Part shown: positions 1 through 64,000 of the stretch, piece by piece
Layout: every line of letters starts with the position of its first letter
Numbering within the stretch: the stretch's first letter is position 1
Source of the DNA: an uncultured Gemmatimonadaceae bacterium
GTDB taxonomy: Bacteria; Gemmatimonadota; Gemmatimonadetes; Gemmatimonadales; Gemmatimonadaceae
Assembly: GCA_963740355.1 (NCBI GenBank)
Contig: CAVUDW010000003.1
Span: 704,001-768,000, forward strand
Reading direction: 5' to 3'
Length of the DNA stretch: 64,000 nt
Position numbers and translations under genes: made by a program
Notes under the pieces: model-generated
Told to the model about the DNA's origin: nothing
The model's database searches: none
Seen by the model: only the letters and a program-made list of their open reading frames with translations

Positions 1-47
1 CTGGACCGTTCTGGAACGTGTACCAGTGGCAGCTGACGGCGCCGTGA
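1..47 (+). CDS. 3' end of probable peptide ABC transporter substrate-binding protein (partial)
   Basis: Frame from position 3 reads GPFWNVYQWQLTAP-stop. A WN..W tail is typical of family 5 SBPs, and it lies directly upstream of two Opp/Dpp-type permeases. Confidence 0.55.
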   Translation, partial: GPFWNVYQWQLTAP

Positions 48-124
48 TCTCGGTCGCTTCGTGACGCTCGTACCATGGCGACGCCCTGTGCTCCGTCGAG
101 GGCCACGTTGACGGCACGCCGTAA

Positions 125-1072
125 GTGATCCGCTTCATCGTGCGTCGGTTCGCGCAGAGCGTGCCGCTGCTGTTGGTGATCTCGCTGCTCGTCTTTGCGC
201 TGATCCACGCCGCGCCGGGTGGGCCGCTGTCGACGTACCTCGAGAACCCGAACGTCCGGCCTGAGGACATCGAACGCCTGCGCAAGGCGATGGGCCTCGA
301 TCGTCCACTGGGCGTGCAGTACCTCTCCTGGCTGTGGGCGTTCGTGCGCGGTGACTGGGGCTTCAGCTACGCCGATGGTCGCCCGGTGCTGGATCGATTG
401 CTGGAGCGCATCCCGGCCACGCTCGAGCTGGTGGGTGTGGCGTGTGTGATGGCGCTGATTGCGGCCGTGCCCGCGGGCATCTTCGCCGCGATCAATCGTC
501 GCTTCGACCGCTTCACGAATCTCTTCGCCGTCGCCGGTATTTCCCTGCCGGTGTTCTGGTTTGGCCTGCTGCTGCAGTTGGTGTTCGCCGGCGCGCTGGG
601 GTGGCTGCCGTCGTCGGGGCGCCAGTCGTTCGACGGCGGAGATTTCGCCGACCGCGTGGTGCACCTGATCCTGCCGGCCACTGTGCTGGCAGCGGCGATG
701 TCGGCCGCCTGGTCGCGATACCTGCGTCGTGCGATGCGCGACACCGTGGCGCGGCCCTTCATGCGCGCCGCACGCTCACGCGGGCTGAGTGAGCGCACGC
801 TCCTGCTGCATCACGCGCTGCCGAATGCACTACCGACGTTCGTCACGGTTGTGCTGCTCGACATCTCGATGATGGCCTCAGGGGCCGTGGTGACGGAGAG
901 CATCTTCGCCTGGCCGGGCATCGGCAGTCTCTTCACGGAAGCACTGGGCAAGCGCGACTACGCGGTGTTGATGGCATTCCTGATGTGCGGCTCGGTGGCG
1001 GTGATGGTGCTCAACCTGGTGGCCGACCTCGCCGTGCATGCGCTCGATCCTCGCACGCGGGACGCGGCATGA
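125..1072 (+). CDS. Peptide/nickel ABC transporter permease (OppB/DppB family)
   Basis: N-terminal FIVRR..APGGP, GLDRPLGVQY, EAA-like loop ARSRGLS, VVTESIFAWPGIG, DPR end. Confidence 0.95.
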   Translation: MIRFIVRRFAQSVPLLLVISLLVFALIHAAPGGPLSTYLENPNVRPEDIERLRKAMGLDRPLGVQYLSWLWAFVRGDWGFSYADGRPVLDRLLERIPATLELVGVACVMALIAAVPAGIFAAINRRFDRFTNLFAVAGISLPVFWFGLLLQLVFAGALGWLPSSGRQSFDGGDFADRVVHLILPATVLAAAMSAAWSRYLRRAMRDTVARPFMRAARSRGLSERTLLLHHALPNALPTFVTVVLLDISMMASGAVVTESIFAWPGIGSLFTEALGKRDYAVLMAFLMCGSVAVMVLNLVADLAVHALDPRTRDAA

Positions 1073-1905
1073 GCAGCGCACCGTCGCAGACGACCGGCGG
1101 TTCGGGCAATGCTGCGTCCAACCGCGCGCCACTGGTGGCGGCAGCATTGCTGACGGTGCTGCTGATCGGTAGCGCGCTGGCTCCAGTGCTGGCGCCATAC
1201 ACGGTCGATGCGCTCGACCTCGCGAACCGGCGTGCGGCGCCCTCAGCACTGCATTGGTTCGGCACCGATGAACTGGGTCGCGACCTGCTGACTCGCGTGT
1301 TGTACGGCGCGCGCGTGTCGCTCGTGATCGGCCTCATCTCCGCGCTGGTCAGCGCTGCGATCGGCGCCGCAGTGGGTGCGATTGCAGGCTACGCGGGTCG
1401 CGTGGTCGACGACATCCTGATGCGCCTGACCGACGCGATGTTGGCGATTCCGCGGTTGCCGCTGCTGATGATCACAGCCGCCGTCCTGCAACCGAGTGTG
1501 CCGGTGCTGGTGATCCTGGTCGGCCTGGCCGGCTGGATGGAAACGGCACGCGTAGTCCGCGCCGAGGTGATGTCACTGGCCGCGCGTGACTTCGTGAGTG
1601 CCGCGCGCGCAATGGGCGCCTCGCCATTCCGCGTCGTCGTCCGTCACGTGCTCCCCGGCGTGCTCCCCGCCGCCGCCGTTGCCACGACATTGGCAGTTGG
1701 ACGTGGCATTCTGCTCGAGAGCGCCCTCAGCTTCTTTGGCGTCGGCGTGCAACCGCCCACCGCCAGCTGGGGCAACATGCTCTACCAGGCCCAGACGACG
1801 ATGACCAGCGAACCCTGGCTCGCCATCTTCCCCGGCGCGATGATCTTCCTCACCGTCCTCGCCTGCAACGCCGTCGGCGATTCCATCGGCGCGCAGAAGT
1901 CGTAA
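1069..1905 (+). CDS. Peptide/nickel ABC transporter permease (OppC/DppC family)
   Basis: HWFGTDELGRDLLTRVLYGARVSL, AARAMGAS, ESALSFFGVGVQPPTASWG; ATGA overlap with the upstream stop. Confidence 0.95.
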   Translation: MSSAPSQTTGGSGNAASNRAPLVAAALLTVLLIGSALAPVLAPYTVDALDLANRRAAPSALHWFGTDELGRDLLTRVLYGARVSLVIGLISALVSAAIGAAVGAIAGYAGRVVDDILMRLTDAMLAIPRLPLLMITAAVLQPSVPVLVILVGLAGWMETARVVRAEVMSLAARDFVSAARAMGASPFRVVVRHVLPGVLPAAAVATTLAVGRGILLESALSFFGVGVQPPTASWGNMLYQAQTTMTSEPWLAIFPGAMIFLTVLACNAVGDSIGAQKS

Positions 1906-1946
1906 CGCTTATCAGCGCTTACCGGCGCCTCCCAGCACTTCCCGCC

Positions 1947-2320
1947 GCGACGCTTCACTTTCGCCTGGGCGTCCACACTTCCTCACGCGGAGGCGCGGAG
2001 GACGCGGAGCCGCGGGGGTTCGCTCGCAGCAGCGGTCTGCCGTGCGGCTCGGAGGCGAACTGCAGGGGAACTGCGCTCGCGTGCTCAACGGGCGTTGCAA
2101 AAGTCGCCATCACCGAACAGCATTGCGCTGCCACGCGAAGGATCAAGGACTCTGCCCGCCCCCGCAGGCAGCCTCCGCCGCCCCAAGGCGTCCAATGCTG
2201 TTCCCCGCGGCTCCGCGTCCCCCGCGGCTCCGCGTGATTCGTGTGGACCGTCAGGCGAAAGCGCAGCGTCGCCATTAAGTGCGTTTTGTGTAGATCTTCA
2301 GGCGTAAGCGCAGCGTCGCC
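1947..2320. repeat. Long imperfect inverted repeat (arms 1947-2018 and 2203-2272) with CACGCGGAG(G/C)CGCGG(A/G)G motifs; REP/MITE-like
   Basis: The arms align as reverse complements over ~70 bp. A 23-bp near-identical direct copy of 2251-2273 sits at 2298-2320. Lies between convergent genes. Confidence 0.75.
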
Positions 2321-2346
2321 CATCGCCAGGAACCCTCGCGAACCGA

Positions 2347-3303
2347 CTAGTAGCCGCGTTCGCGATCGACGATCCAGCGCGGGGTTTCGCCGCTTTCGAA
2401 GGTGGCGAGGTTTTCGAGGAAGCCGTTCACGGCACCTTCGATGGTGGTGAGGCCGGAGACGTGCGGCGAGATCATCACGCGCGGGTCGTCCCAGAGCGGC
2501 GATGTCTCGGGCAGCGGCTCGACCTCGAACACGTCGAGCGCTGCGCCCTTGATCCAGCCTTCGGACAGCGCCTTCGGCAGGATCGACTCATCGATCACTG
2601 CGCCGCGGCCGGCGTTCATCAGCACGGCGCCATTGCAGGCCTTGAGCACCGACTCGTTCACCAGGCCGCGGGTCTGCGGTGTGAGCGGGAGCGTGAGGAT
2701 CACCCAGTCTGCGTCGGCGACCGTGGCCGCCAGCGCATCGGTGGCGCGAACCATCGAGAACACCGACATGTCGCCCTGCCCCGTGCGCGAGACACCCGTC
2801 ACCCGGCAGCCCAGCGCGGAGAACAGCTTCGCCACGTGGCTCCCCACGTCGCCTGTGCCCACCACCACCGCGTGGCTTCCACGCAGCATCCCGATATCGC
2901 TCGGCGCCCAGCGATGTTCGCGCTGCGCCACCGCCAGCTCGGGGATCTTCGTCACGAACGCCAGGGCCCGCGACAGCGCCCACTCGGCGATCATCGGGCC
3001 AAATGACTCAGGCGTCCGCGTGAGCACGATGTCGCGCGATAGCTCCACCGGCTCCAGCCACGAATCCACGCCGGCGCCGGTGGACTGCACCCAGCGCACG
3101 TTGCCCATCGTCGGCAGCGGCGGACGCTTGAAGCCGATGTAGGCGTCGGCCCAGGCGAGGTCATCCGCCGTGATCTGGGCGAAGGTGTTGCCCCGGATTT
3201 CCAGATCCGGCCGCGCCGCCGAGATCAGTGCCGACATCTGCGCGTGTGCGTTCTGGCCGATGACGACGTGACGGACAGGCAGAACGGAGTGGACGGAGGA
3301 CAT
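2347..3303 (-). CDS. D-2-hydroxyacid dehydrogenase (GhrA-like)
   Basis: GAGVD, VVGTGDVG Rossmann motif, NAGRG, ALDVFEVEPLP, ISPHVSG. Confidence 0.93.
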   Translation of the reverse strand: MSSVHSVLPVRHVVIGQNAHAQMSALISAARPDLEIRGNTFAQITADDLAWADAYIGFKRPPLPTMGNVRWVQSTGAGVDSWLEPVELSRDIVLTRTPESFGPMIAEWALSRALAFVTKIPELAVAQREHRWAPSDIGMLRGSHAVVVGTGDVGSHVAKLFSALGCRVTGVSRTGQGDMSVFSMVRATDALAATVADADWVILTLPLTPQTRGLVNESVLKACNGAVLMNAGRGAVIDESILPKALSEGWIKGAALDVFEVEPLPETSPLWDDPRVMISPHVSGLTTIEGAVNGFLENLATFESGETPRWIVDRERGY

Positions 3304-3589
3304 GGTCAGATGAAGGCGAAAGCTGATTTACAGAAGAGCTTGGCAATCCCGGAGCTCAGGCACCGGTCATTCGTGCGGAATTGCCGCTGGGGCTGATGGC
3401 AAGCTAATCCTCAGCCCAGCCTGAGCTTACACCAGACTCAACCTTACGAGAGGCGGCCTCGAAACGCTCCAGTGCGGTATCGGAAGTGTCGATACATCAG
3501 CACATGAGAAGGTCGCAACCCGGGGGCAGAGACTCCGAACGACGCGTCACGAAGGCTGGGCACCCGATGCGGTCACGCGGGTGCCTGCA

Positions 3590-5681
3590 ATGACCGCGGC
3601 CATCGCCCCCGTCCAGAGCCGAAGCAGCGCTAACACCGATCCCCTCGTGCAGCAGCTGCTGATGCGTTTCATCGGCGCGCTCAATCGTCGTCGATCCTAC
3701 GCCGCTGCCCATCCGATGGTGCTGGCCGCGGAACAACAACTGCACGAAGCCGCAGTCGCCATCCTCCTGACGCGGCCCGTCATCACCATCGGTGTCGCGA
3801 AAACCGACCTGCTCATCGACGGCGAACCCTACGTCACCAAGAGCTCGTTCGCACGCGAGCTCGCGACGCGCCTGCATCGACGCGGCGTTGGTGCCGTGAC
3901 GCTGCAAGCCGGTGTGCCGATGCTGCAGTTGCGGGAAATCCTTGCATGGTTGGCCACGGAACCTGCGGCCGATCAGCCGGCGAGCAACGACTTGCCTCCA
4001 GTGTTGAGTGGCGTCAGCGTCACCGCCGTCGCCTACGACCAGCTCAGCCTCGGCGATTCGGAGCGTGCCGCGGATGCGACCGGTGCGCAGCTCTGGCGCG
4101 CGCTGGCGCAACTCGCTGGCGAAGGTCCCGGTGACGCCGCCGCGAACAGCGGCAGCACGGAGGACCAGCACACGATCATGCAGCGCCTGCGGCAGAACGT
4201 CTCCGATCCTGACGTCGCGCGGCGTACCGCCATCGCGTTCATGGATCTCGCCGCACAAGGCACGGTCGCGCCGGTCGAGGGACGTATGCGCATCGGCGAG
4301 CAGCTGAATACCGCACTCGATACACTGGGCGAGTCGTCCATCGGCCCGATTCTGCACGCGCTTGGCGAACGATCGATGCAGCAGCGCTTCATCTCGCAAG
4401 TCGTCGACGTGTTGCCCGTGGCCGCCGTCGCCAGCTGGCTGCAGGTCGCGGCCAAGGCCCAGGAACAGCAGATGTCGCATCACATGCTGCGCCTGATGTC
4501 GAAACTCTCGACCTTCGCCGAAGTGAGCCACACCGCCGCCGTCGAGACTGAATTTCGCGGCGCAGCACAGGAGTTGGTGCGCGGCTGGTCGCTCGAAGAT
4601 CCGAACCCCGAAGAACACGCCGCGCTGCTCGATCGCATCGCCCTGCACGAACCGACCACCCCTGGGACGCACCCCACGCGCACCCACGCCGCCGACATCG
4701 AGTCCAGTCGGCTCGTCCAGATGGCGCTCGAGATCGATGTCGCGGGCGCAGATGCCGTGGCTGCGGCTGAGACGCTGGTGGATCATGGCGCAGGTGCGGC
4801 ACTGATCGAATGGCTCGACACCGTCGGCAAGACAGACGCCGCGCAAATCCTCGAGAAGGCGGTCACCAGTGAAAAGGCCATCCGCGCACTGTTGCTCACC
4901 GAGCCCGTCGACCGGCTACTCGCACGCGCGCTCCTAGAGCGACTCGATGCGTCGTATGCCGAAACGCTGCTCGACGTGCTGGAGGCGGCCGAGGCGCGCG
5001 GCACACGGATGATCGTGCGCCAGCGGCTCTCGGAATTCGGCGCAGCGATTGCGCCGCAACTGACGGCGCGGCTCGACCGAGCACCATGGTATCTCGTGCG
5101 CAACATCCTCACGCTGCTGCACGACATCTCGGAGCAGCAGGGCGGAACAGCGGCAGGCATCGATGCGATGGCGCCGCTGCTCGATCATGCGCAGGTGCAG
5201 GTGCGCACTGAGGCATTTCGCCTGCTGCTGCTCGACATCGAGGCGCGTGATTCGGCGATCCAGCATGCATTGCACGACGACAACGAACGCATGGTCGTGC
5301 TGGCATTGCAGGCGTTGACCGAGGGTCAGGACGGCCCGGCGACGATCTCCGACGCCATCGCGACGCAGCTGATGTCGATGGTCGAGGCCGAGACACACAG
5401 CGATACCGTGCGAGCCCGCATGGTGCGTTCGCTCGCCGCTCGGCCGAATACGCACACCGCGCGACTGGCTGATCAGCCTCGTGATCAAGCGGTCACGCAT
5501 CCTCCGTCGGATGACGCTCGCCGACCCGACACACACCGCCGTCGCTGCGGTGCACGTGCTGCGCCGCGTGTTTGCGAACGATGCCATCGTCGTTCCGGTG
5601 CTCGCCCTCGTCAGCAAGGAAGGCACCGATCGTCGTTGGCAGGCGCGCGATCCGGGCAGCAGCGTGGAGCACGCGACATGA
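3590..5681 (+). CDS. Large alpha-helical HEAT-repeat-like protein, copy 1 (apparent frameshift near 5458)
   Basis: PWYLVRNILTLL and QVQVRTEAFRLL are HEAT-like repeats. The C-terminus continues in the 5481..5681 frame (RDWLISLVIKRSRIL...SSVEHAT), which matches the paralog's end. Confidence 0.75.
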
Positions 5682-6863
5682 CGCCAATCATCGACTTCCT
5701 GACCGCACTCGGTCAGGCGTTCGCCGCACTGACACTGTACGGCACCGAGCATCCGATGCGCCGAGCCGCGATTGCGCGGCTGCTGGCGACGATGGAGCGG
5801 GCGCTCGAGAGGCGGCGCCACACTGCGTATCTCGTTCATCGACCGCGAGGTGATCGTCGGCTCGCGGCCACTGACGGAGCTGCGCGGGTGGGATTGGGGC
5901 GCTCGACTCTCCGCGGCCGGCGTGCAGCGACTCGAGATCGACAGTCGTCCGATACCATCGGCCGATGACGTCGATGCCATGCTGGTCGCAATGCGTGCGC
6001 GCCTCGCTGCGCCGACAGAGACGGCAAAGCCTTGGACCACCGGTCCGATCAGGTTCGGTCCGCTCACCGTGACCGTCCCGCAGTCAGCCAGCGCCTCGGT
6101 GGTCGTGAACTCCGTCGTCGATGCGCTGGAGGTCTCCGGCCTCGGCGAAGAGGTCGATGCCGTCGGCTACGTGCATCAGGAAGTCGCGCTGGGGCACGAG
6201 CTGCCCATGGCGGAGGTGGAAGCCATCGTGCACGGCCTCGCGCTGACGGTGCGGCGGGAACAGGATGTCGTGCTGCCGCTGCTCGACCTGCGTAGCTACG
6301 ACGAGTACACCACGACGCATTCGTGCAACGTCGCCATGCTCTCGATCGGGCTGAGTGAGGCACTCGGCCTGTCGGACGTCGATGTCCGCGCCATCGGCAC
6401 CGCCGCGTTGCTCCATGACATCGGCAAGGTCCGCCTGCCACAGGAACTCCTCACCAAGCCGGGCAGACTGACCGACGACGAACGCCGGCTGATCGAGACG
6501 CACCCGGTGGAGGGGGCCAGGATCCTCAGTGCGCGAGGGCTCGGGAACGGCCTCGCCGCCACCGTCGCCTACGAGCATCACATCTGGTTCAATGGCCTTG
6601 GCGGTTACCCCCGGCTCGGGTTCGCGAGGACGACACATTTTGCCTCCCGGATCGTCCATGTATGCGACATCTACGATGCGCTCTGCTCGAAGCGACCCTA
6701 TCGCGACGCCTGGGCGCGGGAGAAGGCCATCACGCTGATGGAGTCGATCGCGGGTGTCGAACTCGATCCCGCCATCACCGCAACCTTCGTTGGAATGCTG
6801 CGACAAGCCACCGAACTCAGGCATGAGCTCGAGGCGGTTCCCGCTGCAGGAACGACCTCGTAA
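5678..6863 (+). CDS. HD-GYP domain phosphodiesterase, copy 1 (apparent frameshift near 5810)
   Basis: HSCNVA, LLHDIGK, HPVEGARIL, HHIWFNGLGGYP, DIYDALCSKRPY. The N-terminal MTPIIDFLTALGQAF is in another frame and matches the paralog. Confidence 0.85.
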
Positions 6864-6971
6864 ACGTTTGATTTCGTCACCGAACCTCTTCCTTCGCCGA
6901 ATCAGAGCCCTGCAAGACAACGAATGCTGATCCCGCCCACGTCGCCCTCCTCGCTTGCCGCTGCCTGACTG

Positions 6972-9082
6972 ATGGACGTCGAAACGCAGCAGCTGCTGAC
7001 CCGATTCGCAGGCACACTCAATCGCCGCCGAGCGTACTCCCCCACACACCCGATCGTGTGTGCGGCCGAGGAGCAGCTCATGGCAGCGATTTCCGATGTG
7101 CTGCGCGAGCGATCGACGCTGTCGCTCGGCATCGCGCGCAACGAGCTGATCGTGGACGGCACCGTGTGGGAAGTGAAGAACGGCGTCGCGCGCGAGTTGG
7201 CCAATCGCCTGCACCGCCGCGGTGTCGGCGCGATCGCCCTGGACGCCGGCGTGTCGCTCGACGACCTGCGCGAGTGCGCTGACCTGGCTGGCGCAGGAGC
7301 CCGGGGCCACGAATGACGCCCCGCCCAGCACTGGCGGCTTCCACATCACGCGCACCGCCTACGACCTGCTGGTTCTCGACGACGCCATCCGGGATGCGCA
7401 GTCGGCCATCGCCGGGCTCTGGCGCACGCTGGCAGAAGTGACCGGGAATCTTCGCCGAGCGCCACGAGCAGTCGTCGCGCGAAGCGGCGATGGCCGAGGA
7501 GTACGCCGGCCTGCCGCTGATGTTCGACGAAACGCCTTCCGGCGATCACGGCTTCGACACCGACGCGATCCTCGAGACACTGCGCAAGACCATCGACGAT
7601 CCGACCGTGGCACGCCGCACGGCCGTGGCGCTGCTCGAACTGACGAACCATGGCGTCGCCACCACCCGCGACGGGCGCGATCTGATCGGCGAGCAGATGC
7701 TGACCCTGCTCGAGCGGCTCGGCGAGTCGTCGTTGAGCCAGATCATCAAGGGACTTTCCGAGGGGGCGAAGCAACGGCAGTTCGTCTCGGAGGTCGTGCA
7801 GGTGTTGCCCGTGACGGAAGCCGTCACCTGGCTGGAAGCAGCCGCACAGGCCAGCGAACAGCAGATCTCGCATCAGCTGGTGCGCCTGATGTCGAAGCTC
7901 GCCACTGTCGCCGACGACAGGGGCGATGACGGCACCGACGCCGCGTTCCGGGATGCGGCCCGGGAGCTCGTCAGCAATTGGTCGCTTCATGATCCGAATC
8001 CGACGGAACATGCGGAGCTGCTCGACCGGATTGCGACCTTCGAACGGAATGCGCGGGGCACGATCCCCCGCCGCACCGATCACGACGCATCGACCATCGA
8101 GTCGTCCCGGCTCGTGCAGATGGCGCTGGAGCTCGACACGGTGGGCGAGGACACGATCGCTGCCGTCGAGGCCCTCGTCACCAGCAGTGCGAGTAAGGAG
8201 ATGATGGGGTGGATCGCCGCCGCCGGCGAACTCCCAGCGGCTCTCGAGCTGCGCGCAACCCTGCTCAGCGATCGCGTCGTGCGCCAGTTGCTGCTCACCG
8301 AACCGGTGGACCGCCTTCAGGCACGTGCACTGCTCGATGAACTCGACGTCACTGCCGCCGATACCCTCCTCGACATCCTCGGCGCCGCCGCCAGCAAGGG
8401 CACGCGCCTGCTCGTGCGTCAGCGGCTCGCGGAATTCGGTGATGCCATCACACCTCGACTCGTCGCGCGACTCACCGACGGGCCGTGGTACCTGATCCGG
8501 AACGTGCTCTCGCTGCTGGTCGACATGTCCGCCGCTGCCGGCGAAGGCAGCGACAGCATGGGTGCACTGATCTCGCTGCAATCGCACAGCCAGGTGCAGG
8601 TTCGCATCGAGGCACTGCGCGTGCTGGCCCGCATGCAAGACGACACGCGGACCGCGGCCTTCGCACGGGCACTCAGCGACGACAACGAACGCGTGGTGGT
8701 GATGGCGCTGCAGGAGTTGTCCGATTCCAGCGCCGAGCGCGGTGGTGTGCCGGAACCGCTGGTGCGCCAGCTCATGACCCTCGTCGACAGCGGGGCCCAG
8801 AGTGAGCCGGTCCGCGCGAGGGCCATTCGCACACTGCAGCACACCCGCAGCGATGCGGTGCGCGACTGGTTGATCGGCATCGTGAGTCGCAAGAGCCCGA
8901 TCCTTCGACAGCTGCGCCTGGCCGAGCCCACACAGCCCGCCGTGAGCGCGTTGCACGTCCTGACGAAGGTGTACGCCGACGATCCTGCCGCTGGCGGCGT
9001 GCGCGCCGTGGCCAGCAAGGTGTCGAACGACCCACGGTGGCAGGTGCGAGATACCGGCAGCAGTGCGGAGCGCGCGACATGA
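6972..9082 (+). CDS. Large alpha-helical HEAT-repeat-like protein, copy 2 (apparent frameshifts near 7275 and 7450-7480)
   Basis: Three ORF pieces (6972, 7222, 7490 frames) are colinear with copy 1: ALNRRR.Y...HP, RLHRRGVGA, LMSKL, IESSRLVQMALE, LLTEPVDRL, PWYL.RN. Confidence 0.75.
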
Positions 9083-10242
9083 AGAATGAGATGACGTTCC
9101 TCACCGCGCTTGGCCAGGCGTTCTCGGCCCAGGCGCTCTACAGCGACGATCATCCGTCGCAGAAGACGGCGCTGACACGACTGCACTCGACCCTGCGGAC
9201 GGTGCTCGCGGCAGGGCCGCTCCGCATCTCGTTCCTCGAGAACGAAGTCATCGCCGGCACTCGACCCATTACCGAGATGCGCGGCTGGGAGTGGAGCCCA
9301 AAGCTCTGGGCGGTGGGTGTCCAGCGACTGGAGGTCGCGGTCGAACCCGCCCCATCACTCGATGATGTATCAACGCTCCTGACCGCCATCCGGCAGCGAC
9401 TCGCTCAACCGGCCGGCACCGGCACGGCCTGGTCGCACCGTGGCATGCGCGTCGGTCCACTCTCGGTGCAGGTCGCCGAGAAGACCGACCGCGACGCCTC
9501 CGGTGGGGGCGACAGCGGTCTGCGGCTGATCGGGCTTGGCGCCGAGGTGGAAGCGGTGCGCTACCTGCACGCCGAGGTCGAGGCGGGGCGGAAGGTGCCG
9601 ATGGCTGAAGTCGATGGGGTGGTGCGCGCACTCGCAGTCACGATCCGTCGCGAGCAGGGGTGCCTGCTGCCGCTGCTCGACATCAAGGACTACGACGAGT
9701 ACACCACCTCGCATTGCTGCAACGTGGCGATGCTGTCCATGGGCCTGAGCGATCAACTCGGACTTTCGGACGCCGACACCCGTGCCATCGGCACCGCTGC
9801 CCTGCTCCACGACATCGGCAAGACCAGGCTGCCCCACGAGGTCCTGACCAAGCCCGGCAAGCTGACGCCAGAGGAGCGACTGATAATTCAGGCGCATCCG
9901 GTGGAGGGTGCCCGCATCCTCACGCAGCGTGGACTGGGGAACGGCCTCGCGGCCACGGTCGCCTACGAGCACCACATCTGGTTCAATGGCAAGGGCGGCT
10001 ACCCGGTGCTGAACTATCCGCGCGAGACGCACTTCGCGAGCCGGATCGTGCATGTGTCCGACATCTACGACGCCATCAGTTCCAAGCGGCCGTACCACGA
10101 GCCGTGGCCGCGTGACAAGGCCCTCGACCTGATCCGCAAGCTGGCGGGCGTCGAACTCGACCCGCACATCGCCGAGGCGTTCCTGGCCATGGCCAGCGAG
10201 GCGACCGAGGTCCGGCGCCAGGTCAGCGAACAGGCAGCCTGA
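9079..10242 (+). CDS. HD-GYP domain phosphodiesterase, copy 2 (intact)
   Basis: HCCNVA, LLHDIGK, HHIWFNGKGGYP, DIYDAISSKRPY; ATGA overlap with the upstream gene. Confidence 0.92.
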   Translation: MKNEMTFLTALGQAFSAQALYSDDHPSQKTALTRLHSTLRTVLAAGPLRISFLENEVIAGTRPITEMRGWEWSPKLWAVGVQRLEVAVEPAPSLDDVSTLLTAIRQRLAQPAGTGTAWSHRGMRVGPLSVQVAEKTDRDASGGGDSGLRLIGLGAEVEAVRYLHAEVEAGRKVPMAEVDGVVRALAVTIRREQGCLLPLLDIKDYDEYTTSHCCNVAMLSMGLSDQLGLSDADTRAIGTAALLHDIGKTRLPHEVLTKPGKLTPEERLIIQAHPVEGARILTQRGLGNGLAATVAYEHHIWFNGKGGYPVLNYPRETHFASRIVHVSDIYDAISSKRPYHEPWPRDKALDLIRKLAGVELDPHIAEAFLAMASEATEVRRQVSEQAA

Positions 10243-10376
10243 GACGTTTCGGGGTTGGCACGGGACGGGTCCCCTTGCCTGTGCACGGCGACATATTCCT
10301 GTCAGGCTGACCCGGACGGTACCGTGCCGGGCTTCATGTCGTGCAGTCCCACATGCCATCGACCAGGGAGGTCGTA

Positions 10377-12056
10377 GTGCAAGAGCCGCAGTATGATGCG
10401 ATTGTCGTCGGGTCAGGTATCTCGGGCGGTTGGGCCGCCAAGGAACTGACGGAAAAGGGCCTCAAGGTCCTGATGCTCGAGCGCGGCAAGAACATCGAGC
10501 ACATCAAGGACTACACCAACACGCAGAAAGCACCGTGGGAGTATCCGCATCGAGGTGGCCGCACCAAGGCCATGGAAGCGGAATACCCAGTGCTGAAGCG
10601 CGACTATCCCCTCAACGAGAAGAATCTCGACTGGTGGGCTAGCGACAAGGATTCGCCGTACGTCGAAACCAAGCGCTTCGACTGGTACCGCGGTTATCAC
10701 GTTGGTGGTCGATCGCTGATGTGGGGCCGCCAGAGCTATCGTCACGGCGATCTGGACTTCGAGGCGAATGCGAAGGATGGCATCGCCGTCGATTGGCCGA
10801 TTCGCTACAAGGACATCGAGCCGTGGTACACGTATGCCGAAACGTTCGCTGGCATTTCCGGCACACGAAACGGCATCGAGTCGCTGCCTGACGGCAACTA
10901 CATGCCGCCGATCGCACTCAACTGCGCCGAGGAAATGCTCTCCGGCCAGCTGAAGAAGGCGTTCGGTGGCAAGCGTCACCTGATTCCGGGTCGCGCTGCA
11001 AACATCACGCAGCCGCATCACGGCCGCGGCGCCTGCCAGTCGCGCAACGCCTGCTCACTCGGCTGTATCTACGGCGCATACTTCTCGACGCAGTCGTCCA
11101 CGCTGCCGGCCGCCATGGCGACGGGCAACCTGACGCTGATGCCGTACCAGATCGTGTCGGAGATCATCTTCGACAAGGACAAGAAGCGCGCCTCGGGTGT
11201 TCGCGTGATGGACGCGATGACCATGAAGACCCGCGACTTCAACGCGAAGATCATCTTCGTCTGCGCCTCGACGCTGAACTCGACCTGGTTGCTGATGCGT
11301 TCGGCCACCGACATCTGGCCGGGTGGTCTTGGCAGCAGCTCGGGAGAGCTGGGCCACAACCTGATGGACCATCACTTCCGCCTCGGCGCCGCCGGCGACA
11401 TCGAAGGGATGGAAGACAAGTACTACTACGGCCGCAAGCCGAACGGCTTCTACATCCCGCGCTTCCAGAACATCGGCAACGACAAGCGTGGCTACCTGCG
11501 TGGCTTCGGCTACCAGGGTGGCGCGAGCCGCGGTGAGTGGGGCCGTGCAGTCGCCGAGCTGGGTATCGGTGGTGACTACAAGGACAATGCGGCGACCGTC
11601 GGTCCGTGGAGCGTTGGCAGCACCGCCTTCGGTGAGATGCTTCCGAACCACGACAACAAGATCTCGCTCGACCCCACGAAGAAGGACAAGTGGGGCATGC
11701 CGGTGCTCAACATCGACTGCGAGATCAAGGAAAACGAGACGATGATGCGCAAGGACATGATGGCCGACATGGCGGAAATGCTGACCGCCTGTGGCGTCAA
11801 GAATGTCCGCACGTACGACGGCGGCTACTCGCCTGGCATGGGCATCCACGAAATGGGCACGGCACGCATGGGCCGCGATCCGAAGACGTCGGTGCTGAAC
11901 GGCAACAACCAGGTGTGGGACGCCCCGAACGTGTTCGTCACCGATGGCTCGTGCATGACGTCGGCCGCCTGCGTCAATCCGTCGCTCACGTACATGGCGC
12001 TGACGGCCCGTGCTGCCGATTTCGCCGTCAACGAGTTGAAGAAGAACAACCTGTGA
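10377..12056 (+). CDS. GMC family oxidoreductase (glycoside 3-dehydrogenase-like flavoprotein subunit)
   Basis: YDAIVVGSGISGGWAAKELTEKG, GGRSLMWGRQ, C..RNAC..GC, HEMGTARMG, NPSLTYMALTARA; GGGAGG RBS before GTG. Confidence 0.93.
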   Translation: MQEPQYDAIVVGSGISGGWAAKELTEKGLKVLMLERGKNIEHIKDYTNTQKAPWEYPHRGGRTKAMEAEYPVLKRDYPLNEKNLDWWASDKDSPYVETKRFDWYRGYHVGGRSLMWGRQSYRHGDLDFEANAKDGIAVDWPIRYKDIEPWYTYAETFAGISGTRNGIESLPDGNYMPPIALNCAEEMLSGQLKKAFGGKRHLIPGRAANITQPHHGRGACQSRNACSLGCIYGAYFSTQSSTLPAAMATGNLTLMPYQIVSEIIFDKDKKRASGVRVMDAMTMKTRDFNAKIIFVCASTLNSTWLLMRSATDIWPGGLGSSSGELGHNLMDHHFRLGAAGDIEGMEDKYYYGRKPNGFYIPRFQNIGNDKRGYLRGFGYQGGASRGEWGRAVAELGIGGDYKDNAATVGPWSVGSTAFGEMLPNHDNKISLDPTKKDKWGMPVLNIDCEIKENETMMRKDMMADMAEMLTACGVKNVRTYDGGYSPGMGIHEMGTARMGRDPKTSVLNGNNQVWDAPNVFVTDGSCMTSAACVNPSLTYMALTARAADFAVNELKKNNL

Positions 12057-12120
12057 TGCGGTCCCGTCCACTGATTTCGTCCCTGGTGTCACGGACACCG
12101 CTTCAACACGAGGATTGAGC

Positions 12121-12753
12121 ATGCCGTCGAACAAGGAAGAGCAGGAACAGTCAACGATGGATCGCCGCGAGGCGGTGAAGCGTGTCAGCTTCATGCTCGG
12201 CGGCCTGGCATTGGTTGGCAGCAGCACTGGGCTGATCGCCGCCTGCAGCAAGCAGGATCGCGCCGTTGCGGCCGAGAAGGGCGCGGGTGCATTCACGCCC
12301 GACGACATCGCAACGCTGGATGAAGTCGCCGACACGATCCTGCCGGATACGCAGAAGTCGAAGGGTGCCAAGGCGGCCAAGACGGGAGCCTTCATCGCCC
12401 TCATGGTCACCGACACCTACACGCCGGAAGACCAGAAGGTGTTCCGCGATGGGTTGGTGGCGCTGGACGAAGCGAGCAAGAAGGCGAATGGCGGCGCGAC
12501 GTTCGCGAAGGCGACGCCGGAGCAGCGCACTGCCCTGCTGAACGCGCTCGACAAGGAGCAGTTCGATTACCAGAAGGAGCGCAAGGACAAGCCGCAGCAC
12601 TACTTCCGCATGATGAAGGAGCTGTCGATGCTCGGCTACTTCACGTCGGAAATCGGCATGACGACTGCGCTGCGGTACAAGGAGTCGCCGGGCCCGTTCC
12701 AGCCCTGCGTGCCGTACACGAAGGGTGATCCGGCGTGGGCACAGCACGCCTGA
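12121..12753 (+). CDS. Gluconate 2-dehydrogenase subunit 3 family (Tat-exported partner subunit)
   Basis: MDRREAVKR Tat-like motif, ADTILPDT..GAK, HYFRMMKELSMLGYFTSEIG; follows the GMC gene. Confidence 0.9.
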   Translation: MPSNKEEQEQSTMDRREAVKRVSFMLGGLALVGSSTGLIAACSKQDRAVAAEKGAGAFTPDDIATLDEVADTILPDTQKSKGAKAAKTGAFIALMVTDTYTPEDQKVFRDGLVALDEASKKANGGATFAKATPEQRTALLNALDKEQFDYQKERKDKPQHYFRMMKELSMLGYFTSEIGMTTALRYKESPGPFQPCVPYTKGDPAWAQHA

Positions 12754-12773
12754 ACTGAACGCAGTCCTGCTCG

Positions 12774-12820
12774 AAAAAAGTCAGGGGCCTTCACGAACGT
12801 CGTGAGGGCCCCTGATTCTT
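12774..12820. terminator. Probable bidirectional intrinsic terminator
   Basis: AAAAAAG-TCAGGGGCCTTCACG-aacgt-CGTGAGGGCCCCTGA-TTCTT between convergent genes. Confidence 0.8.
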
Positions 12821-12850
12821 GTGCGCGATCTCGAGCCGCATCACCACGCG

Positions 12851-13231
12851 TCACCCCATCGAGTGCAGCCCAACCCGGTTGCCTTCCGTGTCGCGAAACA
12901 TGCCGATGAATCCCATGCCGTCACCGATCGAGGTCTTGCCGGTCAGCACCTCGCCGCCAGCGCCAGCGACACGATCGAGCACGGTGGCGAGATTGCTGCC
13001 GCCCGAGAGGTAGACCAGTGTACCGGTCATGGATGGGACGCAGCCGTCGCTCCAGACGATGGCACCGCCGACACCTTTTTCCCGGTCGTGCAGTAGGATC
13101 CCCATCTTGCCTGGCCCCATCTGCATCTCCGGCATCTCGAAGTCGAAAATGGCGTTGTAGAAGATCCTGGCGCGATTGAAATCCGTGACCGGGATCTCGA
13201 ACCAGTTGAGCGCGTTGGTGGTCATTTCCAT
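12851..13231 (-). CDS. VOC/glyoxalase family protein
   Basis: NWFEIPVTDFNRARIFY, GTLVYL, FRDTEGNRVGLHS. Confidence 0.9.
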   Translation of the reverse strand: MEMTTNALNWFEIPVTDFNRARIFYNAIFDFEMPEMQMGPGKMGILLHDREKGVGGAIVWSDGCVPSMTGTLVYLSGGSNLATVLDRVAGAGGEVLTGKTSIGDGMGFIGMFRDTEGNRVGLHSMG

Positions 13232-13339
13232 GGCAGTGCCCGGCGAAGGACGAGATGGGATGCGGCGACGTGCGCCGATTGTAGTGCGCGGGATGAATTG
13301 AGACCAGAGCCTGGAGCAGGCCACACACAAGGAGGCGTC

Positions 13340-14677
13340 ATGCACACGCCGTTGAGGCTGGATCATTGGTGCCGCGGCCGACTCCTGACGGGATGGGCCA
13401 TCGCCGGTTGCATGGCAGGGGCGCCTCTCCGAGCGCAGACGCTCGGCAATGCGTCCGACTCTGCGTCTCGCGCGCGACAGTTGGCGCGCGAAGGCACCGC
13501 GGCGTTGCGGGCCGGCGACACCAGCACGGCCCACGCACGGCTGATTTCGGCCACCACCGTCTGGCCGACGCAGCCAGCCTATCTCTGGACGCGGGCCCAA
13601 CTGGCGGCGGCACGTCGCGATACCAATGACGTCGTAGCCGCGCTGACACAGTTTGCCGCGCTGGGCATGACACGGCTGCTGGAGCACGATCGATTTCTTG
13701 CATCCTGGGCGAGCACTCCACGCATCGCGACCGTGGCTGCGGCACTGGTGGCCAACGCTTCGCCGATCGACAACAGCACGGTCCGTCGCACGCTGCGCGA
13801 TTCGACGACCTGGCCGGAAGGTGTAGCGTACAACGCGCGGACCGATCGCTTCTTCGTCGGCAGTGTGCGAAATCGGAATGTGTACGTCAGCGACGAACGC
13901 GGGTCACATCCGCTCTGGACGACGGCGCAACCGAATGTCGGCGCAGTCCTCGCGGTGGCCGTCGATCCGGATCAGGTACATCTCTGGGCGACCACGGCCG
14001 GCATTCCGCAGATGTCGGGATACACACCGGCTGATTCGGCGATTGCGGCGCTGCTGAAGATCCGCATCGGTGACGGTGCAATCGTGGCACGCTGGGATCT
14101 CCCGCCCAGCGCCGCCGGGCACACGCTGGGCGATGTTGTGGTAAGTGCAGCGGGCGACGCCTTCACCAGCGACTCACGCGAGCCAGTGCTCTACCGCCTG
14201 CGAAAGGGCAAGCAGGTGCTGGAAGCCTTTCGTGATCCGCTGTTTCGATCACTGCAAGGTGTTACGCCAGATCCTGATGGGCGACACGTGTATGTCGCCG
14301 ACTATTCCCACGGCTTGTTGCGGCTCGACGTGACGACAGGTGCAGTCACCCGGCTGGCCGACGCGCCGTCCTCGACATCGCTCGGCGTCGATGGCCTGGT
14401 CTGGTTCGAGGGATCGCTGATCGGGATACAGAATGGTGTGTCGCCGGCGCGTGTGGTGCGGTTTCGGCTGGATGCAAGCCACACGCGCGTCGTGCGACAG
14501 GAGGTCATCGACCGGAATTTTCTGGTCGCGGACGAGCCGACGATCGGTGTCATCGTCGGACGGAGCTATGTCTACGTGGCGAACAGCCAGTGGGAGAAGT
14601 TTGATGATCGCGGCGTGCGGGTCGCAGGGACAGTGCTGACGGCACCGGTGCTGCTATCGATTCCGCTGACACCGTGA
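13340..14677 (+). CDS. Secreted beta-propeller protein (SMP-30/gluconolactonase-like) with N-terminal helical region
   Basis: Signal-like N-terminus, WPEGVAY, FRSLQGV, YVADYSHGL, GVDGL, IQNGVSPARV. Confidence 0.7.
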   Translation: MHTPLRLDHWCRGRLLTGWAIAGCMAGAPLRAQTLGNASDSASRARQLAREGTAALRAGDTSTAHARLISATTVWPTQPAYLWTRAQLAAARRDTNDVVAALTQFAALGMTRLLEHDRFLASWASTPRIATVAAALVANASPIDNSTVRRTLRDSTTWPEGVAYNARTDRFFVGSVRNRNVYVSDERGSHPLWTTAQPNVGAVLAVAVDPDQVHLWATTAGIPQMSGYTPADSAIAALLKIRIGDGAIVARWDLPPSAAGHTLGDVVVSAAGDAFTSDSREPVLYRLRKGKQVLEAFRDPLFRSLQGVTPDPDGRHVYVADYSHGLLRLDVTTGAVTRLADAPSSTSLGVDGLVWFEGSLIGIQNGVSPARVVRFRLDASHTRVVRQEVIDRNFLVADEPTIGVIVGRSYVYVANSQWEKFDDRGVRVAGTVLTAPVLLSIPLTP

Positions 14678-14684
14678 TTACCGC

Positions 14685-17369
14685 TCAGGGTACCGCGCGC
14701 GGATAGCTCAGCATGTTCACCAGCAACTTCGCCGCACCGGCCTGCGCGCCTTCCAGTTGCTGCGCGAGGCAGAGCGAGGTCACCATGATCGTGCCCTTCC
14801 CGACCGGTGCGATCAGCACCGAGGGCTGGACACTCCGACGCGAGTCGTCAGCTGCGACGAGCGGGATCTTCCAACCCTGGTAGATCATGCTCGACAGGCT
14901 GCAGTTTCGATCGCCACCCCACGACTCGAGATCGGTGGCGGTGACGATATTGGGACGTGTGAACAGTGGTGAGCCGGGATCGGCCAACTGGAACTCGGCA
15001 CCACGAGCTTCCTCTCCGCCAGCTGCCTCGCGCATCGCGACTCCGAACGGGAACAACGGGATTCGCGAAAGCTCCGCGCCGCCTGGCAACACGACCACCA
15101 CACCGCCGCGCTGCATGAACGCCCGCAGTGCGGGCACTGCCAGCAGCGACGACTCGCTGCGCAGGGCGCCGGCGCCGATCAGGACCGCCGTGACATTCGT
15201 GAGATCCGCCACTGGCACCAGGGCAAGGTCCAACGACTGCACGCTAAGGCGAAGCTGTTGAAATGCCGGTCGCAGGTCTTCCGTGCCGCGGATGTACGCC
15301 ACGCGAAAACGCGCCGGGAACCGCAGGTTCACACTCTCGACGCGGTCGCGCGCGAACCGCACGAAGTGTTGCGACGGGATGTGTGGGTACTCGTTCACCA
15401 CGGCGCCGAGCGTGAATTCCCGTTGCGCTGCCGCCAGTGCGCCAGCCGGCAGCACTGGAAGTGCGGCCACACTCCTCGCGCTGGCGGCAATGGCATGGGT
15501 GCCCATCGGCACAGCGCCACGCAGGCGAAAGAAGACGTTGCGCGCGCTGAACGGCGGCAGCGGGACTGTCTTCGACACCGAATCTGCGACAAGGCCGACA
15601 GGTAGTTGCAGCGAGACCGCGACGGTGTCGGCCGTCGATCGCGCATTCGAGACGTAGACGCGGAAGAGTCGGTCCACGGTCATCCCTGCTCGCTCGTACT
15701 CAGCACCGCGCTCGAAGAGCAACGATGTCTCGGGCACGCCGAATACGGGACGCCTCGCATCACCACGCAGCATTGTCGCAGTTCGCGTGACGATCGGCTG
15801 CACGATGACGGGTACTTCCACCCCTGCGAGCGACATGGTCGCCTCGAGACGACTGGCCGCGATGCGGTCTTCCCCCATCACCAGCTGACTCGCGACCGAA
15901 TTGCCGCGCGTGATCGGGTGCTTCTGCAGCAGCGTGCCTTCCACCAGTCCGTTGATCTGCCACCAGTGATACGATGGCGAAAGAAACCGCAGCTGCGTCG
16001 TGAAGCGAGTCGTGCTGCCTGGCTGCAGCATCACCATGCTGTCGGCGAACACGATTGACAGCCGACCCTGTACCGACGAGGCCAGCCGGCGCAGCCCAAT
16101 CGGAAGGCCACCGCCGTTGAACACCGTCAGCGCGACACTGACGGAATCACCGGCGGCCACCATCTCTCGTTCGGCATTGGCATCGATCACGATACCTGCG
16201 GCGTCCATCATCAGCGCCGTGGCGCGTTCGCGCAGTGTGTTCAAGGCCACCGCGAGGTCGCCCGCACCACCATCACAACTCGGCACCCCGGACAGGTCGG
16301 GACAGTCGAGCTCCAGTCGATTGGCGATGCTGAGGCGCGCGACCGCGGCCAACCGTGCGGCAAGCGTGTCGGCAGGCAGTCTCGCAGATTCTTTGGTGAG
16401 TCCGGCAATGGCTGCACGCAACGAATCGAACCCCGCAAGGAACTCCGGCTTCACGATCGCGCGGTGTCGGGCGAAGGTGGTGTCGAGCGTGCCGAGCAGT
16501 GATCCATCGCCACCGACCCGCGCGCTATCGAGTCGCAGCACGCGCTGCATTTCGCCGAGCGCCGGGACTGGGCCCACGCCCTGTGTGCGCTGGAGACGTC
16601 GGAGCTCTGCGCCCAGTTCAGCGTATGTCTGCTTCGCGCTGCGATCGTACTCGCCGATGTTGATTCGCACCAGGCGCGCTCGTGAGCCATTCGCCGTGTC
16701 ACCGGCGCTGGTGACGAGTGTGAACAGGCGCGACACTGGCCACGCTGGCAGTCGGCCCGTCGTGCGCGGCTGCAGGATACTGGTATCTGCAGCGACCTTG
16801 TACGCGATTGCCAGGAGCCGCGCGGTGTAGCGACGCGCCGCGTCCGTCTCACTGTCGGCCGACACCAACGCGATCACCACCTGTGGCCGGAATGCGCGGA
16901 TGATCGAGACCATGTCGATCAGCAGCGAGTCGCGCGGCCACGCGCGCGCAGCCAACGAATCGCTGTTGCTGTTGCCGAGGTCGAATGCACGCGTGAAGAA
17001 CTGATGCGCGCCGTCGCGCTGGCGTTCTGCCAGGAGTTCTGCCGTACGCACCACGGCCAGGGGCGCGTTGCGTTCAGCGCCGGCGACATTTCGGCCAGCC
17101 TCACCGCGAGTGAGCGAAAGAAAGGCGGTCTCGACATGGCGTCCGCCCCTGAGCCACGCGATCAGCGCATTGTCTTCATCCTCCGGGCGTGTCCCGACCA
17201 GCAGCACACGCGTCGTCGTGCCGAGGTGGGCGGCATCGTCGCGCCACTGCTGCGCTTGCAGGCATGACGGCGCACCGATGGGCACCAGACCAACCAGCAC
17301 CGTGATCGCAGCCACGACAAGGCGACGCAGCGAGCGTGACGCGACTCGTTCCAAGCGGCAGAACGGCAT
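14685..17369 (-). CDS. PIG-L/LmbE family deacetylase-like multidomain protein with degenerate active site
   Basis: SLTRGE.G.N, RTAELLA, FTRAFD.G, FRPQVV match the LmbE family, but HPDDE is replaced by RPEDE. Confidence 0.8.
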   Translation of the reverse strand: MPFCRLERVASRSLRRLVVAAITVLVGLVPIGAPSCLQAQQWRDDAAHLGTTTRVLLVGTRPEDEDNALIAWLRGGRHVETAFLSLTRGEAGRNVAGAERNAPLAVVRTAELLAERQRDGAHQFFTRAFDLGNSNSDSLAARAWPRDSLLIDMVSIIRAFRPQVVIALVSADSETDAARRYTARLLAIAYKVAADTSILQPRTTGRLPAWPVSRLFTLVTSAGDTANGSRARLVRINIGEYDRSAKQTYAELGAELRRLQRTQGVGPVPALGEMQRVLRLDSARVGGDGSLLGTLDTTFARHRAIVKPEFLAGFDSLRAAIAGLTKESARLPADTLAARLAAVARLSIANRLELDCPDLSGVPSCDGGAGDLAVALNTLRERATALMMDAAGIVIDANAEREMVAAGDSVSVALTVFNGGGLPIGLRRLASSVQGRLSIVFADSMVMLQPGSTTRFTTQLRFLSPSYHWWQINGLVEGTLLQKHPITRGNSVASQLVMGEDRIAASRLEATMSLAGVEVPVIVQPIVTRTATMLRGDARRPVFGVPETSLLFERGAEYERAGMTVDRLFRVYVSNARSTADTVAVSLQLPVGLVADSVSKTVPLPPFSARNVFFRLRGAVPMGTHAIAASARSVAALPVLPAGALAAAQREFTLGAVVNEYPHIPSQHFVRFARDRVESVNLRFPARFRVAYIRGTEDLRPAFQQLRLSVQSLDLALVPVADLTNVTAVLIGAGALRSESSLLAVPALRAFMQRGGVVVVLPGGAELSRIPLFPFGVAMREAAGGEEARGAEFQLADPGSPLFTRPNIVTATDLESWGGDRNCSLSSMIYQGWKIPLVAADDSRRSVQPSVLIAPVGKGTIMVTSLCLAQQLEGAQAGAAKLLVNMLSYPRAVP

Positions 17370-17959
17370 CAGTGTCGCGCCAACCACTCCGCGAGATCGA
17401 CATGCCCCCGCTCGCGGGCGATGTCGGCAGGTGTCTTCCCGTCCGGTGTGCGTACATCCGTCCTCGCGCCGCAGGCCAACAACAACTCCGACGCGGCCTG
17501 GTCACCGCGCGATGCCGAGAGGTGCATCGGCGTGTAGCCTTGCGCATCGGCCGACGACGGATCGCTCCCTGCCGCCAGCAGCGCGGTGATCACGGACATT
17601 TCGCCGCGACCGGCCAGTGAGGCATGGAGCGGAGTGTTGCCTTGCGCGTTGTGTGATCGCGCGGAGTGGCTGGCTCCGGAGCGCAGCAGTCGCACGACGA
17701 CACTAGCGTATCCGAAGTAGCCCGCCAGATGCAATGCCGTCCAGCCATCGGGGCTGTAGACCTGTATGTCTTCTGATTGGCGCGACAGGCGCTCGGTGAT
17801 GTGCCCGAGGTCCCCGAACGCCGCCAGCTCTGGCAGTGTGAGCGGTGCGCCGGCGGCGAGTGATTTGGCCTTGTCGCGGTCACCCATGTACAGCGCCATC
17901 AGGATGTCGGATGGCGCACCGGGAGTGAGCGCGGCGGACTCCGTTGACTCAGCCATCAT
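17369..17959 (-). CDS. Ankyrin repeat protein
   Basis: DGWTALHLAGYFG, GNTPLHASL, GYTPMHLSA, GKTPADIA. Confidence 0.92.
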   Translation of the reverse strand: MMAESTESAALTPGAPSDILMALYMGDRDKAKSLAAGAPLTLPELAAFGDLGHITERLSRQSEDIQVYSPDGWTALHLAGYFGYASVVVRLLRSGASHSARSHNAQGNTPLHASLAGRGEMSVITALLAAGSDPSSADAQGYTPMHLSASRGDQAASELLLACGARTDVRTPDGKTPADIARERGHVDLAEWLARH

Positions 17960-18012
17960 TCCCCCGAGCGGAAGTCGTGGCTGCCGCGCGGGAGTCGGTC
18001 AGTCGTGGTGTG

Positions 18013-19137
18013 TCAGTCGACTGGCCAGCTCACCGCCGAGTCGTCGTCCGACGTCTCCGGCACAGCATCATTCTTGCCCGCGGACTTTTCCTCGGCAACC
18101 ACTTCGCGCCACCATGGCGTGAGATAATCAACACGTAATGGTTCGACCGGCTGGCCGAGTTTTGGCGTCAGCAACTGGATCCCTTTCGTGGGAGCGAGCT
18201 GCGCCAACGTCTCGATCGGTTGGTCCCACGCGTGCATGGCGAGGTTGAACGTGCCCCAGTGAATCGGATGCAGGATGCCGCTGCCGAGCATGGTGCGGGC
18301 TTCGAGGGCGTGTTCCGGTCCGAGGTGAATGTCGCCCCAGGCAGGGTGATAGGCACCGATCTCCAGCAGCACGAGGTCGAACTTCGGGAAGCGTTTCGCG
18401 ATCTCGAGGTATTCCGGCGTGAGTCCCGTGTCGGCGCCGTGGAAGACCGAGTGACGCGAGCCTTGCAGGTGGAATGAGGACCACGCGGTCGCATTGCGAT
18501 CGAGCAGGGTGCGTCCCGAGAAGTGTTGCGAGGGTGTTGCCGTGATCACGACACCGCTCGGCTCGAGCCACACCGTTTCCCACCAATCCAGCTCCGTGAT
18601 GCTATCCGCCGGCACGCCCCAGGCTTCGAGGTGTGTGCCGACGCCGAGCGAGGTGATGAAGCGCACGCCGCGCTTGTTGAGCGTGCGGATGGCCGCGCGA
18701 TCGAGGTGATCGTAGTGGTCGTGCGAGATCAGGACCGCGTCGATGTCAGGGAGTGCAGAGAGCGGGACTGGTGGCGCGTGGAAGCGCTTCGGTCCGGCGA
18801 ACGGCACTGGTGATGCGCGGTTGGTCCAGACCGGATCGGTGAGGATGCGCGCGCCGTCGATCTCGAACAGCATCGTCGAGTGTCCCAGCCAGGTCGTGCG
18901 CAGGCCCGTCTCTGGCGCCGTGCGCCAGGTCGCGCGCGGGTCCTCGAGCGGGATGGGAGCACCGGGCACGCGGCGTTCGCCGCCGCAGATGTACTCCTTC
19001 ATCGTCGGCAGTGCGGTGCCAGGCTTGAGGCCTGCGGAGGCGTTGTTCGTGTTGCGGAAGACGCGTCCATCGAAGCGCGGTGATGCGATCATCCGTTCGC
19101 GTCGGGCGATCTGGCTGGCGGTAGCGGCGTGCGGCAT
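18013..19137 (-). CDS. MBL-fold metallo-hydrolase (RomA/NAPE-PLD-like)
   Basis: WLGHST, ISHDHYDHLD, QHFSGR, IGAY, PIHWGTF. Confidence 0.92.
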   Translation of the reverse strand: MPHAATASQIARRERMIASPRFDGRVFRNTNNASAGLKPGTALPTMKEYICGGERRVPGAPIPLEDPRATWRTAPETGLRTTWLGHSTMLFEIDGARILTDPVWTNRASPVPFAGPKRFHAPPVPLSALPDIDAVLISHDHYDHLDRAAIRTLNKRGVRFITSLGVGTHLEAWGVPADSITELDWWETVWLEPSGVVITATPSQHFSGRTLLDRNATAWSSFHLQGSRHSVFHGADTGLTPEYLEIAKRFPKFDLVLLEIGAYHPAWGDIHLGPEHALEARTMLGSGILHPIHWGTFNLAMHAWDQPIETLAQLAPTKGIQLLTPKLGQPVEPLRVDYLTPWWREVVAEEKSAGKNDAVPETSDDDSAVSWPVD

Positions 19138-19510
19138 CGTCGGCGGTGTGGCGAAGGAAGCGGGGGCGGCAAGCGTAGGGGTTAAACTCGCCGCTCTGGT
19201 GCCGTGGGTCCAACCGGCCGATTGACCGGTGCGCCTTGGTCGCGAGGTTGGCGCATACGACGAACGGCCCGGAGAATGGGGGCTCCGGACCGTTCAGGTA
19301 CCGCGCGCACCTCAGAGTGACGCGTGGTATTTCAGACTCATCGTCGAGCCTGTCGTATGTGCGTGGAGCCGTGACCGCCGACCGCGGCGCCTTTGGTCTC
19401 GACTCCGATGGATAGACGACAGGGAGGCGCTGCTTTTCTCAAACCTCTATCTCAAACCTCTACGTCGACACGCGCCATCTGGATTCGGCGTGGTGCCGAA
19501 AGGCCCAGCC

Positions 19511-19981
19511 TCACGGTGCTGGGAGCGTGGCGGCGAGTGTGAAGGTCTTGGTGCCGACGTAGCGGTTGCTGGTATTGGTGAACCCGTCACCGGTGCCACG
19601 TGGATCGGCGCGGGTGATCTCGACCGTGTAGGGCTGGCCAGGCGTGAGCGGCTTGGCTGCCACGTCGGTGACGCCGCCGACGGGAATGGTGGTGCCGTAT
19701 TCGACGCCTGACTGGAGGCTGTTCTTGCCACTGGCGGCAATCGACCAGACGAGCGCGTCGCCGTAGCCCGATCCCGCCTGGGTCCCCTTGTAGACGCGCA
19801 CCAGCGCCGCGCCCTCGGGCGTCCACGCGATGCGCACCAGCGGCAGTGCGATCACGGGGGTGACGGTGATCGAGGGGACCTGCGACTTGTCGAACGAGTT
19901 ACCGCAGGCGGCAACGAGCGCGAGGCTGGCCGTCAGGAGAATGGTGCGGTTGCGGAGAACTCTGCCGAGTGGTGGGGGCAT
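19511..19981 (-). CDS. Hypothetical lipoprotein
   Basis: LLTASLALVAAC lipobox; beta-rich mature part. Confidence 0.7.
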   Translation of the reverse strand: MPPPLGRVLRNRTILLTASLALVAACGNSFDKSQVPSITVTPVIALPLVRIAWTPEGAALVRVYKGTQAGSGYGDALVWSIAASGKNSLQSGVEYGTTIPVGGVTDVAAKPLTPGQPYTVEITRADPRGTGDGFTNTSNRYVGTKTFTLAATLPAP

Positions 19982-20007
19982 GGGTGGAAGGTACGACGGG
20001 GGGCGCG

Positions 20008-20302
20008 TCGGTGGGACTCTGCACGGGTACGGGCTGGCGCGGATCCGTGCGCGCGCGCAGGGGCGACCAAGCCTGCTGGGAATGCTCGGCCGGAAATTGG
20101 CGTTATGCAGCATTCTCGGACGGCCTGGTGCGGCCAGGCAATCCGACGCGAAATCGCAAGTTGTTGGTTTGTCTGGAGATACGCCGGCGTTTCGCCCGGG
20201 GAGAGTTTGATACGCCCGGATTTCGGTGACGTATAACGCTGGCGGCGCAGTGATACGAAGCTGTAGAATCAGGCAATAGGTTCTATTCTGTGCAATTAAG
20301 GG
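20008..20302 (+). promoter_or_regulatory. Conserved non-coding array leader, copy 1 (putative integron Pc/attI region)
   Basis: Colinear homology to 27131-27421. Ends TAGAATCAGG..GGTTCTATTCTGTGCAATTAAGG, then GCTAGAC just before the first small ORF. Confidence 0.6.
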
Positions 20303-20323
20303 CTAGACGCCCCGGAGGCATAG

Positions 20324-20653
20324 GTGCGAAAGTTGGCGCTGTACCTGGTGGGCTTTGCGATCGCGCATGTGCTGATCAACGTCGGCTTGACGATCGTGAC
20401 CTTCGGTGCAGTGATGCAGGGATTCGATGGCGGGCCAGTCGCGCCGCCACGACTGGTGTCATTCCTCATGACCGCCGTGGACGTCTTGAACTGGCCCTTG
20501 CGGTACCTGGCCCGTCCGACGATGTCAGGTCCGATGCAGTATGCGGTGCTGTTTGCCAACGGTCTGCTTTGGGCCATTGCGACCGTGTGCGTGTATGGCG
20601 CGATTCGCCACGGCCTGTCGCGCGACTTGCCTCCCGCAACTACCGCGGCGTAG
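20324..20653 (+). CDS. Small hypothetical membrane protein (putative cassette)
   Basis: GGAGG RBS before GTG; two to three hydrophobic segments. Confidence 0.7.
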   Translation: MRKLALYLVGFAIAHVLINVGLTIVTFGAVMQGFDGGPVAPPRLVSFLMTAVDVLNWPLRYLARPTMSGPMQYAVLFANGLLWAIATVCVYGAIRHGLSRDLPPATTAA

Positions 20654-20754
20654 CTGGATGGCAAACGTGGTGTTCACTCTGGCACGGTCAACTGGCGATG
20701 CACCATCGCAAGGCACGCTGACGGTGGCCCTGCCCCCAGACGTGGGCAGTCCGC

Positions 20755-20850
20755 GTCTTACCCGGGTTGCTGCTGCCAATGCGGCCGGCCATTGTTGAGC
20801 AGGATTAGGATCAGAAAGCCGCATTGCAGCAGAACCCCGTTACGTTGGCC
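20755..20850 (+). mobile_element. attC-like recombination site
   Basis: GTCTTAC..GGGTTgCTGCTGcCAATGCGGC-loop-GCCGCATTGCAGCAGAACCC..GTTGGCC; the stem pairs perfectly except for two extrahelical bases on one arm. Confidence 0.7.
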
Positions 20851-20870
20851 CGAACCTAGAGGTGCGTCAC

Positions 20871-21222
20871 ATGCCATCGTATTCCAAGGCGAGCACCGTC
20901 GCGATCGTTGCGGCTCTCGCTGTTGACGTTCGGCGCCGTCGCGATCGTCCGGCCTGCGATGATTGGCTGGACTATGCTTATCGGGTTCGGGGGTGCAGGG
21001 CTTGTCTTTTTGCTCGGTGCGGGAGGCGTTGCGCGCCGACGTACTTCCGTGGCGTTTGGCGTGTACATGATCGTCTGCGCGGCGAAGTTTGGTACGGCAT
21101 TCGGTGGACCGGTCGCACCGCGATGGTTCGGGCGCTCGCTCACGCCACTGCTGCTCCTCGCAGTCGCGTGGTTCATTTACGAGTCGCGTCAAGACCGTGC
21201 TGGTAGCGTGCAGAGAGTTTGA
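20871..21222 (+). CDS. Small hypothetical membrane protein (putative cassette; possible frameshift near 20920); homolog of 34440-34826
   Basis: ATG with GAGG RBS at 20871, while the hydrophobic ORF continues in the 20908 frame; RR..AFG.YM..CAA.F motif. Confidence 0.55.
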
Positions 21223-21351
21223 GCACGCCCCTTTTGGTGGCAAGGCACGCCAGCAGGTGCACCGTGGGTTGGCCGACGGTCTACCCCGATTGTCGGTTCA
21301 GGCTAACGCAGTTTCGTTAGGCCGATCCCAACCATTCATGTGAGGTGAGTC

Positions 21352-21843
21352 ATGTTGCAACCGACCGTTCGGGTTTTTGCGCTCGTGCTGTCCGTGATCA
21401 TCGTGGCTCCCGCTCGCGCGCAGCGCAGCGAGGTGCTGTCACGGGCGCCGGCGCTGCACTGGACATTTGAGCAGCCGGAACCCGCAGCGCGAAATGAGCG
21501 GTCGAAGCCGCAGAGCCCGGCTGCGGTGGATCTTCTCCCCGTGTGCGCCATGCCAACGGCAGGCGCCGCATCAGTCGAAAGCGCGCCGATGCCAATAGCA
21601 CGCAGCGACTCGGCAAGGATGGACCGCATGCCGATCGTGCCGTCGCACTGCCGGATAGCGCGGACCGAGTCTTTTGCCCCGCTGGTGTGGACAGCCTCCG
21701 CCGTCGATCCTCGGCCTGCCTGCACCATGCCCGTGGCGCAGGCCGGCGATGCCGACAATATGCCGATGCCGATCTCGCGCACCGACACGACGAGACTCGT
21801 GCCGATGCCGGTTGCGCCATCGCAGTGTCGCAACGTACCGTAG
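21352..21843 (+). CDS. Secreted protein with duplicated Cys-Met-Pro domain (putative cassette)
   Basis: Signal peptide ending ARA-Q; two copies of C-x-MP-x11-MP-x11-MP-x5-C; preceded by GTTAGGC at 21316. Confidence 0.75.
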   Translation: MLQPTVRVFALVLSVIIVAPARAQRSEVLSRAPALHWTFEQPEPAARNERSKPQSPAAVDLLPVCAMPTAGAASVESAPMPIARSDSARMDRMPIVPSHCRIARTESFAPLVWTASAVDPRPACTMPVAQAGDADNMPMPISRTDTTRLVPMPVAPSQCRNVP

Positions 21844-21851
21844 GCGCGCAC

Positions 21852-21929
21852 ATCTACCGCGGACGTAGCGCCCAGTAAGCAAGAGTTCGGTCGGTACCCT
21901 GCATCGGCTTACGCCCTGTCTCGTTAGAC
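21852..21929 (+). mobile_element. Degenerate attC-like site
   Basis: ATCTACC just after the stop, GGACGTAGCGCC / GGCTTACGCCC arms, GTTAGAC core at 21923-21929. Confidence 0.5.
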
Positions 21930-22000
21930 CGCTCCGCTCGTCGCGCCCCGAGCACCAGAGACTGGTGAAACCCAGCCGCTGGGTTTCGTGTATCCAGACG

Positions 22001-22264
22001 ATGACTACCGTGCTGGTGGTCGCGGGGTTCCGTGTCCGCATCCTGCTCCCACCGCGGGAGCATCCGCCACCGCACGTCCACGTGACGCGCGGTGGCGCTG
22101 AGGTCGTACTCTTGCTGCCGGACGGGCGGGCCGGCGTCGTGGTGCGCACCGTCTACCGCATGCGCGATGCGGATGTCATCGCGGCCGTTCGACTGGTAGA
22201 GTCGAACGCGGACCTGCTCCTACACGCCTGGAGGACCTATCATGGCGATTCGACGACTGAGTGA
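22001..22264 (+). CDS. DUF4160 family putative toxin (HicA-like fold)
   Basis: GFRVRI...REHPPPHVHV motif and C-terminal W...H; overlaps the DUF2442 gene. Confidence 0.85.
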   Translation: MTTVLVVAGFRVRILLPPREHPPPHVHVTRGGAEVVLLLPDGRAGVVVRTVYRMRDADVIAAVRLVESNADLLLHAWRTYHGDSTTE

Positions 22265-22712
22265 TGCAGAAATCCTGCAGCAAATTCCGCCCGCCCGTGT
22301 GGCGGAGCAGGCAGCTCGCAAGCGCGGCCACCGGGCGCGTGCCGTCCGGTTTGATCGGGCGAAGGGACGAGTCGTGCTGGAGCTCTCGAGCGGTGTGCTG
22401 TTTGCTTTCCCGATTGCCGGCATACCAGCATTGCGCCGTGCAACGCCGGCGCAACTCGCGCAAGTAGAAACGAATGCGTCGGGCAGCACGCTGCGGTGGA
22501 ATGCCATAGACGTGGACATGAGCGTCGCCGGGTTGTTGCTGGCGGCGGTTGATCCGGCGGAGCGGCGGCGATATCTCGCATCGCTCGCCGGGCACGCCAC
22601 CTCGCCCGCCAAGGCGGCGGCCGCACGGGTCAATGGTGCAAAAGGCGGCCGGCCGCGGAAGGCGGCGAGTGGCGCGTTGCCGACGCTACGGCGCAAACCG
22701 ATCGCGGGCTAA
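22242..22712 (+). CDS. DUF2442 family putative antitoxin
   Basis: LELSSG...P.L..ATPAQL..VE....G..LRW..IDVD.SV.GLL; C-terminal SPAKAAAARVNGAKGGRPRK. Confidence 0.88.
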   Translation: MAIRRLSDAEILQQIPPARVAEQAARKRGHRARAVRFDRAKGRVVLELSSGVLFAFPIAGIPALRRATPAQLAQVETNASGSTLRWNAIDVDMSVAGLLLAAVDPAERRRYLASLAGHATSPAKAAAARVNGAKGGRPRKAASGALPTLRRKPIAG

Positions 22713-22805
22713 CCCAGTTTCGTTCGCGGTTTCCGCCCCAGTTCCGCTTGACGCCAGCAGGTGGTCGGGTGCGTCTTACTCGTAAGATTCACTCCCCGAG
22801 CCCGT

Positions 22806-23069
22806 ATGGCCGACGCTGCCACCACGACCCTGTCGTCCAAAGGACAGGTCGTCATCCCTGAAGAGATTCGCGCCCGGCTTGGGCTCAAGACCGGCGCTCA
22901 GTTCGTCGTGGTCGGCGACCGGGACGTGGTCATCCTCAAGGTGCTCGAGCCCCCAGCGCTGTCGGAGTTTGCCGCCCTGACGGCCACGGCGCGTCGGGCC
23001 GCCAGGAAGGCCGGGCTCACACGACGGGATGTGACGAAGGCGGTGACGAAGGTGCGGCGCGGCAAATGA
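22806..23069 (+). CDS. AbrB/MazE/SpoVT family antitoxin
   Basis: TTLSSKGQVVIPEEIRARLGLKTG. Confidence 0.9.
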   Translation: MADAATTTLSSKGQVVIPEEIRARLGLKTGAQFVVVGDRDVVILKVLEPPALSEFAALTATARRAARKAGLTRRDVTKAVTKVRRGK

Positions 23070-23180
23070 GAGTGGTCGTGGACACCAACGTGCTGGTGTC
23101 CGGCCTGCTCTTCGGCGGGGTGCCTGAGTAGATCCTGGTGGCGTGGACATCCGGCGCGTTCGTGCTTGTTGTGGCAAGTA
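23066..23180 (+). pseudogene. PIN-domain (VapC-like) toxin remnant with premature TAG
   Basis: MRVVVDTNVLVSGLLFGGVPE-TAG(23129-23131)-ILVAWTSGAFVLVVAS; PIN similarity is lost after this; ATGA-coupled to the antitoxin. Confidence 0.8.
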
Positions 23181-23604
23181 GCTGTGCGCTTGCGCTCGTG
23201 CTGCTTGTCGGCGAACGCCTACTAGCCTCCGACGACGAAGTGTTTGCTATCAGCCGGAATACTTTTGCTTTCTGGATTGCGACTGGCGCCGTCGCAGTTG
23301 TCTGCGGAGTTCGCGGCGGACAGCGCCTGCTGCACACGCGGGACTCCCACGGCGATGTGAGACAGTATGCGCGTGACCGGAGACGCACCTACCGCGTTCG
23401 CGTGCGAAATGTGCCGCCGGGAGGGGGCAGTTCGAACACATTTGACCTTATTCTCCTCGACCCGCCGATTCCATGATTCAGCGCGACAGGCGATGGCTAG
23501 CGGTCAGGCCGGGGCGCACGCACGCGGGTTACGGGCAATGCGCTGTGCTCAGCGTCGCGCTGCAGCAGCCACCTGACTCGGCAGGCCACTTCGCTCGGTA
23601 TCTG

Positions 23605-24183
23605 ATGCCTGCCTCAAACTGCCTCCGACGTCGAGCAAGTGTGCTCGCTAGCGCAGCGCTCCTTGTTTGCATGAACCTGCGCGCACAGCCCGTTGAGCGA
23701 TCAGTGGGGCTCGGCCTCACGTTGCCCGCCGGAGACTACGCGAAGTTCCGGACGATCGGTCCAGCCGTGCGCGCTGGTGTCGCGTTCGGTGATCCAGACA
23801 CACGGCACGTCCGACTGCGCCTCGAGTTCGAAGCGGCGTGGCTACTGTCCCGCGGATCGAAACCGGGATTTGCGAACTCGGACCCAGGTTCACTCACGGC
23901 GACGAGTTTCCTGGCATCCGCCGTTTTCGGTCGTCGTCCCCGCGAGGGATTTGCGCCCTACTTCATCACTGGCGTCGCGCTGCAGAGCCTGACAATACCG
24001 GGAAGGCGCAATCCGTATGGATCGACTATTGGGTTGCGCGTTGGTGCGGGCATGGAGCGCCGCGTGGCCGCTCGACACTACTTCGTCGAGATCGCGCCAC
24101 ACCTGGCTCTGACTGACTTTGGCACGGGAGGCGATTTCGGCACGGCTGCGTACGTGCCGCTCGTGGTCGGCCTGCGCTTCTAG
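23605..24183 (+). CDS. Putative outer-membrane beta-barrel protein
   Basis: Signal-like N-terminus, alternating beta strands, APYFITGV, C-terminal VVGLRF. Confidence 0.65.
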   Translation: MPASNCLRRRASVLASAALLVCMNLRAQPVERSVGLGLTLPAGDYAKFRTIGPAVRAGVAFGDPDTRHVRLRLEFEAAWLLSRGSKPGFANSDPGSLTATSFLASAVFGRRPREGFAPYFITGVALQSLTIPGRRNPYGSTIGLRVGAGMERRVAARHYFVEIAPHLALTDFGTGGDFGTAAYVPLVVGLRF

Positions 24184-24262
24184 TTTGCAACCTGCTCGCC
24201 GTGTGGTCGCAGCTCCGCTCCGGTACGTGACAAGGCAATCAAGCTGGAAACCTTAGCGCCAC

Positions 24263-26899
24263 TCAGCGCCCCAGGAACGTGCGCGCCGCAGCCGTCACTG
24301 GGTGCGTCGGGCCGTAGCCATTGGTCAACGCCGTCACCGCCCGCTCCGCAGTACGCATCGCGTCAGCCTGCGCGCCCTGAGCGCGTTGTACGCGCGCATG
24401 CAAGAAGTCCGCGTGGCCCACGATGGCGCTGCGCGTCGATGCCAGCGAGTCCACTATCGCCAGCGTCCGCACGCGTGATGCCGCGGCGTCGGCACCTTGC
24501 AGGTCACCGTCGATGAATCGCCACTCGCCGAGCGTTAGCATCGGGAAGATGAAGAACGCCCGCGGAATGGACGCATCGGGCCAGAGCGAGTCGATAGCGA
24601 CGGCGAGGCGCTTCACTGGTTGCAGGGAATCGCCGGTTTGTCGGGCGATGCGCAGGCGCACCCATTCGCGTGTGAGCCAGTGCCACGGATACAGCACTTC
24701 GGCGCGTGATGCGAGGAGGCTGGCATCCTGGACGCGACCACTTTCGAGCGCGGCCCATGCGGCGTTTACGTCGTTGGTGACCTTCGCATTCTCCCCGAGA
24801 GGACCTTGGGCGGCGAGCGCGATCCACTGGCTCGCCGAGTCCGTCAGGCCTGCTCGCAGCAGAACCTGTCCATACACGTGGGCGAGATACGGCGCCACCG
24901 GTGCAGCGCCGTTCTTGCGTTCCGCGCGCAGTACGATCGCACGATAGCTGGCAACGGCCTCCCGCATCTCCCCGAGGTCGAAGTACATCCGGGACATTGC
25001 TGCGGCGACGTTCGGTACAATCGGCGTGCCCAGATACCCCATCGATTCGGCCTCGGCGACAACACTGCGCTGCACCGCCAGTGCCTCCCTCGGGCGACCA
25101 GCCTTCTGAACGATGAGACCGAGACTGTTGAGGATGGCGAGTCGATTGAGCGATCGCTTCGACGCGCCCTCGCTGCGCTCCCCGTCGTCAAATACGACTA
25201 CGGCCTCTTTCAAGAGTGCGATGGCGCGTTCGTAGTCATTGTCCACCGCCGCCAGATCGCCTTCTGCCTGCAAGCAGAGGTGCGCATTCGCCTTCGGCCC
25301 GATCCGCGCCAGCGCTGCGCGACCTTCTGCAATGGCGGCCCGCGCCGAGTCGATCGCTCGCGTACGCATGAAATTTTCAGCGCGCGTGCACGAAATCGAC
25401 GCCGCGATGTCGAGTTCGCCCGCCGTGTAAGCGATGGCACGGGACCGGGCGAGCAGTGCAAGAGAGCCACCAACGTCGCCGTTTTCGAATAGTTGTCCCG
25501 CAAGGTCCGTCATTACGAGCGCAGCAGTGCGGGGTTCGGAGCCGAACTGTTGCTCGATCACGTCCACTGCGTGCATCAGGCGTCCGCGCGCATCGAGCGG
25601 CTTGCCGTCCACTCCAGGCGTGTCACTGGCAAGCACCTGCGCCGCCGCGAGGAAACCCTCCTGCGCGCGAAAATTTCGCTCGGCCACGCGCCGTTGCCGC
25701 TCCGCCTCCGACCGCTGGCGATAGGACACGACCGTCGCGGTGACCAGTGCAGCGCCCACCACGGCGGCGACCGCAAGTCCCACCCGATAACGCCTCGCGA
25801 ACTTCGCGGCGCGGTATCCCAAGGCATCTGGGCGGGCGGACACCGGCTCATGATTGAGCCAACGGCGCAAGTCGTCTGCCATCGCCGCAGCGGTCTCGTA
25901 GCGTTCCCCAGGCACCTTGCGCAGCGCCTTTCGCAGGATGGCATCAAGGTCGCCGAGTTCCGTGAGCGCGGGTTCCTGTTGCAACGCGCCCTGTGCGTAC
26001 TCCGCTCTGGTGGATGCGCCGCGAGCGGTTGGATGACGATTCGTGAGCAGCAGATACAGCATGACACCGGCGCTGTAGATGTCGGATGCCGGGCCAATCG
26101 CCTCGCCACGGAACTGTTCGGGCGATGCAAACGCCGGTGTCAACGCTTGATGCCCCTGCTCCGTCACGTCAGCGATGTTCCCTTCGCTGGCGATGAGGCG
26201 CGCGATCCCGAAGTCGAGCAACTTCACCGTACCATCTCGCGTGACCAACACGTTCGACGGTTTCAGGTCGCGATGCACGATCAGGTTCGCATGCGCATGT
26301 CCGACTGCGGAGAGGACCTGCAGCATAAGCTGTACGCGCTGCGCGATAGTAACGGTTGTGCGCGTGGCGTACGCATCGATCGGTTCGCCGTCGATGTATT
26401 CGAGCACGAGGAATGGCTGACGCTGATCGCTCACTCCCGCATCGAGCAGACGCGCAACATTCACGTGTGCAAGTCGAGCGAGGGCCGTCCCTTCGCGACG
26501 GAAGCGCTCGATCCCCGAGCGCCCGATCAGCGACAGGTTGAGGAGCTTGACCGCGGCCGATCCTTCAAAGCTGCCATCTGCCCGTGTTGCGAGCCACACA
26601 CTCCCCATGCCGCCGTGCCCGATGGGCCGATCGAGCATCCAGGCGCCAATCCGCATCCCGGCCAGCGACGGTTCGCGTTCGAGCATCGCTGCCAGTGAAG
26701 GCATCGCGGCGAGGGGCGCGGAACCAGCGCCCTTCCAGGTATCGCCAGACCGGAGAATCTCGCCGAGGGCCTGCACGACCGTCGCGCTTTCACGCTGCAA
26801 GTCATTCAGCCATCGGGTTCGGTCCTCCGGCGGAAGATCCAGCGCCTGATCGAGCAGTGGACTGAGTCGCGCGTACAACGATTCCGACAGCGATGACAT
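24263..26899 (-). CDS. Serine/threonine protein kinase with TM segment and TPR-like C-terminus
   Basis: IGHGGMGSVW, AVK, HRDLKPSNVLV, DFGIA, SPEQ, DIYSAG. Confidence 0.95.
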   Translation of the reverse strand: MSSLSESLYARLSPLLDQALDLPPEDRTRWLNDLQRESATVVQALGEILRSGDTWKGAGSAPLAAMPSLAAMLEREPSLAGMRIGAWMLDRPIGHGGMGSVWLATRADGSFEGSAAVKLLNLSLIGRSGIERFRREGTALARLAHVNVARLLDAGVSDQRQPFLVLEYIDGEPIDAYATRTTVTIAQRVQLMLQVLSAVGHAHANLIVHRDLKPSNVLVTRDGTVKLLDFGIARLIASEGNIADVTEQGHQALTPAFASPEQFRGEAIGPASDIYSAGVMLYLLLTNRHPTARGASTRAEYAQGALQQEPALTELGDLDAILRKALRKVPGERYETAAAMADDLRRWLNHEPVSARPDALGYRAAKFARRYRVGLAVAAVVGAALVTATVVSYRQRSEAERQRRVAERNFRAQEGFLAAAQVLASDTPGVDGKPLDARGRLMHAVDVIEQQFGSEPRTAALVMTDLAGQLFENGDVGGSLALLARSRAIAYTAGELDIAASISCTRAENFMRTRAIDSARAAIAEGRAALARIGPKANAHLCLQAEGDLAAVDNDYERAIALLKEAVVVFDDGERSEGASKRSLNRLAILNSLGLIVQKAGRPREALAVQRSVVAEAESMGYLGTPIVPNVAAAMSRMYFDLGEMREAVASYRAIVLRAERKNGAAPVAPYLAHVYGQVLLRAGLTDSASQWIALAAQGPLGENAKVTNDVNAAWAALESGRVQDASLLASRAEVLYPWHWLTREWVRLRIARQTGDSLQPVKRLAVAIDSLWPDASIPRAFFIFPMLTLGEWRFIDGDLQGADAAASRVRTLAIVDSLASTRSAIVGHADFLHARVQRAQGAQADAMRTAERAVTALTNGYGPTHPVTAAARTFLGR

Positions 26900-27130
26900 G
26901 AAAGCGGTGTTGGAGACCTGGATCGCCCAGCGGCAGAGACCAGCGTAGACATCACGGCTCACCAAGAATCACCTCGGGACCACCGTTGCCAAGTGCCCCG
27001 CGTCAGATGGCCGGGCCATCGAACCGAAGCACACACGTCTCAGGAATCGAAAGATCTGGGCCGAAGGCGACAAGACCTGCCAGTGATCGGCAGCCGCGGA
27101 GGCTCGGCGACGAATGCACTGTCACCGCAT

Positions 27131-27421
27131 TCGGTGGCACTCTGCGCGGATTACAGGGCGTTACCCTGCGCGCGTAGGGGCGACCAAGCCTGCTGGGAGT
27201 GCTCGGCCGAAAATCGGCGTTGTGCAGCAATCTCGGAGGGCGTGGTGCGGACTGGGACGGCGACGTGGAATCGCAAGTCGTTGGTTTGACTGGAGATACC
27301 TCGGCCGCTTCGTCTGGGAGGGGAGGACGATACGCCCGGATTGCGGTGACGTATGGCGCTGGCGGCGCAGTGGTGCGCAGCTATAGAATCAGGCGACTGG
27401 TTCTATTCTGTATAATTATGG
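27131..27421 (+). promoter_or_regulatory. Conserved non-coding array leader, copy 2 (putative integron Pc/attI region)
   Basis: Colinear homolog of 20008-20302; contains TAGAAT (27384) and TATAAT (27411-27416). Confidence 0.6.
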
Positions 27422-27588
27422 ATTCGGCGGCGACCAACACAGCCTCCCGTTGAATGTTCCCGAGCGATACCCTCCCTCGAACTCGTAACCCTCGACGTAC
27501 ACGAGACCGTGGCTTCGTCGCGGCGGTTGGAACGTTGATGCCCAAGCGATCGTCACGCACACCGAGCGGCCGCACAACGCGCCCGGCC

Positions 27589-27888
27589 ATGGAACGGCTG
27601 GCACGTGGCTTAGCCATCGCGTCCTGCTGTGCATTCGCTGCCTGTAACGACGGCCCAACCGCAACGCCCACACCCGTCACACGCGGTGCGCCCGGCATCA
27701 CCATCTGCGCCGGTCGACTGGCCGGCGTCGCGACGCGGCAGCTTGCAAGCGGCTGGTGGGTTCACGAGGCTAGAGCTCAGCACGGTGTGGCTCCCGGCCG
27801 ATGTGCGTCCATCAGCGACACTCCAGCAGGTCGCCGCAGCGTGTCGGGCGTCCATCGACGTCGACACAGCGAAAGGCCACGGGCTTGA
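27589..27888 (+). CDS. Possible lipoprotein (uncertain, possibly frameshifted/decayed)
   Basis: MERLARGLAIASCCAFAAC lipobox-like start; the downstream sequence is not convincing. Confidence 0.3.
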   Translation: MERLARGLAIASCCAFAACNDGPTATPTPVTRGAPGITICAGRLAGVATRQLASGWWVHEARAQHGVAPGRCASISDTPAGRRSVSGVHRRRHSERPRA

Positions 27889-28032
27889 CGTCACACTGAC
27901 GCGACATGGAGCGCAAGCGGCACTGCAGCTTCGCTTGCCGGAATGCGAGGTCCTGCAGTGAACGTGGGTCGCGCTAGTCTGCGTCGGTTTGCCAGCTACT
28001 TAAGCGATACGCTGAACACGAACCTCAAATAC

Positions 28033-28707
28033 ATGATTCGCCAGCGTTCGATTGTCTCTCTTCTGCTCATCCTCGCAGCTGCTGCGCCCGCTGCAACGGC
28101 TCAGGTATCGCGTGAGGTGCGCCTACCTACGCGCACGGACACACTCGTGGCACGCTACGGCACCACGATCATCGGTCGTGGGATCACGGCGCGCGCCTAT
28201 CGCGGAGGCGAGTTGCAGCAGGCCTACGTGTGGCAGAGCGCCGCCGATGGATCGAGCACCACGGATTCGCTTTGGCTCGACACCATGTCGGTGCAACCGT
28301 GGCGCGAAGTGCGGGTTATTTCTGACACCGCAGTGCGCATCACCTTTGGGAAGGGTCGTGTAGACGTTCGTACGATAGTCGCCGGACGCGAGACCAGTCG
28401 GCGTGGCATCAGTGCCCCGACGCCGTACCACTCGTCTGCCTCACTCGAGGTGATCGCCGCCAGTATGCAGATGCAAGTGGGAGCGACGGCCGACGTGAAT
28501 GCATACTATGCGCCGCCATCCAACTTGGGGTTTCAGGTGATCCGCCTGCGCGTCGTCGCCCGCGACACGGTGCGCGGCACGGATGCCTGGCGTGTCGTTG
28601 CGAGCACGCCGACCGGTAGTACCACATTCTGGATCAGCGCAACAAGTCGTGAGGTGTTGCAGTATGACGTCCGTGAAGGAGCGGCGCTGATCACATTTCG
28701 TCGCTAG
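28033..28707 (+). CDS. Secreted hypothetical protein (DUF3108-like)
   Basis: Signal peptide ATA-Q; C-terminal DAWRVV....TFWIS..SREVLQ. Confidence 0.7.
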   Translation: MIRQRSIVSLLLILAAAAPAATAQVSREVRLPTRTDTLVARYGTTIIGRGITARAYRGGELQQAYVWQSAADGSSTTDSLWLDTMSVQPWREVRVISDTAVRITFGKGRVDVRTIVAGRETSRRGISAPTPYHSSASLEVIAASMQMQVGATADVNAYYAPPSNLGFQVIRLRVVARDTVRGTDAWRVVASTPTGSTTFWISATSREVLQYDVREGAALITFRR

Positions 28708-28710
28708 TTC

Positions 28711-28807
28711 ATCCTACCAATCGTCGCGGCGGCCAATGCGACCCGTTGTACGTGAGTAGGAGAAGGTTTCGTGTGGTCGCGTTGCAGTCGGCGCGGTTCC
28801 GTTAGAT
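28711..28807 (+). mobile_element. attC-like site
   Basis: ATCCTAC right after the stop, CAATGCGACC / GGTCGCGTTG arms, GTTAGAT core at 28801-28807. Confidence 0.6.
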
Positions 28808-28837
28808 GCTAGTTCCACCCGAGAAGCGAGTTGTCTG

Positions 28838-29335
28838 GTGACGCGTATCCTGCGCGGGGCGATGTGTGGTCTGGCGCTCTACGCCGCAGCGTGTGCCCGC
28901 ACCGCGCCGCCGTTTATCGCCGATGCTGGATCAACCACCATCAACATCAGTGAACAGGCCGCGGCCGCTGGATTCCATCCCGACGCTTGGGTCGCATCCA
29001 TGGGCGCCGTTGCGGCGGTGGAAATCCAGAATCAACCGGTCCGCGTGGTCCATGTAGTGCCGAGCCGGCTGCGGGTGCGTCTCGGAGACACGATTGCGCC
29101 ACTCCACGTGATTCGCGTGAGCGGTCTGGATTCAGCCGGGACAAACATCCCAGGCGTGACACCGCTGTTCGGCCCGTTCCGCCCAAGGGGCGTCGTACGT
29201 CCGCTTCCAAATGGGCTGTGGCTCGCGGAGCGCGTCGGTCAATCGGACGTTGAGGTTCGCGTCCTACGGATTGCCCACGTTGTGAGCAACGACACCGCGA
29301 TGGTTCGGTCGGTGACGGTAGAAGTTGTGCCGTAG
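28838..29335 (+). CDS. Hypothetical lipoprotein (putative cassette)
   Basis: LALYAAAC lipobox; flanked by attC-like sites. Confidence 0.65.
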   Translation: MTRILRGAMCGLALYAAACARTAPPFIADAGSTTINISEQAAAAGFHPDAWVASMGAVAAVEIQNQPVRVVHVVPSRLRVRLGDTIAPLHVIRVSGLDSAGTNIPGVTPLFGPFRPRGVVRPLPNGLWLAERVGQSDVEVRVLRIAHVVSNDTAMVRSVTVEVVP

Positions 29336-29344
29336 GGCGGGCGA

Positions 29345-29442
29345 ATTCAACCCCGGGTTGCTGCTGGCGCTGCGGCCGACGTATTCTGAGCAGGAGAGCC
29401 ATTTGTCTGCCGAAGCTGCAACAAAACCCAGTGTGGTCAGAC
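29345..29442 (+). mobile_element. attC-like site, same family as 20755
   Basis: ATTCAAC-CCCGGGTTGCTGCTGGCGCTGCGGC..GCCGAAGCTGCAACAAAACCC..GTCAGAC. Confidence 0.65.
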
Positions 29443-29478
29443 CTCACGCCAATCGCATCGGCACAAGATCCCATACCC

Positions 29479-30141
29479 ATGATGAGTCGACCGTTTCGAT
29501 GGGTGCGGCAGTACGGTGTGCTCGTTGCGGTCACTGCGCTGAGCCTGTACTACCTCTACCGAGCGGTCCACTACCGGTTTGTAGTCCCGGATCGACTTGG
29601 GCCTGCCCTGTTCAACAAGCAGGTGTGGTACGTCTCGCACCTGCTATTCGCCCTACCCGTCGTCCTCGGCGCGCCATTGCAGTTCATCGCACCCCTGCGA
29701 CGACGAGCACCGCAGTGGCATCGGGCGATCGGCAAGTGCTACGTCATTGGTGCGTCCGGTGCAGCCGTCTTGGCGATATACCTCGGGGCGATTGTCGGCG
29801 AGTATGAAGGCTCGAGGCTTTCCATCGCACTCACGGGACTGCTGTGGCTGTTCTTCACGCTGGCGGCGTGGCGGTTGGCCGTGGCGAAGAACTTCGCTGC
29901 CCATCGCGAATTCATGATTCGCAGCTACACGATGGCGCTCGTGCTCGTATGGTTGCGGCTGATGTACGACTGGCAGGACCTCCTGTTCTTTTACGTTACA
30001 AATCCAGACTTACGCGACGCGACGCGCGAATGGGCATCGTGGGTTGTGCCGCTCCTCGCGGTCGAGATGTGGCTGGCCTGGTACCCGGCCATCCGCAAGG
30101 GCCGAACGGCAGGTCCAAGTCCGGGGCCGCGCCAAGTGTAA
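29479..30141 (+). CDS. DUF2306-like membrane protein
   Basis: H....LGAPLQF...LRRR.PQWHRAIGKCY, AHREFMIRSY, SWVVPLL..E. Confidence 0.8.
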   Translation: MMSRPFRWVRQYGVLVAVTALSLYYLYRAVHYRFVVPDRLGPALFNKQVWYVSHLLFALPVVLGAPLQFIAPLRRRAPQWHRAIGKCYVIGASGAAVLAIYLGAIVGEYEGSRLSIALTGLLWLFFTLAAWRLAVAKNFAAHREFMIRSYTMALVLVWLRLMYDWQDLLFFYVTNPDLRDATREWASWVVPLLAVEMWLAWYPAIRKGRTAGPSPGPRQV

Positions 30142-30232
30142 CCCGGGTTGCTGCAGCCATGGCGACCGAGGTATTGTGAACATTACGGCCATTAGTCGGT
30201 CGCCGTGCAGCCGCCCCCCTTTCCAGTCAGAC
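30136..30232 (+). mobile_element. attC-like site, same family as 20755
   Basis: GTGTAAC (contains the TAA stop)-CCGGGTTGCTGCAGCCATGGCGACCGA..TCGGTCGCCGTGCAGC..GTCAGAC. Confidence 0.65.
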
Positions 30233-30265
30233 GGAAGCCATCCGCCACGCTCGCTCGCGGAGAAC

Positions 30266-30718
30266 ATGTACAGATTGAAGAATTGGCCGCACATGTGGCT
30301 TCTGGTCGTAGCGTTTGCGGCAGCACCGCCCGTCGTCGCGCAGCAGTCCGAGTCCATTCCGATAGGCGCGCGCGTGCTCGTCACGCTCCGCGATTCGCTA
30401 CGCCCGTGGCTGTTTTCCGCGCGAACGACATCGCTCATTGGCACCACGATTGCCACAAGTTCGGACCAACTCACACTACGTCTCGCGAGCTCGGATACGG
30501 TTCGAATCTCGCGCGCGTCCGTTCGCGCGGTGGCCATCAGCCGTGGTGCATCTCGCGGACGGAGCTCCCTGCAGCAGGCAGCGTTCGGCGCGCTGGTGGG
30601 GAGCGTGGCCTCCATAGGCAAGCAGAAGCAGTGGGTCGGTGTCATCGCTGGGGCTGGAGTCGGCGCCGTCACCGGGTTTGTCGCGCCGTACGAGCACTGG
30701 CGGCGTGTCCGCTGGTGA
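30266..30718 (+). CDS. Secreted hypothetical protein with glycine-zipper C-terminus
   Basis: Signal peptide, GARVLV, GALVG..IAGAGVGAVTG, EHWRRV end. Confidence 0.7.
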   Translation: MYRLKNWPHMWLLVVAFAAAPPVVAQQSESIPIGARVLVTLRDSLRPWLFSARTTSLIGTTIATSSDQLTLRLASSDTVRISRASVRAVAISRGASRGRSSLQQAAFGALVGSVASIGKQKQWVGVIAGAGVGAVTGFVAPYEHWRRVRW

Positions 30719-30878
30719 AGGCGACTGTCGTCGCGCGCGACTGCCGTCTACCCCTGCTTTTTTGGATAACTTGTGTCGGTCTGGGCGAGCCAAATCTGGA
30801 TGACCATTTACATGGGGTGCATGGGACACCGTGGCAAAGTCTGAGGCATACGCGCGGATCAAGGCCTATGGCGGAGCG

Positions 30879-31376
30879 ATGAGTTACGTACGATGCCTCT
30901 TGGATGGTCTCGAGCGAGGCCGCCTCATTCTGCTTGTAATCTTCCTTTTCGGCCACACCGCCGCCGCGGGCGCGCAGGGAGCGGTGGACCGCCCGCGCGA
31001 CATCACGCCGATCTCGGTGGTCCGAAAGTACGTGGCGGCGTTCAATGCCAAGGATCTGGACGCCATGATGAGCGTGGTCGCGAGCGACGTGGTCTGGATG
31101 AGCGTGGCTGGCGACTCACTGACCGATGTTGGGCGCGGGATCGACGCGTTTCGGCAGATGATCGCGGGATACTTTCGTGCCGTGCCGTCCGCGCGCTCGG
31201 AGCTGCGCAAGATCGACGCGACCGGGCCATGGGTGACGACGCACGAACGAACGCGCTGGGCAGCGCCGCCATCCGGCGTCGGTGGACAGACCAGCCTCGT
31301 AGTCTACGAGGTCCGCGACCGACTCATCCGGCATGCATGGTTCTATCCGTCGCTTCCGGTTCCGGGCTCCCCATAA
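30879..31376 (+). CDS. SnoaL/NTF2-like protein, secreted
   Basis: VVRKYVAAFNAKDLDAM, VYEVRDRLIRHAWF. Confidence 0.8.
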   Translation: MSYVRCLLDGLERGRLILLVIFLFGHTAAAGAQGAVDRPRDITPISVVRKYVAAFNAKDLDAMMSVVASDVVWMSVAGDSLTDVGRGIDAFRQMIAGYFRAVPSARSELRKIDATGPWVTTHERTRWAAPPSGVGGQTSLVVYEVRDRLIRHAWFYPSLPVPGSP

Positions 31377-31638
31377 CGACGATTGGTGATCGATGACTGG
31401 GCCAATCAACGGACTCCAGTCGCTGCAGACACTCACCCGTCGAGTCACGACGACTCACGTGAACAGGAATGCGCGTGCGACACTCTGTGCGTGAACAGCC
31501 GGGAACACGATTGACACAGTGGTCTGAGAACATGGTCGACCGAAGCGTGTTCGCTGTTTGATGCCATCCCTTCGTCGAAGGTGACCACCTCCACCGAACG
31601 GAAGTAGATCGTACGCACGCATTTCTCCCATCCATGGC

Positions 31639-32052
31639 ATGTCCCATCTCGATCTCGTCGCACTGATTGTGCCGGATTACGATTCCGCAATCGCGTTCTT
31701 TGTGAACGTCTTGCAGTTCGACCTCGTGGAGGACATCCCCTCGCTAACGAACGACGGTCGGCCGAAACGCTGGGTGGTGGTGCGCCCAGCGGGCGGCGTC
31801 ACCGGAATCCTGCTGGCCCGCGCGGACGGCGAAGCACAGGCCGCGATCGTCGGTCAACAGTTCGCGGGGCGTGTGGGCTGCTTCTTGCGCGTCGACGATT
31901 TTGACGCGACCTACACTCGCATGGTCGCGGCGGGCGTAGTGTTCGTGACGCCCCCGCGCGCGGAGCCGTACGGGCGAGTCGCAGTCTTCCTTGACGTGGC
32001 CGGCAATCAATGGGACTTGCTCAGTCGCGTCGCGCAACAACCAATCGAATGA
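31639..32052 (+). CDS. VOC/glyoxalase family protein
   Basis: VPDYDSAIAFF, KRWVVVRP, EPYGRVAVFLDVAGNQWDLL. Confidence 0.92.
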   Translation: MSHLDLVALIVPDYDSAIAFFVNVLQFDLVEDIPSLTNDGRPKRWVVVRPAGGVTGILLARADGEAQAAIVGQQFAGRVGCFLRVDDFDATYTRMVAAGVVFVTPPRAEPYGRVAVFLDVAGNQWDLLSRVAQQPIE

Positions 32053-32358
32053 GTGGCACTGCGGCCCAGGACCCTGCTTCTTGTGTCCGTGAACTCCCAA
32101 GTCGCGGTCCGCGCGCAGTCGTCCTTGCTGAGACTGGAAACGCTCGCTGCTGCATGGAGTGGGTCTCGGGCGGCCTCGCCCATTCGGCTGACAACATGGC
32201 AAGCCGCGCTGACGCGAAGCGGCTAGAAGTCGCATGTTGCTCCCTACCCCGCTTGCGCGCGACACGACGGCGGCGCTAACCTCAGGAGGCGTGGAGGCGA
32301 CCCATCGCATCGTAGCACCACGCCATAGCCAGCCATCCCTCGCGCCTCGGGAGTGACC

Positions 32359-32892
32359 ATGCTGCGTCGATGCATCCTCGCGCTCTGCCTCGCCGCATCG
32401 CCGGCAGTTGCGCAAACGGCCGAACGTGACCTGCCAAACGGAAAGGAATTGGTCGTCGTCTACATCGGCGCGACCAGCTGCGGGCCATGTCTCCTCCCCG
32501 CGACGAAGGCGGCAGTGGCGCGCATGAAGACACTGCTCGCCAGCTTCGCGACGAAGAACGGCTATGCATTCTCTGCAGTCGGTGTTTCCACGGATTGGGT
32601 GACCGCAGATGGGATCAAATTCCTCAATGACAATGCGCCGTTTGACCAGCTCGTGATCGGCGGCAACTGGACCAACCTCGCGGTCGAGCACTACATCTGG
32701 CGCGATTCGTCAGCGAATCCGGCAATGCCGCAAGTCGTGGTGCTCGAGCGCTCGGTCACGCTCGGCGATCGCATAGCGATTTCCCCTGCGCGTGTGCTAC
32801 GTCGTGTGTTCGGAAGCGATGAAATTCCAAAGTGGGTCGAGGCGGGCGCGCCGGTGGCACTCGCTGCCGCTCCGGCACCAGCGCGGCGCTAG
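32359..32892 (+). CDS. Secreted thioredoxin-fold-like protein
   Basis: Signal AVA-Q, VVYIGATSCGPC, MPQVVVL cis-Pro-like motif. Confidence 0.65.
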   Translation: MLRRCILALCLAASPAVAQTAERDLPNGKELVVVYIGATSCGPCLLPATKAAVARMKTLLASFATKNGYAFSAVGVSTDWVTADGIKFLNDNAPFDQLVIGGNWTNLAVEHYIWRDSSANPAMPQVVVLERSVTLGDRIAISPARVLRRVFGSDEIPKWVEAGAPVALAAAPAPARR

Positions 32893-32897
32893 CAATC

Positions 32898-33416
32898 ATG
32901 TCAGTACTTCGACGCCTGCGAGGCCTGGTCGGCACCGCGCTCACGTGGGGAGGTATCGGCGTCATCGCTGGTGTGGTCGCCTTTGTGGCGGTCTACCGCC
33001 CGTGGCCGCTGCCGGCGGAATACTTGCCGCGCGCGCTGCAGCTATTCGCGAAGTGGGAACTCGCTTCCTTCGTTTGGGGGGTCGCCAGCGGCCTGTCATT
33101 CGGACTGGTCGTCCTGGCTCTCGAACGCACAAGCCGGTGGCCGCAGCTGAGCAGGGCGCGCATCACCGCGTGGGGCGCGCTCGCCGGCGGACTGTTTCCA
33201 GCGCTGCTCAGTATCCGCCCACTGCTCGTCGGCGCGAGCACGACCTACTTCGGCCTCATCATCGGCGCCAGCGCCCTGGCCGGAGCAGCGTGGGCGCGCG
33301 CGTCGTTCGCACTGGCACGCCGCGTCCCCGACGAAACGCCGCAGTTGGTACTGCCGCGAGAATCAGCGGAACCGCTGTCGAGCCGAGCCTCGGCAACCCA
33401 CAATCGAGCTTCGTAG
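32898..33416 (+). CDS. Hypothetical membrane protein
   Basis: LRRLRGLVGTALTWG, WGALAGG; four hydrophobic segments. Confidence 0.7.
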   Translation: MSVLRRLRGLVGTALTWGGIGVIAGVVAFVAVYRPWPLPAEYLPRALQLFAKWELASFVWGVASGLSFGLVVLALERTSRWPQLSRARITAWGALAGGLFPALLSIRPLLVGASTTYFGLIIGASALAGAAWARASFALARRVPDETPQLVLPRESAEPLSSRASATHNRAS

Positions 33417-33502
33417 CAACGCGCAGCAGTGTGGCGCAGTCTGTGACCACATCGCAACCGGGCAGGTATTTCGTTCGACTCGATATGGTGAGAGATTTTC
33501 GA

Positions 33503-34015
33503 ATGCGACCATCCGTCCGATTGTTACCGTTGTGCCCCCTTTTCAGCTGCATCGTCGGCGCTGGCTGCACGCGTAGCACGGAACCCGCCGACTCGGTTCC
33601 GAGCGTTCTGGTCGGCACATGGATCGGTGACACGATCCGGTTGACGCCGAGAGGTACAACCGCACTCACGCTGCGGATTGAGGCGTCGGGTCGGTTTGCC
33701 TGGAGCGTGCGAACGGCTGGTCTGTTCGCCAATCAAGCACCGGACGAGCTAACCGGAGGCACACGTGAAGTGGGGCAGCTCACCATCGTTGGTCAACGCG
33801 CCCGCTTCCGTTCAGACTCGCTCTACATTGCAAATTCTGTCGACAAGGTCGAGTCGGCGCGCCGCATCACGTCGGCGAACGATGGCTTCGGGAGTGCAAC
33901 ACTATTCGACCAAGCCGAGTATGTCGTTGCCGGCGACAGTCTCCACTTGAGCTATTTCTCATATCCGGCGGACGCGCCAGTACGCACATCGCTTCGGCTC
34001 ATCAGAAGTCGGTAG
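33503..34015 (+). CDS. Hypothetical lipoprotein (lipocalin-like)
   Basis: IVGAGC lipobox, LVGTW, YPADAP. Confidence 0.65.
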   Translation: MRPSVRLLPLCPLFSCIVGAGCTRSTEPADSVPSVLVGTWIGDTIRLTPRGTTALTLRIEASGRFAWSVRTAGLFANQAPDELTGGTREVGQLTIVGQRARFRSDSLYIANSVDKVESARRITSANDGFGSATLFDQAEYVVAGDSLHLSYFSYPADAPVRTSLRLIRSR

Positions 34016-34019
34016 GCCC

Positions 34020-34427
34020 ATGTCTTCGGCGTGGGCAGTGGTCTTCGTGGCTGCGATCGCGGGAGCGTGTGTCACGCCGACGGAGGCGTGCGGCTGTGTC
34101 GCTCTGCCGAGCGTGTTACGTGTTCTCGGCACGGTGAGGGACGTACAGGGCGCTCCTGTCGCCGCGGCGCGTGTTTCGATACTCAATCGGCCAGTTGGCT
34201 TCCCTTCGGCACCTTTCTCTACGGTCGGGCGCTTGGCATTTGAGACGGATTCGCGTGGCAGCGTCGCCGGTGAGACTACGAGCCCGACACCCGGTAAATA
34301 TGAGATCCGAGTGACGGTCGTGCGTCGCGGTGCAGCGGACACCGTCGTGCGCGTTCCTGGCGTTGCCGAATTACGGCCGCCGGCTGGTCGAGTCGACACG
34401 CTCCGCATCGCGATTACCTTGCCGTAG
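34020..34427 (+). CDS. Lipoprotein with carboxypeptidase-regulatory-like domain
   Basis: IAGAC lipobox, GTVRDVQGAPVAAARV, TDSRG, PGKYEIRV. Confidence 0.65.
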   Translation: MSSAWAVVFVAAIAGACVTPTEACGCVALPSVLRVLGTVRDVQGAPVAAARVSILNRPVGFPSAPFSTVGRLAFETDSRGSVAGETTSPTPGKYEIRVTVVRRGAADTVVRVPGVAELRPPAGRVDTLRIAITLP

Positions 34428-34439
34428 GCGACATCGCAG

Positions 34440-34826
34440 GTGAACGTTCACGGCGCGAGGCGCTACAGCGTGGGAACGAAGACTCAGTCGCGGGCCATAA
34501 CCATATCCCAGTACGTCTTGCTCGGCACTGTCGTCGGTGCCTCCTTCGTGCTGCCGTTCGACTCGGCGCTGCGAAGTTGGATCACTCTTGTTGGCTTCAC
34601 GCTGCTTGGCTTCATGTTCGTCAGCGGAACCGTCAGCATGCAACGTCGCTCAGCGCTCGCTTTCGGTGCGTACATGTTGACGTGCGCGGCACAGTTCTCC
34701 GTTCCGCACCTGTGGCGCACGCGGCCGGATTGGTGGGATGCCAGAATGCTGCATGTCACGTTCGCGGTCGTTTGCTGGCTCATCGTCGCAGTATTGCTCG
34801 ACCGACGGTCGTCTTCGGAAGCGTAA
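34440..34826 (+). CDS. Small hypothetical membrane protein, homolog of 20871-21222
   Basis: Four TM segments; RRSALAFGAYMLTCAAQF. Confidence 0.6.
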   Translation: MNVHGARRYSVGTKTQSRAITISQYVLLGTVVGASFVLPFDSALRSWITLVGFTLLGFMFVSGTVSMQRRSALAFGAYMLTCAAQFSVPHLWRTRPDWWDARMLHVTFAVVCWLIVAVLLDRRSSSEA

Positions 34827-35000
34827 GACACTTGTGATGCGCTTGTCGCACCGGTCGGCCGCATCGCTTCGGCCCTTCTCGTCGCGGGCCGTCACACTTT
34901 CGATAGGTGCGACCACGCATTCCTTCGGAGCCGCTCCCCGAAGGTCCCCGGCAACGAATCGCGCTCGCCCTTGCCGTGATCGACCGACGACGCAGACACG

Positions 35001-35366
35001 CTACCCAACGCGCAGAATCTTTTCCATTTTCCGCCCCTTCGCCAACTCGTCGACCAACTTGTCCAGATAGCGCACCTGCTGCGTCAATGGGTTCGTCAGC
35101 TCCTCAACCCGATAGCCGCAGATGAGCCCCGTGATCAGATGCGCGTTGGGATGGAGAGTCGCTCCCTGAAAGAATTTTTCGAAGGTCACTCGCTCGCCGA
35201 GGAAGGACTGCAGCGTCGTCTCGTCGTATCCAGTCAGCCAGCGGATGACCTGATGCAACTCGTCACGAGTCCGTCCTTTCTTCTCGACCTTGGCCAGATA
35301 GTGCGGATAGACCGACGAGAACGTCATGCTCGCAATCCGCGAGTCGTGGGTGGCTGCGTTGCTCAT
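35001..35366 (-). CDS. DUF2200 family protein
   Basis: MTFSSVYPHYLAKVEKKGRT, WLTGY, ITGLICGYRVEE, RYLDKLVDELAKG. Confidence 0.92.
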   Translation of the reverse strand: MSNAATHDSRIASMTFSSVYPHYLAKVEKKGRTRDELHQVIRWLTGYDETTLQSFLGERVTFEKFFQGATLHPNAHLITGLICGYRVEELTNPLTQQVRYLDKLVDELAKGRKMEKILRVG

Positions 35367-35614
35367 GGTAGCGATGGAGGTGCCGATCTCGGCGTGGGTA
35401 AGGACGCTACGGCTTTGGGCGAGCCGGTTCCGGAGCACTCGAATTCGTAGTTCGTGAAACGGATGCACGCAACTGAGCAGCCTCGTTCGTGCGTTGCCGA
35501 AGTACGGGCGGCCTTGGTATCGTATCGAATGGAGTAGACATTGCAATTCGACGCGTCAGCGCCTAATCCGCCAAGGCGCATATCGCCACACGCACCCGGC
35601 ACCACGCACGAGTC

Positions 35615-36166
35615 ATGCGCCCATTCGCGATCGTTTCCGCCACCGTGATGCTTCTCTGCGCCTGCCAAGCGGCTGAACCGCTTCGGCAGCAAAGCGCGCG
35701 CGAGGAGCGCCTGATGGCACTCGATTCGCTCGCCCGAACGCACACCTGCGCGAAAGTGCGTGCAGCGCTGCTCTTTGACCAAGGGGTCTGGACCAGAAAG
35801 CAGGCCTGCGCACTCGCGGGTCGCGCACTTGAGATTCTCGGCAGTGCGCGAGCGCGCGAGCCGTACATGGCGCCCGGCGACACGGCGCGCGTGAGTACGA
35901 TGCGGGTGACTCGCCAGCACTGGTGTCAGCTCTTGGAAATGCCGGGCGGCCCCCCTGCAGGTCGCATGGACTCACTGCTGTACGTCGTCGATTTTGAGAT
36001 TCCTGATCGGCCACGCTACCTCGGCGTTTTCATGCGGGCGCGAGGATTCACCGGCAGCGCGACGTTCGATGCACATCCGCGTGGTGTCTGGGGAAGTCCG
36101 ACGCACTTGACGCAGCCGACCGAGGGACCGGACACAATTGAGGCGGGTGAGCCCTGCGGGATGTAG
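35615..36166 (+). CDS. Hypothetical lipoprotein
   Basis: MLLCAC lipobox. Confidence 0.55.
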   Translation: MRPFAIVSATVMLLCACQAAEPLRQQSAREERLMALDSLARTHTCAKVRAALLFDQGVWTRKQACALAGRALEILGSARAREPYMAPGDTARVSTMRVTRQHWCQLLEMPGGPPAGRMDSLLYVVDFEIPDRPRYLGVFMRARGFTGSATFDAHPRGVWGSPTHLTQPTEGPDTIEAGEPCGM

Positions 36167-36388
36167 TGCGGCGGTTTCTTTTCCGCGACAGCGCGACCTG
36201 CGTCCGAGGTTGGAATTGCGCGAGGCGAACTAGCCATCTAGCCGGTACGGATATCTCCGGCGTGCAGACGTATTTAGTGGCGCCCCGTAGCCGTTCGACC
36301 GTCGACTCGCTCGCTTCCGTCGTGCTTGCCTTCACAGCTTCCGTGTGGGCAGCTGCTGTGCCGTTGCTCGCCTCTTCAAAGGATCCCT

Positions 36389-36859
36389 ATGTCAGGTCGA
36401 GATATCCCTAGCCTGTTCGGTTGGGCCGGTGGCATGCCGGCGCTCGAGGCACTCACGGCGCGATTCTACGAGCGCGTCAAGTCGCACGACGTCCTCGCCG
36501 AGGTCTTTCTGCACATGGATGCGCATCACCCGCACTTCGTCGCCCAGTTTCTGGCGGAAGTGCTCGGTGGCCCGGCCGAATATTCCGCGCATCGTGGCGG
36601 CCATCCGCACATGATTCGCCAGCATCTCGATCGCCACCTGACGGACGTGCAGCGCAAGGCGTGGATGCAGCTACTGCTCGATACCGCCGACGATGTCGGC
36701 CTGCCGTCCGACCCGGAATTCCGCTCCGCACTCGTCGGCTATGTCGAATGGGGATCGCGCCTGGCAGTCATCAATTCTCAACCCGGTGTGGCCGCCGAAG
36801 CTGATCTCCCCATGCCTCGCTGGGGTTGGGGCGTGCCCGGCGGACCATACCAGCCGTGA
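36389..36859 (+). CDS. Group II truncated hemoglobin
   Basis: SLFGWAGG, FYERV, EVLGGP.EY, M..QH, EFRSALVGYVEWGSR. Confidence 0.9.
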   Translation: MSGRDIPSLFGWAGGMPALEALTARFYERVKSHDVLAEVFLHMDAHHPHFVAQFLAEVLGGPAEYSAHRGGHPHMIRQHLDRHLTDVQRKAWMQLLLDTADDVGLPSDPEFRSALVGYVEWGSRLAVINSQPGVAAEADLPMPRWGWGVPGGPYQP

Positions 36860-37053
36860 CTCGGGTGGCACTGCCTCGCGAACGGGATTCGCGGCGTTGA
36901 TTGCTTTTCCGCATGGATCGATAGACGGCCGCCTGATCGAGCCCTTGAAAAGCGACCGTGCGCGCCGCCAGTGCAGCGGCGCGCACGGTCGCTTCCTCAT
37001 CCACCGCAATCGTAATAGCAACCGCGTCACCATCGCCGTTCGCGATCTCTGAC

Positions 37054-37713
37054 CTACCCTGCGTAGCAGTAGGCGCAGCCCTTCTCATGCGCGTGTGCGA
37101 CTGCGAACACCCCTGAGGGCACAGGCTTCACGCCCGGCAGCAGATTCGCAAGAAACTCGGCCTTGGCTTGTTCTGCAGGCACATTGACCTGCGCGCCCGC
37201 CATGCCCGCGATGACGCCAAGCGCAACGCCACACGCGACGACGTACACGCCGCGTGCCTGCAACTTGTCGATGGCTGCGTCGGCGAACATCAGGTCGCCG
37301 GGCTGGTTCTTGTAGAAGATGTTTCGCTTTGCAGGCGCCTTCGATTGCGGATCGATGACATTCACCATCGATCCGATTGGGTACTTTGCCCAGATGCTGT
37401 CGTTGAGCGCCATCACGGCACTGAAGTGTCGCGCGCCGATCACAGCCGAGAAGTCCGACTCTTTTTCGCCGTAAGCAGCCGGCGCGCTGGCGAGCCAGTT
37501 CATCGCATACACGAGTGCCCATCCACCAGCGGCGCTGGTGGCGTCGAAGTACATCTTGTGCTTGCCGGACAACGGCCCAAGCCAGGGATCTGGCGATGTC
37601 GCGTCGATGGTTGACGTGCGTCTCGTCGCGCCGCCGGTGGCAAATGCGAGCGCGCCCGCGCCAGCCATCGTCAGGAATTCGCGTCGAGGTTCCAGCAATG
37701 AATCGGATGACAT
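37054..37713 (-). CDS. Tat-exported DsrE-like protein
   Basis: PRREFL Tat motif, LNDSIWAKY, L.ARGV.VVAC, VPSGV. Confidence 0.75.
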   Translation of the reverse strand: MSSDSLLEPRREFLTMAGAGALAFATGGATRRTSTIDATSPDPWLGPLSGKHKMYFDATSAAGGWALVYAMNWLASAPAAYGEKESDFSAVIGARHFSAVMALNDSIWAKYPIGSMVNVIDPQSKAPAKRNIFYKNQPGDLMFADAAIDKLQARGVYVVACGVALGVIAGMAGAQVNVPAEQAKAEFLANLLPGVKPVPSGVFAVAHAHEKGCAYCYAG

Positions 37714-37929
37714 ACGACCTCCGCGTCACACGCAGTCAATACGTGCTCGACAGCAACCGGCGGCGCAATCGCGCCTGTCCGGGGGAAAACCGCGCCACCA
37801 CGATACAGGTCGGTCTCGCGGATGGCCATACCGTCCGTCGCTGTCGTTCGCCGGTCTCGCCAGATAACAGATTGGTATACCTGACCATCCCTGACTTGCT
37901 CGCGCTGGGCGCACCCTTCTTCATTCGGC

Positions 37930-39051
37930 ATGACCAACTTCTCACGTTTCGCCGTCATCGGCCTGACGGTCGCTGCCTCGATCGGACCGAGTCCTCTGGC
38001 GTCGCAGCAGCGCCCGCTCAAGACGAAACACGTCGTGCTCATCGTGAGCGACGGCGTTCGCTGGCAGGAACTCACCACCGGTGCAGAACGGGCGCTCATT
38101 TCCCGCGCACCCGGAGGGGTGTCGGACACGGCGTCGGTGCGAAAGGAATTCTGGCGCGAGTCGCCGGCGGAGCGACGCGCCGCGCTGTTCCCGTTCATCT
38201 GGGGCACGGTCGCTACGCAGGGACAGATCTACGGCAACCCGGCGTCCGGCAGTGCGGCGCACACGGTCAATCCGCTCAAGTTCTCGTATCCTGGCTACAG
38301 CGAGATGCTGACCGGGGTGTACGACCCGAGGATCACCAGCAATGAGCATCCGCCGAACGAAAACGTCACCGTATTCGAGTGGCTCGGACGCCGCGCGCCA
38401 GTGAACGGTCGTGTCGCCGCGATTGGTACGTGGGGTGCGTTTCGACGGATATTCAATCGCGAGCGTGCGGGTTTTCCCGTGTACGATGGCTGGGATGCGC
38501 CGTTCGCATCCGCCAAGGCACGCACGCCGCGACAGATCGCGATCGACGATTTCTATCGGACGTCGATTCGCTACTGGGAGGACAACGCCTTTGACGCGCC
38601 GATGTTCATGGCCGCGACAGAAATCCTGAAGCGCGATCGCCCGAAGCTCCTCTTCGTCGGCTTTGGAGAAACCGACGAATGGCAGCACGGCGGTCGCTAC
38701 GATCTGCTGCTCGAGAGCGCGCACAACGTCGACAAATACGTCGCGGAGCTTTGGCGTATCGTGCAGGCGGATCCTGTCATGCGCGGCACCACGACCTTCA
38801 TCATCACCACCGACCACGGGCGTGGCGATGGCGCGACTCGGTGGAAGGATCACGGGGAAGACGTGGACGGTGCCGAGAAGATCTGGATGGCAGTGATCGG
38901 TCCCGACACGCCGGCGCACGGCGATCGCGTGCGCACCACGGAGGTGACCCAGGCGCAGATCGCATCCACGATTGCGGCCTTGCTGGGCCAGAATTGGCTC
39001 TCGGCCAACCCCAAGGCAGCGCCGCCGATCGGCGAAATTCTCGGGCGCTGA
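37930..39051 (+). CDS. Alkaline phosphatase superfamily protein (secreted)
   Basis: VVLIVSDGVRWQE, FSYPGYSE, GETDEWQH, ITTDHGRG. Confidence 0.88.
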   Translation: MTNFSRFAVIGLTVAASIGPSPLASQQRPLKTKHVVLIVSDGVRWQELTTGAERALISRAPGGVSDTASVRKEFWRESPAERRAALFPFIWGTVATQGQIYGNPASGSAAHTVNPLKFSYPGYSEMLTGVYDPRITSNEHPPNENVTVFEWLGRRAPVNGRVAAIGTWGAFRRIFNRERAGFPVYDGWDAPFASAKARTPRQIAIDDFYRTSIRYWEDNAFDAPMFMAATEILKRDRPKLLFVGFGETDEWQHGGRYDLLLESAHNVDKYVAELWRIVQADPVMRGTTTFIITTDHGRGDGATRWKDHGEDVDGAEKIWMAVIGPDTPAHGDRVRTTEVTQAQIASTIAALLGQNWLSANPKAAPPIGEILGR

Positions 39052-39077
39052 CGACCACCGGGAGATCTGACCACTAC

Positions 39078-39396
39078 GATCAAGATCTCTGACCCCTTGA
39101 TCGACCAAGATCTCCGACCCCTTGATCGGGAGCTAAGTCGTTGCCTTCCAAGCGGTTAGACTCGCAATTCGCCGATCAAGATCTCCGACCCCTTGATCGG
39201 GAGTTAAGTCGTTGCCTTCCAAACGGTTAGCCCCGTAATTCGCCGATCAAGATCTCTGACCCCTTGATCGACCAAGATCTCTGACCCCTTGATCGACCAA
39301 GATCTCCGACCCCTTGATCGGGAGCTAAGTCGTTGCTTTCCAAACGGTTAGCCCCGAAATTCGCCGATCAAGATCTCCTGATCGACCCCTTGATCG
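39078..39396. repeat. Composite tandem repeat (REP/BIME-like): seven 23-bp A units and three 48-bp B units
   Basis: A = CAAGATCTCYGACCCCTTGATCG at 39081, 39106, 39177, 39248, 39273, 39298 and 39369 (variant); B at 39129, 39200 and 39321. Confidence 0.9.
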
Positions 39397-39428
39397 GCAC
39401 CAAAGCCGTTACAGCACAACGGCTTACG

Positions 39429-40115
39429 CTACATTTTCAGCCCCTGCCTTCCCGACGCCAGATCGGCCAGAACGCCGACGTGAACATCCAGCGCATCGAT
39501 CACCGCATACCCCGGGTTGTGCCCCTCGAACGCCAGGTTGAGATCCGTCCCGGCCAGCACGATCGCATCCGCCCCCTGCTCCTCCACCATCCGCCGGCCC
39601 GCGGCGAACATGACCTCGCGCTGCTCAGGCGTGCAGACCCCACTCACGGCGATGTCCTGATAGAGCTGGCCGAGCCGCTCGATGTCATCGTCGATGGCCA
39701 CGGCTGACGTCTTCACGAGTTGACCGTAAAGCCGCGTACGCATCACGACCCGCGTGCCAAGCAGGCCGACGCGAGCGATACCCGCGTTGGCGAAGAAGTC
39801 GTCCAATGGCTGCACGGCAGAGACGAGCGGCAAGGCGGCGATGCGCGCGGTTTCGTCGAAGCAGAAGTGCCCGCCGAGCGAGGTGATGGCCGCACACTCG
39901 GCGCCGGCAGCCTTGAGGCGATCGATCAACGCCGCATAGATCACGGCCTGCTCCTCGCGCTGGTCCGCGAGGTTGTGCTTGATGAGGGTGTGGATATCCG
40001 CCTGGACGATCGTCAACTCCAGTGGCGAATCGAGCTCGCGCATGCGCGCACAGAGCCGCTGGTAGTAGACCACCGTGGCAGCGGGACCGATTCCGCCGAT
40101 CAAGCCGATGTGCAT
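39429..40115 (-). CDS. Aspartate/glutamate racemase family protein
   Basis: IGLIGGIGPAAT..YY, VGLLGT, GADAIVLAGTDL, IDALDVHV. Confidence 0.88.
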   Translation of the reverse strand: MHIGLIGGIGPAATVVYYQRLCARMRELDSPLELTIVQADIHTLIKHNLADQREEQAVIYAALIDRLKAAGAECAAITSLGGHFCFDETARIAALPLVSAVQPLDDFFANAGIARVGLLGTRVVMRTRLYGQLVKTSAVAIDDDIERLGQLYQDIAVSGVCTPEQREVMFAAGRRMVEEQGADAIVLAGTDLNLAFEGHNPGYAVIDALDVHVGVLADLASGRQGLKM

Positions 40116-40342
40116 CGTGTTGCTCCACCGCGCTGGGTGTGGGCACGGTTTTGACGTGGTGACTGGGCGGGAGACTCGAGAAAGAATTGCCCACCTGTGA
40201 TACATCGCGGAGGTGCGGCAGACAACGGCGCCGGCTGTTGACACCAGCTTCTCAGCGCAGCACACTGCTCGGGTCCGGTGGCGGCCGGGCCACCTTTTCA
40301 ACGGAATGTGCAGGTCTTCAGCGGTTCTCTCCGGGCCTCGAC

Positions 40343-41053
40343 ATGAGCGAGCAGGACGACTTTCACGCTGGTCTCCGCGCCGGACAGACCGGCAGTGTCT
40401 TCGGCCCACAGAGTGAGGCAGGCCGCGCGGGCTTCAACGCCGGTGTCGGCCTCGCACGGCAACAGCCGGGCGCCGGAAGTCCCGAATGGTTGATCGCGCC
40501 GGTCGTCCTCTCCCCTTTCGTCGCGATCTTCTACCCCGTCGCCACCGCAGCCGCACTGGCCGTCGGCCTCACGGTCGAGCGCGTGGTGAATGCGATTGGA
40601 CTCGGCGGTAACTCACTCGTCAGATGGGCGTTCGTGATCGGAGCGATCGTGGCGGTGTTCTGGCCGCTCTGTCGACGCGATCAGGTCTGGGGCCTCAATC
40701 GCACCTACTACCTGATCCGACATGGCGTGCGGCTGCTGATCATCGCGCTGCTGCTCAACGGTGCGGCGCAGAACGGCGCGGCGAGCGCCAACAACCTGCC
40801 TATCATGCCGGCCATGACGGCGATGTTCAAGACGCCGATCCAGTGGTTGCCGGTACTGCTGGGCGTTGGCGCGATGCAGCTCTTCTTCATGCGCGCATAT
40901 CAGTGGCGCATCTACTGGAATATTCGCCTGAAGATGTGGCATCTCCGGCCGAAGGGATTCGAGCCCTTTTACTTCACGTGGCGAAAGGCGAAACCCGACG
41001 CGGTGACCACGCAAGCACCGATCGAGTTGCCGCGCCAGCGCTTCACGGAGTAG
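40343..41053 (+). CDS. Hypothetical membrane protein
   Basis: Several TM segments and coding-like codon usage. Confidence 0.7.
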   Translation: MSEQDDFHAGLRAGQTGSVFGPQSEAGRAGFNAGVGLARQQPGAGSPEWLIAPVVLSPFVAIFYPVATAAALAVGLTVERVVNAIGLGGNSLVRWAFVIGAIVAVFWPLCRRDQVWGLNRTYYLIRHGVRLLIIALLLNGAAQNGAASANNLPIMPAMTAMFKTPIQWLPVLLGVGAMQLFFMRAYQWRIYWNIRLKMWHLRPKGFEPFYFTWRKAKPDAVTTQAPIELPRQRFTE

Positions 41054-41154
41054 TTCGTACGCCGCATCGGCGCCCGCCTGCGCCGCACGCGGTCACGAGC
41101 GTGCGCGTGATTCCCACACTTCGGCATCTCATGTCCTCCGGCCTACGACGCACC

Positions 41155-43098
41155 ATGCGGAACTCTGCGTTCGCCATCGTTGTCGCGACGCTCATCGTCA
41201 CCTCGAACGGCGTCGCGCAGACGTTCTCACTCGAGCAGTACGCCAATGTCGGTCGTGTGACCGACGTCCGCGTCGCGCCACAGGGTGATCGCTCGGTGAT
41301 GGTGGTGGCGTGGCCGAACTACGAGAGCAATGCGTGGGAGTCCGAGCTGGTCGAGGTGAACCTGCAGTCGAAGGCGATGCGCACGCTCACGCAACGCAAG
41401 ACAGCCGCATCCCCGCGCTGGTCACCGTCCGGTGATCGACTGTCGTTCCTGACGACGGTGGATGGCAAGCGTCAACTCTTCGTGATGTCGGTCGGTGGCG
41501 GCGACGCAAGACAGGTGACGAAGTCCTCCACTGGTGTCGGCAACTACGCGTGGAAGCCCGACGGGTCGGCGTTCGCGTACACTGCGCTGGAAGTGCCACC
41601 CACCAAGGGAAAGTTCGACGACGCGTTCGAGGTCAATGGCAATGACTACCTGACCCTGGCCGCACCACGATCGGTGCAACTCTGGCAGGTTGGCGCCGAT
41701 GGCAGTGCGGAACGGACCATCGCACGCGGTACATGGTCGATTCCTTCGCTTGCCTCGACGGTAGCCTGGACGGCGGATGGCAAGTCGATCGTTTTCACCA
41801 GGCAGGATTCGCCGGGTTCACGCGAGTGGGAGCGACGTGCACTGGCCGTGGTGGATGTCGCGACCGGCGCCCTCAGTGGCATCCGCGGCATCGAGTCGAG
41901 GAAGTGCGGTTCGGCGTATCTCTCGCCTGACGGCGCGCAGATGTTGCTCTCCTGCCCCGTTGATTCACATGTCAAGAATCAGTCGGAGCTGGTGCTGCTG
42001 CCGGCCGCCGGTGGCACAGCCGTCAACCTGACGTCCGCGATCGATCGCAACTTCGGGCGCGGCATCTGGCGTGCCGACTCGAAGAGCATCGTCGCCTTCA
42101 CGGCCGATGGCACAGGCAGTGCGATCTGGGAAATTCCCACGACCGGCGCACCGCGCCGTCGCGAGTTCGGGAAGGTCGCCGTCTCGGATCTCGATGTCGC
42201 CCCTGACGGCACGATCATCTTCATTGGCAGCACCCCGTCACGTCCGGCCGAGCTGTACGCGTTGCGTCCGAACTCGACGACGCCCGAGCGCCTCACCGAT
42301 CTGCACGCCAACATCGCGAAGCTGACGCTCGGCGCGGTCGAGGCGATCAGCTGGAAGAACGACAACCTGCCGCTCGACGGTGTGATCACCTTCCCGCCCG
42401 GCTTCGATGCGACGAAGAAGTATCCGCTGCTGCTGAACATCCACGGCGGTCCATGGGGTTCGTCGCGCGAGACCTTCACACCGCTCTCGCAGCTACTAGC
42501 CTCGAAGGGGTTCATCGTCTTCGAGCCGAACTATCGCGGCAGCGACAACCACGGCAATGCGCTCTACTCGGCCGTCTACCGCGACCATGGCGCCGGTCCC
42601 GGGCGCGACATCATGGCGGGCCTCGCGATCCTCAAGGCGCGGCCCTATGTGGACGCGACACGTATCGGCGTCTCGGGTTGGTCGTACGGCGGGTACATGA
42701 CGACCTGGCTGATCGGCCACTTCAATGGCTGGAAGGCCGCCATGGCTGGCGCACCCGTGATCGACCTGGTGGATGACTACAACCTGAACGACCTGTCGCT
42801 TTTCATCCGCGCCTATGGCGAAACGCTCAGCTTCCCGAAGGACCTGGCGTTGATGAAGGAGCAGTCGCCGATGACGTATGTCGACAACATGAACACGCCG
42901 CTGTTGCTGCTGTCGAATACCGGCGACGTTCGCGTGCCGGTGACGCAGTCGTACAAGCTGCTGAATGCGCTGCGTGAACGCGGCAAGGATGTCCGCATGA
43001 AGCTCTGGCCCGTTGCCGGTCACTTCCCTGCTGACCCGTGGCGCGCGCGGGACATCGATCGCGAGTGGGCGGCGTATTTCGAGGAACGGCTGCGCTGA
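41155..43098 (+). CDS. S9 family peptidase (prolyl oligopeptidase/acylaminoacyl peptidase)
   Basis: IHGGP, NYRGS, GWSYGG nucleophile, GDVRVP, GH. Confidence 0.95.
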   Translation: MRNSAFAIVVATLIVTSNGVAQTFSLEQYANVGRVTDVRVAPQGDRSVMVVAWPNYESNAWESELVEVNLQSKAMRTLTQRKTAASPRWSPSGDRLSFLTTVDGKRQLFVMSVGGGDARQVTKSSTGVGNYAWKPDGSAFAYTALEVPPTKGKFDDAFEVNGNDYLTLAAPRSVQLWQVGADGSAERTIARGTWSIPSLASTVAWTADGKSIVFTRQDSPGSREWERRALAVVDVATGALSGIRGIESRKCGSAYLSPDGAQMLLSCPVDSHVKNQSELVLLPAAGGTAVNLTSAIDRNFGRGIWRADSKSIVAFTADGTGSAIWEIPTTGAPRRREFGKVAVSDLDVAPDGTIIFIGSTPSRPAELYALRPNSTTPERLTDLHANIAKLTLGAVEAISWKNDNLPLDGVITFPPGFDATKKYPLLLNIHGGPWGSSRETFTPLSQLLASKGFIVFEPNYRGSDNHGNALYSAVYRDHGAGPGRDIMAGLAILKARPYVDATRIGVSGWSYGGYMTTWLIGHFNGWKAAMAGAPVIDLVDDYNLNDLSLFIRAYGETLSFPKDLALMKEQSPMTYVDNMNTPLLLLSNTGDVRVPVTQSYKLLNALRERGKDVRMKLWPVAGHFPADPWRARDIDREWAAYFEERLR

Positions 43099-43124
43099 CC
43101 GATCATGGGCTCACCCTACGCACC

Positions 43125-43649
43125 ATGACGATGCAGTACGACCTCCAGCCCACGCTTCGCGGCGCACTGGTCGAACTGCGCCCGTTGGCTGCCGAAGACT
43201 GGCACACGCTCTACGCGGTTGCCTCCGACCCGTTGATCTGGGCGCAACACCCGTCGAGCGATCGGTACCAGGAAGCAGTCTTTCGTGAGTTCTTCCGAGT
43301 CGCGCTCGAGACGCAGTCCGCTTTCACGGTGCGAGACGTTGCCACAGGCGCCGTCATCGGCTCGACACGCTATGCCGGCTACAACCCTGCTGAGCGCGAG
43401 ATCGAGATTGGCTGGACTTTCCTGGCTCGATCGCACTGGGGCGGTCGCTACAACAGTGAAATGAAGCAGTTGATGCTCCACCACGCCTTCCGGTTCGTCG
43501 ATCGCGCGCTCTTCGTCATCGGTGCCGCGAACACACGTTCCCGAACCGCGATCGCGCGCATTGGTGCCACCTTGCTGGAGTCGCACCCCGCTGGTGGCCA
43601 GGACCACGTCGTGTACGCCGTGCACAGGGACGCGAGCAGGGCGAGCTGA
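43125..43649 (+). CDS. GNAT family N-acetyltransferase (RimJ/RimL-like)
   Basis: SDPLIW.QHP, IGSTRY, EIGWTFL, N.RSR.AI.RIGA. Confidence 0.9.
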   Translation: MTMQYDLQPTLRGALVELRPLAAEDWHTLYAVASDPLIWAQHPSSDRYQEAVFREFFRVALETQSAFTVRDVATGAVIGSTRYAGYNPAEREIEIGWTFLARSHWGGRYNSEMKQLMLHHAFRFVDRALFVIGAANTRSRTAIARIGATLLESHPAGGQDHVVYAVHRDASRAS

Positions 43650-43762
43650 CTCGGCAAGTGAACCGATGTTGCGCGACGCACCCTCACCAACCTGCAGCGC
43701 GACTCTGCGCCGTTCGGCACGGTGATCGAGCTCGAAGGGTCAGTGGGAGTGATTCACATTCC

Positions 43763-44407
43763 CTAGTGTGTCCTGACCAGCGTGACTGCATCACCGAGGC
43801 GAATGCTCCCGGGTTGCACCACCTCCGCATTGAGCGCCAGTCGTCCAGCGAACCGGCGGCCGATATCGCGGAGCACCTCAGGATCACGCACCAGAGTGTC
43901 TGGATCCACGGTCGTCATCGGGCAGCGTGGGCGGAGTGAGTCGAGCCGAATGATCGCGTCACCCACGTGGAGGTACGCACCCTCCCACGTCACTTCCTCC
44001 ATGCCTTCCACGCCGCCGATGAGGATGTTGGGGCGAAGGCGCCGGATGTCGCGACCGAATGCGGTGACCGCACCGTCGGTCGCGACGAGGAGCGGCAGAA
44101 TGTCGAAGCGGCCAGCCTGGCCAGACGATTGCATCCACGCGTCCTGACCGGCTGCCGCGCGCACCAGTGACTGTGCGGCAGCACTCTCCCACGGCAGGCC
44201 ATCGACAAGGGCTTCGCCGTCGGGCCCGAGCGTACCATGCAGACCGAGCAGGCGGTGATGTCGGCGCGACGTACGCACGCCTTCGGGTCCGTACACCTGC
44301 ACGATCCGGTCACCGGGAATGCCGCCCTGCGTGAGTTGGGCGCGCTCGATCGGCTCGCCGGCGAGTGACTTCACTGGATAGCGCCACAAACCGTCGATGC
44401 GCAGCAT
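43763..44407 (-). CDS. MOSC domain protein
   Basis: LWRYPVKSLAGE, GDR, RRLRPNI, RCPMTT, GSIRLGD. Confidence 0.92.
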   Translation of the reverse strand: MLRIDGLWRYPVKSLAGEPIERAQLTQGGIPGDRIVQVYGPEGVRTSRRHHRLLGLHGTLGPDGEALVDGLPWESAAAQSLVRAAAGQDAWMQSSGQAGRFDILPLLVATDGAVTAFGRDIRRLRPNILIGGVEGMEEVTWEGAYLHVGDAIIRLDSLRPRCPMTTVDPDTLVRDPEVLRDIGRRFAGRLALNAEVVQPGSIRLGDAVTLVRTH

Positions 44408-44856
44408 CAGTCACCTGCACCGGCGTCGGAGGCGAGTATGGCGGACGGCAGGATACGGCGCTCGTCGAAGCGAATCGGCGCGTCGTTGATACTGGCAAAG
44501 CGACGCGCCATGAGTCCGAACTCGTCGAACTCCCACAGCTCATTGCCGTACGACCGATACCACTGGCCGGACCCGTCGCGCCACTCGTACTCGAATCGCA
44601 CCGCAATCCGGTTCTCCCGGAAGCCCCATAGCTCCTTCTTCAGGCGATACTCCTGTTCCTTCTGCCACTTCTGCGTCAGGAAGGCGCGAATTTCATCGCG
44701 ACCATTCAGGAAATCCGTGCGGTTCCTCCACTCGGAATTCTCGGTGTACGCCATGGCGACTCGCTCAGGGTCGCGGCTGTTCCACGCGTCCTCGGCGGCC
44801 TGCACCTTGGCGAGCGCAGTATCCATGGTGAATGGCGGACGAATCGGGCTGTTCAC
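44407..44856 (-). CDS. DUF1348 / NTF2-like protein
   Basis: [37 protein letters not shown]. Confidence 0.92.
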
Positions 44857-44946
44857 GTGTGCTCCTGTTGAAACCGAATGGGCGCGCGGATGTGCGCGAA
44901 GGGACTGGTGATCGCCGGCGACCGGTGCAGGTCGCCGGCCGCACCG

Positions 44947-45492
44947 TCATGCCGCGACGTCGAGCACGACCTCAGGGAAGTCGATGGTGGTCTCACTCAC
45001 GTTGTTCAGGTAGTTGGTGAACACGTTGAGCGCGACATGTCCGACGACCTCGACGATCTCCGCATCCGTGACGCCTGCGGCACGAGCGTCGGCGAGTGCC
45101 GCGTCGGTGACCATACCACGCGTGTTATTGATCGCCACTGCGAGCTTGAGTAGCGCTGCGGTCCGCGGCTGTGCTGACACGGCGCGCTTGGCGGCGGCCA
45201 ATTCCGCCTGATCCAGCCCATGCATTGCTCCGATGGCCGTGTGCGCCGACAGGCAGTAGCCGCAGCCATTCGACTGTGCGACCGCAATGGCGATCTGCTC
45301 ACCGACCTTGCCGCCCAGCGTACCCTTGCCCACGCTGGCAAACATGCCGAGCATGGCACCGAGCGTGGATGGCGCATTGGCGGCGGTGGTGACCAGGTTC
45401 GGCGTTCCACCGAACATCTTCTTCGCGGTGGCAAGGTGCGTTGCGACGTCGCCGGTGGCGGTCGCTGGATCGATCGGGTGAATACGGGGCAT
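44947..45492 (-). CDS. Carboxymuconolactone decarboxylase / AhpD-like peroxidase
   Basis: EQIAIAVAQSNGCGYCLSAH, TNYLN...TTIDFP. Confidence 0.92.
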   Translation of the reverse strand: MPRIHPIDPATATGDVATHLATAKKMFGGTPNLVTTAANAPSTLGAMLGMFASVGKGTLGGKVGEQIAIAVAQSNGCGYCLSAHTAIGAMHGLDQAELAAAKRAVSAQPRTAALLKLAVAINNTRGMVTDAALADARAAGVTDAEIVEVVGHVALNVFTNYLNNVSETTIDFPEVVLDVAA

Positions 45493-45561
45493 GACTGGCT
45501 CCAAAACGTGTATGTAGGTGACGTTCGATGGGGGAATTGCGCATTCCCCGAGTGTTATCGT

Positions 45562-45592
45562 GTTAGTGGCAGGGTTGGCCGAGATCTTACCT
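45562..45592 (-). promoter_or_regulatory. Putative ECF sigma promoter AGGTAAGATCT-N11-GCCACTAAC
   Basis: An identical bipartite motif with the same spacing recurs at 47136-47166; lies 70 bp upstream of the AhpD-like start. Confidence 0.7.
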
Positions 45593-45611
45593 GAGCGGGA
45601 GTGAGCGACCG

Positions 45612-46025
45612 ATGGAACCGCAATCCGGGCCGGGTACCGAGCGCAAGGCGGTACTGCGTGCCGCATCAGAGGCGTTCTTCGCCGCGCTCAACCAGAAGGA
45701 TTTCGAGGCAATTCCCTACGACGAAAATGTGATCTTCCGTGCGCCGATTGCGCCGGGCGGCCGGCACTTCCCTTTGTTCGGCCGCGCGGCCCTGCGCACG
45801 ATCTGGTGGCCACCGCTGGCACCGATGCTCTGGGAGGCACGAATCGTCTCGCACTACTTCAACGATGACCTGACGGCGATCGTGACCGAGGCGGATATCC
45901 ATACCCGCAATCCGAAGGCAACGCTTCGCGTGGCCGATCGATTCGTCGTCAACGATGCCGGCAGGATCATTGAGCAGGAGAACCACTTCGACCCGCGGGA
46001 TGTGACGACACCGGGCTGGCGGTGA
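45612..46025 (+). CDS. SnoaL/NTF2-like protein
   Basis: FFAALNQKDF, VADRFVVNDAGRIIEQENHFDPR. Confidence 0.75.
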   Translation: MEPQSGPGTERKAVLRAASEAFFAALNQKDFEAIPYDENVIFRAPIAPGGRHFPLFGRAALRTIWWPPLAPMLWEARIVSHYFNDDLTAIVTEADIHTRNPKATLRVADRFVVNDAGRIIEQENHFDPRDVTTPGWR

Positions 46026-46073
46026 CGCCGACGTCGCGTCGGCACCACCGCATTGCCCAGCGTCCGCCGTGGC

Positions 46074-47033
46074 CTACTTCGGTACCTTCGCCTGATAGAA
46101 CCGCTTCATGAGTGCACCCACTTCGACGGCGTGATCCTCGAGCACGAAGTGACCACCATCAAGGAAGTGCAGCTCGGCAGCCGGGACGTCGTGCAGGTAG
46201 GCGCTGGCACCAGCCTGGGTGAAGAAGACGTCGCCCTTGCCCCAGACGATCAGTGTCGGTGGATGGTTGTCGCGCAGGAACTTCTGCCATGCCGGATAGA
46301 GTGGCACATTCTTTCGATAGTCGTAGAGCAGATCGAGGTTGGCACGATGTGCACCAGGTCGCGACAGGAAGAAGAGATCTGAATTCCATGCATCCGGGCT
46401 GATCTTTGCTGGATCGGGCGAGCCGGTGAGGTAGATCTGCTTCACGCCGGCGAGCTCGAGAAAGCCTTCCAACGGGCGCTCGGTGTCTGCGTTTCGGTTC
46501 TTCCAGAGCGCGCCACGCAGGGCATCCCACACACCAGTGAATCCCTCCTCGTACGTGTTGCCATTCTGGATGATGAGCCACTGCAGCCAATCGGGATGCC
46601 GCGCAAAGATCCGGTTGCCGATTGGCCCACCATAGTCCTGCAGGTAGAAGCCCGCACGCGTGACATGCAGTTGCACCAGAAGCTGCTCCGTGATCGAGGC
46701 GAGGTGATCGAACGAATACTCGAAGGTCGCGGGATCAGGTAACGTCGTGTTGCCGAAGCCGGGGTAGTCCGGCGCAATCACGTGAAATTTCGCCGAAAGC
46801 TCCGGAATCAGGTCGCGAAACATGTGCGACGACGATGGAAAACCTCCCAGCAATACGACAGTCGGCTTCCGCGGATCTCCGGCCTCGCGATAGAAGACGT
46901 TGAGCCCCTCGATCGTGATCGAGCGATAGTGGATGGCGGCGGCAGCAGTGGCCGTCGAGTCAGGCCCGGCGTGGCGGGCGGCGGCGGGCGGCGTGGCGAG
47001 CAATGCCGCCACGGCGAGTAAATGGTGCAACAT
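46074..47033 (-). CDS. Alpha/beta hydrolase (epoxide hydrolase/haloalkane dehalogenase-like), secreted
   Basis: GFPSSSHMFR, APDYPGFG, QDYGGP, GHF.LE. Confidence 0.92.
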   Translation of the reverse strand: MLHHLLAVAALLATPPAAARHAGPDSTATAAAAIHYRSITIEGLNVFYREAGDPRKPTVVLLGGFPSSSHMFRDLIPELSAKFHVIAPDYPGFGNTTLPDPATFEYSFDHLASITEQLLVQLHVTRAGFYLQDYGGPIGNRIFARHPDWLQWLIIQNGNTYEEGFTGVWDALRGALWKNRNADTERPLEGFLELAGVKQIYLTGSPDPAKISPDAWNSDLFFLSRPGAHRANLDLLYDYRKNVPLYPAWQKFLRDNHPPTLIVWGKGDVFFTQAGASAYLHDVPAAELHFLDGGHFVLEDHAVEVGALMKRFYQAKVPK

Positions 47034-47135
47034 GGGTCCCCTCAGGATTGGTAAGGAGGGGTGCCATGGATTCGCCCGGAAACTCCGTTGCGGAGCGTAT
47101 CAGTCGCGGTCACCCCTCGAGATCGTGTTCATCCC

Positions 47136-47166
47136 GTTAGTGGCCATGCGAGCGAAGATCTTACCT
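47136..47166 (-). promoter_or_regulatory. Putative ECF sigma promoter, second copy
   Basis: AGGTAAGATCT-tcgctcgcatg-GCCACTAAC on the minus strand, upstream of the hydrolase. Confidence 0.7.
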
Positions 47167-47168
47167 CG

Positions 47169-47402
47169 CTACCGTGACGGCGGCGGTTGATCCAGTTGAT
47201 CCAGCGCCGCGAGCAGCCCCGCGGTGTCTTCGCGACAGGCCGCGCAGTTGCGGATGTGCGTCATGAATTCCGCGTATCGCGCTTCGACGTCGACGCCGCG
47301 GCGCAGTGCCTCGACATATTCGTCGAGGACCTCGAACGCGCCATCGCACCCTGGGTCGCGGCCGGTGGTGCCGAGCAGGTGATCGAGCGGGTCGTGGCTC
47401 AT
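47169..47402 (-). CDS. Small zinc-finger (zf-HC2/ZAS) anti-sigma factor
   Basis: GC....EVLDEYV and HxxxCxxC (HIRNCAAC); overlaps the sigma stop. Confidence 0.85.
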   Translation of the reverse strand: MSHDPLDHLLGTTGRDPGCDGAFEVLDEYVEALRRGVDVEARYAEFMTHIRNCAACREDTAGLLAALDQLDQPPPSR

Positions 47403-48019
47403 GCCAGATGCTCCATGAAGCCGGCGTCAGTGAGCGCGCTGCGCAACTTGCGCCGCGCGTCGTGCAGTGTCTTGTAGATCGCGCCTCGTGAGCTGCAGTA
47501 TTGCTCTGCGATCACATCGATCGGAACGTCATCCACGGCAGCCGACTGGAAAATCTGCCGTTGACGATCGGTGAGCCGCTCGCGAACCGCGCGCGCCAGG
47601 GCCGCCGCCAGCTCCTCATTCTCGATGGTCCGGAGCGCCGACGGCGAACCATCGACGAGCCGCTCCAGGACAGCGTCATCCGCGTCGATATCGCGATGCC
47701 GCCACGCATGGCGCCGGAGGCGCGTCGACACCTCGAAAATCACGAACTTGCACGCCCACGTCGTGAATCGCGCCTGTCCGCGGAACTCATGCAACTTCCG
47801 GAGAATCGACATCACGGCATCGTTTGCGGCCTGGATACACAGGTCGTCAACCTCGTCGAGCGCTCGATCGGGCAGCATTCCCCGTCGACGAGACGCTTCC
47901 GACCGCGCCACACGCACGAGCAGTGCGTGAAGTCGACTGATCGCTTCATCGCGTACCATCCCCGGCGCATGGAGATCCTGCACCAGCGTGGCGGACTCCG
48001 CGTCGGCGTGAGAGGTCAT
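47399..48019 (-). CDS. ECF RNA polymerase sigma factor
   Basis: DDL, FRGQARFTTWACK (region 2); LTDRQRQIF, AIYKTLHDARRKLR (region 4). Confidence 0.9.
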   Translation of the reverse strand: MTSHADAESATLVQDLHAPGMVRDEAISRLHALLVRVARSEASRRRGMLPDRALDEVDDLCIQAANDAVMSILRKLHEFRGQARFTTWACKFVIFEVSTRLRRHAWRHRDIDADDAVLERLVDGSPSALRTIENEELAAALARAVRERLTDRQRQIFQSAAVDDVPIDVIAEQYCSSRGAIYKTLHDARRKLRSALTDAGFMEHLA

Positions 48020-48096
48020 CCCCGAACATAACACGCCATGCGCGAACACTGGTCGTGGCATTCCCGGCCTGCCACTACGTACCGACCGACCTCGAG

Positions 48097-49002
48097 CTAC
48101 GACTCCCGCTGCGAGTCCAGGTAGAGTTCAATTCCATCCAGCACCCGCTCCAGCCCGAAATCGAAACTCTCGTCCATCGTGCGCGGGCGTCCTCGCTTCA
48201 CCGGCAGCGGTGAGGCGTCGGTGATGCCGCCTGTGCTGGATGTGAGAATTGCCGACAACATCGGATACCGCGGATCGTTGATCGCGCGGCACAAGTCGGC
48301 ACCAACGGCCTCAGCCCACTGCTCCGGTGTGATCCCTCGAGCAGTCGCGCGCGCCAGCGAAATGATCGTATCGGAGCTGCCGTGCACGTACCCATGCACC
48401 ACGCTCAGCATGTCCATCATGTCCTCCGGACTCAGCCCCGCGTCCGCGATACTGGCGAGGAACGCTTCGTGCCAGCTCAACCAGTTCGGCCCATGCGGCG
48501 CCGCCACGAACGGCAATTCCGCGAGCCATGGTCGAGCGCACAGCATCGCGCGCTTCGCGTACGACCAGTGCTTCACTTCCGCACGCCAGCCTTCACGCGG
48601 ACCGCTACGCGGCGGCGGTACACCCATCGCTGCGTCGACTGCCGCGTCGACCAGCGCTTCCTTGTTGGGGAAGTAGCGGTAGAGCGCCATCGGTGTGAAC
48701 CCAAGCCGCGCCGCGACCGCGTGCATCGTCAACGCCGACAGGCCATCCCCGTCGGCAAGACTGATCGCGGCCTGCACCACATCTTCGCGGCTCGTCGCTG
48801 GCTTCGGCCCTCGGCTCGGCCGGAGCTGCGCGTCCCACAACAACTCGCTGCGCTTCCGCAGCTCGTCGCCCTCGCCGGCTGCTTTGACTGAGGCTGGTTG
48901 AGCCTTTCCGCGCGCCGGTTGTGCCGGCGCCCGCCCCGCTTTCGCCCGCCCTGCCTTCGCCTGCCCCGCCTTCGGGCGATCCGGCCCACTCCGTCCCGCC
49001 AT
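48097..49002 (-). CDS. TetR/AcrR family regulator
   Basis: RGPKP, AI.LADGDGL.ALTM..VA..LG..PMALYRYFPNKEAL, FDFGLERVLDGI. Confidence 0.93.
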   Translation of the reverse strand: MAGRSGPDRPKAGQAKAGRAKAGRAPAQPARGKAQPASVKAAGEGDELRKRSELLWDAQLRPSRGPKPATSREDVVQAAISLADGDGLSALTMHAVAARLGFTPMALYRYFPNKEALVDAAVDAAMGVPPPRSGPREGWRAEVKHWSYAKRAMLCARPWLAELPFVAAPHGPNWLSWHEAFLASIADAGLSPEDMMDMLSVVHGYVHGSSDTIISLARATARGITPEQWAEAVGADLCRAINDPRYPMLSAILTSSTGGITDASPLPVKRGRPRTMDESFDFGLERVLDGIELYLDSQRES

Positions 49003-49041
49003 TTGGCTCCCTGTTGAGCGGAAGCGTGCCCGGGTTGAAAC

Positions 49042-49079
49042 TGTTTACGCCGTACACCGTACCGTGTATGACGTAAACA
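49042..49079. promoter_or_regulatory. Probable TetR operator palindrome
   Basis: TGTTTACGCCGTACAC-N6-GTGTATGACGTAAACA (14/16 inverted match) in the divergent intergenic region; TTGAAA at 49035. Confidence 0.75.
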
Positions 49080-49103
49080 TAATCCCCCATCCGGAGCGCC
49101 TCA

Positions 49104-49781
49104 ATGTCAGACATTACGAACCACACCAGCGCGCACACCAATTCTCCAGCCATCAGCACCAACAGCACCTCCACAAGTACGGCCAGCGCGTTCGGACGCG
49201 TCAGCCGGTTCGCAATCGCCGCCGCCGCGCTGGTTGGGAGTGCAACTGGCGCCGCAGCCCAGTCAGCGACAGAGCGCGGATCTGGTTTTGAGTTCCTCGT
49301 CTCGTCTGGCAGCCTGGTGCCGACAGGATCGCAGCGCGACGCGCTCAAGCGCGCGGACCAGACCGTGGCGCAACTGAGCTACGCCGTGACTTCGAACATC
49401 GTGTTCACATCCAGCGTCGGCTGGGCGCGGAGCCGCGACATCGCGTCAGCTGGCAGTCCGAAACTCGATGTGTACTCGTACGACGTTGGCGCCGAGCTCC
49501 GCGCCGATCGCTGGCTCGCCGGCAAGTCGCTGTCTTTCACACCGTTCGCTGGGGCTGGGGTGGGTGGCCGAAGCTATGACTACCGCAAGCTGGAAGTGGA
49601 TGCCACGCACAACCTCGCGTCGTACGGCGGCGTCGGCGGCGAGCTTGGGTACCGCCGCGTGCGGATGCGCATCGAGGCCCGCGACTACGTGTCTGGCTTC
49701 AAGCGCCTGATGGCCGATGGTTCGACCGGCCGACGGAATGACGTGAGCGTCATGGCCGGCTTCCGGATCGCAGCGCACTGA
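49104..49781 (+). CDS. Putative outer-membrane beta-barrel protein
   Basis: Signal AAA-Q, TPFAGAGVGG, RIEARDY, DVSVMAGFR. Confidence 0.7.
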   Translation: MSDITNHTSAHTNSPAISTNSTSTSTASAFGRVSRFAIAAAALVGSATGAAAQSATERGSGFEFLVSSGSLVPTGSQRDALKRADQTVAQLSYAVTSNIVFTSSVGWARSRDIASAGSPKLDVYSYDVGAELRADRWLAGKSLSFTPFAGAGVGGRSYDYRKLEVDATHNLASYGGVGGELGYRRVRMRIEARDYVSGFKRLMADGSTGRRNDVSVMAGFRIAAH

Positions 49782-49919
49782 CCGTGCGTGCCACGACAGC
49801 GGGCTCGTGACCGCGCTGTTATCCTGATGCGGAGCGACTTCAACCGGGCGGCAGGGGACGCGGACGATCGCGTTCCCAGCCCCTGAAGCGCGACGCCTGA
49901 CTCCCCCAGGAGAATTCAC

Positions 49920-52900
49920 GTGAGTGCTGTTCATGTTCGTTTCGCCGCCGCCACGCTGCTGTGGGCGGTCGGTGCCGCTTCCGTTGCGACCGCTCAGGAT
50001 CGTACGAAGCCGAAGCCCGCTGCCGCTGCCGCTGCCGCCGCCGCCGCCGCCGCCGCCGCCGCACCCAAGCCTGACAGCACGCCGCCCGCGCCAGGCGGTC
50101 CCTTCGATCGGCTGCACTTTCGGTCGATCGGGCCCGCATCGATGTCAGGGCGTATCGACGATATCGCGGTCTCGGAGCGCGACCCGAGAATCTTCTACAT
50201 CGCCACGGCGACCGGTGGTCTCTGGAAGACGACCAACAATGGCGTCTCCCTCACGCCCGTCTTCGATTCGGCCGGCAGCGCGTCGATCGGCGCGGTGACG
50301 ATCCCTGCCGATGACCCGAATCTCGTCTGGGTTGGTACAGGCGAGAACAACAATCGGCAGAGTTCGAGTTGGGGCGATGGTGTGTACAAGTCGACCGACG
50401 GCGGCAAGAGCTGGAAGAACATGGGGTTGCGGGAGTCGAAGCAGGTCGCGCGCATCGTGATCGATCCTGTCGATAACGACGTGGTATACGTCGCGGCGCT
50501 CGGTGACCTGTGGAAGGCCGGTGGCGATCGTGGCATCTACAAGAGCACCGATGGTGGCCTGACCTGGACGAAGGTGCTCGACGCTGGGCCGGATGCCGGT
50601 GGCACCGCGCTCGTGATGGACCCGACCAACAACAAGACACTCTACGCGGCCACCTATCAGCGTCGCCGCTCGAGCTGGGGCATGAACGGCGGTGGCACCG
50701 GCAGTGGCATCTGGAAGTCGACGGACGCCGGCCGCAGCTGGACGCGACTGACCAAGGGTCTGCCGGAAGGCGCGCTCGGTCGCATCGGCCTCGACATCTT
50801 CCGCCGCAACACGAGCATCATCTACGCACGCGTCGAACACCCGAAGCAGGGCGGCGTGTACCGCAGTGACGACGCCGGGCAGTCATGGACCAAGATGGGG
50901 AGCACCAACTCACGCCCGATGTACTTCGGCATCATCCGCGTCGATCCCGAGAATGACCTGCGCGTGTACTCGCCCGCGACGCCACTGCAGGTGAGCGATG
51001 ATGGTGGCAAGACCTTCCGCTCCGACGGTGCCCGCACGATCCACGTGGATTTTCACGCGATGTGGATCAACCCGAAGGACGGCAATCACATGATGATCGG
51101 TGGCGACGGCGGTGTCGCCACCACGTATGACAAGGGCCGCACCTGGATGTGGTTGTCACATCTGCCGGTGGGCCAGTTCTACCACGTTGGCTACGACATG
51201 ATGCAGCCGTACAACGTCTGCGGTGGCCTGCAGGACAACGATGCCTGGTGCGGACCGAGTGCGACGCGCTCACAATACGGCATCGGCAACGACAGCTGGC
51301 AGACCGTGCAGGGCGGCGACGGATTCGTGAGCCTGATCGACCCGACGAACCATCGTATCGTATTCTCGGAGTCGCAGGACGGGTATGTGAACCGCATCGA
51401 CCGCGTGACCTTGGAGGCGAAGAGCATTCGTCCCGAGGCTCCGTCGACCGAGAAGCCGTATCGGTGGAACTGGGACACCCCGATGATGATGTCGCACACC
51501 GAGCCTGGCACGATCTACGTCGGCGCGAACAAGCTGTTCAAGTCGACCGATCGCGGACACTCATGGACTGCCGTCAGTGGTGACCTCACGATGGCGCTCG
51601 ATCGCGACACGGTCGAGTTGATGGGCGTGAAGGGCAAGGCGATCACCATCGCGAAGAATGATGGTGTCGAGACCTACTCGGCCCTCTTCACCATTGCGGA
51701 GTCGTGGAAGAAGCCGGGGCTGATCTGGACCGGGTCCGATGATGGGCTGGTGCACGTGACGAAGGACGGCGGCGCGACGTGGAGCAACGTGACGCCGAAG
51801 ATTCCCGGGTGCTCCACGCTTCGCCTATGTGTCGAAGGTGGAGCCGTCACGCGTGGACGAGGGCACGGCCTATATCGCGTTCGATGCGCATCGCACTGGC
51901 GACTACGGCACCTACCTGTACGTCACCACCGATTACGGCGCGACCTTTCGCTCGATCGCCGGCGCGCTGCCGAAGGGCGAGGTGGTTCGCACCGTGAGCG
52001 AAGACCAGAAGAATCCCGATGTGATCTACATCGGCACCGAGACAGGGCTCTGGGTGAGCCAGGATCGTGGCCGCGGCTGGACACGGATTCGCGCCAACCT
52101 GCCGACGGTGCCCGTGTACGAGATCACGCAGCACAGCCGCGACAACGCCATGATCCTCGCGACACATGGCCGTGCGCTCTGGATCCTCGACGACATGTCA
52201 CCGATCCAGACCTGGAATGCCGCGAACACCGGCGCGACGGCGACCCAGGGCGGCTGGGTGTTCGGCAACCCGGGCGCCACGCTGCGCGTGCCTGTGTCGG
52301 AGCAGGAGCGGGGCTTCCAGGGCGACATGTTGTTCCTCGGCGAAAATCCTGCGATGGCGGCGACGATCGCGTACCTGACGAAAGTGAAGCCTGACAGCGT
52401 GCGTATCGAGATCACCGATGCATCCGGTGCCGTGATCCGTCAGGTGAAGGGCGATACGGTGAAGGCCAATCGTCCACAGCTCGGCCTCAACCTGATGCGT
52501 TGGGACCTGCGCATCGAGCCGCTGCCGGAACCGAAGCGCACCGGCGGCCCCGGTGGTGGTGGCGGCATGGACAGTCCGTTCGGCGGCAGTGGCCGCGATG
52601 GTCCGCTGGTGCTGCCCGGCACCTACGTCGCGAGTGTCTTCGTGAACGGCAAGAAGATCGGCTCGACCGATGTTGCCGTGCGCTCGGATCCGGAATCGCA
52701 GATCTCGGCCACCGACCGCAAGGCGAACTTCGACCTGCTGAAGGAACTGCAGGGTCTCAACGGCCGACTCACCGACGCAGTGACTTCGGCGCGACAGGTG
52801 AACACGCAGCTCGGTGCGATCAAGCGCGAGCTGGCAGATTCCACCAAGACGCCAGCGGCGTTCCGCGCCACGCTCGACAGCATCACGAAGGAGATGGCGC

Positions 52901-53184
52901 CACTGAAGAAGAAGTTCCTGATTCTCGATGAAGGTGAGGAACTCGAGTTCACGTCGGAGATGGTGCGCGAAGTGCTGACCTTCAAGGCGAGCGGGTTGTC
53001 TGGTGACCTGGGCGGCTTCCTGGCCGGTCCCAGCGCGCAGAACCTTCGCACGATGGACGAGGTCCGACGCGATGTTCCGAAGGCCATCGACGAGACGAAC
53101 GTGCTGGTGGCGCGCTTCACTGCGTTCGTGAAGCAGCTGAGCGAGGCAGGGATCTATCCGGTCATGCCGAAGGTGGTGAAGTAG
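49920..53184 (+). CDS. VPS10/BNR-repeat (Asp-box) glycosyl-hydrolase-like secreted protein (apparent frameshift near 51808)
   Basis: RSIGP..MSGRI and many S.DGG.TW Asp boxes; the reading continues IPG/APRFAYVSKVEPS into the 51829 frame. Confidence 0.88.
50019..50063 (+). repeat. GCY trinucleotide run encoding 15 alanines
   Basis: (GCTGCC)3(GCC)8GCA. Confidence 0.85.
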
Positions 53185-54140
53185 GTCGATTCCAGCCAAT
53201 CGATCACCATCGGCCACAGCTTCTGCGCATTGGCGCGAAAGAAGCCCATGTGGCCGATGGGTCCCACCTTCATCTGCGTAGGATCGAGATCGACTCGCGT
53301 GATCTGGGCTCGTCGAAAGCCGGAGAGTATGGCATCGCGCGAGCGCGGCGGCGACCACGCATCGTCAAGCGCCGCGACTGCAAGGAGCGGCGTTTGTACA
53401 CGCTGGAATTGCGAACGCATCTCCTCGCCGATCTCCGGGTCGTCGAGGAAGAAGCGCGGGTGGCGGCACCACCGCCGCCACTGCTGGTAGACGTCGAGGG
53501 GGAGATCTTCACCCATCCCTAGCACACTCCATGGCAGGAATCCCTTGCCGTGCGAGAGTGCGGGCCCGACGACGTTCCACAAGGCGAGCACCTTCAGCTT
53601 TTCGCGCAACGGCATCCAGCCGTGCCACCCCGCGCCGGTGCCGAACATGACGCAGGCACGGACGCGAGCGTGGTTCGGTGCCAGGCCCAGTGCGTGACCG
53701 CCGAACGAGTGTGCGACCACATAGACCGGCACGCACAGCGCGTCCGCGCGGTTCGCAGCCGCATCGATCACTGCCGCCAGGTCCTGGCGTCCCCAGTCGA
53801 GGAAGTCCATTCGAAATCCCGCCAGTGTCCGTGGTGCGCTGAGCGCGATCCCCCGGTAGTCGAAGGTGATCACCTCGTAGCCGCAGCGACGCGTGTACTG
53901 GGCAAACTTCCGGTAGAATCGCTGGGGCACACCGATCGCGCCCGCGATCACGACGACGCCGCGGGGTTCATTCCCCGCCTGGAATCGAGTGACGGCTAGC
54001 GAATAGCCATCTGCGGTCGTCAGCCTCGAGAGACCAGCGACTGGATACGTCGGCTGAGGCGGCAGTGGATTGCACAGAGGTGCCTGCGAACTGCGAGTTG
54101 ACCGATCGGCTACCGATCGGTCTGTTGCTGCAGATGACAT
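53154..54140 (-). CDS. Predicted alpha/beta hydrolase
   Basis: GAIGVPQRFY, FDYRGI, AHSFGG, GEDLP, IGHMGFF; 3' end overlaps the convergent gene by 31 bp; start uncertain. Confidence 0.88.
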   Translation of the reverse strand: MSSAATDRSVADRSTRSSQAPLCNPLPPQPTYPVAGLSRLTTADGYSLAVTRFQAGNEPRGVVVIAGAIGVPQRFYRKFAQYTRRCGYEVITFDYRGIALSAPRTLAGFRMDFLDWGRQDLAAVIDAAANRADALCVPVYVVAHSFGGHALGLAPNHARVRACVMFGTGAGWHGWMPLREKLKVLALWNVVGPALSHGKGFLPWSVLGMGEDLPLDVYQQWRRWCRHPRFFLDDPEIGEEMRSQFQRVQTPLLAVAALDDAWSPPRSRDAILSGFRRAQITRVDLDPTQMKVGPIGHMGFFRANAQKLWPMVIDWLESTYFTTFGMTG

Positions 54141-54433
54141 GGTTTCGTGGCGAAAGGAGCGCGCTCAACTGTTCATCAGGAGCATGCGCACAGTGCGCGA
54201 GTACGCAGCGCAGGTGAGCGAGGTCGCATGTCCAGGCGCCGAAACCGTCGGCGCTCAATTGTCAGTGCGCAGCTTTGCGTGCCGACCCGACATGTGCGCG
54301 TGAGTTCCTTGCAACGTCGCTCGTGCCTGTCGGCCAACGAGACCCGCGACGTGACTGGCGCCGGAGTCGCATCTGACGATAAACTCCGGGCAGGCCTGTC
54401 TTACGCCATTTAGACTCTTTTCCTTGTCTGTCC

Positions 54434-54658
54434 ATGCCGACACCCGGCGAGCTGAAGGGAACGCAGACCCTGGTCAAGTGGCTCAGCCTTGTCGCCCTGC
54501 TGGGGGCCGGTTCAACGCTCCTGCTGGACAGCGTGGATGCGCCGACTTTCAGGACCGTGCTCCGCGACGCGGCACTGGTGCTGATGGCTGGCGCTTTTTG
54601 CGCGCAACACTGGCGAAAGCGATCCGGTCCCGACGGTGCGACGGGCGGGATCAGCTAG
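54434..54658 (+). CDS. Small hypothetical two-TM protein
   Basis: 74 aa with two hydrophobic segments. Confidence 0.35.
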   Translation: MPTPGELKGTQTLVKWLSLVALLGAGSTLLLDSVDAPTFRTVLRDAALVLMAGAFCAQHWRKRSGPDGATGGIS

Positions 54659-54740
54659 GCAGGTGTGGGGCCGGCAACATCGACTCGGGCGCGGGATCGA
54701 GGCGCATGAAATTCAGCATCTGGCCATCTGCTGACCGCAC

Positions 54741-55484
54741 CTAGGAAAACAACGCGAAGATGGCCGCGTTCATGCCGAGGTTGAAGGCGGAGTGCGCCAC
54801 GATCGCCAGCCAGATCGTCCCGCCTGCGCTGCGAAGCGATGAGAACAGGATCGAGGTGAGGAACATCATCACGAACCACATCGTGCCGGACACGACTCGG
54901 AATCCAACACTGCCGTCGGTGAGCGTCACACCATGATGGAGCAGGTGTATGGACGCGAAGACTGTCGCACTTGCGAGTGTGCCCGCCAGCGCACGCGACG
55001 CCCGGTTCTTGCCAGACGCATTGACTCGTCCGAAAATCACGCCACGGCAGAAGACCTCTTCACCAAATGGGCTGAAGATCAGCGCCGGACCCGTGAAGAT
55101 CAGGAATAGCCCTAGCGGCCCCACCGCCGGTACTGCGCCGCTGAGATAGCTGTCATGCACGCTGATGAACGGATTTTCCGCCGACGCGCCGAATCGGAGC
55201 CATGCGATTGCAAAACAGAGCAGCGCCGCACTGCCGCCGGCGATCGCGGCGATCGGTCACCACTCGAGTGACCGAGCGCGACCGAATCCGATCGCACGTC
55301 GCTCATCCGCGCTGAGCAACAGCCATGGCGTCGGCCAGAGCAGGAGAAAGCTGGCAAGGATCAGGGGGCGCCATGCAGCCGGGCCGAAGAGCCCACAGAT
55401 GCGCATGGCAATGTGAATGGCGAGCACCAGCAACAGGCCCAGCGTCGCTCCAACGGGCCAGCGGGACCTCTCTACGGACTGCAT
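54741..55484 (-). pseudogene. CPBP (Abi/CAAX) intramembrane protease with in-frame TGA at 55257-55259
   Basis: EEVFCRG, FASIH, AHSAFN motifs; the upstream and downstream ORFs are in the same frame (LEW-stop-PIAA). Confidence 0.8.
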
Positions 55485-55605
55485 GGTGAGCCGGCGTGGA
55501 TATCGGGTCGGCCTGCGGAAGGGCGGTTGCCACTGGCAATCACCGATACGCAACCCGGCCGATCTTGTGTCAGAGGTGCGGCGACCTCCGCTGCCAGTCG
55601 ATTCG

Positions 55606-56415
55606 TCAGCCGTCGCGCGCCGCCTTCCCGACCAGAAACGCAAACCAGGCGTAGCTGTCGGCGTTGCGTAGCGCGTCGTCGCTCGTGGCCGGCAATTGCT
55701 GACCGGGCTGCGGCTGCAGGTCCGCTGCTGCCGCCGGCTTCTTTCCTGCCGGTGTGGGCTCGAAAATGCAGACGTCCGCCGTTCCGGCATACTTGTGGCT
55801 CGACTCATGGATCAGTGTCGCCACGATGTCCTTGTCGAACAGGTAGCGCGACTCGAGCCTGATGGCGCGGTTGACGACAAGTTGCTTGTACGCCTCACCG
55901 CCTTGCCACACCACGCAGTTGTAATACGCGCGCTTGAAGTCCACACCGAGCGGATCAGTCTTGAACAAGTCTGACTCGTCCTGCCTGGCCGTATTCCAGT
56001 CCTCCGCAACTCCCAGGAACTCCCGGTCGCTGTGCGACGTCACGGCACCTCGCACGTCGAGACCACCCTTCTTGACGTCGTGCCCGATCTTCAGGCACAC
56101 GTCACTGTTCAGGCCAGTCATCATCTTCGCCAGAGTCGCGCGAATCTTGTCCAGTGCCGCCGCAAGCTTCACGTTCCCGCGATCCTGCACATCCAGCAGG
56201 AAAAAGGCCTTCAGCACTGCGGCCGTCTCCGGGTCGCAGGGCTGCGCCGGCAACATCTGAATCTTGCCCAGGGAAGCGCTCAGGCACTCCGTCGCCATGC
56301 GCACGATATCCTTCGCACGATCGGCGTACTGGGGACCTGAATCTGCCTCCGCCGGCCGCGTCTTGACGGTCAGCTGCTTCGATTCGACTACCGTGACACC
56401 GAAACGAGTCGCCAT
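55606..56415 (-). CDS. M35-like (aspzincin/lysine-specific metalloendopeptidase) domain protein
   Basis: TLIHESSH..GTAD and ALRNADSY motifs; no signal peptide. Confidence 0.75.
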   Translation of the reverse strand: MATRFGVTVVESKQLTVKTRPAEADSGPQYADRAKDIVRMATECLSASLGKIQMLPAQPCDPETAAVLKAFFLLDVQDRGNVKLAAALDKIRATLAKMMTGLNSDVCLKIGHDVKKGGLDVRGAVTSHSDREFLGVAEDWNTARQDESDLFKTDPLGVDFKRAYYNCVVWQGGEAYKQLVVNRAIRLESRYLFDKDIVATLIHESSHKYAGTADVCIFEPTPAGKKPAAAADLQPQPGQQLPATSDDALRNADSYAWFAFLVGKAARDG

Positions 56416-56535
56416 CGCGGATCGCTCCCGAGGAAAGGTTTACCGGGGCCTGCACATACCGTCGTCAGTCCGTCGTCGAGGAGGATCACAACACAGCATC
56501 GTGCACGGCGCGCCAGGCTGCGCGCGCCCGTGCGC

Positions 56536-56988
56536 TTACTTCGCCGGCATCGTCGCGTTGCACTCGATCTCGATCTTTGCCCACGGGGCCACCAGCGCCT
56601 TCACCACCACCGTCGTGCGTGCCGGCGGTGCCTTCGGCCAGAAGGTCTTGTAGACGTCGTTCATGCCCTGGAAATCACTCGCTTCGACGAGGAACACCGT
56701 GCACTTCACGACGTTGTCCATCGTGGTGCCGGCCATTTCCATCACGCGCTTCACGTTGTCCAGCGTACTCCGCGTCTGCCCCTGGATGCTGCTGTCGGCG
56801 TCCGCACCCCGCGTCGCCAATTGACCAGCGCCGTACACCATGTTCCCAACGCGGATGGCCGGCGTGAGCGTCGGTGACGACTGACCAATCGCCTCGCGGG
56901 CCTGCGCAAAGGCCGGAACGGCGCCGAGGGTCAGGAACGCGAGAACGGCGACGGTTCGAACGGTGGTGGAGAGCGCGGTGCAACGCAT
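56536..56988 (-). CDS. RidA/YjgF family protein with signal peptide
   Basis: AGQL, QTR..L.N, VVKCTVFL, MNDVY, PPARTTV, KIEIEC; N-terminal AFA-Q signal. Confidence 0.9.
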   Translation of the reverse strand: MRCTALSTTVRTVAVLAFLTLGAVPAFAQAREAIGQSSPTLTPAIRVGNMVYGAGQLATRGADADSSIQGQTRSTLDNVKRVMEMAGTTMDNVVKCTVFLVEASDFQGMNDVYKTFWPKAPPARTTVVVKALVAPWAKIEIECNATMPAK

Positions 56989-57001
56989 GGAGCCTCGAGA
57001 G

Positions 57002-57448
57002 TCAGGGGTTGGTTGCAGCAGGTGCCGGAAAGGTCAAACGAATCGAGGCCAATGCGCTGCTGTCGGACGACACACGACGCGTCCCGACCGGCAAGCCATT
57101 CGCTTTCATCAGGTAGGCGACGATCGACGCGTAGGTGCCCTGCGTCAAGGTACCCGGTTTGTTCTGCGGCATCGTCGCCCGGATGCGCTCGAACAGTTCG
57201 TACGCCGTCTTGCCACGCCACGCCAGCCGAAAATCAGAATTCATCAGGTTGCCGGTGGCATGGCACTGCAGGCAGACGGACCGGAACCACTGTTCGCCGA
57301 CGTCCAGCTGTCGCGCAGCGGCGGCAGCAACCGAGTCGTCCGCCGTCGCTCCCTGGGCGAGCAGCCGCGCCGGGGGTATCATCGCAGCGCAGACGGCGAT
57401 GCCGGCGGCCGCGATGCAGCGGCGGAGCGAGGGGGAAATGCCTGACAT
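57002..57448 (-). CDS. Monoheme cytochrome c
   Basis: CLQCH heme motif, TMPQNKPG, VAYLMKANG; signal peptide. Confidence 0.88.
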   Translation of the reverse strand: MSGISPSLRRCIAAAGIAVCAAMIPPARLLAQGATADDSVAAAAARQLDVGEQWFRSVCLQCHATGNLMNSDFRLAWRGKTAYELFERIRATMPQNKPGTLTQGTYASIVAYLMKANGLPVGTRRVSSDSSALASIRLTFPAPAATNP

Positions 57449-57635
57449 GGCGCGGAAGCTGGAGTGGGCAGCTACGTCGGGCAAGGCCTTCGCATCGAGC
57501 GCCACGAGCGCATCGAGCCGAGTCACTCGGCAACCTGCTCGGGCCGCCGATTGCCAAGCCCGGCAGCGCAGGCGAGCTTGCCGCTCGATGGTCGTTCCGC
57601 CAGAACGCACTTCCTGCCCTCAAGCCCCTGCCGCG

Positions 57636-59066
57636 ATGTCTGACGCCTCTTCGCCGCTCGACGCAAACGTCCCCCGTCGGGACTTTCTCCGAATCGCGGG
57701 AGTTGGCGCCGGGGCCCTGCTGGCTGGTGGCGTGCCGACATCGGCGGCAGCCGAAGCGGTCGCGGATCTCGCGTCACCTCGCTCGATCGTCGGCGCGACG
57801 GCATCGAGCCATGTGATCGTCGTCGGTGCGGGGGCCTGGGGCGCCTTCACGGCGCTCAACCTGCGCAAGGCGGGGCACAAGGTCACCCTGATCGACCAAT
57901 ACGGTGCGGCGAACTCACGCGCCACCAGCGGTGACGAAACACGCGGGATTCGATCGTCCTATGGCGACCGCACACTGACGCCGGAATTGTGGACGTCGTG
58001 GGCCCGCCTCAGCATCCAGAAGTGGCGCGAGTTCGACGCCGAGCATGCGAAGCGCTTCGCGACGCGCTTCTACTACACCACGGGTGATGTGATCCTGCGC
58101 GAGAAGGCGGAGAGCTTTACGACCCGCACCCAGGAATTGTGGACGGCGCAGGGTGTGAAGTTCGAGGTGCTGACTGCCGACGATGCGACGCGTCGTTGGC
58201 CGCAGATCGCGTCGGCCGGCCATGAGGTCGTGTTGTACGAGCCCGACGCCGGCGTGGCGCGGGCTCGGGATTCGGTGCAGGCCGCAGTCGCGATCGGTCG
58301 CGATGCCGGCGTGACGTTTCGGATTGGCCGCGTCACTCCCGGGGCGATTCGCAATGGCCGCATGGACGGTGTGACCCTCGACGACGGCACGAAGCTGTCA
58401 GCAGACTCCTATGTCTTCTGTTGCGGGCCGTGGATGGAGAAGGTGTTTCCCGAGGCGATGAAGAATCGCGTGCGTGTGCCGATCGGCCATGTCTGCTACT
58501 TCGGTGCGCCAGTGGGTGACCAGCGCTTCAGCGCGCCGAACATTCCAAGCTGGAACGTGCCAGGTGTGACGGGGTGGGCCTCGCTGCCGGCCGACAACTT
58601 CGGCTTCAGGGTGCGCGGTGGCATCGCACCACCGCCGCCGCCGAAGTCCGCCACTGATGACGACACCCCGCCTCCGCCCCCGCCGCAGCAGGCACCGGCG
58701 GATCCACGGCAGGAGAATCCGGACACCAGTTCACGCTGGACGAATGAGGAACGGATCGACGGGTCACGGCGCGTGCTGCAGAAGTACTTCCCTGCCCTCT
58801 CCGACGCGCCGATCCTGGCGACGCGCGCCTGTCACTATGAAATCAGCGCCAATCGCAACTTCATCGTCGATCACGTGCCGGGCGCCGACAATGCCTGGAT
58901 CGCCGGACTGGGCCAGGCCGAAGGGTTCAAGTTCTCGATCGTGCTCGGCGACTACATCGCGAAGCGCGTGACCGGAACGCTCGGCGATCCCACCATCGCG
59001 GAGGCGTTCAAGTATCCGGCGAAGGAGTACGAGCCCACGCCACCGGGGACGCCGCGGCGGGACTGA
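57636..59066 (+). CDS. Tat-exported FAD-dependent oxidoreductase (sarcosine oxidase/DAO family)
   Basis: PRRDFL Tat motif, VIVVGAGAWG, SGDETRGIR, ACHYE, EGFKF. Confidence 0.9.
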   Translation: MSDASSPLDANVPRRDFLRIAGVGAGALLAGGVPTSAAAEAVADLASPRSIVGATASSHVIVVGAGAWGAFTALNLRKAGHKVTLIDQYGAANSRATSGDETRGIRSSYGDRTLTPELWTSWARLSIQKWREFDAEHAKRFATRFYYTTGDVILREKAESFTTRTQELWTAQGVKFEVLTADDATRRWPQIASAGHEVVLYEPDAGVARARDSVQAAVAIGRDAGVTFRIGRVTPGAIRNGRMDGVTLDDGTKLSADSYVFCCGPWMEKVFPEAMKNRVRVPIGHVCYFGAPVGDQRFSAPNIPSWNVPGVTGWASLPADNFGFRVRGGIAPPPPPKSATDDDTPPPPPPQQAPADPRQENPDTSSRWTNEERIDGSRRVLQKYFPALSDAPILATRACHYEISANRNFIVDHVPGADNAWIAGLGQAEGFKFSIVLGDYIAKRVTGTLGDPTIAEAFKYPAKEYEPTPPGTPRRD

Positions 59067-59143
59067 TCACCGGCGCCTGCATGGCCAGCGCAAGAACATC
59101 GCAAGATCTAGATGACTGCGCATCGTAGATCGGTGCATCGAGG

Positions 59144-59815
59144 TCAGCCGAAGTGTATGCACCAGAATTCATCGTGATTCTGGAAGCCAAGTTGCTGGAA
59201 GTACATATACAGGAACTTGCCCAGGTTCACCGCATTCTCGAACACGACTTGTCCATAGTTCGGGTCGAAGAACTTGTACTTCGAACCTGCACCCTTCTGG
59301 ATGGCTACGATCGCCATCGCGTGCGCGCCGCTGCTCACGTAGACGAAGTCGGGGTTGGCCAGCGTCAGCTTGTTGAGTAGCGAGATCCGGGTGTGTGACT
59401 CGAAGGCGCCCTCCTTCATCGTCCCGGCCGAGAGCGTCGCAACAGTCTTCGCGATGGCATCCATCTTCGCGCGTTGATCGCCGCCGGCGAAGGCGCCGAA
59501 CGTTTGCGCGGAAGAGATGACGGAGGCAAAATCTCGCTTGCCGGCGAGCTTTGCGAAGAAGTGCTCGTCAACGTCGTCCATCTTGCGATCCGTCGCCACC
59601 GCTTCGCGAACATCCGCTCGTCTGCGTGCAAAATTGTGCACGAGGTATTCGATCGACAGTGCGCGACAGACACCACCGTTCTGTGAATGCGCCACCATGC
59701 CCGCGGTGAGCTTGTTGGTGACCATGAAGTCACCTTGGCTGAAGGCCTTCATGCGCTTTTCCGGGATCGCCGGCTCGGCTCCCTTTGCCAACGCCTTCAT
59801 CAGTGCGAAATCCAT
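59144..59815 (-). CDS. YopT/AvrPphB-like (peptidase C58) cysteine protease domain protein
   Basis: GVCRALSIEYL (Cys), HAMAI (His), FFDPNYG (Asp). Confidence 0.75.
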   Translation of the reverse strand: MDFALMKALAKGAEPAIPEKRMKAFSQGDFMVTNKLTAGMVAHSQNGGVCRALSIEYLVHNFARRRADVREAVATDRKMDDVDEHFFAKLAGKRDFASVISSAQTFGAFAGGDQRAKMDAIAKTVATLSAGTMKEGAFESHTRISLLNKLTLANPDFVYVSSGAHAMAIVAIQKGAGSKYKFFDPNYGQVVFENAVNLGKFLYMYFQQLGFQNHDEFWCIHFG

Positions 59816-59984
59816 CGTGACGTCTCCGATTTAGTCACCATCCGTGGCGCAGAGCCGCAGATCGAGCCACGTGATCTGGACGACTGATTGCGCGCGAGCC
59901 ATACTGCATCGGGGGGCGCGACGAAGATCGGCCTCCACCCGGATACTATGACGCGTACCGCCTTGCCGACACACCGGAGTATCA

Positions 59985-61745
59985 GTGACCCTGAAGCTGG
60001 CGCTCTGGATCTCCGGAATACTCGGCGGCATCGCCCTCGCCGCACCGCAGCTGGTGGTGGTGGGCCTGTTCCTGATCGTGCCCGGCTTCGTACTGATGCT
60101 GGCGCCGACCGTGTTCATCTACCTGGCGACATTCGCAGTGACCCGGCTGCTGCTTCCGATGGCGCCAGGACCCGGAGTGAACATGGCAGCTGCTGCGCTC
60201 ACTGCCATTCTCGGGTGGGCGGTCGTTCAACCCGCTGCGCTCGCCGGGAAGGCGGCCTTCGCTCGTGCCGACCTGCCTGACGTGATTCCAGACGCGCCGG
60301 TTCCATTGCGTGGCAACATTCATCTCGAGACCGGCGACGTCACGGTCACGCGCACGAAACCGGCGACGATCGAGTGTACGGCTCTCTGCGCGGCGCTGCT
60401 TGACACGCCCGGCGTCGAAAGCGTCACGATATCCAGCAGCAAGCGTGACGTTCAGGTTGCGCCGATCACATTTCGATTGGTGCAAAAGGCTTCGACGACG
60501 CAAGCCACGCTGTCACCCGTCAAGCCGGAAGCGATTCTCGCGCTACTGCCCAAAGTTTCCGCACCGGCGCCGCCAAGGAACTTCAAGGCCGAACATGCTC
60601 TGCGTGAGGAACGCTCTGCCGCGGTTGCGGCGGCTTGGGCAGTCCGCCTTGCAACACGCGAATCGTTGATCGCCGACGCAGCCGCACCTCCTGCTGACAT
60701 GACCATTCGTGTCACGAAGGATCGCAGCACGAGATCCGCGCCGACGATCTCGCGTGTCGAGATCCTCGACCAGGGGCTGAAGCCGTTGTTCCGCCGATCG
60801 GTCGTCGCCATGCGTGTGCTCGCGGCGCCCCTGCACTTCAGCGGCCAAGGCGGCCTCGAGACCTTCCGGATGACGCTTGGCCATCGCACGTTGCGGCGCG
60901 GCGCGGACTACCCGGAGATGGTGGCTGGCACGGAACTCTTCAGCCACAGCTCGCTCGCCAGGCCTACGACGGATTCGTCGTTGCGCTCCGACATGCTGCG
61001 CCTCCTTGACATGGCGCTCGCTGATCCGCGGCGCGATGCCACAGATCCTGCATTCGGCCTGGCGAGCATCTGGTTTTCATCCACTTCATGGCGAGACTCA
61101 TTACCCGCGCAGGAGGTCGCGTTGCTGGCTCGTGCCATCGCAGACCCGCGCGTGCCGATTACACGGAGCCTCTATGATGGCTACGCAAAAAAGGTCGCGC
61201 CCGCACTGCGCGCCGCCCTCGGCGCTCGCATCGTGCATCCGGAGTCGCCGGAGCAGGCGCGCACACAGCTCGCGACGCTGCTGAGCAACATGCCGGCCGG
61301 AACCTTCGCCACGCTGAGCGCCGACGAGCGGACGATGATCGGCAATGGCGCACTGCGCCGGCAGTCGTACCCGATGGTGACGCGACTGGCTGACCGCGGC
61401 GCCGCAGCCGTTCCGGACCTGCTTGCCATCCTCGAAAGCGACGCGGAGATTCAGCCCTGGAGCAACAAGATGTCAATCCTTCGCGCGCTGCAAAAGGCAT
61501 TCTTGATACTCGGGCCGAAGGCAGGCAGCGCACTACCGGTCGTGCAGCGGCTGGTGCTGCAGCAGCGCTCCCCGATTCTCAATAGTTCAGGCGATCGCGA
61601 CGATTGGTATCTGGCGCTTGTGCGTATGGGCGCGTCGATTGACGACCTCGACTTCTCAAAAACCTCACCTGAGATGGCGGCGCGCGACCGTGAGCAGCTC
61701 CTGAAGCGGGTGGCGAAGTACAATGCGGAGAACGACCAGCTCTAG
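59985..61745 (+). CDS. Hypothetical membrane-anchored protein with helical C-terminus
   Basis: 586-aa ORF, N-terminal TM segments, CTALC motif; GGAG RBS. Confidence 0.7.
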   Translation: MTLKLALWISGILGGIALAAPQLVVVGLFLIVPGFVLMLAPTVFIYLATFAVTRLLLPMAPGPGVNMAAAALTAILGWAVVQPAALAGKAAFARADLPDVIPDAPVPLRGNIHLETGDVTVTRTKPATIECTALCAALLDTPGVESVTISSSKRDVQVAPITFRLVQKASTTQATLSPVKPEAILALLPKVSAPAPPRNFKAEHALREERSAAVAAAWAVRLATRESLIADAAAPPADMTIRVTKDRSTRSAPTISRVEILDQGLKPLFRRSVVAMRVLAAPLHFSGQGGLETFRMTLGHRTLRRGADYPEMVAGTELFSHSSLARPTTDSSLRSDMLRLLDMALADPRRDATDPAFGLASIWFSSTSWRDSLPAQEVALLARAIADPRVPITRSLYDGYAKKVAPALRAALGARIVHPESPEQARTQLATLLSNMPAGTFATLSADERTMIGNGALRRQSYPMVTRLADRGAAAVPDLLAILESDAEIQPWSNKMSILRALQKAFLILGPKAGSALPVVQRLVLQQRSPILNSSGDRDDWYLALVRMGASIDDLDFSKTSPEMAARDREQLLKRVAKYNAENDQL

Positions 61746-61815
61746 ACGCGGGTGAATGCCGAACCGACGCCGCACGCATTGACTCGAATGATCCAGCGTC
61801 GCGCCGTTCCCACAA

Positions 61816-64000
61816 TCACCGCGGCGGCGAGAACGCAACCTCGTAACGGCGACCGGCTTCGACGGCGAATTCGATCGTGTCTGCCCCACGTTGTGCGACC
61901 CGCACGCGCCGCCCATTGGTGCTGACCGTCGCACTCCCGTTCACCGCAATACGGCAGACACGTGTGAGGTGCGCGTGCACCGTCGCTCGCGTGACCCGCG
62001 CATTCGCCCACGCCACGTCAACATCGAAGCCTCCCCGTGCGCGCAGTCCGCTGACACTGCCGTCCTTCCATTCCGCGGGAAGTGCCGGAAGCAGGCGTAT
62101 GACATCCTGATGCGACTGCAGCAGCATTTCCGCGATCGCCGCGGTGGCACCGAGGCTGCCGTCCACCTGCAGCGCCCGCCCGCAGAGCGAGAACAGGTTC
62201 GGCAACGATGACCTGGTGAGCATCGCACGCAACTGCTCGAGCGACTTCTCGCCGTCGTAGAGCCGCGCGCGCAAACCCATCTTCCACGCATACGACCATC
62301 CACAGCCGCCGGTGCCGCGCCGATCGAGCGTTACGGCGGCCGCCGCTGCCAGCGCAGGCGTGCGCTCCGGCGTGATTTCGCTTCCGGGATACAGTCCCCA
62401 CAACGGTGACAGGTGCCGATGCTGCGGCTCGAGATCGTCCCAGTCCTCCAGCCACTCCTGCAACTGGCCATGCTTGCCAACCTGATTCGGCGCCAACCGT
62501 GCGCGCGCCGCGGTCACTTCTCCGGCCAGCGCGCTATCGGCGTGCAACAACGCTGACGCCTCCGCGAATGCACCGAAGACATCACGAATGATGTGAGTGT
62601 CCATGGTCGGTCCCGCCGCCATCGTGTAGGCACTGAGCGAGATGCCGCTCACTTCGTCGAAAAACTCGCCGTTGCCTGGCCACGCCGGATAGTTCTCGGG
62701 TGAGTTGGACGGTGCCGTCACCAGCCAGCCCTTGCCCGGATATGGAACCAGCACATCGATCAGGAAACGCGACTGGTCGCGCAACATGGGGTAGATGCGC
62801 CTCAGATAGGCCGTGTCACCGCCGAATCGAAAGTGTTCGTACAGATTCGTCATCAGCCATGCACCGCCCACCGGCCACGCTCCCCAGGATGGGCCGTCCA
62901 TCGGCGCAGTGGCGCGCCACAGATCGGTGTTCTGGTGCACGACCCAGCCCCTCGCCCCCCAATGCTCCCGCGCGGCCTCAACGCCGGTCGTGGCCACATC
63001 GCGCACCAGAGCCTCCAACGGCGCGACCATCTCGCCGAGATTCGACGTCTCGGCGGGCCAATAGTTCATGGGGAGGTTGATGTTGATCGTGTACTTCGCG
63101 TCCCACCATGGATTCGAGTTGTCGTTCCAGATGCCCTGCAGGTTGGCGGCCTCGGTGCCCGGCCGCGAGCTGGCAATCAGCAGGTAGCGGCCAAACTGAT
63201 AGGTCAGTGCGGCAAGATCCGGATCAGGTGACGTGGCGTAGCGCTTGATCCGCTCATCGGTCGGCATGGACAGGACATCGGCACTGCTCCCAGCGAGCGC
63301 CAGCTGTACTCGCCCGAACCAGCGCTGATGTTCAGCGACGTGATCGCGCAGCATGGTGCTGTAAGACTTCGCCGCAAGGCGATCGAGCACAGACCGGACG
63401 CGTTCCGCCGGGTTGCCACTGACATCCTTGTAGTTGACGAAACTCGTCGCTGCCGCCAGCACGATCGTGACGGCGTCGGCATTCCTGACCGACAAGGTGC
63501 GGTAGTCCACCGAGACGTCGCCGTTCGAGCCCTCTGTGCGCGCCTGCAATCGAGCTTCATAGGTGAGACGGCCTGGAATCCCGAGATAGTCCGAGTTCTT
63601 GCCGGTGAGGCGCAATCCGTTCGGCGCCACGCCATCCATCTGGAAATAATCCGTGCCATAGTTGGAGTGCGCCGGATTGCGCACGCCGTGCAATGCGGCC
63701 GTGAACGTCAGCGCCCCAGGCTTGCTGGCCGAGAGGTGTATCACGATCGCCTGGTCTGGCGCGCTCACGATCACTTCGCGGGTGAACGTCACGCCGCCGA
63801 CCACATAGCTGACGCGCGAGAGCGCGGAGTCGAGCACCAGTTCACGCCGATAATTTGTGACGCTGTCGTGCCCGGGGAACGACATCAGCAAGTCACCCAG
63901 CGGCTGGTACTTCATCTGTTCGTATGGCACGCCCATCATCGTGCGCCCGAACAGGTCATGCGCCTTCGGGACGTCGCCCGCGAACAGCAGTCTACGAATG
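61816..64000 (-). CDS. Glycoside hydrolase family 95 (alpha-L-fucosidase-like), 5' part outside the window
   Basis: YQPLGDL, QFGRYLLIASSR, ANLQGIWN, YTININ, QLQEW, HRHLS.LWGLYP, AEMLLQSH, LRARGG. Confidence 0.95.
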   Translation of the reverse strand, partial: IRRLLFAGDVPKAHDLFGRTMMGVPYEQMKYQPLGDLLMSFPGHDSVTNYRRELVLDSALSRVSYVVGGVTFTREVIVSAPDQAIVIHLSASKPGALTFTAALHGVRNPAHSNYGTDYFQMDGVAPNGLRLTGKNSDYLGIPGRLTYEARLQARTEGSNGDVSVDYRTLSVRNADAVTIVLAAATSFVNYKDVSGNPAERVRSVLDRLAAKSYSTMLRDHVAEHQRWFGRVQLALAGSSADVLSMPTDERIKRYATSPDPDLAALTYQFGRYLLIASSRPGTEAANLQGIWNDNSNPWWDAKYTININLPMNYWPAETSNLGEMVAPLEALVRDVATTGVEAAREHWGARGWVVHQNTDLWRATAPMDGPSWGAWPVGGAWLMTNLYEHFRFGGDTAYLRRIYPMLRDQSRFLIDVLVPYPGKGWLVTAPSNSPENYPAWPGNGEFFDEVSGISLSAYTMAAGPTMDTHIIRDVFGAFAEASALLHADSALAGEVTAARARLAPNQVGKHGQLQEWLEDWDDLEPQHRHLSPLWGLYPGSEITPERTPALAAAAAVTLDRRGTGGCGWSYAWKMGLRARLYDGEKSLEQLRAMLTRSSLPNLFSLCGRALQVDGSLGATAAIAEMLLQSHQDVIRLLPALPAEWKDGSVSGLRARGGFDVDVAWANARVTRATVHAHLTRVCRIAVNGSATVSTNGRRVRVAQRGADTIEFAVEAGRRYEVAFSPPR

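Follow-up and report, generated by a model that had tools for sequence, protein, structure and literature searches.

The window, a 64,000-nucleotide stretch of the genome of an uncultured Gemmatimonadaceae bacterium (G000), contains a variable island of ~17 kb bounded by core genes at 19511-19981 and 37054-37698. Within this island, ~21 short ORFs on the + strand form two runs, at 20324-24183 and 27454-36859, and they score lower in codon usage than the flanking genes. Pfam matches in the runs comprise DUF4160/DUF2442, MazE-like, DUF3108, DUF2306, SnoaL, VOC and globin. An initial sequence-only reading had described about 20 short, unrelated ORFs lying almost all on the + strand in two runs; the count and the Pfam content agree with this description, with the proviso that at least one gene of the second run, encoding DUF2200 (35001-35546), is on the - strand. 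The same reading implied a gene order that relatives do not share, and indeed the 17 kb separating the two core genes are missing or different in G016 and G006, while single cassettes recur in the arrays of other genomes.

Each run is preceded by a copy of the same leader, previously estimated at ~290 bp. Leader 1 (20008-20308, 301 nt) and leader 2 (27131-27428, 298 nt), both on the + strand, match each other with 80.2% identity over 298 nt in blastn and with 83–86% in ungapped blocks, and blastn revealed no third copy in the genome. The window was said to lack a tyrosine recombinase gene, which proved correct: the genome has four PF00589 matches, none of them in the window, and its TIGR02249 match is also outside. 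Moreover, tblastn with three IntI proteins detected no IntI remnant beside either leader. The clusters thus have no integron integrase gene nearby, as is required of a CALIN, and the window does not contain a complete integron. Neither a leader nor an attC was found beside the kinase orthologs in G019 and G004; in G019, a DUF2306 gene (82% amino-acid identity) nevertheless adjoins the kinase.

attC sites and cassettes of the two runs

attC sites were sought using a genus-specific covariance model (R1), built from 13 sites of the genome's own integron and containing 25 base pairs, five with compensatory changes, and an extrahelical G at column 18. The window contains four full attC sites of 97–103 nt (E 5e-20 to 3e-10; the E-values of all models built in this analysis, namely R1, R2, R3 and the HMM, are rough). 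All four share the + strand with the ORF immediately 5' of them. Under this model they are imperfect palindromes with the R''/R' and L''/L' boxes, the unpaired spacer, the extrahelical base and the GTTRRRY end of an attC, with GTT retained in two of the four and changed to GTC in the other two. A covariance-model check had been proposed for these spacers, and it gave these four significant matches with the genus-specific model rather than the generic one of IntegronFinder. Four further spacers of array 1 hold attC relics, which score 12.5–14.4 bits and are individually not significant. The hairpins earlier ascribed to many spacers are therefore confirmed for the full sites and the array-1 relics but not for the remaining spacers.

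In array 1, where all features are on the + strand, the first cassette ORF (20324-20653; 109 aa, hydrophobic, without a Pfam match) is followed by a full attC at 20752-20853 (79.7 bits), whose R' reads GTTGG and whose R'' is damaged (TAC for AAC). A membrane-like ORF of 104 aa (20908-21222) precedes a 22-nt mini-attC relic (21301-21322), in which the R'' and R' boxes are left and the hairpin is deleted. The next ORF (21352-21843; 163 aa, with a signal-peptide-like N-terminus) is followed at 21849-21932 by a relic that retains the 3' half and R' (GTTAGAC, 21923-21929). It is at this relic that the similarity of the next cassette to its copy in G005 begins. That cassette carries two genes, DUF4160 and DUF2442 (21965-22712), and is 88% identical to one in a G005 array; comparison with the full attC of the G005 copy revealed that the 22-nt mini-attC relic at 22707-22728 arose by exact deletion of the central 76 nt. 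A MazE/AbrB-like antitoxin gene (22761-23069) and a PIN-like toxin ORF (23066-23131) make up the following cassette (22761-23131), which is 92% identical to a sequence in G019:C137, up to 23172 only; the toxin ORF is truncated by a stop after ~22 codons. The last relic, at 23514-23589, is degenerate, with GGCAGGC as R'. All four relics were located with R1, and one of them was confirmed by the comparison with G005.

Array 2 likewise begins on the + strand, with an ORF of 144 aa (27454-27888) whose homologous stretch in G018:C237 is directly followed by an attC. The next cassette ORF encodes a DUF3108 protein by Pfam (27943-28707) and ends at a full attC (28709-28810, 55.4 bits) with an intact R' (GTTAG) and a damaged R''. 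It is followed by a lipobox-containing ORF of 165 aa (28838-29335), a full attC at 29343-29445 (44.8 bits), a DUF2306 membrane protein gene (29431-30141) whose cassette is 85% identical in arrays of G014, G019 and G012, and a full attC at 30133-30235 (50.5 bits); in both of these attC sites, R' is mutated to GTCAG. An ORF of 147 aa, secreted or Gly-zipper-like (30275-30718), has no attC after it. The SnoaL cassette (30866-31503) is 89.6% identical to one in the genome's own complete integron and has decayed: its 5' core now reads CTATGGC, and erosion of its attC has removed R'. A VOC gene (31639-32052) and an ORF at 32353-32892 occupy 31639-32892 with no attC left, and the homolog of the latter ORF in G001:C330 is an attC-flanked cassette. 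The remaining short genes at 32898-36859, encoding membrane proteins, an Ig-like lipoprotein, DUF2200 (- strand) and a globin, lie within the variable island without attC evidence.

In the interval 30236-36859, R1 detected no attC. Nor did any attC occur in the examined flanks of the counterparts, in relatives, of 32898-33416 and of the genes encoding VOC, globin and DUF2200. Because this part lacks attC sites and includes at least one - strand gene, cassettes are demonstrable in only part of the second run. In the comparisons with relatives, cassette boundaries fell exactly at attC cores. With at least two attC sites within ~4 kb (28709, 29343 and 30133; E <= 3e-10), array 2 qualifies as a CALIN, whereas array 1, with one significant attC and four relics, is on a strict count a SALIN with relics.

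The leaders and their integrase-linked homologs

Homologs of the leaders lie directly 3' of a co-oriented intI in five congeners (G013, G007, G016, G009 and G010), where they end in the core TAATTCTCGTTAGAC; the suggestion that a leader copy might abut intI in relatives thus held. No leader was found in 40 relatives at the level of blastn or megablast, and the homologs were reached by profile searches only. Outside G000, leader model R2 gave just two matches at E < 1e-6, G013:C319 and G007:C107, both directly 3' of intI and before attC sites; G016 has the same arrangement of intI, attI and array. Model R3 added two integrase-linked matches, G009:C9 and G010:C10, neither of which had been used for building it. 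Among the R3 non-training matches with enough downstream sequence, seven of nine have an attC within ~1 kb on the same strand, and none was found downstream of the other two, G010:C41 and G010:C93:20997. Near three weak R2 matches (E 0.003–0.009), neither intI nor attC was found. With one mismatch allowed, a scan of 20 genomes places the core TAATTCTCGTTAGAC at 11 positions in seven of them, one being the genome's own attI, and the reversed control pattern at none. Upstream of five intact orphan attI cores, distributed over four relatives, at least 4 kb is free of IntI homology.

In this genus, intI is upstream of the array and co-oriented with it rather than divergent, and the attI region sits between the intI stop codon and the first cassette. 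Both leaders are homologous to the site at this position. On these comparisons, the ~300-nt leader is a homolog of the attI region, a site that the cognate IntI would bind and recombine. The core at its 3' end is degenerate in both copies: leader 1 ends in GCTAGAC (20302-20308), with one extra base relative to the integrase-linked attI sites, and leader 2 in ATTCGGC (27422-27428), also with an extra base. Neither retains the GTT expected of an attI core, and both cores may, in their present form, never have been used in recombination.

Other identities of the leader were rejected. A search of 12000-42000 against Rfam at E <= 1 gave a single spurious miRNA match, off the leader. The leader is not coding: all its reading frames are interrupted, and substitutions are spread 20/16/11 across the three codon positions. 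An intI pseudogene received no support from tblastn. The leader had been read as resembling Pc/attI; the attI part is upheld by the homologs beside intI, but the Pc part is not, since a scan of both leaders for sigma-70 promoters and terminators returned no sites.

attI-like heads elsewhere in the genome

A search of the genome for intI, as had been advised, revealed a complete gene at C3:2343144-2344166, the only one present. It corresponds to a TIGR02249 match at C3:2343237-2344169 (386 bits against a cut-off of 265), and the nearest protein-atlas cluster of this IntI is mostly from Gemmatimonadota, which we take as a lead only. This intI belongs to the genome's one complete integron (C3:2327937-2344166), which is 1.6 Mb from the window and has its own attI, with the core TAATTCTCGTTAGAC, and 16 attC matches downstream of intI on the same strand. 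The SnoaL cassette is the only sequence that the main integron shares with the window, and its 89.6% is thus the best shared identity; no recent cassette exchange between them is visible.

An attI-proximal HMM gave seven matches at E <= 1 in the 5.45-Mb genome, and all seven adjoin attC sites. Four of the seven are training sequences; the others are C2:1979600, C3:839328 and C2:1692969. Of the seven attC loci that do not belong to the integron, six start with an attI-like site, compared with a single intI in the genome, and at these six a conserved homolog of the integrase-linked attI, 140–300 nt long, precedes the first cassette. Two further orphan heads, C2:1979k and C2:1693k, have an intact attI core, and no head was detectable at the attC locus C2:1421391. 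Around C2:1693k, a locus with one cassette, the synteny shared with G016, G009 and G006 breaks off at a distance of 111 nt from the attI-like head and is not recovered within 33 kb.

Parts of the window were also found at low depth in three public sequencing runs (contigs X1-X3), and no RNA run is listed as containing it. Two joints in these runs were considered as signs of excision and rejected, since their sides are 21–26 nt long and within attC or other repeats.

Origin and fate of the arrays

Taken together, the attC sites, the lack of intI and the homology of the leaders to attI make it probable that both runs are real CALINs with orphan attI heads, in agreement with the sequence-only reading of integrase-less integron arrays. 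The cassettes would have been inserted singly, with IntI recombining attI and attC at the core in which each leader ends on its 3' side; insertion at that core would account for leaders that are ~80% alike as far as the core but show no relationship past it, as observed. We infer that IntI made the insertions, whether in cis or in trans. With the only intI 1.6 Mb away, any recombination at the window arrays would need catalysis in trans. The window system is now mostly frozen: the GTT crossover triplet is gone from the two attI cores and from two of the four full attC sites, hairpins have disappeared from other attC sites, and the cassettes are becoming normal fixed genes of the chromosome. 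That reading had further proposed satellite platforms loaded in trans by an intI elsewhere: the distant intI exists and loading in trans at orphan attI heads is plausible, but at both window arrays it is doubtful today because the attI cores lack GTT and most attC sites are damaged.

The strongest competing explanation is that the arrays are relics of complete integrons, each leader having once had an intI upstream that was later deleted, so that no loading in trans ever took place. Congeners contain up to four intI matches per genome, among which decayed copies occur: two are partial, one is interrupted by an in-frame TAG and another is broken into two pieces. Loss of intI is also among the CALIN origins listed by Cury et al. 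2016 (PMC4889954). Nevertheless, tblastn found no IntI remnant upstream of four tested orphan heads here and five in relatives, a core gene that is syntenic across the genus has its start codon 27 nt from the beginning of leader 1, and the six orphan heads here and the six attI-like matches without linked integrase in G010 exceed the largest intI count of any genome. We regard this explanation as a real possibility, although one falling somewhat short of even chances.

The attI-like heads argue against two further origins for the loci that have them. Chromosomal rearrangement could have moved pieces of the main array away from intI, and the attC family and the SnoaL cassette (89.6%) are indeed common to the main integron and the window. 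However, a split array would start with an attC and not with a 300-nt attI-region homolog, and the main integron retains its own attI and has nothing beyond that cassette in common with the window, making this origin very unlikely. Comparably improbable is the insertion of cassettes by IntI at ordinary secondary sites (attG type), as proposed for SALINs and small CALINs, because what precedes the first cassette at six of seven loci is the attI-region homolog rather than arbitrary, unrelated DNA; at C2:1421391, secondary-site insertion may have occurred. Finally, an ordinary island of small genes with coincidental hairpins and repeat, which the half of the second run without att sites might recall, has a negligible chance given attC E-values down to 5e-20, consistent strand and position, and boundaries exactly at attC cores in relatives.

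For the CALINs with orphan attI heads, we tentatively raise the idea, which we consider rather unlikely as it stands, of a distributed integron, in which one integrase in this genus serves many attI sites scattered round the chromosome, so that capture and expression of cassettes take place at several loci simultaneously. Modules of attI plus cassettes might spread without intI, for example as circles whose excision joins a downstream attC to a site located upstream of attI, and the two window arrays would then be old, burnt-out satellites.

Known systems resemble these arrays in part. CALINs as presented by Cury et al. 2016 (PMC4889954) are likewise clustered attC sites and cassettes with no intI nearby and an IntI encoded elsewhere in the genome, but the window clusters are each headed by a recognizable attI-region homolog. 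None of the four possible CALIN origins listed there involves an array that has an attI of its own yet lacks any vestige of intI, and 95% of CALINs are reported there to have no nearby intI pseudogene (PMC4889954). Chromosomal integrons with a co-oriented intI, such as those of Treponema (PMC3607928), share with this genome and its congeners the placement of intI, attI and cassettes on one strand; they belong to another lineage, and this genus has many integrase-less attI heads. In Xanthomonas (10.1101/2025.06.18.660453), the integrase of ancestral arrays was similarly inactivated or lost, with CALINs at fixed chromosomal positions and progressive loss of activity, but at one ancestral locus beside ilvD rather than in several scattered attI-headed arrays together with one intact integron. 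The Delta-attI-type cassettes of mobile integrons (PMC12901181) also place attI away from intI, and their attI sequence can still serve as a recombination substrate. These are attI fragments in clinical class 1 and class 2 arrays, whereas here whole attI regions head chromosomal arrays.

The literature examined contained no description of attI-headed CALINs, and we do not claim that none exists. To our knowledge, the attI sites of most integrons are unknown. Whether CALINs have docking sites of their own could not be asked as long as attI went unrecognized in this way. In this genus attI is recognizable, and such a site is present at six of the seven attC loci outside the integron and at several in relatives. 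The findings thus bear on the question of CALIN origins and leave two testable models for the headed loci: either intI was cleanly lost again and again, or attI platforms act as satellites that are served in trans. The deletion of hairpins, the mutation of cores and the truncation of a toxin gene in the window also document how cassettes become fixed genes. If the satellite model is true, the integron would be a network and not one locus, and a genome would be able to capture more than its number of complete integrons suggests.

Cassettes and attC sites of the two runs

The window is C3:704001-768000 of the source genome (G000; 5.45 Mb, 65% G+C, five contigs), whose genes were scored by codon usage with a gene finder trained on its own sequence. 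In the window, weakly scoring short genes, nearly all on the + strand, formed two runs at 20324-24183 (array 1) and 27454-36859 (array 2), separated by a Ser/Thr kinase gene of 900 amino acids on the - strand (24263-26965). Both the two mostly + strand runs and the gene content described in a sequence-only reading of this DNA were reproduced: Pfam matches comprised DUF4160/DUF2442, a MazE-like antitoxin, DUF3108, DUF2306, SnoaL, VOC and globin, and many of the remaining ORFs had signal-peptide, lipobox or hydrophobic N-termini. In a related genome (L014, G019:C252, 6523-11492), an ortholog of the kinase (83% amino acid identity) again divergently adjoins a DUF2306 gene, which shares 82% amino acid identity with the window DUF2306 cassette; neither an attC nor a leader was detectable between these two genes.

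One of the four tyrosine recombinases of the genome passed the integron-integrase model TIGR02249 (386 bits; cut-off 265). The intI search proposed in the sequence-only reading yielded a single gene, at C3:2343237-2344169 on the - strand. It belongs to a complete integron 1.6 Mb from the window (C3:2327937-2344166; L010, L011), in which intI, attI and 16 attC sites occupy one strand, an unusual arrangement with the cassettes downstream of intI. Its cassette spacers are 97-nt repeats with every attC feature: they have CTAAC/GTTAG-type R'' and R' boxes, an unpaired spacer, an extrahelical G in the L''/L' stem, and a variable stem in which 5 of 25 pairs show compensatory changes. GTTAG was invariant in all 13 sites from which we built an attC covariance model (R1). 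Over the whole genome, R1 gave 32 matches at E <= 0.01, namely 16 in the main array, five reverse-strand echoes of those, and 11 elsewhere at seven loci. A far larger array of this type, with ~50 attCs whose scores fall away from intI, lies at C5:1020487-1050860 in G016.

With filters off, R1 detected four strong attC sites in the window, all on the + strand and each directly after a + strand ORF: 20752-20853 (79.7 bits), 28709-28810 (55.4 bits), 30133-30235 (50.5 bits) and 29343-29445 (44.8 bits). Further array 1 spacers hold four weak + strand matches (12.5-14.4 bits, not significant alone), which on inspection are attC relics: two 22-nt stubs with only the R'' and R' boxes left (21301-21322 and 22707-22728), a 3' half with GTTAGAC intact (21849-21932), and a mutated 3' half (23514-23589). 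Comparison validated the stub at 22707-22728: in G005:C168, this two-gene cassette (88% identical) has a full attC at its end, of which the central 76 nt are exactly deleted in the window. The spacer hairpins with attC-like cores reported earlier were thus borne out by these sites and relics, but not in 30236-36859, where no attC was detected with the same search. A further weak match at 12684-12778 (19.6 bits, E 0.0045) falls where a conserved core gene (12121-12753) has its 3' end, and is more likely to be a terminator-like hairpin than an attC.

Within 30236-36859, the SnoaL gene matches a main-integron cassette at 89.6% identity, the only cassette shared with that integron, and the similarity extends from a decayed core into an eroded attC, where it stops. 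The G001 homolog of the ORF at 32353-32892 has an attC next after the gene. By these homologies both genes are cassette-derived, although the stretch lacks a detected attC. Comparison of cassette order with relatives, as earlier suggested, revealed that the arrays are not conserved: the genus shares the ankyrin, MBL-fold and lipoprotein genes up to 19981 and, on the other side, the gene at 37054-37698, but G016 and G006 either lack the 17 kb between 19981 and 37054 or have other sequence there. Single cassettes recur in other arrays of other species at 85-92% identity, with boundaries at attC cores. Further downstream, between a phosphodiesterase-like gene (37930-39051) and a racemase gene, a 70-120-nt repeat with a 28-nt core is present at 39077-39410 in four copies that partly overlap; an 18-nt core occurs there in three exact copies and nowhere else in the genome, and the stretch is missing in G006.

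The leader and the attI region of the genus

Leader 1 (20008-20308, + strand) and leader 2 (27131-27428, + strand), which head the two arrays, are 80% identical, and their similarity stops exactly where the first cassette starts. A coding test of both copies, an Rfam search and an IntI homology search rejected the leader as a coding sequence, an Rfam family and an intI remnant, respectively. A profile of the two leaders recovered a third, diverged copy immediately upstream of an attC (C2:1435566-1435796) and a fragment fused to another attC (C3:839217-839387). At the latter place (C3:839199-839514; L020 5199-5514), the attI-region fragment joins the attC directly with no cassette between, which looks like an emptied or rearranged head.

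The sequence-only reading had proposed a BLAST search for a leader copy abutting intI. The leader was not found in 40 relatives by blastn, but a model of the four G000 leader copies (R2) had just two matches at E < 1e-6 in genomes other than G000, both beside intI and on the same strand as the neighbouring intI and attC. The match at G013:C319:7533-7784 lies between intI (6427-7365) and attCs from 8385 on, and that at G007:C107:669-903 lies between intI (1008-1943) and an attC (106-208); G016 has the same arrangement. The core TAATTCTCGTTAGAC ends the attI-region homologs of these three genomes and of the main integron; with one mismatch allowed, it occurs at 11 places in 7 of the 20 genus genomes, and the reversed control pattern at none. 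The intI stop codon lies 279-326 nt from the core, which matches the leader length, and pairwise global alignments of six regions were all above shuffled controls (z 2.1-10.1 between different loci). The intI-linked homologs, the matching distance and the alignments together identify the leader as a homolog of the attI region of the genus. We infer that a conserved GTnTAAT just before the core and the GTTAGAC arm make up an imperfect inverted repeat, with GTnTAAT as its left arm, an arrangement that would be typical of an attI simple site.

Recurrence of attI-headed arrays and decay in the window

An attI-proximal HMM (145 nt, from 12 sequences) had seven matches at E <= 1 in the whole source genome, all adjoining attC. 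Four are training sequences; the others lie at C2:1979600-1979683 (E 5.6e-4), C3:839328-839389 (E 0.041) and C2:1692969-1693026 (E 0.22), with CTCGTTAG cores intact at both C2 sites. Six of the seven attC loci outside the main integron have an attI-like head, versus a single intI, the exception being a lone attC at C2:1421391. Across the genus, intI occurs in 18 of 20 genomes, with up to four matches per genome, some decayed, and an attI-region model from 14 sequences (R3) gave 30 attI-like matches in 11 of the 20. Among its 16 non-training matches in relatives, two lie just 3' of intI (G009:C9, G010:C10); nine have enough downstream sequence, with an attC on the same strand within ~1 kb in seven, and the remaining seven end at contig breaks. 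No IntI homology was found for at least 4 kb upstream of five orphan cores (cores of attI-like heads without adjoining intI) in four relatives, and attCs of 90-102 bits follow four of the five. The pattern of attI-headed, integrase-less arrays extends across the source genome and the genus.

A PIG-L-domain gene of 900 amino acids (window 14685-17387) is missing from the syntenic region of G016, and in G005 a gene with 58% identity to it (L051 = G005:C169, 1563-4250) is separated by 437 nt from an orphan attI head; this accessory gene and attI heads may travel together.

The window arrays are decaying. The cores of leader 1 (GCTAGAC) and leader 2 (ATTCGGC) both lack GTT and have gained one base, two of the four full attCs carry GTCAG and the other two have damaged R'' boxes, and two attCs are reduced to stubs. 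Following the MazE-like gene, the PIN-like toxin ORF meets a stop after ~22 codons, and the similarity of the toxin cassette to a G019 cassette ends at 23172.

Origin of the orphan heads

The window arrays are CALINs (attC clusters lacking an integron integrase) as defined by Cury et al. 2016 (PMC4889954). According to that paper, the attI of most integrons is unknown, and the four CALIN origins that it gives do not include an array with its own attI kept and no trace of intI. Among the sources consulted, the nearest parallels are delta-attI cassettes (PMC12901181) and the decayed Xanthomonas integrons of a preprint (10.1101/2025.06.18.660453); a search on integrons in Gemmatimonadota yielded only reviews mentioning the phylum. 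The protein-atlas cluster nearest to the G000 IntI consists mostly of Gemmatimonadota, which serves as a lead only.

Each head may once have had its own intI, later lost in situ, and genomes carrying multiple copies of intI do occur in the genus, as do intI pseudogenes. However, none of nine orphan heads examined has an intI remnant, 27 nt separate a core gene from the start of leader 1, and orphan heads are more numerous than any intI count observed. The attG route, as set out in a preprint (10.1101/2022.09.11.507474), misfits the window arrays because a conserved attI homolog stands before the cassettes.

The earlier reading of integrase-less cassette arrays with attI-like leaders is confirmed as an observation and supported in its interpretation. 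Leader similarity breaks off at the core, beyond which the cassettes are unrelated; this is a hallmark of cassette insertion by site-specific recombination at each attI once the two leader copies had parted. We give past loading in trans about an even chance, and from their sequence the two window heads are unlikely to be active at present. In standard assays, IntI acts on attI supplied on other molecules, so the one IntI of this genome would be able to use an intact orphan attI for docking.

Follow-up and report, generated by a model that had tools for sequence, protein, structure and literature searches.

The window (the whole 64-kb stretch that was analysed) carries two closely related elements, hereafter leader copies A and B, each followed on the same strand by one or several cassettes. 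On the minus strand, a divergent lipoprotein-like gene (19511-19981) has its start codon 27 nt from the beginning of copy A, and a divergent Ser/Thr kinase-TPR gene (24263-26965; kinase assigned by Pfam) begins 165 nt from copy B. The leaders were scored with R1, a covariance model built only from A, B and two other copies of the same genome (C and D, see below), and with R2, a sequence-only model that was searched in 20 genomes of the genus. All of the following features are on the plus strand.

20008..20302, plus strand: leader copy A, 295 nt, probable orphan attI leader (R1 207.5 bits, R2 61.8 bits)
20099..20119, plus strand: conserved block GGCGTTATGC..TTCTCGG of copy A, containing a core-like GTTATGC; 5' arm of a possible long-range pairing
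20231..20245, plus strand: conserved block GTATAAC-G-CTGGCGG of copy A, an inverse-core-like site followed by CTGGCG
20290..20296, plus strand: L-box-like inverse core GTGCAAT of copy A, in the region of a hexamer originally taken as -10-like
20302..20308, plus strand: R-box-like GCTAGAC of copy A (GTTAGAC in canonical copies), predicted crossover between G20302 and C20303
20303..20844, plus strand: cassette A1, ORF 20324-20653 (109 aa, hydrophobic, no Pfam match)
20753..20854, plus strand: attC of cassette A1 (nhmmer E = 3.4e-23), R' box GTTGGCC starting at 20844
27131..27422, plus strand: leader copy B (end originally placed at 27421), probable orphan attI leader (R1 197.3 bits, R2 65.8 bits)
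27351..27365, plus strand: conserved block GTATGGC-G-CTGGCGG of copy B, counterpart of 20231-20245
27410..27416, plus strand: L-box-like inverse core GTATAAT of copy B
27422..27428, plus strand: R-box-like ATTCGGC of copy B, predicted crossover between A27422 and T27423
27423..28801, plus strand: cassette B1, candidate ORF 27454-27888 and DUF3108-like ORF 27943-28707
28711..28807, plus strand: attC of cassette B1 (nhmmer E = 6.7e-08), R' box GTTAGAT starting at 28801
28802..29436, plus strand: cassette B2, ORF 28838-29335 (165 aa, no Pfam match)
29343..29450, plus strand: attC of cassette B2 (nhmmer E = 1.2e-18), R' box GTCAGAC starting at 29436
29437..30226, plus strand: cassette B3, DUF2306 membrane-protein ORF (listed as 29431-30141)
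30134..30234, plus strand: attC of cassette B3 (nhmmer E = 1.4e-17), R' box GTCAGAC starting at 30226

The original prediction of a duplicated leader of ~290 bp (20008-20302 and 27131-27421) is borne out by MAFFT, BLAST and a repeat search, and all of the shared sequence blocks that it quoted were found in both copies. The two sequences are colinear in the MAFFT alignment. A BLAST search of the genome aligns them at 80% identity over query positions 1-294 (E = 8.7e-70) and at 83% over query positions 2-252, and the repeat search returns two ungapped blocks, one of 138 nt with 86% and one of 102 nt with 83% identity. The flanks of A and B are unrelated, while the whole leaders keep 80-83% identity. 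This likeness stops at most ~3 nt from 20302/27421, i.e. from the predicted crossover base of the attI-like R box, so the abrupt end that had been compared to a recombination crossover is confirmed.

A profile search shows that the 78-110-nt repeat downstream of A and B is a true attC, of the type of the genome's one integron. On the array strand of that integron (C3:2327936-2341784) the profile detects 17 sites; it also detects 4 in the window, 3-4 after copy C and 1 abutting copy D. The R'' box of these attCs is GCCTAAC; R' begins with GTC in two of the three attCs that follow B, as decay would fit. The first cassettes are unlike one another, encoding a 109-aa membrane protein (A), a DUF3108 protein (B) and a TIR_2 protein (C); copy D is followed by an ORF-less attC and then by a GNAT gene.

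Homologues of the leader in the genome and the genus

The genome (G000) contains, besides A and B, a diverged third copy C, which precedes attCs at C2:1434547 and 1431611, and a partial fourth copy D, which abuts an attC at C3:839412. All four are thus located directly 5' of a cassette ending in attC. The sole intI over the cut-off (C3:2343146-2344268; TIGR02249, 386 bits) is found on the same contig as A and B, 1.6 Mb from these leaders, with the 17 attCs immediately downstream and co-oriented; none was found in the 64-kb window. The assembly consists of 5 contigs and is 94.5% complete, so a second intI is possible.

The leader is homologous to the 280-325-bp spacer that separates the intI stop codon from the first cassette in the same-orientation integrons of the genus. 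R1 matches the spacer located just after intI in G013 (27.7 bits), G016 (16.1 bits) and G009 (12.7 bits), and A, B and C align to the intI-linked spacers through TTCTGTnnAATT. The linked spacers of G000, G006, G009, G013 and G016 end in ...AATTCTCG at the crossover, with TTAG or TTGA on its other side, and the first cassette follows. R1 finds no match in the linked spacer of G000 itself (best score below 4 bits there), so A-D are not recent copies of that spacer; they form a subfamily of their own, whose cognate integrase may be missing.

The search with R2 returned 24 matches in 11 of the 20 genus genomes: 7 beside intI, the copies A, B and C (59-66 bits) and 14 elsewhere. Two partial matches (G005:C191 and G004:C22) were left out, and tblastn with IntI on the 22 loci examined detected the gene only at the 7 linked ones. 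In the 1.5-kb flanks of the 15 integrase-less copies that were inspected, and around A and B in the window, no IntI-like sequence or remnant was found. Members of the genus have 1-4 intI matches each; G010 carries one linked and five integrase-less leaders, the per-genome maximum in the genus being six. Of the 12 integrase-less copies examined outside G000, six are followed by a same-strand attC within the available flank, and four of the remaining six offer less than 300 nt of downstream sequence to inspect. The objection that homologues elsewhere might not be followed by cassettes was not borne out. The integrase-less leader G009:C5 is 79% identical over 265 nt to the linked leader of the same genome, in a match that begins ~5 nt past the intI stop codon (read by eye) and ends at the crossover. 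Apart from one weak match among 137 genomes from the family's other genera, the leader was found only in the genus.

Judged by its sequence, the 3' end of the repeat is a putative attI simple site, composed of an inverse-core L box and then a crossover box. In copies A and B alike, 5 nt separate the putative L box from the R-box-like sequence, an arrangement comparable to that of the relatives, in which GTCTAAT, GCCTAAT or GTATAAT is found 3-5 nt before GTTAG. The TATAAT/TGCAAT hexamer is better read as an attI L box (inverse core, RYYTAAT) than as a -10 box. The crossover triplet is GCT in A, C and D and ATT in B. Twenty further copies from the genus extend to this end, and 19 of them have GTT there. 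In addition, A-D all carry ..GG(G/A) where the other copies have CTCG. For class 1 integrons, a change in one partner at the second or third crossover base is described as tolerated and the first base as having to match the partner (PMC2811028); by this rule, crossover at copy B would be impaired because its first base, A, differs. Further upstream, ~55-110 nt before the crossover, the block made of the inverse-core-like site and CTGGCG is kept in 19 of 22 leaders.

Taken as a whole, we consider it probable (about two chances in three) that A and B are orphan attI leaders and that they belong, together with C and the partial D, to a set of four integrase-less paralogues of the integron leader of the genus. 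Homology to the spacer between intI and the first cassette, the pair of L and R boxes and the attC cassettes after A-D all agree with the attI part of the module that had been proposed; of its description as mobile or duplicated, duplication holds (copies A-D) and mobility stays conjectural. The following model can be drawn. In the same-orientation chromosomal integrons, the leader is the non-coding stretch, roughly 260-325 bp long, between the stop codon of intI and the first cassette. Its last ~20 nt would form the attI simple site, with an inverse-core L box (G-Y-N-T/C-AAT) and, 3-5 nt past it, the R box where IntI would exchange strands. The upstream blocks GTATAAC/GCATAAC-N-CTGGCGG, GGCGTT.TG and TTCTC are candidate accessory IntI-binding or regulatory sites. 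Each copy would mark a place where attC cassettes entered by attI x attC recombination. The one IntI of the genome, whose gene lies 1.6 Mb off on the same contig, presumably acts on these sites in trans. We infer that the leader also drives transcription into the first cassette.

The integrase-less copies G010:C93b and G015:C11, which are orthologous, have upstream flanks that are 86% identical over 1.1 kb. In G010, a cassette Y directly follows ..CCG and begins with TTAGACGACCC; in G015, one additional cassette with its attC lies between the leader and Y. The two loci therefore differ by exactly one cassette, at the crossover between G and TTAG. Y is also the second cassette of the intI-linked array of G013, where it has the same start after G, TTAGACGACCC. 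No such turnover was seen at A or B themselves, and relatives carry no leader at the orthologous site; both points weigh against reading these two copies as attI leaders.

A more general scheme for the genus, which we advance only tentatively, would be a "distributed integron". The attI leader would be a discrete module of 260-300 bp, starting just past the intI stop codon, with copies spread over several unlinked places in the chromosome, and one integrase, acting in trans, would build and reshuffle several separate cassette arrays. In that case, many attC clusters without an integrase would not be debris but active satellite platforms with their own attI.

Alternative readings of the leaders

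Several other origins of A and B have to be weighed. On the minus strand, a frame of ~100 codons is open through most of both copies with similar peptides, and the A/B indels of 1 nt and 2 nt add up to 3, as might be seen in the remnant of a protein-coding gene. However, this frame is broken in C and D, the 37 mismatches of the two ungapped blocks are distributed 16:13:8 over the three phases without codon periodicity, the homologues are intergenic and downstream of intI, and long chance ORFs are frequent at 64% G+C. A gene remnant is thus extremely improbable; each frame is stopped in at least one of A-D, in agreement with the non-coding nature first proposed. Alternatively, the element could be a promoter/operator of an ordinary regulon without any role in recombination, TAGAA-N12-TTCTA being the operator and TAGAAT/TATAAT the -10 boxes. 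Both A and B do carry the dyad and the hexamers, and all of the downstream genes point away from the element, but the dyad is missing from C, D and the 19 other genus copies, so only its presence in A and B stands. A sigma-70 scan (-35/-10, 16-18 nt spacing) found no promoter-like site in 19900-20900 and 27000-28000, both copies having only isolated -10-like hexamers, and the homologues are located between intI and the first cassette. The family alignment largely refutes this very unlikely reading. The promoter part of the proposed module gains no support from the scan, and the "IHF-like" AAGTYGTTG does not, by eye, fit the IHF consensus. A structured RNA, cis-regulatory or stand-alone, was the alternative initially put forward. 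It would be a plus-strand transcript that folds through long-range pairing of GGCGUUAUGC with GUAUAACGCU. For A-D, RNAalifold computes -23.5 kcal/mol on the plus strand and -6.4 on the minus strand; the predicted 11-bp helix is kept by G-U pairs in B, has U-A pairs replaced by C-G in C and D and occurs in G016 as GGCGTTCT/AGAACGCT. Nevertheless, the plus strand is simply G/U-rich, MFE z-scores are near zero in 7 of 9 leaders (-1.7 for A, -2.4 for B) and no Rfam match was found. In addition, the best complement of the 3' arm falls at the expected block in only 3 of the 19 CTGGCG-anchored leaders (A, G016 and G015:C11; z -1.25 to -1.65), and both arms read like core sites (GTTAT / ATAAC), which might just as well bind proteins. 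This explanation is thus improbable.

The most serious competitor, which we nonetheless regard as unlikely, is that A-D were left by complete extra integrons after deletion of intI, the arrays predating the loss and the leaders now being idle and decaying. Extra integrons do occur in the genus, as the 1-4 intI matches per member indicate, and integrase loss is one of the origins named for integrase-less arrays by Cury et al. 2016 (PMC4889954). The non-canonical crossover triplets of A-D, the GTC in two of the three R' boxes after B and the separate subfamily that A-D form, without a match to the linked leader of G000, point in the same direction. On the other hand, the flanks of the 15 integrase-less copies and the surroundings of A and B are devoid of intI remnants over the distance searched, and the G009 duplicate starts a few bases past the intI stop codon and not within the gene. 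A and B have also remained alike throughout the leader despite their unrelated flanks, and an orthologous integrase-less copy shows, precisely at its crossover, a one-cassette difference between two species. Since G010 has one linked and five integrase-less copies, loss alone would take five precise deletions. These data favour orphan attI leaders over idle relics.

Relation to known integrons

The linked copies of the genus resemble the "atypical" integrons of the Treponema denticola type, in which, as described in PMC3607928, intI and the cassettes have one orientation and attI is downstream of intI. The likeness extends to the core box GTTAGNN at the start of the first cassette and to the R'' (GCCTAAC) and R' (GTTAGRC) boxes of attC. 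In contrast to the single attI per integron of that description, the attI leader of the genus is found in up to six copies per genome, mostly without an adjoining intI.

Clusters of attC sites and single attC sites without integron-integrase have been named CALIN and SALIN, respectively (Cury et al. 2016, PMC4889954; Loot et al., preprint 10.1101/2022.09.11.507474). With three and one attCs and no nearby intI, the array of copy B is a CALIN and that of copy A a SALIN. In these two sources, integrase-less arrays are viewed as integron remnants, rearranged pieces of arrays or insertions at attG (non-att genome sites), and CALINs mostly lack a nearby intI pseudogene, as A and B do. Compared with the CALINs and SALINs presented in these works, the arrays studied here are each headed by a recognizable attI leader. 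The attI of most chromosomal integrons or lineages is stated to be unknown, hence unsearchable (Cury et al. 2016, PMC4889954), so that integrase-less attC clusters are usually taken for remnants or stray insertions. A literature search, partly clouded by unrelated word matches, found no description of attI copies heading CALINs.

Class 1 integrons with a truncated or deleted intI1 retain attI1 and can be served by an IntI1 encoded elsewhere in the cell; fragments of intI1 persist in them, and they originate on plasmids when an IS truncates the gene. They likewise combine attI and cassettes without a working integrase in cis, with possible recombination in trans. Unlike them, the copies described here have no detectable intI remnant and are old, diverged chromosomal paralogues. 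The Delta-attI-type cassettes of mobile integrons, which are reported to be recombined by IntI1 in assays (PMC12901181), also contain attI-derived sequence away from its canonical place. According to that source, this is a partial attI1 or attI2 at the 3' end of a cassette inside an array, whereas whole leaders head separate arrays at their 5' end here.

The attI leader of one genus can thus be recognized by homology, and most of its copies are located away from any integrase, heading cassettes wherever the flank shows an attC. If IntI acts in trans, integrase-less arrays would still be able to gain cassettes, including defence-type ones such as the TIR-domain cassette of copy C, and counting intI alone would underestimate the number of integrons per genome. 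The natural set of attI variants (GTT, GCT, ATT and GTC at the crossover) provides material on the site requirements of IntI.

Leader copies in the source genome and the cassettes behind them

The two ~290-bp leaders A and B are colinear (MAFFT) and 80% identical over 294 nt (BLAST within the 5.45-Mb genome, E = 8.7e-70), which confirms the two-copy repeat of the original prediction. A repeat search of the window (C3:704001-768000, G+C content of 64%) resolves them into two ungapped blocks, one of 138 nt with 86% identity and the other of 102 nt with 83%, and their flanks are unrelated on both sides (MAFFT). A further copy, C, was first seen as a 73-nt match on the minus strand of another contig (C2:1435567-1435639, sensitive blastn) and can be aligned with A and B over its full length, at lower identity. 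A three-sequence nhmmer profile added copy D (C3:839217-839392, E = 2.5e-6), which is partial: GGGCTA is kept, about 41 nt are missing near the 3' end, and with them the region of the L box (the inverse-core word preceding the R box). A four-sequence profile found no fifth copy with E < 0.6 in this genome. The leaders are non-coding, as had been proposed, since the 37 mismatches in the ungapped A/B blocks are spread 16:13:8 across the three codon phases and no frame is open in every copy, a minus-strand frame that crosses most of A and of B without a stop being broken in C and D.

Features of the A and B region and of the related loci of the source genome
14685-17387 and 24263-26965 (both minus strand): a PIG-L-like ORF and a Ser/Thr kinase ORF with TPR repeats, each exactly 900 aa long
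19511-19981, minus strand: divergent lipoprotein-like gene
20008-20302: leader A, then one cassette (109-aa ORF and attC)
20753: attC
27131-27421: leader B, then three cassettes
28711, 29343 and 30134: attCs
C2:1434675-1435520 (L014 3676-4521), minus strand: TIR_2-domain protein (281 aa, 35.2 bits), first cassette after leader C
C3:839113-839518 (L016 5114-5520): locus of leader D, with an ORF-less attC, then a GNAT gene
C3:2343146-2344268: intI (TIGR02249, 386 bits), the only integron integrase over the cut-off in this genome

The cassettes were recognized from a 78-nt repeat found at 20744, 29335 and 30125 by the repeat search. Its profile detects 17 copies, all on one strand (C3:2327936-2341784), that form an array directly downstream of intI and in the same orientation. 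These repeats are imperfect palindromes with an R'' box GCCTAAC and an R' box GTTAGRC, and can therefore be considered as attC sites. The same profile finds the four attCs of the window, three to four downstream of C and one abutting D; the R' box begins with GTC in two of the three attCs behind B. Neither an integrase profile nor tblastn with IntI detected any integrase-like sequence near A-D.

The TIR_2 gene behind leader C is a defence-type gene at an integrase-less attI, and the gene-less cassette at the D locus would be ~120 nt long. Further attCs lie far from any integrase (C2:1692388-1692492, C2:1978292-1978922 and C2:1421387-1421482), with no detectable leader upstream and no recognizable attI. 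The two 900-aa ORFs, 9.6 kb apart, were considered as part of a larger duplication and are unrelated. The start codon of the lipoprotein-like gene is only 27 nt from leader A and, given this gap (19982-20007), any promoter of this gene must fall inside leader A, on the other strand.

Relationship of the leaders to the spacers downstream of intI

In the source genome, intI and the cassettes are co-oriented and 278 nt separate the intI stop codon from the first cassette, which carries a DUF433 gene; this linked spacer ends with ..CCGTATAATTCTCG|TTAGAC, the bar marking the predicted strand-exchange point (crossover). The covariance model R1, built solely from A-D, matches the spacer following intI in three genomes of the same genus (27.7 bits in G013, 16.1 in G016 and 12.7 in G009). 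The gene order of G013 (methyltransferase, intI, spacer, DUF433 cassette) is that of the source genome. In both, a methyltransferase-like gene with a Cys-rich tail (..CCGPDCC.) precedes intI in the same orientation (C3:2344305-2345298; L018 3-296 in G013), which indicates that the integron occupies a conserved chromosomal site.

A block alignment of five linked spacers with A-D reveals the common blocks ..GATGCTCGG.., GGCGTT.TG..TTCTC, GCAAGT and (G/C)ATAAC.CTGGCGG, and a common 3' end TTCTG..(T/C)AATT. The GTATAAC-CTGGCGG and GGCGTTATGC blocks of the leaders are candidate IntI-bound sites. At the leader 3' end, GTTAGNN stands 3-5 nt downstream of an inverse-core word (GTATAAT, GCCTAAT or GTCTAAT, to be compared with the attC R'' box GCCTAAC), and this end reads, from its sequence, as the simple site of an attI. 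The end of the similarity between A and B, originally interpreted as a recombination crossover, falls on the predicted crossover base. Taken as a whole, the proposal that the repeat contains an attI is supported by its homology to intI-linked spacers, its place before attC cassettes and its L box; position, homology and L box are those of an attI, the crossover triplet of the R box departs from the usual GTT in A-D, and adjacency to intI is lacking.

The leaders had also been proposed to carry a promoter or, alternatively, to be an undescribed structured RNA. The '-10-like' hexamer (TATAAT/TGCAAT) does exist and is better read as the L box of the attI simple site. A mechanical scan found no sigma-70-type promoter in A or B, the TAGAA/TTCTA dyad is confined to these two copies, and the promoter is not established; a sigma-54/ECF reading of CTGGCG.. 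and AGAATC-N16-TCTGT, made by eye, was dropped because the spacing varies across the family. In favour of an RNA, RNAalifold on A-D gives -23.5 kcal/mol for the plus strand vs -6.4 for the minus strand, and its predicted structure has a long-range helix of 11 bp in which some changes are compensatory. On the other side, seven of nine leaders have folding z-scores close to zero, the helix reappears where expected in no more than 3 of 19 leaders, and Rfam returned nothing for the window at the gathering threshold, nor for either copy at the E-value threshold; a structured RNA is not established either. The helix arms are core-site-like words and may be protein sites instead.

Probable traces of recombination and state of copies A-D

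Loci G010:C93b and G015:C11 of two genomes of the genus are orthologous (86% identity over 1.1 kb of upstream flank) and carry a leader without intI beside it. In G010, a cassette, Y, immediately follows the leader, at ..CCG|TTAGACGACCC, and G015 differs by one additional cassette, attC included, that separates Y from the leader. The intI-linked array of G013 has Y in second position, with the same G|TTAGACGACCC start. Such a pattern is what insertion or excision by attI x attC recombination is expected to leave behind. An integrase-less leader of G009 shares 79% identity over 265 nt with the linked leader of the same genome; the match begins about 5 nt past the intI stop codon, as read from the sequence, and stops at the crossover, which implies that the duplicated unit is the whole spacer and none of the gene.

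Several points argue against activity of A and B. Of the 20 other copies in which the leader 3' end is present, 19 have GTT as their crossover triplet; the triplet is GCT in A, C and D and ATT in B, and A-D have ..GG(G/A) in place of the CTCG of other copies. In class 1 integrons, according to Frumerie et al. (PMC2811028), one of the two partners may differ at the second or third base, but the first base has to match; by this rule, A, C and D would be spared and B impaired. The linked spacer of the source genome itself does not match R1. A-D make up a separate subfamily that is old and may lack its cognate integrase. The GTC start of the R' box in two of the three attCs behind B, and the lack of a leader at this place in relatives, count on the same side.

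By synteny, the MBL-fold and lipoprotein genes next to the site are conserved in four relatives, with no leader beside them, and this comparison did not recover what the site looked like ancestrally. The 20-37 kb stretch of the window is a variable island, entirely missing at the orthologous site of these relatives. From 20303 to 37000, it contains mostly short plus-strand ORFs (DUF4160/DUF2442 pair, MazE-like, DUF3108, DUF2306, SnoaL, glyoxalase, DUF2200, globin) and only four detectable attCs; the ORFs of 20908-24183 and 30227-37000 may be cassettes with decayed attCs. The proteins flanking the repeat had no tblastn match in 93 further loci (L023-L115, chiefly intI loci). The listing of public runs contained none of RNA. 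Logan contigs from four DNA runs, compared with 18000-31500, are short pieces, uninformative on cassette turnover: both joints (20786->29352 and 20837->30139) run from one attC to another with sides no longer than 26-27 nt, which makes them repeat cross-matches.

Distribution in the genus and comparison with known integrons

The sequence-only model R2 (last ~90 nt of the leader) has 24 matches in 11 of 20 genomes of the genus. Seven of them adjoin intI (in G000, which is the source genome, and in G006, G007, G009, G010, G013 and G016), A, B and C account for three, and the other 14 lie at other places; five of these 14 belong to G010, a genome with a single intI. Among the 22 matches examined, two partial ones being left out, tblastn with IntI finds the gene at the seven linked loci only. 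Six of the 12 integrase-less copies examined outside the source genome have a downstream attC within the available flank, and four of the remaining six have less than 300 nt of flank. Among 140 further genomes of the family, R2 matches all three of the same genus and gives one weak match in the 137 of other genera. Integron integrases themselves are widespread in the family, occurring in 79 of 121 genomes; this sample and this tally take in the unpublished genomes G026, G075 and G076. At 30 intI loci of the family outside this genus (including L043, from unpublished G076), no R1 hit exceeded 16 bits, and a BLAST search of 60 relatives with the repeat returned a single match, of 20 nt and attributable to chance. 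Two 20-mers taken from the repeat were also scanned against the sequence collections; the three contigs retrieved, two metagenomic and one from a Polyangia MAG, were dismissed as chance, only a 20-23-mer being common.

The linked integrons of the genus, with intI and cassettes in the same orientation, have the layout of the Treponema type, for which one attI per integron is stated (PMC3607928). The integrase-less arrays correspond to CALINs and SALINs, whose origins, in PMC4889954 and 10.1101/2022.09.11.507474, are discussed in terms of integrase loss, rearrangement and attG insertion, and where attI is presented as not searchable for most integrons. A Xanthomonas preprint reports CALINs to be mobilizable in trans. 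The literature searched yielded no description of attI copies at the head of CALINs. Overall, the picture is that of multiple integrase-less attI leaders, each heading a separate cassette array, the attI reading being supported.

Two weak leader matches of G006 (C163, L106, and C35, L110) are followed by sequences that are 92% alike over 209 nt, and represent a single locus that was assembled twice or, alternatively, two leaders with the same first cassette behind them.
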